A DNA stretch of 64,000 nt from Carpediemonas membranifera BICM (taxonomy: Eukaryota; Protista; Fornicata): NCBI GenBank assembly GCA_019828565.1, contig JAHDYR010000046.1, forward strand, positions 1 through 64,000. Direction: 5' to 3'. Made by a program: the position numbers and the translations under genes. The notes beneath the pieces are model-generated. The model was given only the letters and a program-made list of their open reading frames with translations. It had not been told where the DNA came from and made no database searches. This document shows positions 1-64,000 of the stretch, one piece after another. Position 1 is the stretch's first letter. The number at the start of each line of letters is the position of its first letter.

Positions 1-1141
1 AACAACAGGATATGGTAGTCGTTCTAGTACCAGACAAGGGGCCAACGCCGTGAGCTGGCGCCCTGAAGTAACACATCTCCCGAGGTCGAGCTCTAGAACG
101 GCTTCTTCAGTGACGTTCACAATTTGTCCACTGCCGAACTGTACCTTGCGGGAGAAATGCGTCGCGTAAGAATTGGTTTGAGCTGCTTCAAAGCTCGCGA
201 CTGATAAAGTTGGCTGTTGCACCGGTGTCGAAAGCGCGCGGACACCTTGGACCCCTGGGATTGATACCTCGAAAACGGCCTGAGGCACCGGTTCTCCCGA
301 ATCCGAAGGGTTGATGGTTAACAGCTCAAAATAGGTGGCCCGTTTATTACGGGACTTAACCTTGTCCTTCTTGGCGAAGCAGCGGTCAGCAGTGTGACCG
401 CTCTTGCCACAGAACGAGCAGGTGACGACATCGGAGCGGGCCTGGCCTTGCTGGGCCGCTCGGCGGCACGCAAGCGGTCACCCTCGCGAGTGACTTGCTC
501 CACGTGACGGGCTTGTTCGATGGCAGCCCTGAAGGTGACGTCGAGGTTGCGGCGGTCCTGGTACGTGGTCACGCGGTCGCGCAAGCGCTCGGGCTGGATA
601 TTCTGCACGAAGCAGCGCACGAGTTGCTTGTTTGAGGGGCGCACTTCGCCACAGTTTTCAAGCTGGGTCTGGTAAGCGTGCACGTACCGGAGGACGTTGT
701 CATGGAGGAGCCTCTGGACTGGCAAGTGATACGCTCGAAGCGATCCAGGGCTTCACGACGATCTAGCGGCTGGAACATGGCGTTAATCCTCTTGAGGATG
801 TGAGAGGACTCTTGGTCGTCGGGGAATAGCGGCTGTTCAGCCACTTCGGGTTCCTGATCATCGTCGTCATCGTCGTCATCATCGTCTTCGTAGTCCTCGT
901 CGTCGTCGTCAGCGTCCGCTGGGGCCTCGAGGGCTGGAAGATTGGCCGGTGCGGCCTCGAGGGTAGGATCCCGTAGGACGAAGATCTGCCACACGGTACG
1001 AGCGATCAAGTGCTTGATGGCGATCGTTCCACCCTTGGCGCGATAGGCATAGTAGGCCTCGCGGAATTCCTCCCACTCGCGTTGGGTGGTTTTGGTGAGG
1101 AATGGGGCAAGGAAAAGGTCAATTGATTGAAGCTGGTTCAT
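1..1141 (-). CDS. gag: Gag-protease polyprotein, frameshifted, partial
   Basis: ORFs 569-1213 and 318-725 join into a gag matching the family-2 gag (FDRITC..YQTQLENC..LVRCFVQNI..RLRDR vs FDSITF..YQRTLENC..LVAKFLKGI..RLRER); DTGA motif downstream. Confidence 0.8.
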
Positions 1142-1156
1142 GCTAGCAGTAATTAC

Positions 1157-1371
1157 TGTGGAACCAAAAAGGCTGGGAGAAGTGATTTTAATTCGACACT
1201 TGGGTGTCGTCACGACTAAGCTTGACTAAAACACAATTATATAAATAGGGCGCGTATAGCGCCACACTAGGTTGCGGTTGGATCAACATTAGTTCAGCAG
1301 TGATCACTGTGCTGGGACGTTGAACGATTTACTTAAACTGCGGGGAAGAAGAGGGAGTGGACCGCGTCACA
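1157..1371 (-). repeat. 5' LTR of gypsy family 1 (~215 bp)
   Basis: TG...CA ends; left end abuts the leader palindrome and gag ATG, right end abuts DIRS RT sequence; partner LTR is outside the window. Confidence 0.7.
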
Positions 1372-1409
1372 CTGTGATGGGTCGGCGAACAACAGGTCGT
1401 CTAGGTAGA
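1372..1409 (-). pseudogene. 38-bp remnant of YR element A RT (VYLDDLLFADP) between two gypsy insertions
   Basis: Minus-strand translation continues the RT that breaks off at ...LTVFVY (5915). Confidence 0.85.
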
Positions 1410-1513
1410 TGTGGTGGGCACAGAACAACAACAATCAATGCGAAGTGTTTAAATAGGGTCGAACCCTAGTGGTAAATATGGCCTAAATATATACGGGTCA
1501 GGTGACCACTACA
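1410..1513 (-). repeat. 3' LTR (104 bp)
   Basis: Identical to 5811-5914; preceded on the minus strand by a short purine run GGGGGCAG. Confidence 0.95.
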
Positions 1514-1936
1514 CTGCCCCCATGACTTCCACCATAACATTGTGGATTGTCATCAAATTGAAAGATATCGATCAAATATAAAAGATCTTGTCGTCCCCAG
1601 ACCTAATCTAAATTCCTTTTGCGATCTTCGGAAATTTGGTCCTTTTTGTCAGATTTGGCACAAAATGAGTCATTGCGTCTAAGTTGCCAGTGACGACGGA
1701 TTGGTACGTAACTATGATCTTCTTCACGCTCTATACTTCATTCTTCTCCATTTCTGTCTCTTTCGCGCTTCTGTCTCGCTTCTTCAGTTTCATCGCTTCT
1801 CATTAGTTCGTTTCGGCGAGTTCACGCTCTCTCTCTCTCTCTTAGGTGATCATTTGCGTTCATTATCCTCGTGATTGCAATCACTTTTCCTCTTCTTCTC
1901 TTCTTTCTTCATCAAACAACATCAACAGCACACGTC

Positions 1937-4900
1937 TCAGGGGGATTTACCGGCGTGGCGTCCCTTCCTGAGCGATGGAAGCTTCAATCTCGGATGCTCA
2001 TTAATGTATGCGTCCAGGGCAGCTAATCCATCGATTTCGCGGCTGTAATCGGTCCATGTGCCTTCGTCGTCATCGTAGCCCTCCCACAAGAGGAGGAACT
2101 GAAGGTTGCCCGCTTGTCGGCGATGGTCAGCAACCTTCCTAACCACGTACTCTCCTTCGTTGCGGGCTGCCCAGTGTTTGAGCTCAGCGTCAGTGTAGCT
2201 GCCCTCGAACTGGTAAAGCTCAGAGGCATGTACTGTCAGGCGGTGGTCAGTGGTGAGGTCTTGAACGACGTAGGTGTTGGGGCGGTCGGGATTGGTGGAG
2301 ATGACCCGGACCGGGCCCCCGGGGTACGATGCCTATGGCAGTTTTGCGCTGGATCATGGCGGCGGATCCAAGGAGATGACTCGCTGGATGACTCTGCGCT
2401 GGAGTTTGGCCACCGACAGCGCGTTGTCTGCTCTGTAAACAGCGTAGGGTGGTACGGAAGTGGTCGACGGTGAGGGAAGGTTGTCTAGTCGGTTCGTGGA
2501 CGTCCCTGGCGTATAGGACTTCGTACGGCGACAGGTTGGAGGCGGTTAGAGGTGCGTTGTTGATTATATTCGTGATTCGTGGTAAGGCGTCCTCCCAGTC
2601 GTCGTCATGTTCGAGAATCCAGGCGCGTAGGTGTCTCTTCACCTCTTTGTTCGCTCTTTCAACAGCACCCTGTCCCGCAGGATGATAAGGCGTACCGATC
2701 TCGTGTCTTATACCGTGGTCTTGGCAAAATTCTCTGATGGTTCTGTTATGGTACTGTGAGCCACCATCGGTAATCAAACATGTCGGGGAGCCATAGTGTT
2801 TCATCCATGTCGATAAAGCCGAACGTGCAGATACAGCGTCCGTGCTCTTCGTGGGGTAGGCTTGGGTGAGTCTAGTAAACGTGTCGATAATCACAACCGC
2901 GTAGCGGTGTTGCCCGGGCAGTGAGAGGGGACCAATGGTGTCGGCCTCCACTACTTCGAAGGGTCGGCTGCCGGTCATGGGATGGGTCGCTTGGGGAAAC
3001 GGTGAAAGCTTGAGGCGTGACAACTGGCAAACAGGGCACTGTCTTATCCAGGCAGTAACGTCCCGGCGCATGCCAGGCCAGCCCTTGTCGGCGGCTATGA
3101 TGCGTTTGCAGGTGGCATCACGGCCAAGGTGACCAGCATCTCCGCCATGTGCTTCTTGGAAGGATTCCCGATGCGCCTCGGGTGGAGGGGAAGGTTCGAC
3201 GGAGGTCTCGTCCAGGTGAACGAGGCGGGACAGGGTGTCCGCTACAGAGTTGTCGGAACCTGGAACGTGTACGATGTCGAATGAGTACTCAGACAGCGCG
3301 AGGCTCCATCTAATCACCTTGGAATTCAAGGAACGGTCCATGTAGACCAAGTTACGGTGATCTAGATGAGCTGTGAAGTCTCGTCCAGCGAGATAGCGTC
3401 TGAACTTGGTAGTACCGAAGTACAGAGCGTAGCACTCTTTCTCTATCGTAGACCAACGGCGCTGTTGGGGCGTGAGCGTCTTGGCGAAGAACGCGATGGG
3501 CTTAAACTCCGCGTTCATCAGCACGCCACCAATGCCGTAGTCTGATGCGTCCGTAAAAATGTGGAGATGTTCGTCGGGACAGGGGTGGACCAGCGTGCGC
3601 TGCAGTAGAAGCTCTCGCTTAATCTGCTCAAACGCGTCATGTTGTCGGTCGCCCCAAACGAACTTTTCGGCGGCTCGGGTGAGCTCGGTGATGGGTTCAG
3701 TCATATCGACGTAACGCTCAATGAGTGCTCGAAAGTAGTTCGCGAACCCGAGCAAGGCTCGGGCGTCCGTCAGACTAGTCGGCTCCTTGAGATCATGGAT
3801 GGCCTCCAGACGGTCGGGGGAGATCCGCTTACCGTCCTTGTCTACTCGCCAGCCCAAATAGTCGATGGAAGTCGCTCCAATGACCGTCTTGGAAGGATTA
3901 AGCTTCAGACCGGCCGCGTGGATGCGAGCTAACACGTCCTCCAGATTCTTCAGGAACTCGTCACGGTTCGCTCCAAAGACGACAATGTCATCTATGTAAG
4001 CGAGACACTGAGTATAAAGGGATTGACCCAGAATGTGTTCCATGGCTTTCTGGCAGTGGATGGGAGCATTACGAAGCCCAAAGGGCATCCGCTTATACTG
4101 GTATTTCTTCCCACCAGCCACAAAAAGCGGTATACTTGCGCGAGTCCTGGTTGATTATGATCTGGTGGAACGCTTTGGATAGGTCCAGCGTGGCGTAAAA
4201 CTGTTGGCCTTGTAGGTGATCAATCAAGTCGTCGATGAGGGGTAGGGGATGCTCCTCGGCCTGGGTGATAAGGTTCAGCCGTCTAAAGTCGAGGCAGAGG
4301 CGAAGCTTGTTGCCTCTCTTCTTTGCCATGACGATGGGGTTATTGAAGGCTGAGTCCGAAGGCTCGATGACGTCCAGAGCAAGCAGCTCCTTAACCTGGC
4401 GATTAACCTCATCTTCCACCTGCTTGCCGTGACGATATGGGAAGCAGTTGATGACCTGGTCATTCTTGGTCTTCAGGGAGAATGCTGGGAGCTTGGACGG
4501 GCTGGAAATGTCCCCGAATAGGCCTTGGAACTTTTCAACAATCCTTTGGCTGGCTTCTGCAAACTGCACATATTCTGGGGCTGTTCTCTCGACCTCGTTT
4601 TCGAACATCTCGTCGTCGTCGTTCTGGTTTGACGGAGTCGGGTCAGGCGAGGGTATCTCGATCAGTCCCGCGCTGCGCAGGAGTGGGAACCCGATGATCG
4701 CATCGTAATGGTCGAGTGAGATGAGGATAAACTTTGTGCGTACAGAGAGGGGTCTACCTGTCACAGAAGGGTACAGGACAGTATCGTAGGCCACGTGGGA
4801 GGTGTTGATTAGTTGGCCTGACATGAGGCGAACCCTGTGGCACTCAGGAATGGGGGTGAGGCCCAGGGACTTCGCTTTCGCCTCATGGAGGAAGTTGGCG

Positions 4901-5793
4901 GTGGCACCTGTGTCGTAGAGGGCGCGCACGGAGGATCCGTGCAGTCTGACTTTGAAGACTGGGCGGTGTTCTGCTTGATCGTCTTCGGGCGTTTCGGCTG
5001 ACATTGCGTCTAAGTACTCTTCAACCGTAGCAGCGAGGAAATCGTGCGCGTAGGACCTATCATTTACGTCCTTCTTCCGCGACTTGTGGGATTCCTTCTC
5101 GGCTTGCTGCATCTTCTTGGCTTGGGAGAGAGCGGCGCGCATGGTGTTGGCGATGGAGGACTTATCCTCAAAGGTCTTACAGCGTTCACGTAAGCGATCA
5201 TTGCGGATGCCCTTCAGGAATTTGGCTACGAGGCTCGACTGCTTCGGGGGTACAGAGGCGCAGTTTTCGAGTGTCCGCTGGTAGATTAACGTGTAGTAGA
5301 GCATGGACTCATAAACGTTCTTGCTGGCGGTGTCAAAGGTAATCGAGTCAAATCGGTCGAGCGCGTCCTGACGGTCGAGGGGTCCGAAGATGTCGTTCAC
5401 CATTGAGATAAATCTTTTGTTGAAGTCGTGAGGGGTCTCGGGTGTGTGAACGGGTAGATGCTCGGACTCGTCGGAGACCGAACTATCAGTGTCAGACTCG
5501 GTGTCGTCATCAGTGTCAGACTCAGGGGGCGCGAGGAACAGAAGGGGGTCCCTAGGCGCAGCGCGGGGTTGCTGTGTGACCTCACGGGCACGAGTAATAA
5601 GGTCTTCGAGGTCCGGGCATTCGAGGAACATGATCTTCAAAACCGTCGCTGCGACGTAATCGAAGATCAGAGGCTTGGAAGCGGCGTTTCGTGCGTAATG
5701 GGCAATGAAGGCTTCCCGGAATGAATACCATGCCTTAGGCTTCGTACTAGTGAGATAGGGTGCCAGGAAAGTTGATAGTTGTTCTACGTTCAT
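1937..5793 (-). CDS. pol: Gag-Pol (gag, aspartic protease, RT, RNase H, integrase, chromodomain), with frameshifts near 4120 and 2250-2470
   Basis: LYDTGA; LRLCLDFRRLN; LDLSKAFHQ; MPFGLRNAP; YIDD; TDAS; HHCC (H..GH..C..C); DTIG/TDGG/VERAN; chromodomain VADHR..QFLLLWEGY..TW at 1937-2146. Confidence 0.93.
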
Positions 5794-5810
5794 CTAGATA
5801 GTAATATTAC

Positions 5811-5914
5811 TGTGGTGGGCACAGAACAACAACAATCAATGCGAAGTGTTTAAATAGGGTCGAACCCTAGTGGTAAATATGGCCTAAATATATACGGGTC
5901 AGGTGACCACTACA
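5811..5914 (-). repeat. 5' LTR (104 bp)
   Basis: Identical to 1410-1513. Confidence 0.95.
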
Positions 5915-6583
5915 GTAGACGAACACTGTGAGAGAGAGCTCTCGGCGGATGATCTTCGCCGCCTGCGCCGTGATCGATTGAAATGCTTCCGGGGCCGTGT
6001 TGAGGCCGAAAGGAAGCGCGTTCCAGCGGTACGTGTTCCCTTCGTGCTGGAAGCCTAGCCATTTCCGGCCCGTCTGTTCGACCAGGACTTGGTAATATCC
6101 GCTCTTCAGGTCCACGCTGGCGAGCCACGCCCCCTTGGCCAGTGCATTCGCTATCTCGGTCAATCACTTCAGTCGGAATCGCCTGGTTGTCTGGTACCAG
6201 TTCACCGGTCTCAGGTCGTGGATGAGGCGCCAGTCTATGTGGTTCTTCTTCAGCGTCATGAAGATTGGGCAGACTTGCGCTACCTCTGTCGGTGCACACT
6301 GCTCCACTGCTTGCAGCTCCATTAGCTCGTTGATTGTGTCTGTGATCGGGCCCTGTAACCCGTTGGGCGACGAGTTCGTCGTCTGCCCGTCCTGTACTGG
6401 GACTCCCTGCCGGAGTAAGTCCACGACACTCGTGCTGGCCCCCATGGCCTCCCACTCTTTCCACGCTCGACTCATTGAGCCAACCACGTGTGTCCGTTGA
6501 CCTGGACCAGAGACGGGCTGAGCGTCGGACAATAGGTGCCGCGTGTCCTGGCTTGTTTCGCTTCTTGCTTGCTCTTGTGACAT
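5915..6583 (-). CDS. pol: DIRS-type reverse transcriptase, N-half (frameshifted, interrupted)
   Basis: ORFs 6164-6583 and 5867-6163. Confidence 0.85.
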
Positions 6584-6651
6584 TCTTCTCTGTATTCAAA
6601 ACGTAGACGGTGCCTTTTATATCTGAGGATGGCATAACCTCACTTGGGCAA

Positions 6652-7165
6652 CTACTGCTGCCCCGGGGCCGCATTGCGGTTGCCCGAGGCTTTCTGGAAT
6701 CTGTGGTTGATGTATCCGTGGTTTCGGAAGGGACGCTTGGCGATCCGGTGTGATGTGTGAGCCCGCGTGGCAGGGATGGCCTTCTTGGCCTTGGCGGCGA
6801 CCTTGACGAGGTCCTTGACGTTGGATATGTCCTCGGCGGTGACGATAAAGTAGGCGGCCGCTTCTTCGTTGGCAGAGTCGAGGACTCGGAGGAACTCGAG
6901 GCGCTTTTCGACGGCAAGATTAATGGCTGTGGTCAGCAATCGTCTCCTTGCTGGGGTCAGCCAGGATTGACTTGATTTCTCCGTGTAGGGCGCGCAGGTG
7001 TTGGAATTCTTTAAGCACTGCTGGGATTTTGGTGGGCTTGCGTACATCCTCAGCATTCGTGCGGACATCGTCAAGATTCTCGCTCAGTGATGCTATTGTG
7101 GCAGCCTGTGACCGCACCAGGGCCTCCAGGCTCTCCAGTGTCACGGGGGGCTGTGCGTCGCCCAT
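6652..7165 (-). CDS. gag: Gag-like ORF1 of YR element A (frameshifted)
   Basis: LESLEALVRSQ..KEFQHLR..KRLEFLRVLDS aligns with element C MESLAELIQQQ..KEYDHLR..RRLEFLRLYDS. Confidence 0.75.
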
Positions 7166-7494
7166 CTTCTCGGAACTACCGGGGAATGGGGTTTTAACCC
7201 CTTGGTAAAATTGGTCTGAACTGGACCGCAGATTTGATTCGAATATTTGGTCAATATTCGATCTCTCTCGAATATTTGCACCAGATGGCCGGTAGTCCAT
7301 CTGGGCCTGTACCACGCCCCGAGGCGTACTTACGCATCGCGTCTATGACGGTATGCGTCTGACTAGGCAGACACTCACATTCACTTATGAATTCTCCTGG
7401 GGCTTCCCGCCCGCACGCCTACACCATCCCGATGGTGACCATTCAATCTTTATGGACCACTCGTACCCGTACGAGTAAAGGAAGGAGACGACTG

Positions 7495-8500
7495 CTATTC
7501 GAGGTGCGCGAACCATTCGCATCTCGTCACAGCTGTCTCCTGGTCGAGCCGCACCGCTTCGGCGATGTAGCTCTGGAGGGAACTCTCGGACTTCCAAGTA
7601 CCGAGGGCCATGACCACTGGAGTGGGCATCCCGCGAAGTACAGTGTCCGCTGCGGCCCCGCGACGGAAGCTATGGGATCCAACTGGGTCTCCAAAGACCT
7701 GCTTCAGCTTGTCTTGGAGCATAGCGGGGGGCAACGGCCCTCGGTCCAGCCTCGACCCATCGAGGTTGGGGGACTTCCAGATGGTGGCGTCTCTGTCCTG
7801 GCACCAGCGCTGCAGGTGAGCCATGAGCATCCCTGCCGGATTGAGCGCGCCTTCGACCCACGGGATGAACTTCTTAACTGCGCGAAGCCCTGTCTTGGTG
7901 GAGTCGATGGTGATAGAGACGCCGAGTCCTGCTTTCACCCTGATATCCCGAGGAGTGAGGGGTAGGATCTCACTGCGCCTCGATATTGTTGCGTAGGCAA
8001 CGACGCCGAATAAGAAGGCTTGGTGGAACTCCTCGTCGCGGCCGGCGAGTTTGGGGGATCAGGCGGTGGATGCGTGCAGCCCGCACTGGGACCTTGCGTT
8101 GCGGCCTGGGGACTGTAGCGCGCTTCGCTTCGGTGATGAATGCCTTTTGAGCAGCTGGGGGTGCCCACGTTGATACCAGGGGTGCAAACCTTACCACCAG
8201 CGAGCCCCGGTGCGCCAGACGGTCTGGGCCTACTAGCTCAGCCTCGCGAGCGAGCCACGCCAGGAATGTGTCGCGGTCCGATGCCGGGTTGGCCTCTCGG
8301 AAGGTCAGGAACTGGGAGACGACACCCGCCGTGTCACGCCTGGTCGTTGCCACGTAGCCTTTGAGCTCGTCTAGACCTAGTACTGCATTGAAAGCGGCGT
8401 CGTCGGCACGAAGACGGCGAGGAGCCGCGGCTTTTCCCCCACGAGGATGTTCTGGAGCTCTGAGTCCTTCATGTCCTCCGCGTAGACCCTGAACGTTCTC
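7495..8500 (-). CDS. Tyrosine recombinase of element B (frameshifted, overlaps pol 3' end; start approximate)
   Basis: HSFRRGAA, LGTWKS, LQSY in ORF 7495-7938; N-terminal helical part in the end of ORF 7970-9883. Confidence 0.85.
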
Positions 8501-9808
8501 TTGAAGGGGGAGAGGCCCTTGATGCGGCGTACCGCCTCGGACTGGACGTCGGGCATCACCACGACCACTGCAGACTTGGTATGCCTCGGATGTGAGGCTG
8601 GTGAGGCGCGAATGAGGGCCAGTCGGTTGGCTACGGCTGGAAGAAGGGCGTATGGTGGTGCTGCGAAGACTCTCTTGCTGCGCCACTCCGAGCTCATGCC
8701 GCTCTCGGCCAGCGTGAGCGAACGCTCGACGAAGCCGGGAAGTAGTAACTCCTTGTCCCTCCCACCAGTCACGTCGACCTCGAGAGGGCCCCACTCCTCC
8801 AGTATGGCAGCGAGGATCCCTCGTGGTGTCCGCCATTCCAGTCGCTGGTATCTCGACAGAGCATCTGCGGAGACATTGAGGTGCCCGCTGACGTGCTGGG
8901 CTCTCAGTGTGATCTGGCAGGCGGCCAAGCGGGAAAAGAGGGTGAGACAAGCGTCCTGGATCATCGGCGGGGCTCGCGTTGATCCCTGCTTGTTCAACCA
9001 GGCGCAGGCGTTGCTGTTGTCGATGAATACGGTGATCTCCCCTGTCCGTTAGATGTGGAAGGAGCGTCTCCACGGCGTTCGTCGCCGCAAAGAACTCTTT
9101 CACCGCAATGGACTCGTTCTGGAGCGGGCTGTTGGGGGAAACGGAGGAGGATACGATCGTCTGCTTGCAGCCGTCCCTGATAATGGCAGCTAAGCCCTTT
9201 TCTGAGGCGTCCGACTGGATGTGGATGTCGATTGCCGGGTTTGCGCCCCACATGCTGATCAGGGAGTCGAAGGAGCGGGGAGGATGATCTTCGCTGCTCA
9301 GCAGTTGCTTCCAGTACGATAGGGCCTTGAGGACGGCTTTCGTAAAGCCTTTCTCCGTCTCGGTGGCTGTCTGAAGAGGTCTCAGCCATGCGCGGCCGTC
9401 GGGGAAGCACAGAGATGCGAAGGATAGCTTCCCGATGAGGGATTGCCACCTCTTGTTGCTCATATTGCCTTCTATCAGCGCACTCTCGACCAATTGGCTG
9501 TATCTGCTGCGCTTCTTCGAGTCTAGGGAAATGACCCGAGCAGCTGAGTCGATGCGCATGCCGAGGTATGTCAGGACTGTGGTGGGCTCTAGGACTGACA
9601 TGTCGTGGTTGATGATAAAGCCTAGCTGATTCATGATGTCCAGGAGGCGCTGGCGCTCGCGCAGAAGGGCCTTCTTCTTCCCGAAGAATAGAAGGTCGTC
9701 CAGATAGACGGCAACTCCTACACCGCGGCAATGGCGCTTGATAATCTTCGCTACGGTAATCATGATCTTCTGGAAGTAGAATGGCGCCGCGGACCATCCG
9801 AATGGGAG
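8377..9808 (-). CDS. pol: RT-RNase H-methyltransferase-like Pol of element B (5' truncated)
   Basis: ORFs 7970-9883 and 8377-8997; DIRS MT-like motif W..KRVFAAPPY. Confidence 0.85.
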
Positions 9809-9821
9809 TAACCAGCTCCGC

Positions 9822-11018
9822 ATGGTACGCGTCAGGAAGGGCCTAGGGGCAGCAAGGGAGGAGGACATCATAACCATGGCCATGCTATACGAGTGGTGGC
9901 CCTCGAAGGAGGCTACGGCTCATCAAGGAGTCTGGGGCTGCGACGACCTAGCAGAGAGCCTCAGGGACTATGAGAAGGTCATAGTCAACGTCAAGGCTCC
10001 CAGGAACAGGGGTAGGATCACCCTAGGGGCGAGCTTCATCCCGAGAGACTGGGGCATGGTCAGGATCAGCGAGGCTGGGACCATCCTAAGCCGCATGCGC
10101 AAGGAAGGGGCCAGACTAGTCTCGGCAGCTATCCCGGACGAGCCCAGAGCCAACACAGTCAATGTCCCAGGCATCACGTATGTCCCCACCATCGACGGAA
10201 AGTCCGAACAGCCATACCAAAGTAGGTTCTTCGACAACGGCCTGGAGGAAAAGGCGAGGCGGATTAGCACCAGGATGGTGGGCAGGCACTTCGGCCAGGA
10301 CGCGGATCAAGGACATCACGACCAGCATGGAGACAGGGAAGAGGACAGAAGGGTAGGACACGGAGCCGGCGGTAGAGCTGGTGTCAGAGCTGACGACAGA
10401 ACCGGCGACAGAGCTGGTAACATGAACAGGACCTCGGATCGTAACCACGGAGGAGACGACAGGGAGAGACAGGACAACACGGGAACGCAGATGAGAGGCT
10501 CGTTCAGCGGGAACACCTGGGCCGGTAGAGGCTCAGAGGGAGGCATGGACAACAGCAAGGATCACTCTTCCTCCACGACGCTCAAGCGCAAGGAGGGCAG
10601 CACGAGTAGGATCATGGACTCGGACAGCGGAAAGAGAAGCAGGCACGAAGAGGACATGGACTGGGAGTCTGGAAGCAGACAGGCAACCGGCATGGACTCG
10701 GAGAAGCTGCGGCTCCGAAAGCAGTTGGCAGAGGCGCAACAAGAGATCTCAGCGCTCAAGGCTGCCCGACTCATGCAAGAGCAAGGCCACGGAAGGTTGG
10801 TGCTCTCCGGCGTCGCGACTAAGCCCAGCAAGGAGAAGCCCACGATCCCCCGGCACAAGCACAAGAAGGCTAAGAAGGCCAAGCAGATCTCACCCATGGA
10901 CCTGATGACCCAGTTCATCACGGTAATGCAGAGTCTACAAGGACAGCAAGTGAGTCAGGCCGAGGACAGCTGCAGCGGCAGTGGGGGAGTCCACGGAGGA
11001 GGAGTAAGGACATGGTAA
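9822..11018 (+). CDS. LINE ORF1 protein (possibly 5' truncated)
   Basis: 398-aa ORF upstream of ORF2, with a coiled-coil and basic C-terminus; identity inferred from position. Confidence 0.6.
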   Translation: MVRVRKGLGAAREEDIITMAMLYEWWPSKEATAHQGVWGCDDLAESLRDYEKVIVNVKAPRNRGRITLGASFIPRDWGMVRISEAGTILSRMRKEGARLVSAAIPDEPRANTVNVPGITYVPTIDGKSEQPYQSRFFDNGLEEKARRISTRMVGRHFGQDADQGHHDQHGDREEDRRVGHGAGGRAGVRADDRTGDRAGNMNRTSDRNHGGDDRERQDNTGTQMRGSFSGNTWAGRGSEGGMDNSKDHSSSTTLKRKEGSTSRIMDSDSGKRSRHEEDMDWESGSRQATGMDSEKLRLRKQLAEAQQEISALKAARLMQEQGHGRLVLSGVATKPSKEKPTIPRHKHKKAKKAKQISPMDLMTQFITVMQSLQGQQVSQAEDSCSGSGGVHGGGVRTW

Positions 11019-11338
11019 AGCAGTATTCTTTCAAGGAACAAGCAACATTTTCTTTATAATTCACAAGCCCTGGCTCCCACCCAGGGCCCGGCATTAGCTG
11101 AAATGCACTGCCGGTAGGCTGTAGCGGCAGCCAAAGGGGGGTCACGTCATATCGTCCCCCTCCTAAGTACCCTGCCCGAAGAATGGAAGGTCACCAGGTG
11201 GTAACAAGGTTGGCCTGACAAGGGTCACCGAGACCGGCATCTAGGCCCCTTGTTAGGACAAGGATAGCAGGAGAGGAGCGGGAAGCTGGGGCTCCCAAAT
11301 TCTGGGAATTCGCAGGATAAGGAAACAGGACAAAGGCA

Positions 11339-14300
11339 ATGGTAACCTACAAGATACTTAGTCTGAACACAGAGGGACACATAGGAAGAGGAAAGGACTT
11401 CACGGCGTCTATGGCAACGGCGATTCAGCTAAGGTTGAAGGACATAGAGGCAGTACTCATACAAGAGACATGGAGAACGGCGAATACGAGGGTTCATTGC
11501 TTCATGGACCTTGACTACGCACTAGCAGGGAGGGAGACGGAAGAGGACCTGGTCTTAGCCAACGAAAAACGAAAGGCGGATGTCAAAAGTCAGCACCGCA
11601 TCAACCGACAACTAGGCATAGCAGGCAATGACGAACCTGCGCCAAGATGGAAGGGAACAAGGGAAGGCATCGGCACGATAGTGAGCCCACACGCAACTGC
11701 AAAGTGGGACATCGGCATAACGGACAGCCTATCGGGAAGAGTGCAAGCCAGCATAATGAGAACCGGCAGGGACATACTAGTCATCAACGTGTATGGCCCT
11801 CCATCCGGCCACAGCAAGCAGGAGAAGGATGGATTCAGGGACACTATACAGAAGATCATGGACATGAAAGGGAGCATGGAGGCCATAATTATGGGAGACT
11901 GGAACATCGACCCAGGCCAGATGGAAAGATCCACCCGGTGGAAGGATATGATGGAGAAGCACAGGCTCAAAGCCATCATACCCAAGTCTGGGACGCTCAC
12001 ATCAGGAACATCAACCCCGGACTTTGCAGTGACAACACCAGGAATCCAGGGGGCGGAGATTGAGGTGGTAGAGTCTCAGAAGGTCGGGGTATGGGGCTCA
12101 GCACACAATGGAATCACACTAGCATGGAAGGAACAACGGTACTATGGCAGAAGTGAGCGAGACGTGGCTCTGGCCATACCCGAGGTGCACACCTGGCCCA
12201 TGAAAAAGAAGGAGGGGCCAGTCACAGTCTCAAAGCTGAACAGGATCAAGAGCTCGGACCAATGGGAAGAGACTATAAGAGCATGCATGGGCGACCCAGT
12301 GAACAACAGGGGAGCAAAGGCAAGGGACAAAGTGTTCGGGAACGGAGTGTGGAGCGAACTCCAGCGAACCCCATGGACAGAAATAGGCAACAGGACCAGG
12401 AAGGAAAGGATGAAAGAGGAGCTGGAGAAATACTGGGGAGAGCGCAGGGCCAAATGGGTGGCCGACATCAGCAGAAGTGCAAAAAGGGGGTATAGGGCCT
12501 CAAGGGCCTCAGTGGAAGCTGCCATCAGAAGGTGGTGGTGTGACAACCAATACAAGGGAATACCGGAGAGCCTCCTCAAGGACGGAGTGATAACCACGGA
12601 CAAGGCGGCCATCAGCGAGATCCTCTTGCAACAGTATGCTAGAGTCAGCAGAGGCAGGGAACCCACCTGGAAGACATGGAGGGGCAGGGACGGAAATGAG
12701 TTCAAGGAAAGCGAGGTCAAAGCCGCAATCAAAAGGATCAGGAGGGACACCGCACCAGGGCCTGACCTCACATCTGGAGACATGCTGAGAGAGCTGGATG
12801 AGAAAGGCCTTAGGGAAGTGACGAGGCTCATCAACAGGGTCTACAGGGAGGGCGACGTACCCAAAGCATGGAAGTATGCCACAGTGTCGGCCATACACAA
12901 GACAGGGAAGCCAAGGGTCAAGCCGGAATCATATAGACCAATATCCTTGACACCACTGCTGTACAGGGTCTATGGTAGATTGCTCAAGATACGTCTGGAA
13001 GCAGCAACGAAAAGGTTCATACCAAGAGAACAGGCTGGTTTCCAGTCAGACAGGGACGTCATCCAGCAGATACAGTACATTGTGCAGCGGCACCAGGAGG
13101 GGGTGAGACCACGTCAATCTTTCTGGACATCGAGAAGGCATATGACACGGTACCAAGGGACATTCTCATGGATAAGCTACAGGGTATGGGGGTGGAGGAG
13201 CACTTGATCAGGGCAATTCAAGGCACAATAAAGGAAACCTGGATATCAGTCAAGGGGGCAAAGGCATGGGAAAAGAACCAACAGGGGAGTTAAGCAAGGG
13301 TGCGTCCTGGCACCGACACTGTTTGTGCTGTTCATGGCTAACTGGCCCCCACCTGGCCAGAAAGAAAAATCAAGGGAGAACGGTACGACATCAGAGAACC
13401 GCCAAGGACCACGAGCCACCTCAGCGACCGACTACCGGCAGCACTTACCATGTTTGTGGATGACACTGCGGTCACAGGGAGCAAACCGGAGCATAGCCAG
13501 ATGGTCGCCAACATAATGGTGGACATAATCAGAGAGCATGAAATGAGGGTGAACGCCCAGAAGAATGTAATGATTAGCGTGGACAGAACAGCCCTAGTCA
13601 GGATCGAGGGGGTAACACTACTGCCAGAGAAGGAGGCGAGATACCTGGGATTATGGATCGCAAGTGGGAAGGACCCTATGTCGGCCTGCATAAGGCGGAA
13701 ACAGGAGCAGAGCGAAAGGTACAAGAGACTGGTGAGATGGGCAGGGTGGACCAGGGCAAACATGCCAGCACTAGCGAGCAGGCTACTACTGGAAATATAT
13801 ATATGGCCCAGGATCCTCTTCGGAGTCGAGGTGTGGGGGAACGCACCGGGAGGTAGAAGGATCTGGAATGACTGGCAGGGAATCATGGCAGGAACAGGAC
13901 CGGGAGGGGCGCAGCCATGAGGCTGATGAATGGATGGGTGGACCTCCAGGCACACATGGAATGGCTGGCAGTCAAAAGGATAGTCAACTACAGGGACCAG
14001 GATATACCAGTCAGAAACAGAGAATGGGGGGCGGGGCACGGTTATGTGGGAAGCTAGGGAGAGAGTGCAGCATCTACTGGAGGGCACCAGAGAGGGAGCC
14101 CCTAAACCAGCGCTACTGGATTATGGCATGGAAACGATCAGGGAGGGGGTGGATGAAGCGGTGCAAAAGCCGTACGGCACTAGGACTAATGGAAATCATG
14201 GGGACAAGGAAATTAAGCAAGTGTCTGCAAGGTAAGCCTACGGTAGACCGAAAGGCTGGGAAGGGGCAAAGCAGGGCGGAATGGAAGAGAATTGTATCCA

Positions 14301-14785
14301 TTGCAGCCAATGTCAGCCCATCCCCATCGTCGGCAGAGAGAGGGGAGGGCCCTATGAGAGCCATCACAGAGCTGGCCCAAGGCGCTGACCTGAAGAGAGA
14401 AATTAGCAGACTATGCCCCCTATGCTCGGAGGAGTCGGAGGTGAGCCTGTTCTACAGGATCATTAGGGAAAAGCCAGGACCAGCAAGGAAGCAGGAAATG
14501 ATCAGGGAGTGGGCAGAGGGCCAGAGGCTAGGATCGGCAGCGCACATAATCTGTGAATGCCCGGCATTAGACAGGGGAGAAGCTTGGACAAAGCTGTGGA
14601 CAGCAGCGAAGCACAAAACTAAGGACTTGGAAGTAAGGCAGGGCCCCCAGGGCGAATGGTACCAGGAAAGACCCATCCTAGAATTACAGCAACTAATAAT
14701 ATGGGGCTCGGAGGACATTTGGGAAGGCCTCACGGCAGGACTACGGGAACTGGCAAAGGTTTACAACAGCTTCAAGGTGGAATAG
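11339..14785 (+). CDS. LINE ORF2: AP endonuclease, RT, C-terminal CCHC (frameshifted)
   Basis: SLN..G, IQET, NVYGP, GDWN, DF, SAH; PGPD, YRPISL, QAGF, LDIEKAYD, GVKQG, FVDD, YLG; CPLC..HIICEC. Confidence 0.92.
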
Positions 14786-15561
14786 AAGCATTTCATGAAC
14801 CCCTGACTCCAGGACCGGGAAGGGATGGACAAGGAATCAGCCATGGACCACCCTCGCTGGTGCTAAGCTCCTGGGATCAGTGAGGAAAGGCCCCACGTAT
14901 CCCGGTAGCCAGGAACCAAAGCAAGGGAAGGAACGACTGCAAGGAAAGAACAGGAAGGACAGACCAGAAATAAGAAAGAAAGGACATGCGACAAGGACAG
15001 AGCAAGGATAAGGTCAAGGAAATCCATATTCATATGGTTGCACCACTCGTTGGGACCCCAAGGAAACTGCAGGGACTGGCCACGGGGGTCGGAGGGGCAC
15101 AGGTGCCCCTGCCGCCCTTGTTAACGACATGGGAAACCAAGGACATGTAGTGCAAGCGAAATGTTGTAAGGGGTAACAGGACAACCAGGCCCAGTCAGCC
15201 TGGGGGTACACCGCCCATGCCCTGACCCACGCCACCTAACCGGGGTAGACAGCATGGACTTAGTCACTTTCCCCGCCTTCGGGTAGGCCTCTTAACAGAG
15301 TCGAGGGGGCATGGAATTGGGGAACCGGACAGACGAGAGGGTGCCGTGGCTGAACGGCTCTACAAGGACTGCAGGGAAGCAAGGAGTGTCATAGTCAAGG
15401 TTCTGCAGGACGATCCTGCCTGTCAATGCCCCGAGGACAGACCCCCAGGCTCCCCGGATAGTTGCCGGACTTTCAGGGAGACATGAAAGCATATTTGCAC
15501 GGAGATGGCCGCAGGGCCTCTGGGGCGATTGGAATCGGCTTTCCGCGGAGACAGTAGCACC

Positions 15562-16861
15562 CGGCTAGGAGTAGGTCCCTCTCCTGAATGTCGCTCGTCC
15601 ATCTCCGCAGGCCTTCCTCCATTGCCCATAGCTCCTTCGCGTTGATGCTCTTGGAGCATTGTGCCTCTGAGAACCTGCCCTGGATGTTGAGGGACGTGTC
15701 TTCGACAAACAGCGTCGCGCCGAACGCATAGTCCGACGCGTCGGTCTCCATACGAAGTACCTGGCCTCTTGGGCCGAAGTACCATGCCGGATCGGATGAT
15801 AGCTGTCTGGCCCACCACCGCAGGTCCGTTCGTAGGTCCTGGGGCAGGCTGGACTTTGGGTACCGCACTCGGTCGTCGCAGCCAGCGATCCTGACCTGCA
15901 GCTCTCTGAGCCGGACAAGTGCCCGCGTCCCTAGTGCGAACCGGCAGAAGAGTAGCTTTCCGTGAAGGGTCTGAAGGTCCCGCTTTGTGTGTCTCTTGAG
16001 TTGCAGGTTGGCTATGAGTCTGCTGTACTGAGCCCTCTTCTCCTCTGGCAGCGACATCGTCATCTCGCGCAAGTCGACTATCACGCCCAAGTAAGTTACC
16101 CTCTGGGACGGGGTCAAGTGGCACTTCTCTCTCGATAGGACGACTCCAAGTGAGTCCAAGATCTCTAAGATCCGTGGGACCTGGGCGCTCAACGACTCTC
16201 TCGAGCGACTGATTATGAGCAGATCGTCCAGATACACGTATATTATCAGTCCTTCGAGAAGTGAGCGCAAGATCTTCGCCATCTGTGACGTAACCGACTG
16301 AAACTGCCGTGGCGCCGTTGAGAGGCCGAAAGGGAGTCCTCTCCATCTGTATTGTTCTCCCTCGAACGAGAATCCGAGTTCCTGTCGTGAGTTCTCCTCC
16401 ACTAGGAGCTGGTAGTACCCGGACTTCATGTCCAATGTTATTCCCCACGAGTTTCTCGGAACGCCATGCTGTATCTCTGCTAGGCCCCTCAGCCTGAATG
16501 TTAGGTCCTCTTGGTATGCATTGACCGGTCTCAGGTCGTGTATCAGACGGTAGCTGCCTGCGATCTTCTTCTCTAATGTAAACAGGGGGCATATTGTCGT
16601 CGCCTCGCCCTTCTCTATTGCTTTCTGTTGCAGTAGCTCCTCTAGTAGAGCCTTCATCGTGTCTGTCTCCTTCTGGAGGTGCGCATTGAGCGCCGGTGCT
16701 GCCGGGGTGACCTTCACTCCCTCTCGTAACAGTTGCACCACCTCCCTGCTGGCCCCGAGGGCCTCCCACCTCATCCACCGACGGCTCATCGAGCCCGTCA
16801 GCCCCTGTATACACTGGGTGGAGGTGTCTTGCTGATCTTCTTGTGCTTCTTCTCTTTCCAT
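15562..16861 (-). CDS. pol: DIRS-type RT-RNase H (3' truncated)
   Basis: ORF 15473-16870 motifs. Confidence 0.88.
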
Positions 16862-16933
16862 TGCAAACAAACTCTTCGAAGTATATCGAGCCTTTTATAG
16901 TCATCGGGTTCAGGCTTAACCATTCTCTGGCCT

Positions 16934-17428
16934 CTACTGGGCCCGCCCCGGTCCGAGGTCGGTTGCCGGGGCACGACGGTTGTTGTTGTTGAAGCGGGGA
17001 GAGTTGCTGCTGAAGCCGCCGAAGCCTCTCTGGAACCGCTTGGGTCGAGGAGGCGGTGGGGTGGCCTTGGCCGCCTTGGCGGCCAGCACTACGAAGCGTT
17101 GCGCGTCTCGTTCTTCTCTCGAAATAGCCATGAAGTAGCGCGCAGCGGTGTCGGAGTGGCTGTCATATAGCCGTAGGAACTCGAGTCTGCGCTCGAAGAC
17201 CGCCTCGATCGCGGCTTCGATCTGGTTGACGCGCGTCATCTCCGGGTTGTTGAGGATACCTCTGATGTCGGCAAGTGTCTCGCGGAGGTGGTCGTACTCC
17301 TTAGCAACGGCTCCTATCCGAGACGGGCGTCTCGGGTCCCGTGTACTGTCCTTAACCGATGAAACCTCCGAACGGAGTGCCGTAATGACGTTCTGCTGCT
17401 GTTGTATGAGCTCAGCAAGGCTCTCCAT
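16934..17428 (-). CDS. gag: Gag-like ORF1 of YR element C
   Basis: Homologous to element A ORF1; lies upstream of pol. Confidence 0.75.
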   Translation of the reverse strand: MESLAELIQQQQNVITALRSEVSSVKDSTRDPRRPSRIGAVAKEYDHLRETLADIRGILNNPEMTRVNQIEAAIEAVFERRLEFLRLYDSHSDTAARYFMAISREERDAQRFVVLAAKAAKATPPPPRPKRFQRGFGGFSSNSPRFNNNNRRAPATDLGPGRAQ

Positions 17429-17950
17429 GGTGACAGGCGGCGGATCAGCGTTATCCGGTGTCGCCTTCGGCCATCCTCACGGTTTCTGCTGGAGGGATAC
17501 GATCTGCTCGCGATCGGGACGGATCAAGACCGTATCCACAATCATATCTTTCGAGATTTTTTAAATATTTTGGCCATCTTTCTCGTGTCCCCGGAATCCT
17601 GTTCTGACACGCCCTGACCCAGCAGTGTCAGGGCGTGAGCCACGCCCGAGGCGTGATAGCTTACATATCGATGATGTCTGACTAGGCAGACACTCACATT
17701 CACTTATGAATTCTCCTGGGGGGCGGAACATTTACATGATTCGTCGCGTAATGTTCCCTGTGCCCGCGGTCCCGCGGACTGTAAAACGTCGTGGTGTCAA
17801 GAGGACCCCTGGGTCACGGGTTCCATGGCTTCATTGCCTAGCCCACTTTGGCTTCGGCTCTTCCCTCAACGTCCTGTTAACTCGCCGGACCTGAGTACGT
17901 CTCGCGTTATTGCTCCTTTTGTTTTGTTTCCACTGAGCTTGTGGAATGTC

Positions 17951-18025
17951 TGACCCCAACTGGAATCGAACCCGCGACCCTCCGTCTCTCAGGCTGGGGG
18001 CCTAACCATCTGAGCTACGGCTGGA
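17951..18025 (-). pseudogene. tRNA-like sequence (pseudo-tRNA or SINE head)
   Basis: A box TAGCTCAGATGG and B box GGTTCGATTCC at tRNA spacing; acceptor and anticodon stems pair poorly. Confidence 0.55.
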
Positions 18026-18190
18026 GCGCTTTCGGGATTTTGCGATTTGCGGTCCCCGGTGTTGTTCTCGGTTTCTTCAGCCATCTGGCCGTAATTGATT
18101 CGATCCCGATTCGTTCGGCTCGAATAAATCGAATCAGGCAGATCCATCGCCCATGCTCCATTATCTCACGCCGGAGCTGACGTCTCATGC

Positions 18191-18264
18191 GGGCGGTTGG
18201 CTCAATTGGATAGAGTACCTGACTACGGATCAGGTGGTTGCAGGTTCGAGTCCTGCATCGCTCG
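18191..18264 (+). tRNA. trnR: tRNA-Arg (anticodon ACG)
   Basis: Acceptor GGGCGGT/ATCGCTC; anticodon arm CCTGA-CTACGGA-TCAGG; T arm GCAGG-TTCGAGT-CCTGC; no encoded CCA; followed by TTTT. Confidence 0.95.
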
Positions 18265-18269
18265 AATTT

Positions 18270-21200
18270 TATATCACTCTTTGCGGTCGTTGACTCCGAC
18301 TCGGTCGTCGCTAGACTAGGCTAGCCACCTAACTCATACTCCCAAAGGGGGGTAAAGGATTTATTCTTCTCGGGCTCCTTTGGGCCCGATGTGCCTTCGG
18401 GCATTCGAAATTCTGATGCCATAAACTGCACGTTTCCGTGCGCCCTCTCGGGCGTCTCAGCACCCCGGGTGCCAATGGGCTCGAGTGGTGCTCGATGGCG
18501 CTCTCGCGGCTTACTGCGTTAAACGGCGTAAAGGAACACGGTTTGCGTTCACTTTCAGCAGCAGCGCGCATCTGAGCACCAAGGCTCGATTTTGCGCAAT
18601 TTCACGCATCCACTCGCACAAAACGTACCAAAACTCCTTGAAAGGAGCTACTTCTCCGCAAAAGACAACGAAAGTAACCAAAGTGAGATCAAAACAGCGA
18701 AATGTTGTGGTATTCCCGTTCTTACTCACTCACAATGTCCTGCCCAGCAGCAGCCGCGCGTTCGCGAGCAGCTTGGGCTTGTGTCAGCCAATCCACGATG
18801 GCTCTGCACTGCCACTTCCAATTGGCAACGAAAACCCGGTCCACGAGACGATCCTTGGCCGCGTTGTCCAGCAGCTTCATCTCGACCAGCCTCTCTGGCC
18901 AGGGCACACCGCCAGCCTTCCAGGGCGCGCAACGGCCGCTCGAACTGACAACAGCAGGCACCATATCAACGTTGAAGTGCTGATACTGCTTCACCTTATC
19001 AGCCCGCGCGTCGGAGACGTAGTCCGAGCAGACGATGTCAATGACGGGTTTCACACCGCCCTCGTCGGGCCTGACTTCGACGTCCATGCGCACTCTGTAC
19101 GGCCGCAAAGGATGCTTCGCCTCTGCAGACTTCGGCGTCAGCCACCTCTCAGGCCTGGCTGCCACGCCCTCCTCCTTGAGGGTCCTGATCACTTCGTCCC
19201 GGATGGCGTCATGCCGCTGCACCTTTGCGTCACCGCGTAGGCACGGGCACACCACCGCGTGCGACCAGCCCTTCATAGCCACAGTACGACTGTGCTTCTC
19301 AGAGCAGATCGGGCACACTCCAGCCGCGTCGCTAAAGGCGGGCCGGCCCAGGTGGTCGGCGATCATGGCCCGGTCGACCTCGTGGCGGTTCGACTGCCTC
19401 GTGACAGAGACTGGGTCGGACTTGAGCATAGCGCTGATGATGTTGGGCGCGACGACGCTGTCCTTCACCGCAGGGTTGGTGTTGAAATTATGTTCCTTCA
19501 ACAGGCACACCAACTCGTGCTGCGGCTTGTCCTTGCCGACCGCCTTCAGCGCTGCCTCATCCTTGGGCCAATCCTTCACGTTGGCGCCCAGCGCGAGGAC
19601 CTTATCCAGGTCGGGCCGGCTGAGGCCAAACTCCAGCAGATGCCGGGAGGCCCCCAGGTAGGCGGGAGCCCAGACATCGAGCGGCATCGGCAAGCCGAGA
19701 CCGCCCGCATGCACCGGCAGCCCTAGCCGCCGGCAGAACTTCTTCATCTCTTCCGCATCGGTGATCTTGTCTTGCAGGATGTCCAAGACGGCTGGGGCAA
19801 TACACTGCCGTTCAAAGACGGCCGTCTTGCCCAGCAAATTGCCCTGGCCTGTGGTAGACTTGATCGTGGGGAGAACGTTGCGGTAGAAATGTATGGGGAT
19901 GGTGAGCGCAGACACCCTGACGATCGTCAGAGCCACCGCCGTGGCCTTCGACCCGATCTCCCGGCAGAGCTCCTTGGCGGCGTCGAGCACGGCCTTCACC
20001 TTCTTCAGGATCTTGGTACAGCACTCAACGTGGAAGGCTGAGGAGACGGAGATGGGGATACCCACCAGCTTGAAAGACTGCGCCCGCGTCACCTGGTCCG
20101 AAGCGTTGTTGTCGTCCCGCGACTCGCGATGAGCGACCGCACACTTGGACCGGTTCAACGGCATCCCAACACTCGCAAAGAGCTGCTCCGACCGAGAGAC
20201 GAATGAATTCGCCTTCCGGCCCGTCTCGTAGTCTTGCAGGGGGCTCGGGATGGACGCCGAAACGTCATCCTGGTATCCGCGAACAGTGAAGTCCGGGAAT
20301 TCCCCGCGCAACTGCGTCAGCAGAGGAACATGCCCAGCGAGAAGAGGAGTGGGGAGAGAGGATCACCCTGGTGGATGCCCTCCTCCGAGGCCCACACCTC
20401 GCCAGTCGTCGTCAGCAGCAAGCCGCTGGCGTACATTCGGCGGAGGTAGGGGCCGAGTACGGGAATATATGCCTCGACCACCTTCACGAGATAATCTCGG
20501 GACATCGTGCCATACGCGTTGGACATGTCCAACGTCACGATGGTGCTCCCGTTCATGTACTCGTTCAGCGTGGCCGTCGCCAGCCGCTCCAGGCCGGCTG
20601 ATTCGCCAAGCCCGAATTGGTCCCCCATCAACTCATCCTCGACGACAAGCCTTGGGAAGACGACTGTTGCGGCGACCTTAGCCGCCAGCCGGCGCAGCAC
20701 CTCGCCTATTGCGACAGGGCGGACCCCACCGCAATCCTTCGGCACCGGCACCAGGATCGCGTGTGCGAAGATCGACGTGTACTCCTCACCGTCCAGGATG
20801 TCCTGCAAGACAGGCTCCAAGGCGGCTACGAGGTCTCCACGCCTCACGCTCGCGGCAATGCGCAGGTGTAGCGCTGACAGGCCCGACGGTCCAGGGGCGG
20901 ATTCCGGCGAAAGGCTCATGAGTGCGGCCTTGATCTGCTTGCGCGAGACCGTGATGGCACTGAGCGGGTTCGCCGGCACGTCGGGGAGGGAGATGTTCGG
21001 CACAAGCCCTGTCGGAGAAGACAGCTTCTCCTTCAGAGACTGATTGATCTCGTCAGGCGTGAGGGTCGTCTCCGACCCCGTGATCGTTGTCACTGCCTTG
21101 GAGATGAAGCCACGTATGGCCAAGTTCCACGCGCGCCTTGTGCGGTTGGCTCTCGGCCTGCGAGCCGAGACCTTCGGGGGTGCGTACAAGGTCTGCGCGT

Positions 21201-22019
21201 ACGAGCACAGTCTCGCGGCGGCAGCAAGTTTGGCGTCCGTGCCTTCGGCGTCGGCGATTGCCTTCAGGCGGCTGATCAAGCCCTCCGCGAACCCGGCGCG
21301 ACGGCGCTTGGGTGGGCGAGCTTACCCAGGAAGAGGGCCTTCGCTGGGTCGAGGAAACAGTCTGGGCGGACGGGGGCCGTCGCTCTGCGCTGATTGAACT
21401 CTGGCGTCTGGGACGCGTCGAGTGTAACGCTGGACGGGCCCTCGCTTGCCTGGCTTGCTGGGCGTTGAGGGGTCTGACTCGGAGCCGGCGGTTGGCTCGG
21501 AATCGGCGGGCGGGGGACGGGGGCAGACTGAGTCTGGGGTGAAGGGCTGAGGGCGCGGGCGGTGTCGGTTGACCCAACAGGCGCACCAGCGATCCGGGCG
21601 ACAGTCCTCACGACTTCGGCTGCATGAGCAGGCGCTGTATCGATCATTGTCATGCGAGACTTCGTGACGTTGGGCGCATTGCGACCCTCGTATGCCACGG
21701 CAACTGCACGAATTCTGTCGAGGATCTCCCGCAGTTTTGCGAGAGTCAGACGTTTGTTCTTACGGGACTTCCCGTCTCCAAGCCAAGTTCTAACGTTTGC
21801 TTCGTTCTGCAAAGCGTCAAATAGTTCCTGATTACTGTTGAAGTCGTTCACGACCTCATCAGGGACGTATTGTGCGAAATTTTTGCGGATTTCGGAGATA
21901 ACGTGGAGAAGCTCCTCCTGGATCCCTAATGTACCACCAGGCACATCAGGAGACCTTGTGAAGATGATTCTCCCACCTCCTTCTTGTGATCGTCGGTGAT
22001 CTACCGACATTCTCTGATG
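18270..22019 (-). mobile_element. CRE-like RLE non-LTR retrotransposon, copy 1
   Basis: Bounded by CTGCATCGCTCGAATTT at 18253-18269 and 22020-22036; single RT-RLE ORF. Confidence 0.9.
18308..18494 (-). repeat. Solo terminal remnant (B-spacer-A) of YR element D in the CRE 3' UTR
   Basis: Equals 22075-22261, followed directly by the flank that follows 25860. Confidence 0.85.
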
Positions 22020-22025
22020 CTGCAT
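18722..22025 (-). CDS. RT + CCHC + restriction-like endonuclease (two 1-nt homopolymer indels relative to copy 2)
   Basis: PGPSG, RPVAIGEVLRR, QFG, LDMSNAY, GIHQGDPLSP, YQDD, LP..GGLG, CPIC..H..C, RHD, RMD..D..K. Confidence 0.9.
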
Positions 22026-22446
22026 CGCTCGAATTTTATATCACTCTTTGCGGTCGTTGACTCCGACTCGGTCGTCGCTAGACTAGGCTAGCCACCTAAC
22101 TCATACTCCCAAAGGGGGGTAAAGGATTTATTCTTCTCGGGCTCCTTTGGGCCCGATGTGCCTTCGGGCATTCGAAATTCTGATGCCATAAACTGCACGT
22201 TTCCGTGCGCCCTCTCGGGCGTCTCAGCACCCCGGGTGCCAATGGGCTCGAGTGGTGCTCGCTAGACTAGGCTAGCCACCTAACTCATACTCCCAAAGGG
22301 GAACACCGTCCGCAGATCTGAGGTAAGTAGAGTAATTACAGTGGAGTATGGCGGCTCCATGCCTGCCTCAAGTGCCAGCAGCTCCTTGCTGCTTTCGGCT
22401 GGACCGGGCGTCTCCTTGACGGCCTCCGGTGCGATGGTTTATGGTG

Positions 22447-23600
22447 TTAGAATGGGAACAGGGTGTTTGCAGTTTGTCGGGTTTGACGAGGGTGGTTGCG
22501 GATAGCCTCCCCGATGTAAGGCCGGAGAGAGTTGCCGTTAGCCCAGGTTCCGAGTTGGAGTAAGGTCTCTATCGGTGTGCCTGCTAGTGCCAGTTCGGAA
22601 GCCGCTCCCTTGCGGAAGCTGTGTAGGCCAATCCTGTTGTCGTGGAAGACTGTGCGTAGCTCCTCTCGCATACGTCGCATTGTGCACGGGGTCTTACGGC
22701 TGACCTTCGATGAGGATGTGATCGCGCGCCAGATGCAGGCGTCCGGTGGAAGGTTCAAGCCTCGTACCCATCTCTGCAGGGCCAGCGCTGGGTTGAATGG
22801 GCCTAGTAGGGTGTTGGGTAGTGACTTAGTGACCTTTGCAAGCGTCTTTGTGCGACCAAGGAGCAGCTGGGCGTCCCCGTTTGTCTTGAACACGATGTCA
22901 GCGCTCGTCAGGTTGAAGATTTCAGCTCCGCGGCTCACGGTCAGGTAAGCAATCGCGGCGAATAGTGTCGCTTGGTACGTCGCGATGTCGCTGTTCCTGG
23001 ACTTGATGGCCCTGATCATGTCCTCCCCTTGTGACTGGGGCTGACCCGCCTGTCATGCCGGTGGTGTTGGCGTTGTCTGCTATGCCTCTTCTGATTTGTG
23101 GACAGTAGGTGCTGGGGGTCCAGTCGGAAAAGAGTGGGGCGGCCTTCTCGATCCAGTATCCCTTTCGATCGACCGTGGCTGGTGCATTATACTCGGCCTC
23201 GTCCTCCAGGAAGGCTCGGTACTCATCGGTGTCGTCCTCGTGTGGGTCGCGGTACTCAAGGATGAATGCTGTAATCCATCCGGCTACTGAGCGCTTGGAC
23301 TCGTCTCGGCGCATGTGAGACAGTATTGGGTGCTGCAGGATTCTGGAGAACGTGTCCTGAAGGCGAGAGCTATGAAGCGGATGGTCCCGTTTGGCCTGGA
23401 GAGACGGTCTAGGAGTTGTTGGTCCTCTGATGCGAAGTCGTCTTTCGGTACTGAGAAGGGAATCTTGCATGTCGCGTGCGCCTTGAGTTGTTGGAGTTCG
23501 GGGCTCGTAATGTCTGGCACGACGAGGAAGCATGCTGAGGTCCACGAGTTCGGAGGGGATGTAGTCGGGGTCGTTAAGATCGGTAGGAGGGTCTGCCATG
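22447..23600 (-). CDS. Tyrosine recombinase of element D (frameshifted; start approximate)
   Basis: SRGAE, KT, HSFRKG, GTW, RPY. Confidence 0.88.
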
Positions 23601-25186
23601 TCCGTCCCAAGGTCATCGGGGACGGGTGTGGCGCGGCATAAACGCGGTGTCCGCGCCAGTTCCCTGAACAGGCCGTCCGGCCAGTGTTCGATGGTAAACC
23701 CTGGGAGGCGTAGAGTGCGGTCTGGGTGTGCTGTAGCGTCCACGTCGACGGGGCCCCAAGTCTCGAGAATTGTCTCCAGCACGTGGGGTGGGGTGGACAA
23801 CCCGCGTGACAGTCGGTCTGCGGCGAGATTGAGGTGGCCTGGGGTGTGTCGAGCGTGTATGAGGAGCTTCTTGCGTTCCATCTCCTTGTAGAGTATCCTG
23901 AGTGTCTGTAGCGCCATCGGGGGGGCCTTTGAGCTGCCCTCCTTGTTGATCCAGGCGACGCACGAGCTGTTGTCTGAGAAGACCGTGAGATTGCGCTCTG
24001 AGTCCTGTGCTGGTATGATGCGTGAGCCAAAGAGGACTGCGGCGAGCTCCTTCACGTTGATAGATTGTTCCGCCAGTGCGCCCTTGAAAGAACCGTGGGA
24101 GTTCGCGGACGTGTTGGTCCACTGGGCTCCCCAGCCTGTGCCCGACGCATCTGTGGAAATAATCAGCTCTAGTTGCTGGTCCTGAGACCATAGGTTCTTC
24201 AACTCGGCGAAGGAGCGGGTTGGTCGGACGGCCAGGAGCTGCAGCCACTCCTTGAGGTCTGCTGTGTAGGGGTGGATGTCGACCCAGTTCTCCGTGGCAG
24301 AGGGGAGCGTGCGGAGCTTCAGGGTAGCCCGTCTTGCAGAGGTGGCGAAGAAGGAGAGCTTGCCTACGATCTTCGCCCAGTCTTTCGCGCGGATGCGCTT
24401 CTTGACGAGTGCTTCTGATAGGGCCTCTGCGTACCTCTTGGCCTTGTCGGCGGGGAGACGGATGGTGTTGGACGTGGTGTTCAGGAGCAGGCCAAGGAAT
24501 TCTATGCACTGGCACGGTGTTAAGATGCACTTCTCCAGCGACGGGATGAGGCCCAGTGCCTCCATCGTCTTGATGATCTTGGGTATTTCCTTGCTGAGGT
24601 GGTCTCTGCTGTCGGCTGACAGTAAGAAGTCGTCGAGGTAGACGTTGACGATTACCTTGTGGCGGAGGGCGATGACCTTTGCTACCTGGACCATAGCGGA
24701 CTGGAAGAAATAAGGCGCGGCGGTCCAACCGAAGCCTAGCGTGCGGTATTGGAACGCCCGACCGTCGGGCAGAGCGATGCCCAGGAGCGGTTTGTCCGAG
24801 TCTCTGATGGCCAGCTGTGAGTAGCCGGATCTTAGGTCTATCTTGGCCATCCAGGCCTGGCTGGAGAGTGTGTTGATGGCACGACGTATGCCGAACAGAC
24901 GGAAGGAGCGGCGTTCGCGTGTGACCGTGTTCAGCCGCCTCAGGTCGTGGATCACTCTTATGTCTTCCCCCTTGGGGACAGCAAACAGCGGGGCGCTGTG
25001 CTTGAGCTGACTGAGGGGCGTCGGCTCGATGATTCCTTGTTGTGTCATTGATTCGAGCTTCGGAAGTATCCTCGGGTCGATGGTCCTCTGTGGGGCTGCC
25101 GGTGGTGGAGGCGCTGTGATCTCGACGGGTATTCCGTCTCGTACCCGCGCTACTACTGCTGGAGCTACCCTGAATTGTTCCCACAC
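23284..25186 (-). CDS. pol: RT-RNase H-MT Pol of element D (frameshift in the MT region)
   Basis: IDLRSGYSQ, YLDD, TDAS, SINVKEL, HTPGHLNLAADRLSR, WGPVDVD. Confidence 0.9.
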
Positions 25187-25215
25187 CCGCCATCGCGAAC
25201 GGGTTGATGGGAATA

Positions 25216-25797
25216 TTAGGAGCGGGCCCGGCGGCCGACGCTGCTGGAGCCCTGCTCCTGAAAATTCCGACGCTTACGCTTGCCCTTAGTCTTGGCCTTA
25301 GCGAGGATCGTCTCGATCTCCATCTCAGACTTCGGGGGCGTGGCTCGCAGGGCTGCAGTGGCGTAGTCACAGACGTTGTCGTCGTAGTCGTCCTTGAGGA
25401 GAAGGACCTTGAACCGGCTCAGGAGACGGAGCAGTAGATCGTTCACGTCGAGTGAGTGCGGGTCCGCGGTCGTCAGGAGACGCATGATCTCGCGTAGGAA
25501 CTTGGCTTCGTCGCGGGGCCCGTACCTCTTGGGGAGCTCCAAATCGAACAAGAAGGACGGAAAGCCTTGGAAGGTTCCCTGGGTTGCTTGCTCATCGGTT
25601 TCTAGCTCGTACTCTTCTTGTTCTACCTCCCTCTGGATGGATCTTTCCTCGATGTTCTCCATCTTCGTTTTCATGAACTCCAATATGGCAGTTACGTTGT
25701 TGGTAAACTTTCGGAACTCTTCCTGGGATACAGGAGGTTCTGCGGACGTGCCCGATGTGCCTTCGGGCATTCGAAATTCTGATGCCATAAACTGCAC
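25216..25797 (-). CDS. gag: Gag-like ORF1 of element D
   Basis: Upstream of pol; ELPKR..EAKFLR..LLLKDD matches element E ELPTKR..EAKWLR..LDLKDD. Confidence 0.75.
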   Translation of the reverse strand: MQFMASEFRMPEGTSGTSAEPPVSQEEFRKFTNNVTAILEFMKTKMENIEERSIQREVEQEEYELETDEQATQGTFQGFPSFLFDLELPKRYGPRDEAKFLREIMRLLTTADPHSLDVNDLLLRLLSRFKVLLLKDDYDDNVCDYATAALRATPPKSEMEIETILAKAKTKGKRKRRNFQEQGSSSVGRRARS

Positions 25798-26118
25798 GTT
25801 TCCGTGCGCCCTCTCGGGCGTCTCAGCACCCCGGGTGCCAATGGGCTCGAGTGGTGCTCGATGGCGCTCTCGCGGCTTACTGCGTTAAACGGCGTAAAGG
25901 AACACGGTTTGCGTTCACTTTCAGCAGCAGCGCGCATCTGAGCACCAAGGCTCGATTTTGCGCAATTTCACGCATCCACTCGCACAAAACGTACCAAAAC
26001 TCCTTGAAAGGAGCTACTTCTCCGCAAAAGACAACGAAAGTAACCAAAGTGAGATCAAAACAGCGAAATGTTGTGGTATTCCCGTTCTTACTCACTCACA
26101 ATGTCCTGCCCAGCAGCA

Positions 26119-26177
26119 CATGCTGTTTTTTCTGGTACTTTAACCGGGACTTAAAGTCCCGGAATAAGTCCCGGAAT
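26119..26177 (+). repeat. Left TIR
   Basis: CATGCTG...CCGGGACTTAAAGTCCCGGAATAAGTCCCGGAAT. Confidence 0.92.
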
Positions 26178-27136
26178 ACATGAAAAAAGGACGATTGCAA
26201 GAAAAAATGAACGCGCTCAAACAATTAAACTACAGCGTATTACGCCTTGCACTTGCACAAGGCATCGTTTAGACATCCGTACAACATGCTGAAGACCTTC
26301 ACTCGCGAAGTCAGTGGCATCGCACAAACTCTCGTCGAAAAACTGTCTCATGGTTCATCTAGGGTCGGGATAGACTGCCGTGCCTCCCCCACTGGTCCAG
26401 TATGCCGAGATAAAATTTCCTGGGTGCGTAAAGATGCGACTTTTGGGAATTGCTCCCAAAGAAGTTTGCTTTTGCTCGCCAACAAAGAAGGCCGAAAGCA
26501 AGTGAGAACATCTGTGTCACATAACAACCTTTGTTCTGCATCAAATAGCAGCAAGATTGCATACGGCATCGAGTATTCTCGAGAAAACACTCAAAACTTT
26601 GCCTGGCAAACGAAAAACGATCCTAAAAGCTAATTTACCTCCAATGTCTCCAAAAAGTGAGCCGCATGATGTGTATTTCTATGATCTTTGTCTTTCACCT
26701 TCAGTTCTTCTTCAAATCATCCATACGCGGCATATCAAGCATTCTCGTCGTTTGGTCAATTCTGGCAAATCAACAAAAGGTATCCATCGGCTCAGAAGAG
26801 GCTGTGGTGGTAGCCTCGGTCCCGCTTACACCCCCGTGCGTGCCTTGTGATGAAGAAAACTTGTGATATGGCCGGAATGCACTTTATGACAAACGAATGA
26901 AGCGGGCCGAGTTTATCGCCGAAATCAAGCAAATGCGCGTTAAGCTGAGTCACTTGACTGAAATTGATGACTATTACGCCATTGCCGACGACGTTACTAA
27001 GAATTACCTGACAGTTGCCTCAAATTTCTTACTGAAAGCTGTTCTTCGCTCGCAATAGACGTAATTGACTGTAGATTGGTGAAGATAGTGTAAACATAAA
27101 GAACCCTTTATATACATACTCCGATTATCCATCTAT

Positions 27137-29701
27137 CTATCTTCTCGGGCGAAGATTGTGCCCAGTCCTCCTCATCAGCTCCTCCGCTCGCTGCTCACTG
27201 TTGCACAGATTGCAGATGCAGAGAGTCTCATCCAGACCACTGTCCGCCGTCCTTACACAAATCGTCTTGGCTGTCTCGTCAACAGTGATGAGTTCCCGGA
27301 TCTCCTCCGGCTCCTCACAGATACCCTTGACCCATCCACTAAACAGCGCATTCAGCGACTGTTGGCTCGCCTCCCTATCCCAGTTGGGTACCTTAGTTAA
27401 TAGACGATTTCTCCAGGCGGCACACCGGTCGGCATCAAATAGACACGAGCAGAATGTGACAGACTTACACTGCCTTGCAATCGGCAACACCATACCATGC
27501 TTTCTCGATGAGCCACGGCGGGTGTAGTGAGCAAGGACACGACCGACCATTGTCTTCTGAGCCAGGAAGCCGAGAACCCAAGATCGATGCTTGTCCACTC
27601 GCAACTGGGCATTGATGAGGAAATCACGTTCGAAGTACTCCTCAAGCAAATAGAACATCGGAAGCCGCAGTTTCGAGTGAACCTTGGGCAGAACTGACAC
27701 CACTGCATTCAGATATAGCGAGCCGGTAAACTTGGGAGAGTAAGTCAGTCTGAGACCATCATTGAGCGTCGTAGCAACCGAGGAGCGACTCGATGGAAGG
27801 TCATAGAACAACGTCAAGACATGGAACATGATGAACGTAGAAAAGGACGCCGCGTGATGGAAAGCGATTGTCTGGTGTGTCACGTGGTCAGAGGAGTAAT
27901 ACAACGCCTGTAACTTGGCTGTAAGGAGTATGAAGGGCTGGAGTGACTGGTCAAACTCCTCAAGGTGCTCGTTGACTAGTGTCGCGAGCTTTCGTCTGTT
28001 CCAGCTCTGCTCGTTGCAGCCAGTTGTCCGCGTGAACAGCTTTTCAATCTGCTCAAGTGTGTGCACGTTCTGACCAGCGTGTTGAACCTTGACAAGGCCA
28101 AGCAGCGTCCAGAAGTCCTTCATAAGATAGTGACTCACATGCATGACAGGTGGAATGAACGTGACATCAGCGTACTTTGTGAGCACGTGAAGTGGGCCAT
28201 CTATCTCGTTGGCATAGGTCAGACAGCAGACATCTCGGTGACCATCGCGGGACCCAAACCGTGTCATGTCTTTCACGCCACCAGCGTCACGAAGACGGAT
28301 GCTATCTGCGATTGTCCAGCGATCGCAACGATTGGCAAACGGGTCGCTTGCGACCTTTCCCATGTGTAGGGAGGAGAATGGAGAGCGGTAGTATCGTCCC
28401 CGCTTGACGCCACTAACAATCTGCAACGCTTTGTGATCGCCGCAGATCCCGAGCAGGCTGATGACAACACGACTGCGTGGGAGCAACGAACTGTCACCAC
28501 ATGCGAAGGGGATACCAATGAGCTTGTTCATTAGCCGCTGTACATCATCAAAGAACGAAGGAATGAGCTTCTCTGTGCCCTGAAATGTAAGAAGCGTCAT
28601 GGGTGGGGTAATCTTCTGTGGTAGGGCTGCTCCCTCGCGATCAATTATGCGATATTTGACCGCCGTACAGTCGGCCCGATATCCATCAAACCATAGGAGC
28701 ATCTCAAGACCATAAGCCTCCTGTCGGCTCTCCGGGTTAATAGTGACGGATTGAACGAACTTGCTTGACTTGATATCGCGCTGAACTCGGTCGGGGAACT
28801 TCAGCATGAACTTAATCTGGGCGACAGGGTCATAGGACAGAGCGCTGATCACCATCCGGTGAGATTTATTTGTTCCACGCGGAATGATGCCCATGTTCCG
28901 GCATAATCTCTGAATCTCCGGCAGCTTGGATGGATCATCATGCGAAATGTATAGCCGTGACTCCCCCGATATCTTCTCGAAGTGGTGAGCGAAGAGGCAG
29001 TCGTGTTCATCGAGAGTCTCTTGCAGGTCGGTGTGGGTGGTTGGGTCATATAGGACGTAAAAAGCCTCCGCGACTTCCACGCTACGCGTGAAACCGGCTC
29101 CTGCTTGACATTGAAGCTCTTGGTTAGACACCCCATCACGCCCAGAGACATCGGGCTGCTCAGGAGTGAACGCGTTGACGTCCTCGATCAGTGTTGGGTC
29201 TGATATAACAGATCGTATGGCTGGGATGGACAGCAGGTCATACCCAAGATTCTGGAGACTGTCTACCACCGGTGGAGTGTGAATTCCAAGGCGAACTCCC
29301 ATGTCGGAGGCCATTGAAACAAATGCATGGCGGAGTCGGTCGTAGCGATTCTTCCCTAACTCGACGGCACAGATAATTGCCATGGCCGTGTATAGGCTCT
29401 TCGTCTTCGCCTCGTTGTCGACTCGCGTAACAGTCACATGAGCAGTGCTGTGATTCCTCATCAATGCGCTCCAATCAGCATTAACGACTGCACTACGTAA
29501 CGTAGCATCACTATGTGTCACCCTCAGTGGACATGACGTCAGGAAATCTCGGAGAATGCGCAAGCACTGCTCCTTGCTGTCTAAACGAAACGATTTGTCG
29601 CGGTTTCGGAGCAGAAACTCGTCTAAGACAGCGGTGATGATAGATCCAAGAGAACTGTCCGCCCCATAGGTGATGACGACTTCCCAGTTCTCGAAACGCA
29701 T
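27137..29701 (-). CDS. DDE transposase, CMC (Chapaev/EnSpm-like), 854 aa, uninterrupted
   Basis: WFDG (D1), ICGDHKA (D2), IPPVMH..LMKDF, LEEYFERDF (E); these resemble recalled Chapaev-type motifs ICGDLK / LPPLH..LMKNF / EE.GERF. Confidence 0.75.
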   Translation of the reverse strand: MRFENWEVVITYGADSSLGSIITAVLDEFLLRNRDKSFRLDSKEQCLRILRDFLTSCPLRVTHSDATLRSAVVNADWSALMRNHSTAHVTVTRVDNEAKTKSLYTAMAIICAVELGKNRYDRLRHAFVSMASDMGVRLGIHTPPVVDSLQNLGYDLLSIPAIRSVISDPTLIEDVNAFTPEQPDVSGRDGVSNQELQCQAGAGFTRSVEVAEAFYVLYDPTTHTDLQETLDEHDCLFAHHFEKISGESRLYISHDDPSKLPEIQRLCRNMGIIPRGTNKSHRMVISALSYDPVAQIKFMLKFPDRVQRDIKSSKFVQSVTINPESRQEAYGLEMLLWFDGYRADCTAVKYRIIDREGAALPQKITPPMTLLTFQGTEKLIPSFFDDVQRLMNKLIGIPFACGDSSLLPRSRVVISLLGICGDHKALQIVSGVKRGRYYRSPFSSLHMGKVASDPFANRCDRWTIADSIRLRDAGGVKDMTRFGSRDGHRDVCCLTYANEIDGPLHVLTKYADVTFIPPVMHVSHYLMKDFWTLLGLVKVQHAGQNVHTLEQIEKLFTRTTGCNEQSWNRRKLATLVNEHLEEFDQSLQPFILLTAKLQALYYSSDHVTHQTIAFHHAASFSTFIMFHVLTLFYDLPSSRSSVATTLNDGLRLTYSPKFTGSLYLNAVVSVLPKVHSKLRLPMFYLLEEYFERDFLINAQLRVDKHRSWVLGFLAQKTMVGRVLAHYTRRGSSRKHGMVLPIARQCKSVTFCSCLFDADRCAAWRNRLLTKVPNWDREASQQSLNALFSGWVKGICEEPEEIRELITVDETAKTICVRTADSGLDETLCICNLCNSEQRAEELMRRTGHNLRPRR

Positions 29702-29832
29702 TGCTTCAATAGCAATAGGACAAATTTACAAAGTAAATACACAAATGTGCTGATGTAGGGCATGGTGGCGGATCTGGCGCTGGTGGCGGACGTGGAGACA
29801 CTGGGGGTGCTCCACAACCACGTCCACTGCAA

Positions 29833-30444
29833 GGGTGACTCATGTAGAGTCGCCCGAAAAGCAGAAGCATGCGGACAACACAATAGAGGATGATTCAGAG
29901 ATCGAGACAAGTGGTAAGAGGGTGAGGACTGAGTAAATGGATTGCAAATGAGTCTTTTTAATGTCTCACCACCTGTTTGGGCCTCAGCGCTGTCGTTCAG
30001 GCCAATCCACGTTTGTGGATCCGTGCATTTTATGGCTTATCGACCGGACATCTCCTGAACTGAGCGCCAGGGGGCGGAGGTGGCGTTGGCGTGGGGCGTG
30101 GAGGCGCTGGGGGCGGGGGTGGCGTTGATATTGGGCAATTACATAAAGTGCACGGTGCTTGGAATTTCATTCCAACCTCAAAATGGCGGGAAAGCATTAT
30201 TGGAAGGAACTAGTGGCAGCTATGCGGTTCTTTATACTGCAAAAGCAACCAGCTGTCGTCAAAAGCGCGCCATCTACCATCAATAACCAACATCTGCGTT
30301 GCACTCCACTGTTCTCGGTCGTTAATGCACAAAATCACTAAACAACATCAAAAGGACTGTTCATACGTTATTAAACATTGCTTGCTACTTCTGTTTCATC
30401 TTATTGTCGTTTACAGCTGTGTTGTCCTCAACAAATGCCAAGAC
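29833..30444 (+). repeat. Inter-cargo spacer R1 (includes a copy of the 3' end of the 37516 gene)
   Basis: Near-identical to the reverse complements of R2-R4. Confidence 0.92.
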
Positions 30445-30534
30445 GGAGGCAACGCTGTCCGGGCCATCTGTGTCCATGACACTCACGCCTGTTCTCATTT
30501 CACAGATGAAAGACAGCCGAACACATCAAACCAT

Positions 30535-31160
30535 TTACTTCCTCCCCTTCCTTGTCTTCGGCACACTCTCTTCACCAGTGCCATCTGACAGAAGCTCCGC
30601 CACGAGATACACCGTGGCATGATTACCCGTAATGACAATGACCTTCTCGTGGCCCGTCTCCCTGATGGCATCACTGAGTTGAGTCAGACTTCTGAAATCC
30701 TGAGGGTAGACCCTTCCGTTGTCGTAAACAGTCGCTGAGTTGACTATGCGACCATCTTCCTCTTCTCTGCGCTGCAGGACCATGACCTTCTCCTTCTCGA
30801 GATGCGTCCAAGCCGAGATAGCAGTGCCTGTCAGCCAGCCCTGGCCGTTGAACAGCTCGGAAGGGTCCCACCATGTGCCCCTGACCTGGCCCTCGGCCTT
30901 TTTGGCCATGGATTCCTCGGCGTGTTCTCTCAGATGATTTTTTTGAAATGTTTGATTCGATTCTTACCCAGTACTTGGCCGTGCTTAATGTCGTTGAGCG
31001 AATGAGCGATGCAGGCTCCGTCACGGTGAATCTCCTTGGCAGGGCAGGTCAGGATCCTGTCGATCGCGGTTTGTACGTCGAAGACCAGCTCAGGCTCATG
31101 CTCGTTGTCACTGATCGACACGACTGACATATTGTCGTCATCTTCCGGCCCACGCACCAC
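30535..31160 (-). CDS. Second OTU-like cysteine protease domain (frameshift at a T-run near 30940)
   Basis: HRDGACIAHSL ... ITGNHATVY. Confidence 0.6.
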
Positions 31161-31295
31161 CGTGTCAGGCTCCTCCTCGTCTGCCTACTTACCCTTCTTC
31201 TCCTCTGTCTCCACCTCCTTGTCCTCCTTCTTCTCCGTCTCAGCCTTCTCCTAAACGTACACAGTCGAACGCACTACAAAGGCATATCCAAATCT

Positions 31296-32945
31296 TTATT
31301 CAATCTCAACGACCTCGCACTTCTTCTGGTACAGCGTGGCGTGAGCCGGATCGCCTTCGATGACAATAGCGAAATTATCTGTCAACCCCCACAAGTCTGC
31401 ATCGGGTGCAAGCATGGTGGTGCCATCAAACAGGTATAAGATGGCGGAGATGCCTTGCATGCCGTTGTATCCGTCGTATGACTGGACAACAAGGATGTTC
31501 CGCTTCTGCTTCCTTGCCCAGACTCGGATGGCGTTCGAGTTATAGTAGCCGGAGTCCGGATCTGTCAGGCTACGCTCCGTGACATTCTTCTTAGACCAGT
31601 ACTTGGCCTTCACTGACTGGCAGAGGCCACGCTGCCACTTTTCGAAGTCGCCATCAACTCGGCCACCCAACTCAATGGCTTGGAGACAATATGCAACGCA
31701 GTTGCCGTCACTCTTGACATGAATCGCGGTACAGTTAGTCGTGAGAGCCTCCACGTTGATGCACGTCTGCACCGCGGCCTCAGAGGTGATGCGAGTCTGA
31801 GTCTCCGGCTCAGTCTGGATGCAGGCGTCGCATGTGTTCACCGTCTCCTCTTCTGCCTCACCCCTCTTCTCCTTCGCCTCCTCCTGCTCCTCCTCTGTCT
31901 CCTCCTCTGAGTCCTCAGGCCTGGCCTTCTCGGGCGTGATGAAGAGGGCCTTGCGCTTCACAGACATGGAGGCCTCGGGCTCGTTCGTAGCGCGTCGGGG
32001 GCAGGAAGTCCTGGAGAGCGTGCCAGACTGTGGCGGCATGGGGCTGGCGGCGAACGAAACATCGCAGGAAGCAAGGTACCCAACGTCATGCTCATGATGG
32101 ATACGCCTGCACTCAAGAAAATGGTCTCTTCTCTCGTCAGTCACCTGCTTCTTCAGCCGCTCGACCTGCTCCTTGAGAGATTGGATCTCCGTCTTCTGAG
32201 CAGAGATCAGACTGGCTGTCACGCGACGTACGACTCGAGCTTCAGCAGGGAGTCTCGTGGTCAACGTCTTCTCGCCAGTAAGCGCCTGAGTATCGATCTG
32301 GTCGGCCCAGAGATAGCGCTGAAGCACGTGGTCGGCGTGATCCTCGCCGGGACAGGGGGCGTTATCCCTGCGGGCCCGCACACGACGAGTACCGCAGATC
32401 TCATCGTACACTCGCTCCCATACCACGTCATACTTGGACTCGCGCGTGTATTCCATCTCCTTTTCCAACTCCTTTCGGTCTTCCTCATCGGCCAGCTTCA
32501 TCATCTGAACCCGAGTACAATCCCTGATGTCCTCGTCCTCCTCCTTCGCGAGTTCACACTCAAGCCTAGCGTTTGTCTTCATTCTAGCCTCACGAATGCT
32601 CTTCTTCACCCGAATACGCGCGCTCTCCACCTCGCCGTCGTACAGGTGCGTGAAGGTATCCCCGCCGAGGACCTGCTTCAGTGTTTTCTTGTGTTCCCCT
32701 GTGACCCTTTCACCCTCATTCAATTTCATCGTCGCCATAAACTGCGCCTTAAGGTCCTTCTTCATATCTTCCGTCTCCTGGCGCGTGAGGCGGAAGAACG
32801 TGGCAATACGCTTGAGATTAACACCTGTGTAAACAATTTCGCTCAGTAACGTACGTTCCTTGATCACAGTAGCGAGTAAATCGCGCCTAGGCAGCAAAAA
32901 GCGCGCGAAGGACGTCGCATTTGCCTTTAGCGCTTGCAGCTGCAT
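31296..32945 (-). CDS. Coiled-coil protein with C-terminal OTU-like deubiquitinase domain
   Basis: KSDGNCVAYCL ... GDPAHATLY; homolog at 62883-63935. Confidence 0.72.
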   Translation of the reverse strand: MQLQALKANATSFARFLLPRRDLLATVIKERTLLSEIVYTGVNLKRIATFFRLTRQETEDMKKDLKAQFMATMKLNEGERVTGEHKKTLKQVLGGDTFTHLYDGEVESARIRVKKSIREARMKTNARLECELAKEEDEDIRDCTRVQMMKLADEEDRKELEKEMEYTRESKYDVVWERVYDEICGTRRVRARRDNAPCPGEDHADHVLQRYLWADQIDTQALTGEKTLTTRLPAEARVVRRVTASLISAQKTEIQSLKEQVERLKKQVTDERRDHFLECRRIHHEHDVGYLASCDVSFAASPMPPQSGTLSRTSCPRRATNEPEASMSVKRKALFITPEKARPEDSEEETEEEQEEAKEKRGEAEEETVNTCDACIQTEPETQTRITSEAAVQTCINVEALTTNCTAIHVKSDGNCVAYCLQAIELGGRVDGDFEKWQRGLCQSVKAKYWSKKNVTERSLTDPDSGYYNSNAIRVWARKQKRNILVVQSYDGYNGMQGISAILYLFDGTTMLAPDADLWGLTDNFAIVIEGDPAHATLYQKKCEVVEIE

Positions 32946-33910
32946 TGATCTTGGTCATTAGCTCCTTCTTATCGAACTCAGTGGCTTCTTCCAGCCAAGT
33001 GAACAAGTCTAGCATCGTATATCGCCAAGAGACGTTAAATGGTTACTAAAAGTTTATGTATATCGCCTGCGGCTTGTAAGCACTCACACCGTGACTACCA
33101 CCAGCCGTCATCACACCCCTAGCCCTACCCACACGTCCATTCTCGCCGATGCTGATTAAATCGTCCGGCCAGCGAGCCGGGGCCTTTCGCAAATTTAATA
33201 TGGCCAAGAGACGTTATCTGCGGCTAAAACGAGCCCCATATAACCCCCTATGAAGTTATACGGAGAAATCATCGCCGATTTTCACGTTTCGGCGAGCTCC
33301 GGCCAAGGGGTCCAGGAGTCAGCTTTTGGGGGAAGGTCTGTGGTGCTATAACGTACCTCGGGACGTACTGTGGAGGCCCCTAGAGTACTCGGTCATGGCA
33401 TGTCAGACCAAGGGTCCCTCAAATCTGGCCCCATTCAGGATGCACCCCCTAAATGTTCCGTTGCAAGCGTCTGACGGAGGTTCTCTGGATACCGACCAAG
33501 ATGGAGGTCACGTGGATCAACGGACGATAATTGCGGTATTCTGGCCATGCCTGGTACTCTCAAATCATCTATACTGCTCTGTGGTTCATTTATTGTTCAT
33601 ATCGTATGGTCCTGATGGACTTATGATGATTGATGTTGTTTAGGGATTATTGTTGCTTTAGTGATGCTCTGCGCCCGCCAACTGATGTTTCTTAGTGTTG
33701 TGTACATGCCTACTACGTTAAAGCCGCCAGTATTCTTTCTATTCTTAAGTTCGCCATTTCAATCTCGTTGCGAGCATAAAGTGCGCGAATGCGCGGGTCA
33801 GTTCCCCCGTTTTCAGCGAAGCTGATGCGACAAAACAGAGGCAAGCGAATCCTTACACCTCAGGCGTTGCCAAGAGGCCGTTGTCTGCCAGGATCTATAA
33901 GCAGTGATGA

Positions 33911-34240
33911 GATATACGGATTTCAGACTTTCTGCCTGCACGACCTCAAATGTTGACTCCCCTCGGCACCGAAAAGGCACCTATATCCATGAATACCCTC
34001 TACAGTGATGTATCCACCCGATAAATGGATTTCAAATTTGTCGGGTCTCATGATAAATGGATTTCAGACTTTCGTACTGTTGGCCATCTGAGAATTTATG
34101 AACGACCTCTAGAATATTTTGAAATGCAAGAACGTGCCTATGGCACTCTTTTGTACCCCTGAACACGGTTTGACCACTGTTTTGGGCATTTGGAGAGATT
34201 CGAATTTTTGTGCATGACGAAAGTCTGAAATCCGTATATC
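33911..34240. repeat. 330-bp segment bounded by perfect 22-bp inverted repeats
   Basis: GATATACGGATTTCAGACTTTC at 33911-33932, reverse complement at 34219-34240; partial internal copies at 34020 and 34052. Confidence 0.8.
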
Positions 34241-34262
34241 GAGGGAAGGAAGCCCGCAGGAG

Positions 34263-35471
34263 ATGGAAACAACCATGGAAGCTGTGAAGAATGCTTGGTT
34301 GTGCACCATCAGTAAGAAATCTTCCCGGAAAGCGGCTGCAAACAACCTTTCACGGTTCGTTCAATTCTTACAACGTGAGCGAGGGAGTACCGAGGACGAA
34401 GCGCTCTCCGTGATCCGGTCCGAGGAGGTTAGATCGCTTGTGCCCGGTTTTGCTGCATCATTGAACAAGGCAACCGCTGCTGTCACTCTCAGTGCCGTCA
34501 ACTCATTCCGAAACTCCGGCAGAGACAATGTCAAGCCGCTTGGGCAGTTTGAGCCTGTCGCATCGGAAGCTATTGTCCGACTAGTCTTCCCCTACAATGT
34601 GCTGGCTCTTATCATCAGCCACACGGGCATGACAGCTATTTCCGCCCGCGATATTGACATCAGTGAGCGAGCTCTTCAGCTTCCCGAAGAGCTCGCTGCC
34701 TGGATAGTATTCTCCAAGGCCTCATCCGCACTGTCTCATGTAGCGCCGAGCACCTTCTCGGAGGCTCTCAAGCAGGTCGGGCTCAGTGTCAACCAGCTTC
34801 GCTATGCGCCCCCGGTGCATGTCGATGTCAACCAGCTTAAGACGCGGGAGATTGAGAGAGAGAGACGGACTGGCAGGCCCAGAGACTTGACCAAGGTTCG
34901 GAAGGTCATTATGGACAAGCGCATCAGCCTCACCGATGATCAGTTCCGCCACCAGCTGGCAAACAGCCACCTGACGACCCTGCAGCGCCCGACGATCTTT
35001 GATCTCAACCCGGAGATCACAAGCTCTGCCGACCTGGTGCCGCCGATGCTCGATGGCTGGCTTTACAACAGGCTCAAGGCCAGAATGATCGAGCTTCACG
35101 ATACTAAGAAGAAAGAGAGGCAGAGCGAGGCTGACAAGGAGGCGGAGTTCGGCTCGCTGACTCGCGAGACAGAGATGCCAGAGGGCGAGAGAGAGGGCGA
35201 TACTGACGAGGAGGCGGTGTCCGACGAGCCAGCTTACCAGGCAGAGTGGATGCACTACGAGGTGCCAGCTCGCGAGGAGAGCGAGGAGGGCGCCTTTGGT
35301 GAGGAGGTGGACTTATGCAAGAGTGCCGATGAGGAACCAAAGATCGACCACGACGAGCATGGCGGGGAGGTGGCGGGCAGAGATGGTGATGGGGAGATTC
35401 AAGAGAATGTGATTGATGAGGAGCGCTCAGAGAGCGATACTGCCGACAGTATCGTCTTTTCCTTCATCTGA
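34263..35471 (+). CDS. Degenerate tyrosine-recombinase-like protein with acidic tail
   Basis: AANNLSRFVQFL..ATAAVTLSAVNSF (core-binding-like); LIISHTGMT (cf. TGxR); GLSVNQLRY (cf. HxLRH). Confidence 0.5.
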   Translation: METTMEAVKNAWLCTISKKSSRKAAANNLSRFVQFLQRERGSTEDEALSVIRSEEVRSLVPGFAASLNKATAAVTLSAVNSFRNSGRDNVKPLGQFEPVASEAIVRLVFPYNVLALIISHTGMTAISARDIDISERALQLPEELAAWIVFSKASSALSHVAPSTFSEALKQVGLSVNQLRYAPPVHVDVNQLKTREIERERRTGRPRDLTKVRKVIMDKRISLTDDQFRHQLANSHLTTLQRPTIFDLNPEITSSADLVPPMLDGWLYNRLKARMIELHDTKKKERQSEADKEAEFGSLTRETEMPEGEREGDTDEEAVSDEPAYQAEWMHYEVPAREESEEGAFGEEVDLCKSADEEPKIDHDEHGGEVAGRDGDGEIQENVIDEERSESDTADSIVFSFI

Positions 35472-35635
35472 CATTGTAAAGAGGAAGAGTTTATGATTGG
35501 AGCATAGCTGATGTCCATAAACACCATTCATAAGCCAGTCCTGGCTTGTTTTCCACTGCTACTTCTCTCGTTGCGACGCACAGCTAGCTGTCGCGAAATG
35601 CACTTTAAGACCGAATTTCACACAGCTACCTGTGC

Positions 35636-36941
35636 ATGGTGTTCGAGCTAGATAGCGACAAGCTGGAGCGACTTACTTCCTTACCTGGTAATAGTAGACA
35701 ATATCTGCACGACTTTGAACCTGAAAAGCTGCAGGTCGTGATCAAAGTTGATGAGCATTATGGTATGGAGGTTCCCACCCTGCTAGCGCTCAAGGACAGT
35801 CCGCATGTCCTCCCTGTCGTCGATACAGGTTTTGTCGACCGTGATCCAGCCTTCATGGCTCCTTTGGTCAACTGTACCCCCTTCGCTGGCATCTGCAAGG
35901 CTCACTCCAGCGTGCAGTTCCGCTATGTTTCGCATCTGCTGCAGGCAGTATGCTACATGCATGACCACGGGGTTGTCCATTGCGATATTAAGCCAGACAA
36001 CTTCCTCTTCAGCAAGAGTCAGAAGGGATACCTCATTGATTTTTGGGTCTGCAATGAGGAAGCCGGCTAATGGCGACGACAGGTGGGCCATACAACTGAG
36101 ATTCGCATCCGAGTATCGCGGCACCCATGGATATTTGCCCCCAGAGCTTTTCTACGAGTACCTTGTCTCGCGCTCAGTGATTCCTGCTGCACGCGACACC
36201 TCCAAGCTCGCGCGCATGACGGCAGGGGCTCTTTCCGTCACTTCTTATGTCGTGACACCTGCATCGGACATTTACTCTTGCGGTATTGTCATTATGATGC
36301 TCGTTAACGGTCTCTCTAAGTCCCCCTTTGCCGCGAAGGTGACTGACATGGGTGCAAACATGGCGCAGATCGACAACAAGAAGAAGAAGAAGATGCTGAA
36401 GCTTGGTAGCTTGCTGAACTGGTGCCAATTCTATGGTGGGCAGTTGCAGTTGTCACCTCAGGCACAGACACATTTCAAAGATTGCCTCGAGTGTGTCAAC
36501 GTGAACTCTGAGCTCCCGATTCGCGGCACCACGCCACCTACTTGTCTCAGCCTGTACGACCTGGCAATGCAGATGCTCCACTTCGACCCTGCGAAGCGTC
36601 CCACTGCTGCCGAATGTCTTGACAAGCTCAAGGTCATCATGCGCGTGCATGAATGCGTCGCCAAGCCGAGTCCGCTTCTGTTAGATGATACAGAAGAGGT
36701 CACCCTGTCTGCAGCTCAGCGAAAGAGACTGACCGACTGCTGTCAGCGAGGGTTTGAGGGTCAAGTCTTCTATCGGCGCTGCATAGTGTGTGGTAGAGAC
36801 CTTCATGGACGCGAGAACGTCAGCTGTGACACATGCCACAAGGGATACAGGCAGGTGAGCACCAATAAGTGCGCAAAAGGTGTGCGCGGAAGACTGCACA
36901 GGCAGTTTATTGCAATGATTGAGCGGACGAAAAGAGATTGA
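35636..36941 (+). CDS. Ser/Thr protein kinase with C-terminal Cys module (1-nt frameshift at DFG)
   Basis: VVIK, HCDIKPDNFL, IDF/G, GTHGYLPPE, DIYSCG, DPAKRPTA; CIVC..CDTC. Confidence 0.9.
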
Positions 36942-37055
36942 TACTTTCTGTGATGCAGGAATGAGATCAATGCTGCTGACAGGTCTCGAGATGGCAGAGG
37001 TGCTGGAGAAGAGAGAGCAGAAACAGAATCAGAAGTAAATGTCCTAAGGAGATGT

Positions 37056-37617
37056 AACAGAAGTAGCAAGCAATGTTTAATAACGTATGAACAGTCCTTT
37101 TGATGTTGTTTAGTGATTTTTGTGCATTAACGACCGAGAACAGTGGAGTGCAACGCAGATGTTGGTTATTGATGGTAGATGGCGCGCTTTTGACGACAGC
37201 TGGTTGCTTTTGCAGTATAAAGAACCGCATAGCTGCCACTAGTTCCTTCCAATAATGCTTTCCCGCCATTTTGAGGTTGGAATGAAATTCCAAGCACCGT
37301 GCACTTTATGTAATTGCCCAATATCAACGCCACCCCCGCCCCCAGCGCCTCCACGCCCCACGCCAACGCCACCTCCGCCCCCTGGCGCTCAGTTCAGGAG
37401 ATGTCCGGTCGATAAGCCATAAACTGCACGGATCCACAAACGTGGATTGGCCTGAACGACAGCGCTGAGGCCCAAACAGGTGGTGAGACATTAAAAAGAC
37501 TCATTTGCAATCCATTTACTCAGTCCTCACCCTCTTACCACTTGTCTCGATCTCTGAATCATCCTCTATTGTGTTGTCCGCATGCTTCTGCTTTTCGGGC
37601 GACTCATGGGTCACCGC
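37056..37617 (-). repeat. Inter-cargo spacer R2
   Basis: Reverse complement of R1. Confidence 0.92.
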
Positions 37618-40600
37618 CGCGGTTTGTCCGAGACCAAATGCCATTCTTGCAAACGCCATAAGGTCTGGCGGGAATGTACTGCTTGTCGTCAGAGCATTGT
37701 AGATCTCAGGACGGATATCTTTCGCCGTTGAGTAAACCATGCACAGATGACTGTGAACAATGAGGGTGCTCAAGCCCCTGACTGTATCGTTATCCTTCGG
37801 GATCATTCGGTTCTTCAGCAAGGAAGTGAAGTCGGCGAAGTGGATGATGATGACACCAATGATGTTGTGGAACTTTGACATCATGCTTTCTGTCTCACCC
37901 ATCAGTTTCAGACGCTCCACAACGTTGTTGTAGAAGGGGGTCTTCGTTATGTTAAGGCGTGTGGAAAGTGCACCTTGCTTGTTCGCCTGGACAAAGATCC
38001 TCTGCTGCTGAAGAGCCACTGAGAGCAGGGCGTCGCTGGGGGCCACGTTTTCGTTATACTTAATCTTCTGGCTTGACAAACAGTCGTAGAGACAAAGCTG
38101 GTAAGCAATCCAGGCCCGAATAACTCGGACGTTGTTCTCCTGGAATGAGTGTTCCAGCTCGTGAAGGGTCGACTCACTGGCGTTGAAACCATCCATCCCA
38201 GAGATATCGATGGTAATGGCAGAGTTTTTCGGCACGCTGCGAATCCACGTTTCAAGGCTTGTCTCTCATACTGTTAAAAACGGGGTTTCGATGCCTGAGG
38301 AAATCATGAGGAAGTCCGTTTTCACGAAAAAAAATGGTGAAAGCATTAGATTCAGTAAAATCTTTTCACCATTTTCACAAGGCGCAAGAACACGAAAGAG
38401 ATGGCACTGAACACCCCTGGATGTACAGGACATCACTATACACGCTTTCCATGCATCTGTGAGCTTCTGCATTTTTGAGACTACTGTTCGCCAAGAGAAT
38501 CACTGAGGTTGTCGATAAATGCTATCCATAAGCTACTCCTGTCTTTATTTCCGCTGCTGCTTCCCTCGTAGCGACGCACAGGTAGCTGTCGCAAAATGCA
38601 CTTTAAGACCGTATTTCGCACAGCTACCTGTGCATGGTGTTTGAGCTTGATTGAAAGGCACTGAACAATACAGGGCTACTCTGCAGGTAACAGTAAGCAA
38701 TACTTGAGCGACTTTGGGCCTCGAAAGTGGTAGGATCTCATCAATGTTTATGACCCACCCTCGCATCATCCTGATCAGAACTTCACGCTTACTCACATGC
38801 TCAAGTACTATCCATATGTCCTCCCTGTCACCGATGTAGTCGTTGTCGACCGTGTCTCAGCCTGGATACTCCTCCTGTCGACCGCACTGTCGTCTCCAAC
38901 GTCTGTTAGGTCGACCCTAGTGTCCAACTCAGTTATATTAGTCATCTAATGCAGGCTAAATTCGTCATACATGACCACGGAGTTGTTCAATGCGACTTCA
39001 AGTCTCACAATTTTCTTTTCCGCTCTGAACAGAATGTATAGGTGACTGAATATGGCTCAGCGATGGCTAGAATCACAACTAATTGTCCTCTCTGACTCTT
39101 TAAAAGCTATTCGAGTGTGTCAGATCATTCTAATCTTTCCAGTCGCGCCATAATGTTAAACAGAAAGCCCAATCTCGCGATTGAATACGCATAGTCGACG
39201 CAGAGAAGCATTGTATAGCCAAGAACGCCTTCTTGAACATGACAGTATTGTTGACGTGACTCCAACATTAGTCCTCGGATTGATATTATGTCGAGACAGG
39301 AAGATGGGAGGGATGCACCACGACTCATGAGACTAAATGTCTCCCAAACCATCTCCTAAACCATTTGATGTAGTGTGATTGAACTTGTACTGTGTTTACC
39401 TTGAAGTGCGCCCCATGTATTTTTTTTGTTTACGTATATCAACATAAATACGCCAATTCATTATCGTAAAATTGCTGGGCCCGGGTCAGCACAGTCTAAG
39501 GACCCACCATACCGCTTTTCAGGCAGAAGTAGTCTGAACTCTAATTTTGCTTTACGTATATCTCAGTAAATAGACTCGAACGATATGTAAACACCTCGCA
39601 GCAGCCATAAAGACCCAATAGCTACCCCTTGGCCGATTTTCAGCTCATTCTGCACCTGCGCTGTTTTGGCCGTTTTTCGATGGGCATCTCATCGCTCCAT
39701 TTTCGATTTTGTCAATTTGGTCCTCAGAGGACACAGATTAAATTTTTCAGTGTCCTCTGAGGACAACATTGACAGGATTGTAGCTTATCCAGAACTTGGA
39801 GGTGGCCAGAAACTGAAATCGCTGAAAAGCTCAGAGACGTCGTTATATCATCTATAACGGCATCTCTGAGCTTTTGGGCGCACGGTTTCATCATGACGTG
39901 GAGATCGATGCTTGTGAAAATGAAGAATCGACTAGGAGAGCTCTACGCTTGCATGCAGCCTTCTATTAGGTTGTTGATGTTGGTTATATGCTTCTTTTTC
40001 GTTCTCGATGTATCTGGATGGAAGTTCTTTCACAAACTGCATTTGGCTGAATTGATGTTGGTTATTGATGATAAAGGCACCAGAATGGCTCATATGCATG
40101 CTATAAACCCGTTCTGTGCCGTTGGAATAGCGTTATTCGATAGTCGGTAGCACTTGTTGTTCGTTTCACTCGTTGCAATCATTAAAGTGCACAACGAGAA
40201 CTGATAAATCCTGGCCCATCTGTGCATGTGACAGCAACAAGGGGTCTCGGGGTAAGAGCAGGAACAAGAATTGGGAACAGCGAATTCCAGGCTGCCTGTC
40301 AACGAGCTAAGAACTGACCCCAGCCAGGTGAAACAAATGGAACTTCTCAGAATGTCATAATATTCGCTGCTGTATGAGACTCACTGCCTCCCCTGCTCAC
40401 CCAATTAGCGATATAGGGATTTAGGGATGTGCAGTGCAAGGACCGTGATAAATGCGGACGCAGAAGAGGCAGACCTAGCACTTGTGGGGAACACTCACAC
40501 CCCCGCTAAATCACACGCAAGGTCACCGGAGAAGACACAAGCCTCATAAAGTCCACAGGTATGAACTTTTGAGGTCATAACTCTATGCTCTATGGCGGGT

Positions 40601-42424
40601 GCAATTGTGATAGGAAGTGCGTTGAATGCAAGTTAGAGGTCTAATGCGCTCTAGAGTCCTTCTGGTCATCATTCAGCGGATGAGGTAGCGCCCAGGCCGG
40701 GTGGAGAGTGGCGAAAATGGTCATTCACGAGCTTTGGCAGTTACCCGCGTCTCTCGGCTGTGGGATAATGGGATACCGGACCTGTCCATGACCGAACACC
40801 AATCGACCTAAAATTGTATTTAATGCGAAAAATTTTTTACGATGGTGTCTCTGACCTCCTGCCATGATACAGGTGCGAGAGGTACAAAGTTACTTTTTTT
40901 GATGTTTTTCTCCCGAGACCATTTTGTGCCACCAAGAAAAAAAAAGTGGCACAAATGAGTTTGAAGTTTGTGTGCTGCAGAACTACATTCTGAGGTGTTC
41001 AGGGGATGTGTATAGTGTCTAATAAAGTACCCAGTGCAAACCACCAGCGGCATGATCATCACAATAGCGATTACGAACTGTGAAATTTCACATTTTCACA
41101 TTTCACGGAATTTTCACGAAACGCGATTACTGCGATTGCGACATCTTGGAGCTGAAAAGCGGCAGAAATGCCTGTAACAAGGATCTATAACATATCTTGA
41201 AGTTAGACTGCTGATAGCTAGTCTCGTTGTCGAGTTCTGAGCTTGCACAAAAAAGTTGAATCTGAATTTCACGGTCAATATTGACCTAGATCGCGAAAGT
41301 GAAGGTGTAAGAAAAGGCTAACTCACCAACGAGAGCAGCTAGAGGAAAATGGTAAAGGGTTTTGCAATCTGCATCCCCGGAGGAGTTCAGTTTCACACAG
41401 ATGAGGATTTGAGAAAGCTCCCCTTTCACAACGTCTTTGGGCACCTTCGACGGCGTCGATAATGATGAAGCATACCATTAGCCCTTATAGGCTATGATAC
41501 ACATCTACTGTTGACGAAATGTTCTGCAATGTTGTCATCGACGAGATATGGTACCACATTTTTTATATCTCAAGATTGATGAAGTGCCCCATCTAGCCGA
41601 GCATATCCGGGTGCTGTATGAAGGTCATATAGCACCCCAGTATGGTTGGTTAGTTGGGGCACTTCACCAATCCCGAGATCGAGTGATTCAATCAAAAGAA
41701 CCCAGCGACTGAGACATCGCTGAGAGCTGAAACCGAGAGAGGATGTATAAACAGTAGTACTGAGCTTGCTTACAGACCAGCTTGTCATTACGACCACTTT
41801 TCACCAACTACATAAAATGCGTTTCCCTATTTACTCGCCGATGAGCAAAGTAATGCTCGACAAAGATGTAAGATATGCGTTATTCATCTATAAAGCACCT
41901 GCTGTAGTATTTAAATCGGCTTCAGGGGTTCTAGTTTCGGATATCGCCATTTTCACTTCCTCACGACTTCCTCAGGCATCGAAACCCCGTTTTTAACAGT
42001 ATGCTTCCTGGCGGCTGAGGTTCTTGAGTGGTACGATGACCTGCTGTTGTGTCGGGGCAGGCGTACCAGCGCGTCGCGGCGCCAGCTGTCTCAGCTTCTT
42101 TGTCTGCACCTTCTTCTTCGCAGACTTGGTGGTCTTGGGCTGAAGCTTGGATGCAGGCTTGGCGGTTTCTCCTACCGCGACAGGCACATCTTCAATGGGC
42201 TCTTGGGGAATCTCCGCCAGGAGATCTAGCTCTTTCATGATAGACGGGCTGTCGGCGAAGAGATCGCGCAAGAAACGGTCGAATGCTCTGTCAAACTCAC
42301 CAGAAATGACCGCGGCGATCTTTCGGGCCTGTCTGTTGTTTCTTTCTGATGGGAAAGGGCCACAAGTAAGCTCAATAGCAGCAATAAGCTGCTGCAAATG
42401 CAGTTCTGACTCCAGAGTGTCCAT
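37516..42424 (-). CDS. 389-aa orphan protein split by the nested transposon
   Basis: Removing 38267-42003 and one CT joins ..KNLSRQE|ETSLETWIRSVPKNSAIT.. in frame (421+749 nt). Confidence 0.8.
38267..42003. mobile_element. Nested non-autonomous CMC-like element (3,737 bp)
   Basis: ~49-bp TIR CATACTGTTAAAAACGGGGTTTCGATGCCTGAGGAA..; 2-bp TSD CT. Confidence 0.92.
38520..39060 (+). pseudogene. Decayed copy of the cargo kinase and its upstream region
   Basis: 38549-38650 resembles 35551-35652; HDHGVVQCDFKSHNFLF remnant near 38970-39020. Confidence 0.75.
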
Positions 42425-42560
42425 TGCTGCATAAGCTGCACATGAATCCAGCCTGGTCGATTCGTTCACGCGGCAGACAAGAAGAGAGACGTGCCAGGCA
42501 TGGCACTCTCTCTGGCAATGGCAAGTCTTCAACGGGAAGCCGCGAACGCCTCGTTGATCT

Positions 42561-43073
42561 GTCTTGGCATTTGTTGAGGACAACACAGCTGTAAACGACA
42601 ATAAGATGAAACAGAAGTAGCAAGCAATGTTTAATAACGTATGAACAGTCCTTTTGATGTTGTTTAGTGATTTTTGTGCATTAACGACCGAGAACAGTGG
42701 AGTGCAACGCAGATGTTGGTTATTGATGGTAGATGGCGCGCTTTTGACGACAGCTGGTTGCTTTTGCAGTATAAAGAACCGCATAGCTGCCACTAGTTCC
42801 TTCCAATAATGCTTTCCCGCCATTTTGAGGTTGGAATGAAATTCCAAGCACCGTGCACTTTATGTAATTGCCCAATATCAACGCCACCCCCGCCCCCAGC
42901 GCCTCCACGCCCCACGCCAACGCCACCTCCGCCCCCCTGGCGCTCAGTTCAGGAGATGTCCGGTCGATAAGCCATAAACTGCACGGATCCACAAACGTGG
43001 ATTGGCCTGAACGACAGCGCTGAGGCCCAAACAGGTGGTGAGACATTAAAAAGACTCATTTGCAATCCATTTA
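42561..43073 (-). repeat. Inter-cargo spacer R3
   Basis: Direct repeat of R2. Confidence 0.92.
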
Positions 43074-43092
43074 ACCACATCACTCTCTCTGA

Positions 43093-43695
43093 TCATTCAT
43101 ATTTGAAGGTTAGGGCATTAACAACCATGTGATCCTTCGCGCTGGAGTTAAGACGATAAATGATGTAGTAGGTAAACTCTTCTTCATCGATCTTCTCGTC
43201 AACAAGCGCCTTATACCAAACCATGAACTCATTGGGAACGGTGACCATCACGAAGACAATCTTGCGTTCAATATCAGAGACACGGAAGGGGAAGTGCTGA
43301 GTCGCAAATTCAGCTAGCGTCCTGCCGCTACAGGAAAGGGCGATCTTGCCCCAATGCAGGAACTCCAAGTGACGCTGCATGACGCTTGATGCTCGCTCAA
43401 TGCTCGATACATGCTCGACACCACGAGAGGAAGATGATATTGTTCTCGTGATGCTGTCCGTACCCGAGCACCGCACAACTCCGTCTCCATAGCTCTCCTG
43501 CAGAGCAGCCGTTTTCTCGTTGTAAATCGTCGCCGCGTTCTCTGTAGTTAGCCAGAACATCACAAATCGTTCCACACAGGAATCCTCGATCATGTTGATG
43601 CATTGACTTGCGGTCTCTATCTTACCACGCTTTATAGTGGTGTATAGAGCCGCAAGATGCTCAAATGCGATCCACTGTTGGCTGTCTGTCGTCAT
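43093..43695 (-). CDS. Orphan 200-aa protein, divergent from the SET gene
   Basis: Clean ATG ORF between R3 and R4; no recognised motif. Confidence 0.55.
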   Translation of the reverse strand: MTTDSQQWIAFEHLAALYTTIKRGKIETASQCINMIEDSCVERFVMFWLTTENAATIYNEKTAALQESYGDGVVRCSGTDSITRTISSSSRGVEHVSSIERASSVMQRHLEFLHWGKIALSCSGRTLAEFATQHFPFRVSDIERKIVFVMVTVPNEFMVWYKALVDEKIDEEEFTYYIIYRLNSSAKDHMVVNALTFKYE

Positions 43696-43749
43696 CGTTC
43701 AAATCCGATGTGCAGGTTATGGAACAGGGAGCGAGTTTCGCAATTGTGA

Positions 43750-44478
43750 GTGACAACAGGAATGCACACTATCATGATCCCGCATGTTGCTACAGATGGA
43801 TCAGAGGAAGAGGAGAACATTACAATGTCTTTAGATGATTACGAGAAATTGATGTCTCTGAAAAAGCTCTCTAAGGAGGATAGAGAGCAGTTCCTCGGTG
43901 CAGGTGGCAAGAAGGCGGACTCTGAGCATGCAGGCGAAGAACTACTTGAGAACGGCATCGCTAAGACCGCAGATGGGATCCTTCTTGAGCCACAGAAGTC
44001 CCTCATGGGCACCGATGTTGGCCAAGGGGTCATCTCGTCGCACCGAATCGACGTCGGTTCTCTGGTCGGTGTCTATGCTGGTGAGGTCATCCATGAGCGC
44101 CAGTCAAATGGTAACTACGACTACCTCATCGATGGAACCCAGTTTTGCGTCAGCGCCAACCCTGAAACAATCGGTGTCCATCGCATCAACGACAACCCGG
44201 TCGTGACCAATGTGCAGTGCCACATTGGTCACGTTCTTGTTCGTGTTGCTGCTGATGAGACGAAACTGCTCCCGCTTCTCTTCTTCGTGTGCGTTCGAAC
44301 AATTCACCCCTACGAATATTTATCACTCGAGTACGACCATCACTACTGGGCCCAAGGAGAGTGGGAGCGACTTCCGCTGTTCGTTGTGTCGTTCAAGCGC
44401 CTTGCCCAGAACGCATCCCTCCATGGTATATCTTCTGCCCGAGAGACGGCGCGTCAGTACCTGCGCCTGGCTGAATAG
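43750..44478 (+). CDS. SET-domain lysine methyltransferase-like protein
   Basis: GQGVIS..I..G..VGVYAGEVI, HRIND (cf. RFINH), EYLSLEY..YW. Confidence 0.82.
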   Translation: MTTGMHTIMIPHVATDGSEEEENITMSLDDYEKLMSLKKLSKEDREQFLGAGGKKADSEHAGEELLENGIAKTADGILLEPQKSLMGTDVGQGVISSHRIDVGSLVGVYAGEVIHERQSNGNYDYLIDGTQFCVSANPETIGVHRINDNPVVTNVQCHIGHVLVRVAADETKLLPLLFFVCVRTIHPYEYLSLEYDHHYWAQGEWERLPLFVVSFKRLAQNASLHGISSARETARQYLRLAE

Positions 44479-44511
44479 GTAAACGGACGTCTATAGTATC
44501 TATCTTTTGTT

Positions 44512-44892
44512 CCTTTCTGATGTTGTTTAGTGATTTTTGTGCATTAACGACCGAGAACAGTGGAGTGTAACGCAGATGTTGGTTATTGATGGTAGATGGC
44601 GCGCTTTTGACGACAGCTGGTTGCTTTTGCAGTATAAAGAACCGCATAGCTGCCACTAGTTCCTTCCAATAATGCTTTCCCGCCATTTTGAGGTTGGAAT
44701 GAAATTCCAAGCACCGTGCACTTTATGTAATTGCCCAATATCAACGCCACCCCCGCCCCCCAGCGCCTCCACGCCCCACGCCAACGCCACCTCCGCCCCC
44801 TGGCGCTCAGTTCAGGAGATGTCCGGTCGATAAGCCATAAACTGCACGGATCCACAAACGTGGATTGGCCTGAACGACAGCGCTGAGGCCCA
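44512..44892 (-). repeat. Inter-cargo spacer R4 (core ~380 bp)
   Basis: Direct repeat of R2/R3. Confidence 0.92.
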
Positions 44893-44971
44893 GACATGCA
44901 CATATACATTCATTTATTCCTGTCTCGCTCTCTTGCCTGTCTGATCGCGACGTTTGACCCACTCAAATGCC

Positions 44972-45928
44972 TCATCTGTGAGGGTAGACAGAGACGTCGC
45001 GAGTATTCCCAGTCCTAACCTTCCGAATCAACGTTCGGCAAGGATCTTTGGGTGTCGTCGTTGAGGTACGACGGCAAGCCCACTCTGAGGTCTCGCATGA
45101 GCCCCCGCACACGATGCAACGTCCTGACAGGACAAGCGGGGGGTCATGCGTTCTGGCCATAGCTAGCTGGTCCACCTGGCTAGCAGTCAGTGTGCGGGAC
45201 ATGAGCGTACCGCGCGTCTTGCCCGTGTCTTCGGGCCTGGGCCTCGGCTCATCCAGGTCTCCGACGTCCGAAGTCGTCATCGTTGCCTGCTCCAAAGTGG
45301 TGGGCACCGGCTGAGACCTGACACCTGGCAGCCTGAGCATGGTCTTACGGCCGCCGCTACGCAGCCTCTCAATCTCATCCTCAAGAATGCTGACCTTCTT
45401 CGTCAGAGCATGATGTTCACTTGTCGCAACGAGCGACACTGGCGACTTAAGCAGCGCGATGAACGCCCTGACGTTATCGTGCAATGGAACCGAGAAGGCC
45501 TGGGCCAAGCTCTCGACCAGCTCCAGGACCTTGGGCAGGGTGTCGGGCTCAAGCTCATTGTGAGCTGCGCGGTTCCGGTACTCAACGAGATCACGAATGA
45601 TCTTGGCATGGGCTTTGTTGTACGCCGCTCGATTGGACATCTCACGAAGGATTCTTGATGAATCCACGTCCTGTTCGAGCTCTTTGCCGAGGAGGTCCTT
45701 CTCGGTGCTATTGGGCTTGCACCCGGGGTTAAATGCAGGCGAGGCCAAGATCTTCCGCATCCAAGGGACCATCATGGCGAGCAGCTGAAGAACTCGCGCA
45801 TTATCGCCAAGGATGCGGAGCTGCTCATCGTTCCATGGTGAAATGAACAGGTGATGATCTTGTCGAGCGGATGATTGCCCTTTGAGAGGTGCTTGGCGAT
45901 GCTTAGCGCGATATCGGTCCATCCACAA
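44972..45928 (-). CDS. HEPN-like (Swt1-type) protein with coiled coil and C-terminal Cys module
   Basis: Helical region with YRNRAAH (RxxxxH); RCIVCG. Confidence 0.6.
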   Translation of the reverse strand: MWMDRYRAKHRQAPLKGQSSARQDHHLFISPWNDEQLRILGDNARVLQLLAMMVPWMRKILASPAFNPGCKPNSTEKDLLGKELEQDVDSSRILREMSNRAAYNKAHAKIIRDLVEYRNRAAHNELEPDTLPKVLELVESLAQAFSVPLHDNVRAFIALLKSPVSLVATSEHHALTKKVSILEDEIERLRSGGRKTMLRLPGVRSQPVPTTLEQATMTTSDVGDLDEPRPRPEDTGKTRGTLMSRTLTASQVDQLAMARTHDPPLVLSGRCIVCGGSCETSEWACRRTSTTTPKDPCRTLIRKVRTGNTRDVSVYPHR

Positions 45929-46242
45929 CTGTGGATGACGAGCAATTTAAGGTAGGTGCCGCATCAGTCAATAACCCCGTGCTATCGTGCAATAGAACAC
46001 AGTTAACACTGCTTTCCATGCGCAGCAACACAGCCTGTGGCGGAGAGACGCCCGGTATGGACGACACCAGGTGATCCACAAACGTGGATTGGCCAATTAC
46101 GTCGGCCCCTCCCATCCCGCATCCCTCAGGATACGCAAGCACAAGCTCTCTCCCTGCAGCACCTCTCTGGCGCTCTCTAAAATCGTCGTATAGCGTAAAC
46201 AGAATGTGCCGCATCAGTCATTCGTTCATTTTATTCCACTTA

Positions 46243-47431
46243 TCACTCTTGGTCATCCTCCTCATCACTCACCTCCTCGCGGATACTGACATCATCACGA
46301 GCCTCGTCATCCGCGAGTGTCAATGGCTCTGTAATAGCGCGGGCAGCGTTGGTATACTCACCGTTGAACTGTCGCTGGCCTCTCTGAATGCGAGGAAAGC
46401 AATTCACGCACACCGGAACACGACGAGAAGGACGCTTCAACATGTCAGTTCCAGTGTCAAAAACGGTGTCCGCGATATGATCCGGACAGAACCAGTTGGA
46501 ACAAAAGTAGCAGAGCATGCTGGGTCCATCCTTAATACTTCTACCACAGTCCGCTGCTTGGGTGGTCTCGGTTGGAGGTGTACGATGAAAGCACTCGTCG
46601 TTACCATTGATTGCCTTACAGTCATCGCAGATGGATATCTTCTGCTTATCGGCCCTGTTAGATGCCGGGTATGCCATTCGCTCCTCCAAGTAGCCACTGA
46701 CACAGCTATAATGGAAGTACCTCTCGCATTGTTGGCACTGCAGGGAGTTGTCGTCCTCAATCTTCAGCAGCAGATTCATCGGATCGTGACAGACCCCCAC
46801 AACACATGCGCAATGAGTTTCGTAGCTGCTGATAAGTGAAGTTGTCGAGTGCGTGGCGCCGGTTCATTCCTGTCTGGATAAGTGCCGTTGCCTGCGCCAC
46901 ACATGTGGAAAATTGGGAAGCGACTTGGTCGATGTGCGCTGCTTCCCGCTGTCTGTGTTCACTGGCCAGATTGTCACGAACAGTTACGACCGACTGAGGG
47001 GCGGGTTGAGACTGTTTCCGAGCCCTCTTGTCCTTCTTCTTCGAATAGGTCTGGAAGGGGATGCTGATGTAGCGCGAAACCGGAGGCTGCCATACCACAG
47101 TGCTAGTGGTACCTGATGCTGCCTGCAGGTTGTCCTGCAGCCTTGATAGGTTGATCTCGCCGAAGTCCTTGAGGAACACACCTTTGACCTTACCCTCGGT
47201 GTTGATCTGGTAAGACGAGGGGGCGAGTCCATCCAGAGCGTGGATAAGGGCATGACGAAGAGAACAAGCCATCGCTTGCTTCTTCTTGTAGAGAGCTCGG
47301 ATATCATCTGGCAGAATAGCCCAGCACACCTCTGAAACCGCAACAGGCATGGCTTGAGCACAATCGCGTTGAAAGTAGAATACTTCTTTTGCAATTGCAA
47401 TCAGGATTTCTCGTTTTTGGGTCTTTTCCAT
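46243..47431 (-). CDS. Tandem PHD-like zinc finger protein (frameshift near 46795)
   Basis: C(G)VC..CQQC..FHYSC..CDDC, then C..LCYFC..WFC..H..CVNC. Confidence 0.75.
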
Positions 47432-47885
47432 GATGCCTGTATGTGCACTTTAAGGTTGAAGATTGCTCACACAATTTGACTTTTTCTTTATCGAATGGGA
47501 TAAAGTTGAAGTAAATAAAGTACTATTCCGTTGCTAGGACAGCAAGGGGATGTTACAGTAGGAGTTTCAACACTTTTTGAGAGGATACCCCTCAGAGGTG
47601 ACAGTGCAACACCCGAAATTTTGTCTATACACGTCATATACAAGGTCTAATGCATCTTTGCCAACCACTTTTAGCGTTTGTATGTGTCAGACGATCGAGT
47701 TCTGAAGAGCGACTTTGGCCAAGTCATGCGACCTTATCCTGCACTGACGATACGAAAACCGATCATAAATATTTATTGAGACATCTGCATGCAGTATTAA
47801 TGTTTCCAGAGGTAGAACTAGGCTAGTAGAAGACTGTCACCCACTTTGGGGATGATCCGACGACATCGATCAAAATCAATCAAGG

Positions 47886-47945
47886 ATTCCGGGACTTGAT
47901 TCTGGGACTTTAAGTCCCGGTTAGAGTACCGGAAAACGCAGCATG
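47886..47945 (-). repeat. Right TIR
   Basis: Reverse complement of 26119-26177. Confidence 0.92.
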
Positions 47946-50900
47946 CAGCCGCGCGTTCGCGAGCAGCTTGGGCTTGTGTCAGCCAATCCACGATGGCTCT
48001 GCACTGCCACTTCCAATTGGCAACGAAAACCCGGTCCACGAGACGATCCTTGGCCGCGTTGTCCAGCAGCTTCATCTCGACCAGCCTCTCTGGCCAGGGC
48101 ACACCGCCAGCCTTCCAGGGCGCGCAACGGCCGCTCGAACTGACAACAGCAGGCACCATATCAACGTTGAAGTGCTGATACTGCTTCACCTTATCAGCCC
48201 GCGCGTCGGAGACGTAGTCCGAGCAGACGATGTCAATGACGGGTTTCACACCGCCCTCGTCGGGCCTGACTTCGACGTCCATGCGCACTCTGTACGGCCG
48301 CAAAGGATGCTTCGCCTCTGCAGACTTCGGCGTCAGCCACCTCTCAGGCCTGGCTGCCACGCCCTCCTCCTTGAGGGTCCTGATCACTTCGTCCCGGATG
48401 GCGTCATGCCGCTGCACCTTTGCGTCACCGCGTAGGCACGGGCACACCACCGCGTGCGACCAGCCCTTCATAGCCACAGTACGACTGTGCTTCTCAGAGC
48501 AGATCGGGCACACTCCAGCCGCGTCGCTAAAGGCGGGCCGGCCCAGGTGGTCGGCGATCATGGCCCGGTCGACCTCGTGGCGGTTCGACTGCCTCGTGAC
48601 AGAGACTGGGTCGGACTTGAGCATAGCGCTGATGATGTTGGGCGCGACGACGCTGTCCTTCACCGCAGGGTTGGTGTTGAAATTATGTTCCTTCAACAGG
48701 CACACCAACTCGTGCTGCGGCTTGTCCTTGCCGACCGCCTTCAGCGCTGCCTCATCCTTGGGCCAATCCTTCACGTTGGCGCCCAGCGCGAGGACCTTAT
48801 CCAGGTCGGGCCGGCTGAGGCCAAACTCCAGCAGATGCCGGGAGGCCCCCAGGTAGGCGGGAGCCCAGACATCGAGCGGCATCGGCAAGCCGAGACCGCC
48901 CGCGTGCACCGGCAGCCCTAGCCGCCGGCAGAACTTCTTCATCTCTTCCGCATCGGTGATCTTGTCTTGCAGGATGTCCAAGACGGCTGGGGCAATACAC
49001 TGCCGTTCAAAGACGGCCGTCTTGCCCAGCAAATTGCCCTGGCCTGTGGTAGACTTGATCGTGGGGAGAACGTTGCGGTAGAAATGTATGGGGATGGTGA
49101 GCGCAGACACCCTGACGATCGTCAGAGCCACCGCCGTGGCCTTCGACCCGATCTCCCGGCAGAGCTCCTTGGCGGCGTCGAGCACGGCCTTCACCTTCTT
49201 CAGGATCTTGGTACAGCACTCAACGTGGAAGGCTGAGGAGACGGAGATGGGGATACCCACCAGCTTGAAAGACTGCGCCCGCGTCACCTGGTCCGAAGCG
49301 TTGTTGTCGTCCCGCGACTCGCGATGAGCGACCGCACACTTGGACCGGTTCAACGGCATCCCAACACTCGCAAAGAGCTGCTCCGACCGAGAGACGAATG
49401 AATTCGCCTTCCGGCCCGTCTCGTAGTCTTGCAGGGGGCTCGGGATGGACGCAGAAACGTCATCCTGGTATCCGCGAACAGTGAAGTCCGGGAATTCCCC
49501 GCGCAACTGCGTCAGCAGAGGGAACATGCCCAGCGAGAAGAGGAGTGGGGAGAGAGGATCACCCTGGTGGATGCCCTCCTCCGAGGCCCACACCTCGCCA
49601 GTCGTCGTCAGCAGCAAGCCGCTGGCGTACATTCGGCGGAGGTAGGGGCCGAGTACGGGAATATATGCCTCGACCACCTTCACGAGATAATCTCGGGACA
49701 TCGTGCCATACGCGTTGGACATGTCCAACGTCACGATGGTGCTCCCGTTCATGTACTCGTTCAGCGTGGCCGTCGCCAGCCGCTCCAGGCCGGCTGATTC
49801 GCCAAGCCCGAATTGGTCCCCCATCAACTCATCCTCGACGACAAGCCTTGGGAAGACGACTGTTGCGGCGACCTTAGCCGCCAGCCGGCGCAGCACCTCG
49901 CCTATTGCGACAGGGCGGACCCCACCGCAATCCTTCGGCACCGGCACCAGGATCGCGTGTGCGAAGATCGACGTGTACTCCTCACCGTCCAGGATGTCCT
50001 GCAAGACAGGCTCCAAGGCGGCTACGAGGTCTCCACGCCTCACGCTCGCGGCAATGCGCAGGTGTAGCGCTGACAGGCCCGACGGTCCAGGGGCGGATTC
50101 CGGCGAAAGGCTCATGAGTGCGGCCTTGATCTGCTTGCGCGAGACCGTGATGGCACTGAGCGGGTTCGCCGGCACGTCGGGGAGGGAGATGTTCGGCACA
50201 AGCCCTGTCGGAGAAGACAGCTTCTCCTTCAGAGACTGATTGATCTCGTCAGGCGTGAGGGTCGTCTCCGACCCCGTGATCGTTGTCACTGCCTTGGAGA
50301 TGAAGCCACGTATGGCCAAGTTCCACGCGCGCCTTGTGCGGTTGGCTCTCGGCCTGCGAGCCGAGACCTTCGGGGGTGCGTACAAGGTCTGCGCGTACGA
50401 GCACAGTCTCGCGGCGGCAGCAAGTTTGGCGTCCGTGCCTTCGGCGTCGGCGATTGCCTTCAGGCGGCTGATCAAGCCCTCCGCGAACCCGGCGCGACGG
50501 CGCTTGGGTGGGGCGAGCTTACCCAGGAAGAGGGCCTTCGCTGGGTCGAGGAAACAGTCTGGGCGGACGGGGGCCGTCGCTCTGCGCTGATTGAACTCTG
50601 GCGTCTGGGACGCGTCGAGTGTAACGCTGGACGGGCCCTCGCTTGCCTGGCTTGCTGGGCGTTGAGGGGTCTGACTCGGAGCCGGCGGTTGGCTCGGAAT
50701 CGGCGGGCGGGGGACGGGGGCAGACTGAGTCTGGGGTGAAGGGCTGAGGGCGCGGGCGGTGTCGTTTGACCCAACAGGCGCACCAGCGATCCGGGCGACC
50801 GTCCTCACGACTTCGGCTGCATGAGCAGGCGCTGTATCGATCATTGTCATGCGAGACTTCGTGACGTTGGGCGCATTGCGACCCTCGTATGCCACGGCAA

Positions 50901-51222
50901 CTGCACGAATTCTGTCGAGGATCTCCCGCAGTTTTGCGAGAGTCAGACGTTTGTTCTTACGGGACTTCCCGTCTCCAAGCCAAGTTCTAACGTTTGCTTC
51001 GTTCTGCAAAGCGTCAAATAGTTCCTGATTACTGTTGAAGTCGTTCACGACCTCATCAGGGACGTATTGTGCGAAATTTTTGCGGATTTCGGAGATAACG
51101 TGGAGAAGCTCCTCCTGGATCCCTAATGTACCACCAGGCACATCAGGAGACCTTGTGAAGATGATTCTCCCACCTCCTTCTTGTGATCGTCGGTGATCTA
51201 CCGACATTCTCTGATGCTGCAT
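47946..51222 (-). CDS. CRE-like RT-RLE protein, copy 2; open frame with its last codons displaced by the giant transposon
   Basis: ORF 47818-51222 matches copy 1 up to RERAAA, then reads into the TIR. Confidence 0.92.
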
Positions 51223-51486
51223 CGCTCGAATTTATTACGGTTCGTCAACACGTTCAGTCTGCCAGCTAGCTGTCCTAGCCTCTAGACATACTTGCTCTAC
51301 CCAACGGGGATATCCCACCGGCAACGAGCATAGTGGAATGGCTTGCAGGCACGCTTGCGAGCCCAAACCGACCGTCTCCTCGAGAGACCGCGTCAAAGAA
51401 TGTCTGTTGTGGCTTACATCTGCCGTTGTAACGCGTGTCAGCCCCACCCTACCTAGCTCTCCCAGCCACTAGCTCCCGTCAGAGAT

Positions 51487-52700
51487 TTAAAGTGGTGGTT
51501 GGAGAAGGATGGAGGCCAGGTGTCCCTGGACCCCCGGGTGTGTGCGGACCCCGTTGCCCATATATCTCAGCATGCTTTTCGTGGAGGCCCACGTCCCCAT
51601 GGACAGGAGGACTTCGGTACTCGTGTGAGCTAAAGCCAACTCCGTGGTGGCGCCCTTGCGGAATGAGTGCCACGAAAAGTCGGTGCCGTACGCCTGGTGG
51701 ATCCAGTGGCGGAGGGTTGACGCCGGTAGCGGCTTCGATAGTGAAATACCACCGGTTGAGGTGATCGCCCGCCAGATGAGGTCGTCGTCGCGGCGCGTTG
51801 CCGTGGGGACCCATGCCTTCAGGGCCCTTGCTGGGTTAAAGCGGGCCCACGATTGGTTTGGTACCAGCTTGGGGACGCCTGTGGCAGTCTTAGTTCTCGC
51901 GAACAGAAGGAGGGCATTGCCATCAGCGTCGAACTCGACGTCTCTTCGTCTGAGCCCAAAGATCTCTGCGCCTCTACTCACGGTGATAAAGCAGAGAGCA
52001 GAAAAGAGGGCGGCCTGGAAGGCTTGGGGTGACTTCCGACGTCTGTCTATGACCCTGCGGACTCTCGCGGACGTGACAGGCTTCGCACCCCCGGTCAGGC
52101 CTTCTACAGAGGCGACGTTCCGGGCGGCGGCGATTATCTGCTTGGCAGCGGTCGGGGGCGCCAGTCAGACACGAGTGGGGCGGCCTCGCAAATCCAGTAG
52201 CCTTTCCTGTGTATCGACTGTGGGCCCGACGTGGTACCCTCGGTCAGAAGGAACTCTTGGAGCTGTTGCGCGTGTGAGTGGCTCGCGTTGCGGGATTGGA
52301 GGAATTTGGCGACCCAGCCCGCTGCTGTGCGGCGCGACGATTCGTTTCTGAAATGTGATAGTCGGTCGTCAGCGAGGAGGGCTTGGAACGGGTCCTCAGG
52401 ATAAGCGCCACGAAGCGGATCTTGCCCTTGTCTGTCGCTGTCCAGGCTAGCTCGGACTGCAGGAGGTGTTTCGCCTGGACTCTGAGGTACAACTTGAGGG
52501 GTGTCAAACGTTTGATGGCTCGGACCTCGGGCGAGTTGAGGTCCGGGCACAGGACTATCGCCGCTGATCTCCAGTGTCGAGGGTTCCCAGTCTGGGTCGA
52601 GGCACGTATTGTCTGGAGGCGACGACACGTCACTCCAAGAAGGGCTATAGGAGGAGCTATATAAATCCTGACTCCCCTCCAGTCCATCTGGAAGCCGTTG
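51487..52700 (-). CDS. Tyrosine recombinase of element E (frameshifted; start approximate)
   Basis: ORF 51487-51981 carries the catalytic motifs; N-part in the end of ORF 52134-54251. Confidence 0.87.
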
Positions 52701-54292
52701 TCGTGGATTGACCAGGCTATTTCTGCAAAAGCCTGGTAAGGCCAGAACCTTGTCGGGGCGTGCTGTGACGTCGATCTCGACCGGCCCCAACTTGCGCATG
52801 ATGGTTTCCAAGACTTCTCGGGGTGACGACCAGTCGAGCTTGGCGAACCTGGAGAGCCTGTCCGCCTGGACGTTCAGGTGTCCGGCAATATGGAAGCAGT
52901 GGACGTCGAGGCGCTTGGTTTCTGCCGTGTTGTAGATGTCCTGTAGGATCTGGTGTGCGGCTGGGGGAGGTTCGGCGATCCCCGTCTGTTTACCCAGCTG
53001 ATGGCAGCTGAGTTGTCGGCAAAGACTGTGAGAGAGGAGCGTGACTCCTGCTGGGGCACGAGATTGATCGCCTGAGCGATCGCGAAGAGCTCCTTGACGC
53101 CGATGTGTTCCCCCTTGAGATGAGGGGGAAGGCACCCTGTGATGCCGCTCCCTTCTCCCCATTGAACAGGCATGCTCCCCAGCCGGACGTTGATGCGTCT
53201 GAGGTGACAGAAATCTGGAGCGTATCGCGTATTTCCCAGTCCGCTCTTGCTTCGGCGAACCTCTTGGGTGGGCGATCGCGGAGGAGGACTTGCCACGCCG
53301 CCAGCTGCCTGCGGATTTGGCTGGAGAGGTGGACGGTCTCCGTTGTAGGGGGTGGCCTGCAGTGGTCTGAGTGCGAGGCGGGCGAACTGTGTGGTCCCTG
53401 CGAAGAATGACAGACGGCCTAGGAGCTTCTGCCAGTCTGAAGCTGTGATGGACCCGACCCGGAGGGCCTTGGCGATCGTGGCCGTGTAGGTCTCGGCCTT
53501 GTCTTTTGAGATTCTTAGGGACTCGCTTGCGGTGTCTATGTGGACACCTAGGTAGTCTACCTGCTGGGTCGGCGTGAGGACGCACTTGTTGAGGCCCGGT
53601 ATCGCCCCCAGCGATAGCATGAGGTCGATGATCTGCGGGGTGACCGAAGCTAGGTACGATGGGGAGGCATGGGACACTAAGAAGTCGTCGAGATAGACCG
53701 CGATGGTCACCCCGAACCTGTGTGTGATGATCTTTGCAAGCTGTATGGTCGTGCTCTGGAACACGTACGGCGCCGCTGTCCATCCGAAGCCGAGTGTGTT
53801 GTACCTGAATGCGCGGCCGTCCGGTAGGACCACGCCTAGGAGGGGGGAGTCTCGCGAGGCGACGCCAAGTTGGTGGTATCCCGATGCTAGGTCTATCTTG
53901 ATCATGTAGTCGTTCTTGTGCAGATTGCGGACCGCCCTTCTGATGCCGAACAGACGAAACACCCTCAGCTCTGCTGTCAACTCGTTCAGGGCTCGGAGGT
54001 CGTGCACGGGGCGGACATCGTCTTTGCCCTTCGACACCGCGAACAGGGGTGCGCTGTGACGCAGTTCGTCTATCGGGCACGGGAAGAGGACGCCCTTGGC
54101 GACTAGCTCTTCGATCTTCGGGAGTAGGCGGGGGTCCACTCGCCTTTGCGGTTCTGGTGGAGGGGGCGCAGAGGTGAGGTGGATAGGGACGCCATCCCGC
54201 AGCCAGCTTACTACCTCGGGGGAGGCACCGAGTCTTGCCCACACCGGCCACTTTTTGTTCATTGACGGGAACTGAACTGAAGTCTGTGGCAA
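52244..54292 (-). CDS. pol: RT-RNase H-MT Pol of element E (frameshifted)
   Basis: ORFs 52874-54292, 52134-54251 and 52244-52687. Confidence 0.88.
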
Positions 54293-54295
54293 GGG

Positions 54296-54823
54296 CTACT
54301 TCTTGTGCTTCTTGTGAAACCCCCCTTTGTTCTGGGGCTGGTCCTTCCTCTTACCCTTGGCTCTGGCTTTTGGCTGCGCAGTAGGAGATGGCACGGGGGT
54401 TTTGGTCTGGGACGTGTTGAACAAGTCGAGAAACAGTTCGCAGGTTGCGTCCGACCAGTTGTCGTCCTTGAGGTCCAGAAGGGTACGGCGTGCTTGGAGT
54501 TCCACCAGGAGTCTTGCTTTGAGCGGCTCGTCGTCGAGGGCGTTGACGATCACCATCACGCGGCGAAGCCACTTTGCTTCCGCCTTAAGTGGTCTCTTTG
54601 TCGGAAGCTCGCCGTATGCATCCATCTCTGCCAGTGTTTGGTCAATATCCGCTTCATCTTGTTCAGGGAAGAAATCAATTTGGGATTCCTTCGGCGGCTC
54701 GGTCTCGGGCGGCGGAGGAGGCGGATTAAGCTTTGCAAGCTGTTGCGAGATGGTAGCGATTGAGGATTCTAGGTTATTGAGCCTCGTTGCCGTCGGATCT
54801 GGATGTTCCGAATTTTCTACCAT
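54296..54823 (-). CDS. gag: Gag-like ORF1 of element E
   Basis: Homologous to element D ORF1. Confidence 0.75.
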   Translation of the reverse strand: MVENSEHPDPTATRLNNLESSIATISQQLAKLNPPPPPPETEPPKESQIDFFPEQDEADIDQTLAEMDAYGELPTKRPLKAEAKWLRRVMVIVNALDDEPLKARLLVELQARRTLLDLKDDNWSDATCELFLDLFNTSQTKTPVPSPTAQPKARAKGKRKDQPQNKGGFHKKHKK

Positions 54824-54936
54824 TCTGCCCGCATAAACTGCGCGGCTCGCCTGGTCGGCGCATCACCATGCCGGAGCGAGGCGATCTCATTGCCCTCCGC
54901 TCACGGCCCGTTACCCGAGGTAACCTGTCAGCGCGA

Positions 54937-55478
54937 TGTAACGCCAGATTTTGCTGGCCACACAACATATACACTCTTACCCAGAGCGCGACACTCCCGG
55001 AATCAGCAGGGGCTAAACCTCGCGTATTCCGGTAGTGAAGGGCCGTGACTAAGTCACCCACTGAGGTCAAGAACAGAACATGCACAGAACAAGGGTACGC
55101 TAACAACAATATCAGAAATAGGAAACATAAAGTACCCAAGCAAACAGATAATCAGATGTCAGACAAATCCACACAGTGGTTGTGTCAGTCAGTACAATTT
55201 AAGAACATTTATGGATTGACTTCGACACCCCTGTGTCGAAGTCTATTCTCCCAGTAAAACAGGTATAGTCAAACCACAGTAATATTACTTCAAATGACTG
55301 AAAACGGCCCGTCAGTGAACGAGCCAAGCATTAGTGCCATTCTGGCATTTCACGAAAAGCTAACGAGACATGTTCAGGCGGGTGGAAAGCGCCGCCTCAT
55401 TAAGCGCTTAGGCCCTGCAGTTCTAACATTCTGCAGTTCATCGGGTGTTGATGTTAAGCAGGTGTACCGCCGCGCGAG
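54937..55478 (+). mobile_element. Ty3/gypsy family 3, 5' fragment (LTR 54937-55278 and gag start at 55294)
   Basis: TGTA...CCACA, then the same GTAATATTAC leader; RHVQAGGKRRLIKRL resembles family-1 AYRAKGGTIAIKHL. Confidence 0.65.
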
Positions 55479-58400
55479 GAGTTTTTTTGAGTTTTTGAGT
55501 TTATTTTTTGATACAGTGCCGGGGTGTCCACCTCCAGGCACTGGCCACAACCCGAGCCAGACGAGCGGTGATCAGCCGCAGGAGGGCAACGGTTCTCATA
55601 ACATTGGAAGCCAGAGCTGCGGCGCCCAAGAAAGAAAGAAATTTATGGTGCTTGGATTCTGACCCCGGACTGAGCTTGTTTCCCGTTGTCTTGGAGCTGA
55701 GTGCCCCGGGGTACTGCCTATTTCCCGTGGCAAACTGGTCAGCAGCGTTTGCCTTGGGCTTTCGGTGCTACTGTCTCCGCGGAAAGCCGATTCCAATCGC
55801 CCCAGAGGCCCTGCGGCCATCTCCGTGCAAATATGCTTTCATGTCTCCCTGAAAGTCCGGCAACTATCCGGGGAGCCTGGGGGTCTGTCCTCGGGGCATT
55901 GACAGGCAGGATCGTCCTGCAGAACCTTGACTATGACACTCCTTGCTTCCCTGCAGTCCTTGTAGAGCCGTTCAGCCACGGCACCCTCTCGTCTGTCCGG
56001 TTCCCCAATTCCATGCCCCCTCGACTCTGTTAAGAAGCCTACCCGAAGGCGGGGAAAGTGACTAAGTCCATGCTGTCTACCCCGGTTAGGTGGCGTGGGT
56101 CAGGGGCATGGGTGGTGTACCCCAGGCACTAGGCCTGGTTGTCCTGTTACCCCCTTACAACATTTCGCTTGCACTACATGTCCTTGGTTTCCCATGTCGT
56201 TAACAAGGGCGGCAGGGGCACCTGTGCCCCTCCGACCCCCGTGGCCAGTCCCTGCAGTTTCCTTGGGGTCCCAACGAGTGGTGCAACCATATGAATATGG
56301 ATTTCCTTGACCTTATCCTTGCTCTGTCCTTGTCGCATGTCCTTTCTTTCTTATTTCTGGTCTGTCCTTCCTGTTCTTTCCTTGCAGTCGTTCCTTCCCT
56401 TGCTTTGGTTCCTGGCTACCGGGATACGTGGGGCCTTTTCCTCACTGATCCCAGGAGCTTAGCACCAGCGAGGGTGGTCCATGGCTGATTCCTTGTCCAT
56501 CCCTTCCCGGTCCTGGAGTCAGGGGGTTCATGAAATGCTTCTATTCCACCTTGAAGCTGTTGTAAACCTTTGCCAGTTCCCGTAGTCCTGCCGTGAGGCC
56601 TTCCCAAATGTCCTCCGAGCCCCATATTATTAGTTGCTGTAATTCTAGGATGGGTCTTTCCTGGTACCATTCGCCCTGGGGGCCCTGCCTTACTTCCAAG
56701 TCCTTAGTTTTGTGCTTCGCTGCTGTCCACAGCTTTGTCCAAGCTTCTCCCCTGTCTACTGCCGGGCATTCACAGATTATGTGCGCTGCCGATCCTAGCC
56801 TCTGGCCCTCTGCCCACTCCCTGATCATTTCCTGCTTCCTTGCTGGTCCTGGCTTTTTCCCTAATGATCCTGTAGAACAGGCTCACCTCCGACTCCTCCG
56901 AGCATAGGGGGCATAGTCTGCTAATTTCTCTCTTCAGGTCAGCGCCTTGGGCCAGCTCTGTGATGGCTCTCATAGGGCCCTCCCCTCTCTCTGCCGACGA
57001 TGGGGATGGGCTGACATTGGCTGCAATGGATACAATTCTCTTCCATTCCGCCCTGCTTTGCCCCTTCCCAGCCTTTCGGTCTACCGTAGGCTTACCTTGC
57101 AGACACTTGCTTAATTTCCTTGTCCCCATGATTTCCATTAGTCCTAGTGCCGTACGGCTTTTGCACCGCTTCATCCACCCCCTCCTGATCGTTTCCATGC
57201 CATAATCCGGTCTAGTAGCGCTGGTTTAGGGGCTCCCTCTCTGGTGCCCTCCAGTAGATGCTGCACTCTCTCCCGAGCTTCCCACATAACCGTGCCCCGC
57301 CCCCATTCTCTGTTTCTGACTGGTATATCCTGGTCCCTGTAGTTGACTATCCTTTTGACTGCCAGCCATTCCATGTGTGCCTGGAGGTCCACCCATCCAT
57401 TCATCAGCCTCATGGCTGCGCCCCCTCCCGGTCCTGTTCCTGCCATGATTCCCTGCCAGTCATTCCAGATCCTTCTACCTCCCGGTGCGTTCCCCCACAC
57501 CTCGACTCCGAAGAGGATCCTGGGCCATATATATATTTCCAGTAGTAGCCTGCTCGCTAGTGCTGGCATGTTTGCCCTGGTCCACCCTGCCCATCTCACC
57601 AGTCTCTTGTACCTTTCGCTCTGCTCCTGTTTCCGCCTTATGCAGGCCGACATAGGGTCCTTCCCACTTGCGATCCATAATCCCAGGTATCTCGCCTCCT
57701 TCTCTGGCAGTAGTGTTACCCCCTCGATCCTGACTAGGGCTGTTCTGTCCACGCTAATCATTACATTCTTCTGGGCGTTCACCCTCATTTCATGCTCTCT
57801 GATTATGTCCACCATTATGTTGGCGACCATCTGGCTATGCTCCGGTTTGCTCCCTGTGACCGCAGTGTCATCCACAAACATGGTAAGTGCTGCCGGTAGT
57901 CGGTCGCTGAGGTGGCTCGTGGTCCTTGGCGGTTCTCTGATGTCGTACCGTTCTCCCTTGATTTTCTTTCTGGCCAGGTGGGGCCAGTTAGCCATGAACA
58001 GCACAAACAGTGTCGGTGCCAGGACGCACCCTTGCTTAACTCCCCTGTTGGTTCTTTCCCATGCCTTTTGCCCCCTTGACTGATATCCAGGTTTCCTTCA
58101 TTGTGCCTTGAATTGCCCTGATCAAGTGCTCCTCCACCCCCATACCCTGTAGCTTATCCATGAGAATGTCCCTTGGTACCGTGTCATATGCCTTCTCGAT
58201 GTCCAGAAAGATTGACGTGGTCTCACCCCCTCCTGGTGCCGCTGCACAATGTACTGTATCTGCTGGATGACGTCCCTGTCTGACTGGAAACCAGCCTGTT
58301 CTCTTGGTATGAACCTTTTCGTTGCTGCTTCCAGACGTATCTTGAGCAATCTACCATAGACCCTGTACAGCAGTGCTGTCAAGGATATTGGTCTATATGA

Positions 58401-59230
58401 TTCCGGCTTGACCCTTGGCTTCCCTGTCTTGTGTATGGCCGACACTGTGGCATACTTCCATGCTTTGGGTACGTCGCCCTCCCTGTAGACCCTGTTGATG
58501 AGCCTCGTCACTTCCCTAAGGCCTTTCTCATCCAGCTCTCTCAGCATGTCTCCAGATGTGAGGTCAGGCCCTGGTGCGGTGTCCCTCCTGATCCTTTTGA
58601 TTGCGGCTTTGACCTCGCTTTCCTTGAACTCATTTCCGTCCCTGCCCCTCCATGTCTTCCAGGTGGGTTCCCTGCCTCTGCTGACTCTAGCATACTGTTG
58701 CAAGAGGATCTCGCTGATGGCCGCCTTGTCCGTGGTTATCACTCCGTCCTTGAGGAGGCTCTCCGGCATTCCCTTGTATTGGTTGTCACACCACCAACTT
58801 CTGATGGCAGCTTCCACTGAGGCCCTTGAGGCCCTATACCCCCCTTTTGCACTTCTGCTGATGTCGGCCACCCATTTGGCCCTGCGCTCTCCCCAGTATT
58901 TCTCCAGCTCCTCTTTCATCCTTTCCTTCCTGGTCCTGTTGCCTATTTCTGTCCATGGGGTTCGCTGGAGTTCGCTCCACACTCCGTTCCCGAACACTTT
59001 GTCCCTTGCCTTTGCTCCCCTGTTGTTCACTGGGTCGCCCATGCATGCTCTTATAGTCTCTTCCCATTGGTCCGAGCTCTTGATCCTGTTCAGCTTTGAG
59101 ACTGTGACTGGCCCCTCCTTCTTTTTCATGGGCCAGGTGTGCACCTCGGGTATGGCCAGAGCCACGTCTCGCTCACTTCTGCCATAGTACCGTTGTTCCT
59201 TCCATGCTAGTGTGATTCCATTGTGTGCTG
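55479..59230 (-). mobile_element. LINE family A copy 2, 5' truncated, with complete ~1.06-kb 3' UTR and A-rich tail
   Basis: Inverted near-identical copy of 12099-15561; (CTCA5-7)-type tail at 55479-55509. Confidence 0.9.
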
Positions 59231-60808
59231 CGGCGCCCAAGAGTACTGTTCTGAAGCTGCAGGGAGAGGGGGGCCTAAAACCCCTTCGAAGAAGGGTAAA
59301 AAGATGACCCACGCGGGTCGGCCAGCTCACAACTTCCAGCTCTTGGCGCTGCGGGACTCTGTGCTCCGAGCCCGATGGGGCTCCCTCAGGACGATGATCG
59401 AGGAGGTCCTGAGACCGGGGAGGACGGTGGCGTTTTCCTATGTAAGCGAGGGAACCTACCAGTCACGCGTCACAAAGTACACTCAACATATGTGTGAGCT
59501 TGGTGTCGTCACGCCTGCTCAGGGTCAGGGGGTCCTTGAAAAGGAGGATGGGGTTAATCTTGAAGTGGTCGCACTTAGCCAAGTGGGTCTGGTTCAGGAC
59601 AACCCACGTCCTGGATCTCAGCACTGCTAAGGTCTTGGTAGGGGACGTCAGGATCTCAATCACAGCCGCGGCGATGGCCTCACCCTGACAGAGAGGACAT
59701 GCCTCAAGAGCTGCGGCGGCTTCCGGTTCATCCTTCAGGTCCTGTAGGATTCCCCTGACCGGCTGCCACGCGTCAGGAAGAGCCCCTCTCGTTGGCATAG
59801 GTAGACACGATAGCCGTAGCATCGCGAGGCGCTTCGCTGGCCCAGCCGTTAGATGGTCGAGGTATGGCTGCCTGGCCGGGTAGTTAGAGCGGGTAAAAGG
59901 GCGGGTGAGTGCCGACTCCGTGACGTATCTCCTGACAGCCACTTTGTTACCACGGCAGATTATGTCGTGAGAGAGCTGGGCTGCTCGACAGGCTGCTAGG
60001 TCAAGGCTGTCGGAGTGGGACAGGCCAAGGCTGCCTTGTGCCTCAGCAATGCAGTCTGGGAGATCCTTGCCCGGATGGATTCTCGCCCATCTCACCCCTT
60101 GCTTGAATCTGTCCAGCAGGAGCATTGCCTCTGGATGCAGCCAGCCTAGCTCCAGGTACTTCGCCTCCGATGCAGTTGGGCTGATCCTTAGGGCTGCCGA
60201 TGCAAGCTTGCCTACCTGGGAGACAGCCTTATGATTAGCCCAGACGCTCCACCCGTACAGCAGCTTGGGGAGGGTGTAGACCTCTACAATGCGAGGACAG
60301 AACTTGGAGTGCATCACGCCGCTAGCTCTCAGTAGTCGTAGCTCTCTGTCTATCCTTTCGCCCATAGTCCTATTCTGGGTGGAGAAGTCTCGGGACGTAT
60401 CGAAGAGGACCCCTAGGAGCTTGACCGCGTCTCTCTTAATGACTGGATTGCCACGGATGGTGAGGGAGGGGGTGTCGTCCTCTGAGACATAGGTGGTCTT
60501 ATCGTTGGGCTCCAAGGATAGCGCTAGCATGCATGTCCATGCCGCCGTAAGTGCTGCCTCCAACCACTTAAGGGAGGGAGCTACTATTGTAATGTCATCA
60601 ACGAACAGGACTGTGACAATCCAGGGAACGCACGGCCTTGCTGCCACTCGTCTCAGGGTCTCTATGTCGGGAGGAAGCTTCTCAATTGCTTCCTTCCCTA
60701 GAGCGGTTAAGCTTGCAATGATGTGAGGGACTTCCGCAAGGTATCTTGTGAAGATGAAGGGAGCAGTGGTGCATCCTTGCCGTACTCCTGTGTTGGTAGC
60801 GGCGCTAG
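59231..60808 (-). mobile_element. LINE family B fragment (RT C-half, CCHC-like region, 3' UTR), cut by the DNA transposon at 60809
   Basis: TGVRQGCTTAPFIF, FVDD, KLLG, CPLC..HLAKC; ORF stops at 59463. Confidence 0.82.
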
Positions 60809-63800
60809 CATACTGTCAATTCCTTGACTTCAAGTCAAGTTTTTGTGACTTAAAGTCAAGGCCAAAACTTGACTTTAAGTCAAGACGTTTGAATTAATCA
60901 GAGGAACCAGGCTCTGTCAGTAAATAAGAATGGTATGGCTGGGTAGCAGTACTAGTTCTCTATTCACTGCATTGATGGCTAACTGTGGGCTAAGCTGTGA
61001 CCTGAGTATGGGTGACTTCTTCTTGACGACGAGAGCCATTTTTTTCAAGTTCGACCACTTTGGCTCTGTCCCCTTCGCAGTTTTTTGCAGGATCTGATCT
61101 ACACCAGTAGTGCTTGTGATCCAACAAAAATCTGCGAAGGGGACAGAACAGATCTCGAGATTTTTAGCAAAAGACTCGGGCCGAGTCGAGAGGCGTTATT
61201 GATGAGCGCACAGCTCAGGGAATTTTTCTACGCTGCAACTAAAAACCAAGAGGCCGAGTAAACACAAGTATTACTACACGATGATGCCCAGACCGTCGTG
61301 TAAGGAGAACATTCTTGGGCGGTCAACGCGAAGAAAAAGTTAAAGTTATTGGAATTAAAAAGACGGCAATGTACTCGCCCTTGGCTGAAACCTCAGGCAT
61401 AATGGTTTCAGGTGTGAACTCTTCCAATTGGGGGAGTTATTGTTATTGTTCAGTTTAAGGTCACGCCGCCTGCATGAAAAAAATGGTAATGACGGAAGCA
61501 ATGTCGGAGATATCCAGAAATGACTGTGATAGAGCTCATAGCAAGACAGCATTCGAGATATTTGCCCATCTGAGCATGCTTTCGCTCATTCTAGATGGCA
61601 TAAGCCTCTTTTCCCACAACTAATCAATATCAAGTCGGCCATTACTCAGTATCGCTCGCTCAGACATCTGAAACGTCCCCATTGGCAATATAACCCTGCT
61701 GGAACAGTGAAGTGGCGAGCATAGAGTTCTATTGATGACGAAAGGTTGCGACCGGCAAGCGCCTGGTTCATACGGCCATTTGGGGCGGCGCGAGAGCCAA
61801 TCTCGTTAATGAAAGGTAGGATGATGCGCGTATGAGTGTTTGTAGGGTCACTAACGACCTTAATGACGAGTTAGGACGTGTGGCAGGGCCGTGCGCTGCC
61901 GGAATACACAGGGCAGATTCGCCCCGTTGATTCCAGAAGCTCGCCGCTCTTCCACGCACGATAGTCAATACAGGGATAGATACACATCTGGACCTCTTTT
62001 ATACAGCCAACCAGGCTCCGCATAAACTGCGCATTTCAGATGACGCCCGATGAAGAAAACACACGAGCGACGCCGGTATCGCCGGCGAAACGTATAGCAT
62101 TAACGATTGAAGGGATAGAATTGGAGCTAGACGTTGTTTATGGGATTCAACGAGCGCACTTCATTGATTCTCGCATTGATGGTGAATTAGAGCAGATGAA
62201 GCGCTGCACGGCAAGGATCAAGACATTTTGTTCATACTACATAGCAAATTACAACGAGTTTTCGATGTGAATAGATCTGTAAATAGAGAGAAACCTGTAG
62301 CAGCCGATAAACACTGTCAGTCAACAGCCCAACCGAAGACACGCCAAAACACAAGCACAAGTCAGTTTTACTCAGTTTGATTCCCGCAATTGCAGAGTAG
62401 TTCTCATGGCAGTCTTTGCAGAGATTGCAGAGATGATGGGGTGGAGACACTCGATATTTGCATTTGTAGATGAGTTGGAGATAAATGTAGTCACTGACGC
62501 TAATCACCTTTTTGCAATGACACGGATGACGGAGTTCGTCATTCAATCTCGTTGCGAGCCATAAAGTGCACCAATAGTGGGAACCGACTTCCCACTATTT
62601 TCTCAGTGCCAATGAGCTATAGAGCTTTATTGAGGATATAAGCTTGCATAATAACACATCAATAGCGTCTGACGGCCGCTATGGCCCATGATACTCAATA
62701 CCAACATCAAACGAGTCAAAGGAACCACGAAACCACACAAGGAACGAGCTAGAAGAAACGATAGGAACTTTAATTGCATAAACAACATCAATGCTGCCAC
62801 CAGCTGTCCAGTCAGCGCCCCAAAGCCAACAGCACCACGGCAGCACCACGACGCCACCGCAATTCATTCATTTACTACTGACTCATTCCACAAAATAACA
62901 GTCATCCTCTGTGTTCTGTTGGGCAGACAGGTGCGATTCTGCCTTCCTCAGCTCAACAGGTGTTGCATGGTACACTTCCGCGTGTGCTGTGACGTCAGTT
63001 GGCGTGCCGGAGATATAAATGTAGTCATTGACGCCAATCACGTTTGCAATGACACGGATGACGGACATGCTCGCATTAGTGTTTGTCAGGGTGATGTAAC
63101 CCTTGTCTCTACCCTGGAAGAAGACGATTGTGCCGTCCTGGATGGATGCAATGGGCATGTTGTGAATCTGTGACCAGACCTGAATTGCGGTGTCCCGGCA
63201 GTATGGAAGACTGTCGTTCTTGCCACCCTTGCCTGTTGACTGGCATGGCTGTAAAAAGAGCTGATTGTCTGCCGGAAGTAGGTCGCGCTTCTGCATAATC
63301 CCTGCAGCAGCTTGAAGCTGCTTACGCCAATCTGTTGTCGGTACGTCACGCTCGTTAGACACATGCCTGAGGCAGTGGCCAACACAGTCACCATCGCCTG
63401 GGGGGTTGTACGGCTTGAACTTCGACCGGAGGTGACGTGTGAACTCGTCCAGGCAGTCCTCTCTCTCCTCGGTCTGGACATCCTTGTCATCTGTCGGGGT
63501 ACGGTCGTCACCTTCGTTCATCTCAGTTCCAGTCTCGCAGGTCACAGGTCTGGCCTTCTCGGGCTCAGTCTGGATACAGGCGTCGCATTTGGTCACGTCC
63601 TCCTCATCTGACTCACCCTTCTTCTCAACAGTCACCTCCTCCTCTATCTCCTCCTCCTCTGACTCCTCCTCCGAGTCCTCTGGCCTGGCCTTCTTGGGCG
63701 TGATGATGAGGGCCTTGCGCTTCACAGACATGGAGGCCTCGGGCTCGTCCGTATCGCGTCGGGGACAGGAAGTCCTGGAGACTGTGCCAGACTGTGGCGG

Positions 63801-64000
63801 GATGGGGCTGCATGGGAGTGATGCATCTATGGACTTGTCAGCGTCATAGGCTGCCTCTCGCTCAGCCTGCTGCTGCAGAAGGCGTCGATGCAGCGTGATG
63901 ACTTCCTCACTCTTTGCCGTCAAGCTCTTCCTCAACTGCTTGACTCTCTTCTTGTATCCTCGAACAATTTTTGTGATAGTAATCGATGATAGCGCCAGTA
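60809..64000. mobile_element. Left part of another cargo-carrying CMC-like transposon
   Basis: Starts CATACTG exactly where the LINE RT breaks; three GACTTNAAGTC palindromes (60823-60884), as in the giant element's TIR; carries an OTU homolog. Confidence 0.75.
62883..64000 (-). CDS. Coiled-coil + OTU-like protease, partial
   Basis: PGDGDCVGHCL..TAHAEVY; shares the SPxPPQSGT..EASMSVKRKAL..ARPEDSEEE linker with 31296-32945. Confidence 0.72.
   Translation of the reverse strand, partial: LALSSITITKIVRGYKKRVKQLRKSLTAKSEEVITLHRRLLQQQAEREAAYDADKSIDASLPCSPIPPQSGTVSRTSCPRRDTDEPEASMSVKRKALIITPKKARPEDSEEESEEEEIEEEVTVEKKGESDEEDVTKCDACIQTEPEKARPVTCETGTEMNEGDDRTPTDDKDVQTEEREDCLDEFTRHLRSKFKPYNPPGDGDCVGHCLRHVSNERDVPTTDWRKQLQAAAGIMQKRDLLPADNQLFLQPCQSTGKGGKNDSLPYCRDTAIQVWSQIHNMPIASIQDGTIVFFQGRDKGYITLTNTNASMSVIRVIANVIGVNDYIYISGTPTDVTAHAEVYHATPVELRKAESHLSAQQNTEDDCYFVE

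Follow-up and report, generated by a model that had tools for sequence, protein, structure and literature searches.

The window analyzed here, a stretch of 64,000 nucleotides from Carpediemonas membranifera BICM (GCA_019828565.1, contig JAHDYR010000046.1), contains a DNA element of 21.8 kb that carries a transposase gene and, besides it, about ten open reading frames (ORFs) of at least 120 aa, close to the nine or so cargo ORFs of the initial annotation (Table 1). The GC content is 0.45 to 0.55 within the element and 0.58 to 0.62 in its flanks. Its terminal inverted repeats (TIRs) are complementary at 89% over 47 nt and reach about 60 nt, the length first proposed, when one indel is allowed. 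In the left TIR, a spacer of 18 nt separates the initial heptamer CATGCTG from CCGGGACTT / AAGTCCCGG repeats. The palindrome GACTTWAAGTC has four matches in the window against 0.03 expected by chance, all four near element ends.

The insertion site can be read directly, as the window also holds a paralogous copy of the RT-encoding retroelement that the element interrupts. The left flank (25750-26049) and the right flank (47945-48244) are 100% identical to positions 18384-18683 and 18750-19049 of this second copy, respectively, and the offset between the copies grows by 21,829 bp from the left flank to the right, i.e., by the element plus 2 bp. The empty site carries a single CA (18751-18752) and reads ...CAGCAG-CA-GCCGCG, whereas the full site reads ...CA/CATGCTG...CAGCATG/CA.... 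A 3-bp duplication (GCA) would formally fit as well, at the cost of the symmetry between the termini.

Consistent with the earlier proposal of a giant transposon with TIRs and a 2-bp duplication, two further genomic copies are 99.7% identical to the element and end at the same base of the terminal CAGCATG within different flanks, so that exact termini are common to three copies, each on its own contig and in unrelated surroundings. The boundaries of the element and its mobility are thus matters of direct observation. The 90%-identity cluster of the transposase has five further members, each on a separate contig. The order of the cargo genes varies among copies, and other copies have rearrangement breakpoints at positions corresponding to 29974, 30450, and 44511. 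The dN/dS ratios among recent copies, 0.5 to 1.6, were computed from few differences and are uninformative. All five characterized insertions of the family sit within other repeats, namely, an RT element, an A-rich repeat, a gypsy pol gene, another family member, and an RT ORF at 60.8 kb.

Table 1. Features of the 21.8-kb element and of a related element in the window
Feature	Position	Strand	Remarks
Whole element	26119-47945	.	21,827 bp, delimited by TIRs and exact empty site
Target-site duplication CA, 2 bp	26117-26118 (left), 47946-47947 (right)	.	Empty-site alignment with both junctions and repeat offsets
Left TIR	26119-26165	+	Begins with heptamer CATGCTG
Right TIR	47899-47945	-	Terminates ...CAGCATG
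GACTTWAAGTC palindromes at element ends	26148-26158 (left TIR), 47906-47916 (right TIR)		
Transposase, 854 aa	27137-29701	-	Uninterrupted ORF; RAG1/Transib-like fold of AF2 model
Cassette A, inverted copy	29834-30447	-	Directly upstream of transposase start
124-aa ORF	30535-30909	-	No Pfam match
OTU-like protein, 549 aa	31296-32945 (domain 31299-31814)	-	Acidic, coiled N-terminal part; C-terminal OTU-like cysteine protease
402-aa ORF	34263-35471	+	Paralogue in L002 (38% identity); no Pfam or PDB match
Protein kinase gene	35636-36941	+	Two frames; Pkinase matches; C-terminal zinc-ribbon-like tail
Cassette B	37050-37605	+	Internal repeat
Split cargo gene, 3' part	37516-38266	-	Interrupted by nested element
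Nested non-autonomous relative	38267-42003	.	3,737 bp; 49-nt TIRs beginning CATACTG
Split cargo gene, 5' part	42004-42859	-	ORF extends into cassette C
Cassette C	42552-43095	+	Internal repeat
200-aa ORF	43093-43695	-	Paralogue in L002 (33% identity)
SET-like methyltransferase, 242 aa	43750-44478	+	Four-sequence profile A8
Cassette D	44467-44958	+	Internal repeat
Tentatively HEPN-like ORF, 318 aa	44972-45928	-	Contains RNRAAH (RxxxxH)
PHD-like zinc-finger ORF	46243-46863	-	C4HC3 signature and second Cys-rich module
224-aa ORF	46757-47431	-	Overlaps PHD ORF start in another frame
Third family member, runs off window	60809-64000	+	Begins CATACTG; GACTTWAAGTC palindromes
OTU-like paralogue in third member	62886-63998	-	

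The reading of the 854-aa ORF as a DDE enzyme was borne out by its AF2 model (pLDDT, 74; pTM, 0.70; built on 15 sequences), which shows a predicted RNase H-like core of topology b1-b2-b3-a1-b4. The conserved residues in the family alignment are D339, D422, H521, H524, C562, E564, and E687/E688/E691. D339 and D422, both invariant, lie on b1 and directly after b4, respectively; E564, two residues behind the invariant C562, and E687/E688 are candidates for the third catalytic acid. In a Foldseek search with the model, the top 46 PDB matches were all RAG1 (5e-9), the RAG-like BbRAGL (8e-6), or HzTransib (5e-4), and the RAG1/Transib structural alignments span 700 to 800 columns. The matches beyond these were not significant, the first being an unrelated DNA polymerase (7b0h; probability, 0.16), followed by the P element (8e-3). 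The modeled architecture is therefore nearest to RAG1/Transib.

No link to any known transposase family was found in the Pfam and PDB sequences with either single transposase sequences or a profile. The CACTA-type, Plavaka, KDZ, and RAG1 models of Pfam gave no match at E values up to 1 with any of the 15 members, and RAG1 in Pfam and PDB was not matched at E values up to 10. Judged against these two databases, the enzyme appears to match no described family. A HMMER search of 1.84 billion representative proteins returned only 17 transposase relatives, all of them in C. membranifera, in one further assembly, or in metagenomes. Between D422 and H521, where a C(2)C motif would follow the second D, the 15 sequences have no conserved Cys pair; 6 of them have one Cys, at position 440. 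H521-x2-H524 (conserved at 100% and 79%, respectively) occupies the place of the H(3-4)H motif of the CACTA/Mirage/Chapaev/Transib (CMCT) clade, with a different spacing.

Among the cargo genes, the SET, OTU, and PHD assignments of the initial annotation all held. The SET-like profile matches the SET domain of EHMT2 over 139 positions (8.6e-8), and its 35 matches are SET enzymes without exception, which confirms the predicted domain at the profile level. Its first motif (GxG...YxG) is conserved, and the conserved Tyr of ...YDxxYW is present. The NH motif is ND in all four members, however, so the methyltransferase activity is uncertain. The OTU-like domain has a DGxC...H signature that is invariant in five homologues (D36, G37, C39, and H158). 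It was not matched by the Pfam OTU model, and its profile matches were modest (nairovirus OTU, 0.014; A20, 0.035), but the top 50 PDB matches of its AF2 model, whose pLDDT is only 63, were all OTU deubiquitinases (best, 3.6e-4; TM, 0.56 to 0.59), confirming the predicted deubiquitinase by fold. In the PHD-like ORF, the eight signature Cys/His residues of C-x2-C...C-x2-C-x4-H-x2-C...C-x2-C are invariant across five homologues, with the first Cys pair spaced C-x4-C in the window copy. Two of the homologues match Pfam PHD (0.014) and PHD_4 (0.025), both below the cut-off. The PHD-like and 224-aa ORFs may form one gene; the same two-ORF layout is found in the related element L003, and the upstream ORFs of the two elements are weakly similar to each other (E value, 3e-4).

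The other two cargo assignments held in part. The proposed kinase has a genuine Pkinase domain by profile, its two pieces matching at 3e-11 and 1.5e-6 (43.5 bits for the first against a Pfam cut-off of 31.7 bits), and the predicted identity is thereby confirmed. This copy, on the other hand, has no single intact frame: the frame changes at a T5 run (36040-36044) within the DFG motif, which the initial annotation had not recorded and for which either a mutation or misassembly of the homopolymer may be responsible. The proposed HEPN protein has the RxxxxH motif, but its matches to three Pfam HEPN families (E values, 0.013 to 0.08) each fall below the respective cut-off. It has no PDB match and is 91% identical to L002 7758-8852; the HEPN call is accordingly weak. 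Five ORFs received no functional assignment.

Also missing from the initial annotation were a repeated cassette and a nested element. The cassette, of 380 to 560 bp, is present four times, with a 380-bp core that is identical in all four copies, and is positioned between gene blocks. It probably provides shared regulatory sequence and would also act as a recombination substrate by which the cargo is reshuffled, in keeping with the identity of its copies and with the rearrangement breakpoints given above. The nested relative is flanked by CT (38265-38266 and 42004-42005) and contains a decayed kinase-gene remnant, whose 519-nt match to 35512-36013 has 69% identity. Removing 38267-42003 and one CT by script yields a single 534-codon ORF, and the two pieces of this split gene both match one intact homologue of 431 aa in L002. 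With the kinase frameshifted and one cargo gene interrupted, an intact toolkit is evidently unnecessary for the persistence of the copy.

Four complete elements, i.e., the main one, the nested one, L003, and L004, have CATRCTG...CAGYATG termini and a 2-bp duplication (CA, CT, TC, and GC, respectively), proven on empty sites for the main element and L003. The L003 element has a 32%-identical transposase and CATGCTG ends, and two empty sites within the window show an overlap of its flanks of exactly 2 bp. L004, from another organism, has CATACTG ends and 74-nt TIRs. Family elements range from 8.6 to 21.8 kb and have at most about 12 genes. Across seven loci (the window, L002 to L006, and L009), OTU-like genes are present at five, as well as in the partial third element of the window, PHD-like genes at five, SET-like genes at three, and GNAT acetyltransferase genes at two. 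Transposases of only 25 to 30% identity, from a second eukaryote assembly and from a metagenome, have OTU-, PHD-, and SET-like genes beside them. The cargo is thus not single-copy host DNA, and its recurrence beside such divergent transposases indicates conserved companions rather than random captures.

We conclude with good confidence that this stretch is a cut-and-paste DNA transposon, autonomous and recently active, with a RAG1/Transib-like DDE enzyme, in or beside the CMCT clade, and with conserved accessory genes. The transposase most likely recognizes the subterminal GACTTWAAGTC-type repeats and cuts at the conserved CATRCTG heptamers, and it inserts with a 2-bp stagger; it would use DNA-hairpin chemistry. 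The accessory genes probably act on host chromatin or ubiquitin signaling to the benefit of the element; we infer a chromatin or anti-silencing role.

A different role for the accessory proteins, as cofactors of transposition or targeting rather than anti-silencing tools, is possible, if somewhat unlikely in our judgment. The PHD finger of RAG2 guides or activates RAG1 by reading a histone mark, and the PHD protein of the element could do likewise for its RAG1-like transposase, while the OTU protease could stabilize or process element proteins. Such a role would fit the PHD-like genes beside the transposase at five of the seven loci and the RAG1-like fold of the enzyme, as well as the stimulation of Transib transposition by RAG2 in vitro (PMC4840297). 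The location of all five insertions within repeats is compatible with chromatin-guided targeting, but may merely mark tolerated sites on a repeat-dense contig. Moreover, the PHD ORF of the window is short, and no beta-propeller is fused to the PHD gene or regularly linked with it: the RCC1-like neighbor of the PHD gene at L005 belongs to a family of >35 copies and occurs at L012 without the transposase.

We also consider it doubtful that the element is an ordinary member of a named superfamily with 2-bp duplications, i.e., Mirage within CMC, that looks new because Pfam and PDB hold no models of it. For any CMC, Mirage, or Chapaev transposase, RAG1 would be the nearest match that the PDB has to offer, since to our knowledge none of these enzymes has a solved structure. 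The 2-bp duplication and CA...TG termini are also within the range reported for CMCT (PMC12730594). However, an ordinary member is difficult to reconcile with the scarcity of relatives among representative proteins, the silence of the Pfam models, and the lack of C(2)C.

It is improbable that the cargo amounts to chance captures of host-gene fragments, as in Pack-type acquisition, with no function for the element. The frameshift, the interrupted gene, the variable cargo order, and the near-neutral dN/dS among recent copies would all suit such fragments, but the cargo ORFs are full length, the catalytic or zinc-binding residues of the OTU, PHD, and SET domains are invariant, and these genes recur with divergent transposases in at least two organisms and a metagenome. 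An assembly artefact, or a segmental duplication mimicking an insertion, is hardly credible even on a repeat-dense contig of only 70 kb, given the three copies with exact shared termini in unrelated flanks, four independent 2-bp duplications, and base-exact empty sites.

The transposon described here is CMC-like, as first proposed, only if the term is taken broadly to mean the CMCT clade, to which it is linked by fold, termini, and duplication length; by sequence, with no Pfam or PDB link to the clade and no C(2)C motif, it appears to be a new lineage in or beside it. As defined in PMC12730594, the CMCT clade (EnSpm/CACTA, Mirage, Chapaev, Plavaka, ESTA, and Lanisha) has 5'-CA...TG-3' termini, 2- to 5-bp duplications, and C(2)C and H(3-4)H motifs, with RAG1 as the structural or HHpred anchor reported for ESTA and an epigenetic enzyme (TET/JBP) as cargo in some members. 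The family here shares the termini, the duplication range, and the RAG1 anchor, but it has H-x2-H, spaced differently from H(3-4)H, lacks Pfam matches to the CACTA and Plavaka models, carries multigene cargo (SET, PHD, OTU, kinase, and GNAT), and has a metamonad as its host. ESTA makes a TA duplication, unlike the CA, CT, TC, and GC found here. For Mirage, the comparison covers the 2-bp duplication, which is found here.

Structurally, the best significant matches, and almost the only ones, are Transib, RAG1, and ProtoRAG, which likewise have a DDE RNase H-like core with a long insertion behind it and termini composed of a heptamer starting with CA, a spacer, and a subterminal motif. However, the family here has no detectable sequence similarity to Transib/RAG1 and no C(2)C zinc motif, and Transib elements are 3 to 4 kb with one gene. 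Transib makes 5-bp duplications, and its CACAATG-like heptamer has invariant positions 1 to 3 (CAC) (PMC1131882). Transib proper is therefore excluded by the 2-bp duplication and by heptamers (CATGCTG/CATACTG) with T at position 3.

Other elements resemble this one in cargo or size. Plant VANDAL anti-silencing elements are DNA transposons with an effector thought to protect them against silencing. Helentron/Helitron2 and other elements encode OTU or Ulp1 cysteine proteases; the OTU-like protease is a shared trait, but Helentron/Helitron2 elements are rolling-circle transposons with the protease fused to Rep/helicase, whereas the DDE/TIR element here has a gene of its own for it. Fungal KDZ, Plavaka, and other DNA transposons with TET/JBP carry an effector, chromatin-related or epigenetic, thought to shield them from silencing (PMC12730594). 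The fungal and VANDAL elements have one effector acting on DNA methylation, in contrast to the several predicted histone- or ubiquitin-type domains here. Starships, Teratorn, and Mavericks are similarly large with multiple passenger genes, but they rely on tyrosine recombinases, piggyBac plus herpesvirus, and integrase plus polymerase B, respectively, while the element here is smaller and moved by a RAG1-like DDE enzyme.

The main element, a DNA transposon, is bounded by inverted arms found in a repeat search of the window (listed in the table), which could be extended by eye to terminal inverted repeats (TIRs) of approximately 60 nt with one indel. Its flanks on both sides were 100% identical to a second copy of a reverse transcriptase (RT)-encoding repeat located 7.4 kb upstream, and the offsets of the two flanks relative to this empty-site copy differed by 21,829 bp, i.e., the element plus 2 bp. 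In a three-way alignment, the empty site read ...CAGCAG-CA-GCCGCG and the filled site CA/CATGCTG...CAGCATG/CA. Because the TIRs, the flank offsets, and the alignment agree, both the element boundaries and the 2-bp duplication are settled directly by the sequence, with chance similarity excluded, and the giant TIR transposon with a 2-bp target site duplication proposed in the initial annotation was borne out. The GC content fell from about 0.60 in the flanks to 0.45 to 0.55 within the element. The palindrome GACTTWAAGTC occurred four times in the window against 0.03 expected, always at a distance of 30 to 75 nt from an end of the main element or of the third element, a partial family member; the terminal heptamer alone was not enriched in the window (24 matches versus 17.5 expected).

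Positions of the features described, in the window unless another locus is named
Feature	Position	Remarks
Main element	26119-47945	21,827 bp
Inverted arms of main element	26119-26165 / 47899-47945	47 nt, 89% identical
Transposase ORF	27137-29701	minus strand; 854 aa
Cassette A	29834-30447	inverted; directly upstream of transposase
Cassette B	37050-37605	
Cassette C	42552-43095	
Cassette D	44467-44958	
Nested element	38267-42003	3,737 bp; 49-nt repeats starting CATACTG; CT duplication
Third element	begins 60809	runs off window end
PHD/upstream ORF overlap	46757-46863; L003 15606-15786	
Second right-end-type terminus	L010 13585-14951	
A/T-skewed repeat, two copies	12099-15561 / 55764-59230	inverted; 98-100% identical; ~3.5 kb
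tRNA-Arg(ACG) gene	18190-18265	
Direct repeat	18253-18494 / 22020-22261	242 bp; 100% identical
Empty RT-repeat copy	18722-22025	
Transposon-hosting RT-repeat copy	47821-51222	
Ty3/gypsy-like pol ORFs	2250-5793	minus strand

The transposase matched no Pfam family at E values up to 10, no PDB sequence as a single sequence or as a 15-sequence profile, and nothing in the viral structure library BFVD. The family alignment contained several invariant or nearly invariant motifs, namely, W337-x-D339-G, G-D422-H-K-A, P-P-x-M-H521-x-S-H524, R-T-T-G-C562-N-E564-Q, and L-L-E687-E688-x-F-E691-R-D-F, followed toward the C terminus by H/C751-x-C753 and C828-x-C830. An AlphaFold model (pLDDT 74, pTM 0.70), resting on a shallow alignment of 15 sequences, presented the RNase H-like order b1-b2-b3-a1-b4 followed by a long helical region, with D339 on b1 and D422 directly after b4. 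When the model was compared with PDB structures by Foldseek, the first 43 matches were all RAG1 (E values of 5e-9 to 4e-6, probability 1.0, 700 to 800 columns), with target-normalized TM scores mostly of 0.42 to 0.52. They were followed by an amphioxus RAG-like protein (8e-6) and the Helicoverpa Transib transposase (5e-4), then by an unrelated DNA polymerase (5.5e-3, probability 0.16); the transposase ranking next was the P element, at only 8e-3. The model topology and these matches thus place an RNase H-like DDE fold in the 854-aa ORF, in agreement with the DDE-like motifs initially noted in it. The third catalytic acid may be E564 or E687/E688. The spacing favors the latter, which lie 265 to 266 residues past D422, near the 254 residues that separate D708 from E962 in RAG1, while the H-x2-H...C-x-E arrangement favors E564.

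A HMMER search of 1.84 billion representative proteins recovered only 17 relatives of the transposase, from several C. membranifera subfamilies, the unannotated eukaryote assembly GCA_002919055.1, and metagenome contigs. The 854-aa ORF itself is identical to a protein encoded on contig JAHDYR010000046.1 of GCA_019828565.1, with which the window shares its coordinates; this contig comes from a free-living metamonad and is not human. In the databases, the close relatives appear as Carpediemonas membranifera hypothetical proteins. A profile search of a 5.8-billion-protein database, limited by its word index, returned only the query and P0002, and blanks from the protein homologue search carry little weight, being limited by length and word index. 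At locus L003, a transposase of 32% identity lies in an 8.6-kb element between perfect 22-nt repeats starting with CATGCTG, and the flanks map to two uninterrupted copies of another repeat in the window with an overlap of exactly 2 bp, which is a second empty-site proof. At L004, from another organism, a transposase of 28% identity lies in an 11.6-kb element with 74-nt repeats starting with CATACTG and a GC duplication, inserted in a Ty3/gypsy pol gene. Between subfamilies, the heptamer CATRCTG was the sole terminal sequence in common. No terminal repeats were found at three further transposase loci (L005, L006, and L009), probably due to truncated contigs.

At 90% identity, the transposase clustered with five more proteins, each from a different contig; one of these represents a second full-length 854-aa gene. 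Two near-identical copies, L010 and L011, matched the window at 99.7% identity across 4.3 to 4.9 kb, and both alignments ended at the same terminal base, window position 26119, before unrelated flanks. The dN/dS ratio among the near-identical copies was uninformative. A second right-end-type terminus in the same orientation lies approximately 1.4 kb past the end of the L010 copy, suggesting that one family member was inserted in another there, as in the window. Here, the nested element interrupts a cargo gene: when it was removed by script together with one CT, the two ORF pieces joined as a single 534-codon frame, and an intact homologue at L002, another locus with a related transposase, matched both pieces. 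Since the nested element has no long ORF yet retains a kinase-gene remnant of 69% identity, it is a degenerate, non-autonomous descendant of a relative that carried a kinase. All five characterized insertions lay within other repeats, which is compatible with guided insertion and also with simple tolerance there. The 99.7%-identical copies, the two full-length 854-aa genes, and the polymorphic sites suggest that the main element may still move, in which case it could become a genetic tool for metamonads.

Among the cargo domains proposed initially, only the kinase exceeded the Pfam threshold, albeit in two frames here, its pieces being parted by a one-base frame change at a T5 run inside the DFG motif. 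A shallow SET profile of four sequences, in which the ORF was combined with three homologues carried by other elements, matched the SET domains of EHMT2/G9a (8.6e-8, 139 positions), and 35 of 35 matches were SET enzymes; all members have ND at the NH motif. In the OTU-like ORF, DGxC and the histidine were invariant in five homologues, the profile gave weak matches to nairovirus and A20 OTU domains, and a model of modest confidence (pLDDT 63, alignment of 5) had exclusively OTU deubiquitinases as its top 50 PDB matches. The PHD-like ORF carries a C4HC3 signature and a second Cys-rich module, both invariant in five homologues, with sub-threshold Pfam support. These four assignments therefore stand. 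The HEPN-like ORF contains an RNRAAH motif and matched three HEPN Pfam families, all below threshold, and had no support from PDB sequences. Domain searches with Pfam assigned nothing to five ORFs, namely, the split gene of 534 codons and the ORFs of 124, 402, 200, and 224 aa; in these searches, the split gene, the two-frame kinase, and the pair of 224-aa and PHD ORFs were queried as separate pieces, the joined split-gene ORF being used for its length only. A faint resemblance of the 402-aa ORF to a tyrosine-recombinase core was discarded, as a PDB profile search found nothing. The PHD ORF overlaps its upstream ORF in another frame by 100 to 180 nt in two divergent elements, which may reflect an intron or a programmed frameshift; at L004 and L009, a single long ORF encodes the PHD protein.

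In an all-against-all comparison of the ORFs of the window element and six other loci, OTU-like genes came up in five of the seven (the window element, L002, L004, L005, and L009) and also in the third element. PHD-like genes were likewise present in five (the window element, L003, L004, L005, and L009) and SET-like genes in three (the window element, L004, and, with two copies, L006). L006 and L009 each had a GNAT acetyltransferase, and L005 encodes a kinase. Because the accompanying transposases are only 25 to 30% identical and the hosts differ, the OTU, PHD, and SET genes are long-standing companions of the transposase and not recent host captures. The cargo thus belongs to the transposon, as first claimed, with the same families lying beside divergent transposases and not as single-copy host genes in conserved synteny outside the TIRs. 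At L002, an OTU gene and a HEPN-like gene (98% and 91% identity with their window counterparts) stand beside a broken transposase of only 57% identity; cargo modules are mosaic within C. membranifera. The toolkit of the initial annotation is a conserved accessory module whose role is predicted from its domains. Conserved sets of several genes, as opposed to a single transposase, are known from few eukaryotic DDE transposons. An RCC1-like beta-propeller gene is found beside the PHD-like gene at L005 (782-2371) and occurs again at L012 (10001-11152). It has more than 35 paralogues of 35 to 69% identity in GCA_002919055.1 and is probably part of another repeat or an expanded gene family; a RAG2-like partner of beta-propeller and PHD was dropped, as the gene belongs to this large family and occurs without the transposase at L012.

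The four internal cassettes, placed between gene ends, share a core of approximately 380 bp without differences, while the TIRs of the main element are only 89% alike. Their edges are mosaic, different copy pairs having different edge segments in common, and cassette A includes a duplicate of the split gene's 3' coding end. In L002 and L003, a 74-nt piece of the cassette is conserved, and where L010, L011, and the window differ in structure, the breakpoints fall at cassette edges. Rfam identified one tRNA only and no known RNA family for the cassette. A promoter/terminator and a gene-conversion tract are both possibilities; the best reading would be a shared regulatory sequence, homogenized by gene conversion, that drives cargo reshuffling.

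Transposable elements are nested along the entire contig. The approximately 3.5-kb repeat with strong A/T strand skew is present in two inverted copies, and the L003 element is inserted in a third copy of the same family. The Ty3/gypsy-like pol ORFs are 35 to 50% identical to pol genes beside the L002, L003, and L004 elements. For the retroelement copy initially labeled CRE, the RT domain was confirmed (Pfam RVT_1, the only match) but the CRE label was not. The transposon-hosting copy has one continuous 1,134-codon ORF up to the insertion, and the empty copy has three ORFs, broken by two 1-bp indels (offsets 29195, 29196, and 29197). The tRNA-Arg(ACG) gene abuts the RT-encoding repeat, and the direct repeat that brackets this copy overlaps the tRNA 3' end, which suggests tRNA-linked or tandem insertion of the retroelement.

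The ends of this family are competent for excision and integration, its stagger is 2 bp, its enzyme is a RAG1-like DDE protein, it has inserted recently at multiple sites, and its accessory genes are conserved. If it works like RAG1/Transib, cleavage of the flanking DNA would proceed through a hairpin where the heptamer begins, and the transposase would bind the subterminal palindromes. The cargo set looks aimed at histone marks and ubiquitin; from their domain content, the accessory proteins may target histone lysines, serve as readers of histone tails, and strip off ubiquitin-like marks. The result could be weaker host silencing, the effect proposed for transposon-borne TET/JBP (PMC12730594), or guided insertion. 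Transposon-host conflict or cooperation at the chromatin level becomes testable in a free-living protist. The C. membranifera genome reportedly lacks several canonical DNA-replication and chromosome-segregation complexes. We consider it rather improbable that the family is a superfamily-rank sister of Transib/RAG1 whose transposase needs its own PHD reader and SET/OTU enzymes to choose or prepare chromatin targets; if true, it would be an independent protist counterpart of the RAG1-RAG2(PHD) partnership, and the coupling of a RAG1-type transposase to histone-mark reading would predate the animal RAG lineage and extend beyond it.

To our knowledge, no CMC-type transposase structure has been solved, so the RAG1 match indicates kinship with the whole CACTA/Mirage/Chapaev/Transib (CMCT) clade, not specific placement with Transib. 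Features common to CMCT members are the C(2)C and H(3-4)H motifs, duplications of 2 to 5 bp, and, in most cases, CA...TG termini; the ESTA-RAG1 link came through HHpred only (PMC12730594). This family resembles the clade in its termini, duplication, and RAG1 similarity, but it has no C(2)C and has H-x2-H in place of H(3-4)H. The label CMC-like is therefore reasonable in a broad sense, given the termini, duplication, and RAG1-like fold, with membership only putative. Transib proper has 5-bp duplications and an invariant CAC (PMC1131882), neither of which this family has, and the TA duplication of ESTA is not matched either; Mirage also has 2-bp duplications. The nearest known relatives of the transposase are RAG1/Transib within the broad CMCT group, and the family is new on sequence grounds, with atypical motifs and, relative to Transib, an atypical duplication length. 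It adds Metamonada to the range of RAG1/Transib-type transposases, here with an integration stagger that differs (2 bp), which bears on the diversification of RAG, Transib, and CMC and on their ancestral features, i.e., heptamer ends, zinc motifs, and duplication length.

Follow-up and report, generated by a model that had tools for sequence, protein, structure and literature searches.

How eukaryotic DNA transposons acquire and trade whole accessory genes is an unsettled question. The available sections of the TET/JBP study term the transfer 'passive' and name no mechanism, and in the accessible portion of PMC12730594 the extra genes of fungal CMCT-type elements, which have no ends of their own, are passed passively between lineages. 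According to that same portion, DNA transposons of the CMCT clade (EnSpm/CACTA, Mirage, Chapaev, Transib, Plavaka, ESTA, Lanisha) have CA..TG ends, a 2-bp target site duplication (TSD) and a RAG1-like DDE fold, features that recur, the fold by prediction, in the Carpediemonas element described here; PlavakaB resembles it further in its TSDs of 2-3 bp and its ends beginning with CAT. The enlarged En/Spm elements of Chondrus crispus (16-20 kb, 4-5 ORFs) are alike in size and in being autonomous TIR elements with multiple ORFs, but they belong to another lineage and host, and a repeated spacer is not mentioned in the part of PMC6431247 where they are cited. For the capture of sequences by TIR elements, the published routes given in the accessible part of PMC8277862 are gap-filling and template switching with microhomology. 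The Pack-MULE, Pack-CACTA and Pack-TIR elements, together with gap-filling and FoSTeST, offer a likeness in ragged junctions of microhomology type, captured gene fragments and chimeric ORFs (PMC8277862; cf. PMC8903248); however, Pack elements are mostly short, non-autonomous and made of host fragments, whereas the element studied here is autonomous, carries whole ORFs shared within its lineage and has duplicated internal DNA of its own.

Bacterial integrons are superficially alike in another way, genes being separated there by a recurring non-coding hairpin repeat, with a content that varies between copies, and the original prediction for this locus was of an integron-like array, the spacer of which would be a platform for gaining, losing and shuffling cargo. 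What we find is a variant among cargo-carrying DNA transposons, not an integron.

The host transposon, its transposase and its cargo

The window, i.e. the whole 64-kb stretch of DNA analysed, holds a 21.8-kb DNA transposon with cargo genes (26119..47945), which has its own TIRs, 2-bp duplication and transposase and sits in a copy of a non-LTR retrotransposon. The TIRs (26119-26183 and 47880-47945) are 88% alike and start with CATGCTG; the termini read CATGCTG..CAGCATG, i.e. they are of the CA..TG type, and the right end is identical in the related elements L001 and L004. Judged against an intact copy of the host sequence at 18725-18775, the target duplication is CA; that of a nested 3.7-kb TIR element (38267..42003), which has CATACTG ends and a decayed kinase fragment inside, is CT, and both fall within the 2-5 bp range applied to TSDs. 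Near-identical sister proteins of the transposon's genes are assigned in the database to the free-living protist Carpediemonas membranifera.

The transposase (854 aa, 27137..29701, minus strand) is predicted, from an AlphaFold2 model (pLDDT 72), Foldseek and an alignment, to be a DDE enzyme with a RAG1-like fold. The model matched RAG1 in Foldseek with an E-value of 2.4e-9 and in structural comparison with VIA Z 14.2 (rmsd 5.7, 442 aligned), the P element (Z 12.1) and Transib (Z 8.2) ranking lower, and the alignment reveals conserved D339, D422, H521 and E687/688/691; taken together, this points to the RAG1/Transib-like DDE fold of CMCT transposases. No Pfam family was matched among 14 aligned transposases, and C(2)C and H(3-4)H motifs are absent from the present enzyme (P0001) when the alignment is read by eye: after D422 it has no C-x2-C, several homologues having one Cys, and ahead of the last Glu it has at most one His where these are expected. 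The element behaves like a member of the CMCT clade but, on this reading of the alignment, is not assigned to one of its named lineages. Unlike CMCT elements, it has no Pfam transposase family and no C(2)C/H(3-4)H, and it carries about ten cargo ORFs (11 genes counted in this copy) and an internal repeat in four copies. A Pack-TYPE element is ruled out by the presence of the intact transposase, which had no match in viral contigs. The host element, with its 22 kb, its RAG1-fold transposase lacking the usual zinc motifs and its kinase, SET-like, OTU-like, PHD and HEPN-like cargo, seems to be undescribed in the literature searched: that search, which covered openly accessible papers, returned no account of this family, nor of an integron-like cassette array in eukaryotes, and the string 'transpos' does not occur in the searchable supplements of PMC8516963.

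The leftmost cargo consists of a 124-aa ORF and broken frames upstream of it (30535..31250, minus strand), by eye a decayed paralogue of the 3' part of the OTU-like gene (repeat D10). The latter gene (549 aa, 31296..32945, minus strand) is labelled by eye from a C-terminal motif, has no Pfam match and shows a weak kinship with an ORF of L002 (E 0.005) and with the ORF at 62883-63935. It is followed by a 402-aa gene (34263..35471, plus strand), which gives a weak lead to a tyrosine-recombinase-like fold and has no recognisable catalytic set, and by a protein kinase gene, frameshifted in this copy (35636..36941, plus strand; Pkinase E 3e-11 for the N part and 9e-7 for the C part). The predicted 389-aa gene (37516..42424, minus strand) is real: the nested element splits it into two segments (42005-42424 and 37516-38265), and its 140 + 249 codons are in frame across the insertion. 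A 200-aa gene without family (43093..43695, minus strand) is divergent from a 238-aa SET-like gene (43762..44478, plus strand). The SET label finds no Pfam match and derives from resemblance to ORFs of L005 that are themselves SET-like (E 6e-9) and from a motif seen by eye; that of the HEPN-like gene (44914..45922, minus strand; 335 aa in sisters, ending at 316 aa here after a 1-nt shift) corresponds to Pfam matches below the cut-offs (E 0.01-0.03), although UniRef names two sister proteins Swt1-like HEPN. Relatives of the HEPN-like and 200-aa genes are near-identical family copies only. Finally, a 224-aa ORF and an overlapping 178-aa PHD-finger ORF (46243..47431, minus strand) are perhaps one frameshifted gene.

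The repeat R and its boundaries

A core of about 380 bp in four copies, with a 22-bp hairpin remnant, had been predicted, and both were recovered. Self-BLAST and alignment give a core of 379 bp (29978-30356) common to all copies of the repeat, hereafter R, which differ pairwise by 1-2 substitutions and 1-3 short gaps. R1 (29834..30444, plus strand) is inverted and hybrid: it consists of the tail of the 389-aa gene, the core and an R3-type 3' extension, its 5' end being of R2 type. R2 (37050..37615, minus strand) comes after the 389-aa gene's stop codon, with 109 nt between its end and the stop of the kinase gene, R3 (42561..43073, minus strand) lies 20 nt past the stop of the 200-aa gene and 137 nt ahead of the ATG of the 389-aa gene, and R4 (44511..44892, minus strand), the shortest copy, amounts to the core and lies 22 nt past the TAA of the HEPN-like gene and 33 nt from the SET-like stop. 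The exact 22-bp hairpin segment stands between the PHD and HEPN-like genes (46073..46094, minus strand); with the four R copies this makes five occurrences of the 22-mer in 64 kb, where none other was found with up to 4 mismatches, and the 22-mer had no match in viral contigs. A diverged copy of R's G-rich tract (29745..29807, plus strand; 72% over 64 nt) lies 44-106 nt upstream of the transposase ATG. The copies had all been placed between cargo genes; all are indeed in non-coding DNA beside genes, but R1 adjoins the transposase start and is not flanked by two cargo genes.

The ends of R are ragged and nested, falling at three positions on the 5' side and at three on the 3' side, one of them inside a coding tail, and they carry 3' ends of neighbouring genes as foreseen: the tail of the 389-aa gene, which ends at 37516, is common to R1 and R2 (tblastn, 94% over 36 aa), R3 begins at the TAA of this gene, and R1 and R3 have about 43 nt in common past the 3' end of R2. 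Seven of the eight R ends, as read from the sequence, face a gene 3' end, one of these being the copied tail. No terminal inverted repeat was found in R, and direct repeats flanking it do not exceed 3 nt in any of the six boundary sets, in agreement with the view that R is not a MITE. An assembly artefact is unlikely, because the copies have different flanks, private substitutions occur in two of them and a public contig of 535 nt spans one junction, that of R3 with the 200-aa gene.

R is non-coding and bears the intergenic motifs of the family. The codon score of its open frame, -0.217, is lower than that of any of 99 coding windows and equals the median for 420 non-coding ones. In the de-duplicated non-coding DNA of TIR elements, which amounts to 9.9 kb, the 8-mer TAAAGTGC is present 7 times against an expectation of 0.33, six of the seven outside R, and it is absent from 39 kb of flanking retroelement-rich DNA and from 11.7 kb of element CDS; CAACATCA has a similar pattern (6 against 0.52 expected). 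On the basis of this enrichment, found post hoc, R is likely to be regulatory. From R3 into the 389-aa gene, one frame stays open over 133 codons (28 of 5000 shuffles), which we count against the re-copying of R proposed below; because of this frame we considered that R might encode the start of a 522-aa gene, but dropped the idea on the codon score. R as a structured RNA was also rejected, the best Rfam match (E 0.74) lying elsewhere and RNA folding being no better than in shuffles.

Comparison with integrons

In bacterial integrons, attC sites are bounded by RYYYAAC and GTTRRRY cores. Pairs of such cores 30-150 nt apart are absent from either strand of 29934-30444, and the varied boundaries of R leave no fixed crossover. 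The intervals are not co-oriented single-gene cassettes either, since R3 and R4 enclose two divergent genes and R1 is inverted, and the repeats are near-identical, whereas those of integrons are diverged. In two sparse public contig runs, no joints of excised circular cassettes were seen. An active integrase is also lacking: those of the element's ORFs that were scanned in Pfam and PHROGs gave no integrase match. With no fixed crossover, attC core, intact integrase or uniform one-gene cassettes, an integron-like array is not supported.

A lead to a recombinase comes from the 402-aa protein. In the Atlas, its residues 1-285 lie near integrase families (features 0.93-0.95), integrase Pfams appear in 7 of 30 matches, and 8 of 10 structure rows are integrase-related, but the TM of 0.26-0.32 is under the bar and the shared features are few (111-139). 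The protein has no integrase match in Pfam, PHROG or PDB, its hhalign probability is 0.3-0.7%, and inspection by eye did not reveal a first Arg, a His or a Tyr of the catalytic set; a 7-sequence integrase profile, run with filters off on 275 frames, missed this ORF and scored weakly on retroelement ORFs of the window. A degenerate fold is possible, as judged from the Atlas.

Possible cargo turnover and the proposed origin of R

The transposon family is young, its transposase copies being 99.5% alike, and numbers at least six copies with cargo that differs by locus tags. Both the number and the order of cargo genes appear to differ between sister copies, with 0, 0, 1, 3 and 4 genes between HEPN and the 200-aa gene, adjacency of tags being weak evidence of absence, as an exact protein record exists for 5 of the 11 genes of this copy. 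Local HEPN duplicates are found on two sister contigs, and one sister HEPN copy with 210/215 identities lies beside a transposase with 274/492. The polymorphism that the original prediction had called for is suggested by the tags, but the two switch points that could be located, in the chimeric sister proteins P0018 and P0026 (adjacent tags), are inside coding sequence. In L002 and L005, from another genome, kinase, OTU-like and SET-like genes are in other orders, and neither R nor another long dispersed repeat is present. In the model that we propose, rearrangement also occurs outside R.

On balance we favour the view that R is a non-coding block of a RAG1-fold cut-and-paste transposon, likely the family's ordinary gene-end and regulatory sequence, which was re-copied several times by template switching during repair and would now provide passive homology for the rearrangement of cargo. 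Metamonads, according to the accessible part of PMC8516963, miss NHEJ and retain HR, single-strand annealing and BIR. If the element broke, either following excision or at a stalled fork, the repair would take its template from elsewhere in the element or from a sister copy. This could leave tracts of 380-610 bp with variable ends, of which those just outside reading frames would survive, since any gene that is newly acquired must be given a 3' end. The direct copies R2-R4 might then mediate loss via single-strand annealing or gain via unequal exchange, and the inverted pair R1/R2 a flip of the 6.6-kb middle, no site-specific enzyme being required. Of the platform first proposed there would remain a geometry that permits homology-driven deletion and inversion; a dedicated one is not supported. 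Without breakpoints in R, the spacer would be an ordinary internal duplication.

Four copies of R in 17 kb are above the expectation for random duplication and, with the G4Hunter maxima, hint at a hotspot. R could then be a selected one, at which G-quadruplexes or R-loops formed on upstream read-through would cause breaks, homologous exchange and cargo shuffling in an HR-dependent cell, i.e. a homology-based platform. R indeed supplies the top 4 of 10 G4Hunter 60-nt windows of the 64 kb (1.70-1.77, against 1.62 for the next), the G-rich strand of R2-R4 is the sense strand of the upstream gene, the copies are nearly uniform, and HR driven by RNA:DNA hybrids is proposed for the genus in the accessible part of PMC8516963. 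The last 40 nt of the HEPN-like and 389-aa genes are also similar, as if one 3' block had been reused twice (p 0.002 relative to shuffles, in one of ten flank tests), but the six tests of R-boundary flanks for older homology gave p 0.04-0.55, none surviving correction, and with L002 and L005 devoid of R, the located switch points outside it and its RNA folding at z -0.42 against shuffles, we hold such a hotspot to be unlikely. In a bolder version, giant transposons of this fold in fornicates would have evolved a 3'-end module that is portable and consists of a basic tail, a stop, a twin hairpin and a G4/R-loop tract; it would license the expression of new genes and also be a selected hotspot for swapping chromatin-modifying cargo between elements, perhaps bound by a catalytically dead protein of tyrosine-recombinase fold that the element encodes. 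We hold this to be quite unlikely; if true, eukaryotes would have a counterpart of the integron that works through homology.

Another possibility is that R moves independently, as a small repeat similar to a non-autonomous Helitron or a SINE, and was inserted four times with neighbouring DNA. The near-identity of the copies in both orientations, the twin hairpins near one end and the gene tail captured in R1 would suit it, but R lacks constant ends, TIRs, TSDs and poly(A) tails, has neither a tRNA-derived head nor an Rfam match, is absent from the remaining 42 kb of the window and shares the host element's own intergenic motifs, and we regard this origin as decidedly improbable. One-off founder duplications fixed in all copies, with R inert later and tag differences due to annotation noise or nested insertions, would accord with the incomplete annotation and with a public contig of P0026-type alleles (a different copy) in which the 200-aa/R3 junction is unchanged; they do not sit well with intervals that have more, not only fewer, genes, or with the HEPN duplicates and the HEPN/transposase disparity, and have in our opinion little probability. 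As for a true integron analogue, in which the 402-aa protein or a DIRS-type recombinase in trans would recombine the R hairpin and cassettes would move as circles, the Atlas proximity, the lone 22-bp hairpin and the hybrid R1, which matches the expected content of an R3-389-R2 circle, can be cited for it; given the low Atlas TM, the missing integrase matches and the want of attC cores and of a fixed crossover, it is extremely improbable, and an R1/R2 inversion accounts for the hybrid equally well.

Two public runs, each with 5% of the words, were listed, and no RNA data set among them. Each run yielded a single contig for 28500-48000 and a short partial match for 8600-28500, and the equality of sizes suggests one data set. 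The public contig ends at 43001, for which a branch of the graph at the R4 junction and the end of a transcript are equally good explanations.

Copies and ends of the spacer

R, the non-coding spacer of the cargo transposon, is present in four copies, R1 at 29834-30444 (+), R2 at 37050-37615 (-), R3 at 42561-43073 (-) and R4 at 44511-44892 (-), and the predicted recurrence of a ~380-bp spacer is borne out by a common core of 379 bp with 1-2 substitutions per pair. A 22-mer from its hairpin segment occurs five times; the fifth, at 46073, is solitary and is the 22-bp remnant foreseen. A 14-bp direct repeat (45957-45970 and 46207-46220), noticed by eye, flanks the region containing it. Neither TIR nor TSD was found for R, as had been claimed, and its boundaries are indeed nested and carry neighbouring gene ends: the 5′ ends fall at three positions, in the tail of the 389-aa gene (R1), at the TAA of that gene (R3) and 44 nt beyond (R4), and the 3′ ends also fall at three. 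R1 is a hybrid, with the 5′ end of R2 and the 3′ end of R3. The junction between the 200-aa gene and R3 is spanned by a public contig of 535 nt, the two variants of which agree with P0026, a chimeric sister protein; a second transposon copy therefore has the same junction.

The original prediction also held that R separates the cassettes of an integron-like array. This does not stand: no attC core was found in R, its ends lie at three 5′ and three 3′ positions, and an integrase is unsupported. The 402-aa ORF (34263-35471) looks integrase-like by eye, with weak agreement in the Atlas (features 0.93-0.95, integrase Pfams in 7 of 30 hits; structure rows with TM 0.26-0.32, under the bar, one being MrpR). 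No integrase support came from Pfam, PHROGs, PDB, hhalign or a profile of 7 sequences, and by eye no catalytic Arg, His or Tyr could be made out. The protein may at most be a dead tyrosine-recombinase fold (MrpR-like). DIRS/Ngaro-like retroelements with split repeats lie at 7357-8058, 17676-17721, 22020-23052 and 51490-52164; their ORFs score weakly against the integrase profile, and they could supply a tyrosine recombinase in trans.

Nature and spread of R

R has no Rfam match and no unusual RNA fold was found (z -0.42). An open frame of 133 codons, equalled in 28 of 5000 shuffles, runs from within R3 into the 389-aa gene, and the 87 codons of it inside R have a non-coding score, under all 99 coding windows. 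The motif TAAAGTGC, chosen post hoc but nonetheless the top-ranked 8-mer (p 7e-8), has 7 occurrences in the de-duplicated non-coding DNA of the TIR elements, where 0.33 would be expected, and is absent from 39 kb of flanking retroelement-rich DNA and from 11.7 kb of element CDS; one site precedes the 224-aa ATG by ~15 nt and another the kinase ATG by ~30 nt. The G-rich tract of R has a 72% copy directly upstream of the transposase ATG, and a gene 3′ end faces 7 of the 8 R ends. From these sequence features we infer that R is a gene-end block with a putative regulatory role. The HEPN-like (44914-44956) and 389-aa (37516-37558) genes resemble each other in a basic tail with TAAATG after it (p 0.002 versus shuffles); the absence of this tail from P0018, a longer chimeric sister of the former, suggests that the same 3′ end had been captured at an earlier time.

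We consider it reasonably probable that R was copied by repair-associated template switching with variable ends, and that selection retained the copies sparing reading frames. Template switching during repair would duplicate a block with varying ends, and duplicates leaving reading frames intact would be kept. Repeated copies would then permit deletion by single-strand annealing and unequal exchange between sisters, and the R1/R2 pair would permit inversion. Two origins would account for the hybrid R1: an R1/R2 inversion of one master locus, or a circle/tandem product of R3 and R2. Metamonads are described, in the account of repair in PMC8516963, as devoid of NHEJ and as keeping HR routes that include single-strand annealing; gap-filling and template switching are the capture routes of TIR elements described in PMC8277862, and PMC12730594 mentions passive cargo transfer without special ends in fungal elements.

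The G tract of R supplies the four top 60-nt G4Hunter windows in the 64 kb, as would be expected if R were a selected G4/R-loop hotspot; we regard the hotspot as unlikely. R might also be an independent small repeat, against which speak its 8-mers, characteristic of the other intergenic DNA of the transposon family, or its near-identical copies might be inert founder duplications; we give each of these two somewhat less credence than the hotspot. A site-specific integron is very improbable given the scattered ends.

Cargo in sister copies and in another genome

Sister copies were compared solely through proteins and locus tags. Annotated copies number 12 for the HEPN-like gene, 6 for the 200-aa gene, 6 for the transposase (at least 90%), 5 for the 389-aa 3′ part, 3 each for the SET-like and 402-aa genes and 1 for the kinase C part, counts that are not strictly comparable, since copies outside the own cluster were sought only for the first three. 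Between HEPN and the 200-aa gene, 0 (tags 4385/4386 and 6694/6693), 1 (5082/5084) or 4 (8548/8553) genes are annotated, against 1 in the window; a further sister has 3, by accession numbers and presumably on the same contig. The extra tags may be nested insertions. At tags 0916/0917, HEPN neighbours the 389-aa 3′ part, the arrangement expected from an R4-R3 deletion, and the copy with tags 5134-5139 may be an R1/R2 inversion. Local duplicates of HEPN occur at tags 3793/3795 and 7055/7059; the protein of tag 7059 is identical to the window copy at 210 of 215 positions, its adjoining transposase at just 274 of 492. Missing tags are weak evidence, because exact protein records exist for only 5 of the 11 genes of the window copy.

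Two switches could be located, both within coding sequence: near 45025, P0018 departs from the HEPN frame, and at 43614 P0026 enters the 200-aa frame. The two proteins have adjacent tags, and the unique parts of both are not in the window. They could be gene-model artefacts; if they are real, neither switch falls in R. Of the predicted platform for gaining, losing and shuffling cargo, the integron mechanism is unsupported, and a passive platform would be plausible.

Five loci in another genome, out of 523 pattern matches, have a transposase 26-27% identical, and two of them (L001, L004) have the CAGCATG right end of the window transposon. L002 (2283-12274) has kinase, OTU-like and SET-like ORFs among others, L005 (557-8261) has two SET-like ORFs and an acetyltransferase-like one, and both have a 326-aa ORF (labels by eye except for tblastn links). 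Since these loci also carry such ORFs, the lineage seems to be characterised by cargo of chromatin and ubiquitin type. Self-comparison found no long dispersed spacer in either locus, both being incomplete on the left, and variable cargo in the lineage therefore does not depend on R. Large multi-ORF En/Spm elements are already known, as mentioned in PMC6431247; outside Repbase and subscription journals, published accounts were found neither of this transposon family nor of cargo arrayed between spacers in a eukaryote.

The host transposon and its surroundings

The window is eukaryotic and packed with nested retroelements (Pfam); 90% clusters of five element ORFs contain Carpediemonas membranifera proteins, those of the SET-like and kinase genes being without a named member, which assigns the window to this species or one very closely related. 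The transposon (26119-47945) has 66-bp TIRs, 88% alike and starting CATGCTG, and lies in a non-LTR retrotransposon with a 2-bp duplication, CA, relative to an intact copy (18725-18775). For its 854-aa transposase ORF (27137-29701), 17 relatives were found in a set of 1.84 billion representatives; 14 of these sequences served for a structure model (pLDDT 72) whose best match is RAG1 (Foldseek E 2.4e-9; VIA Z 14.2, rmsd 5.7, 442 aligned), and the Atlas entries include RAG1, Transposase_21 and Plavaka clusters. Ends, TSD and fold all fit the CMCT clade in the definition taken from PMC12730594. In an alignment read by eye, however, neither the C(2)C nor the H(3-4)H motif was seen, and we therefore place the transposon in no named CMCT lineage. 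The transposase lineage (with P0030-P0044) has the RAG1 fold, apparently no zinc-binding motifs of RAG1, Transib and CACTA, and no Pfam match.

A non-autonomous TIR element of 3.7 kb (38267-42003; CATACTG ends, 2-bp duplication) interrupts the in-frame 389-aa gene; it has several long hairpins (39710-39774, 39825-39875, 41567-41679) and carries what is left of a kinase 5′ part, decayed and 69% to 35512-36013. A third element (60811-64000, from 60811 on), with a CATACTG end, sits in LINE-like sequence; it has intergenic motifs of the main element and an OTU-like paralogue with 87% DNA identity over 254 bp. Two LINE-like copies (12099-15561 and 55764-59230), 99% identical and inverted to each other, differ by many 1-nt indels; sequencing error may be responsible for some of the frameshifts seen in the kinase, 224/PHD and HEPN genes. 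Directly upstream of the 402-aa gene, a 330-bp segment (33911-34240) is bounded by inverted ends of 31 bp and contains partial copies, with no clear TSD. A tRNA-Arg(ACG) call (18190-18265) abuts a retroelement end at 18253.
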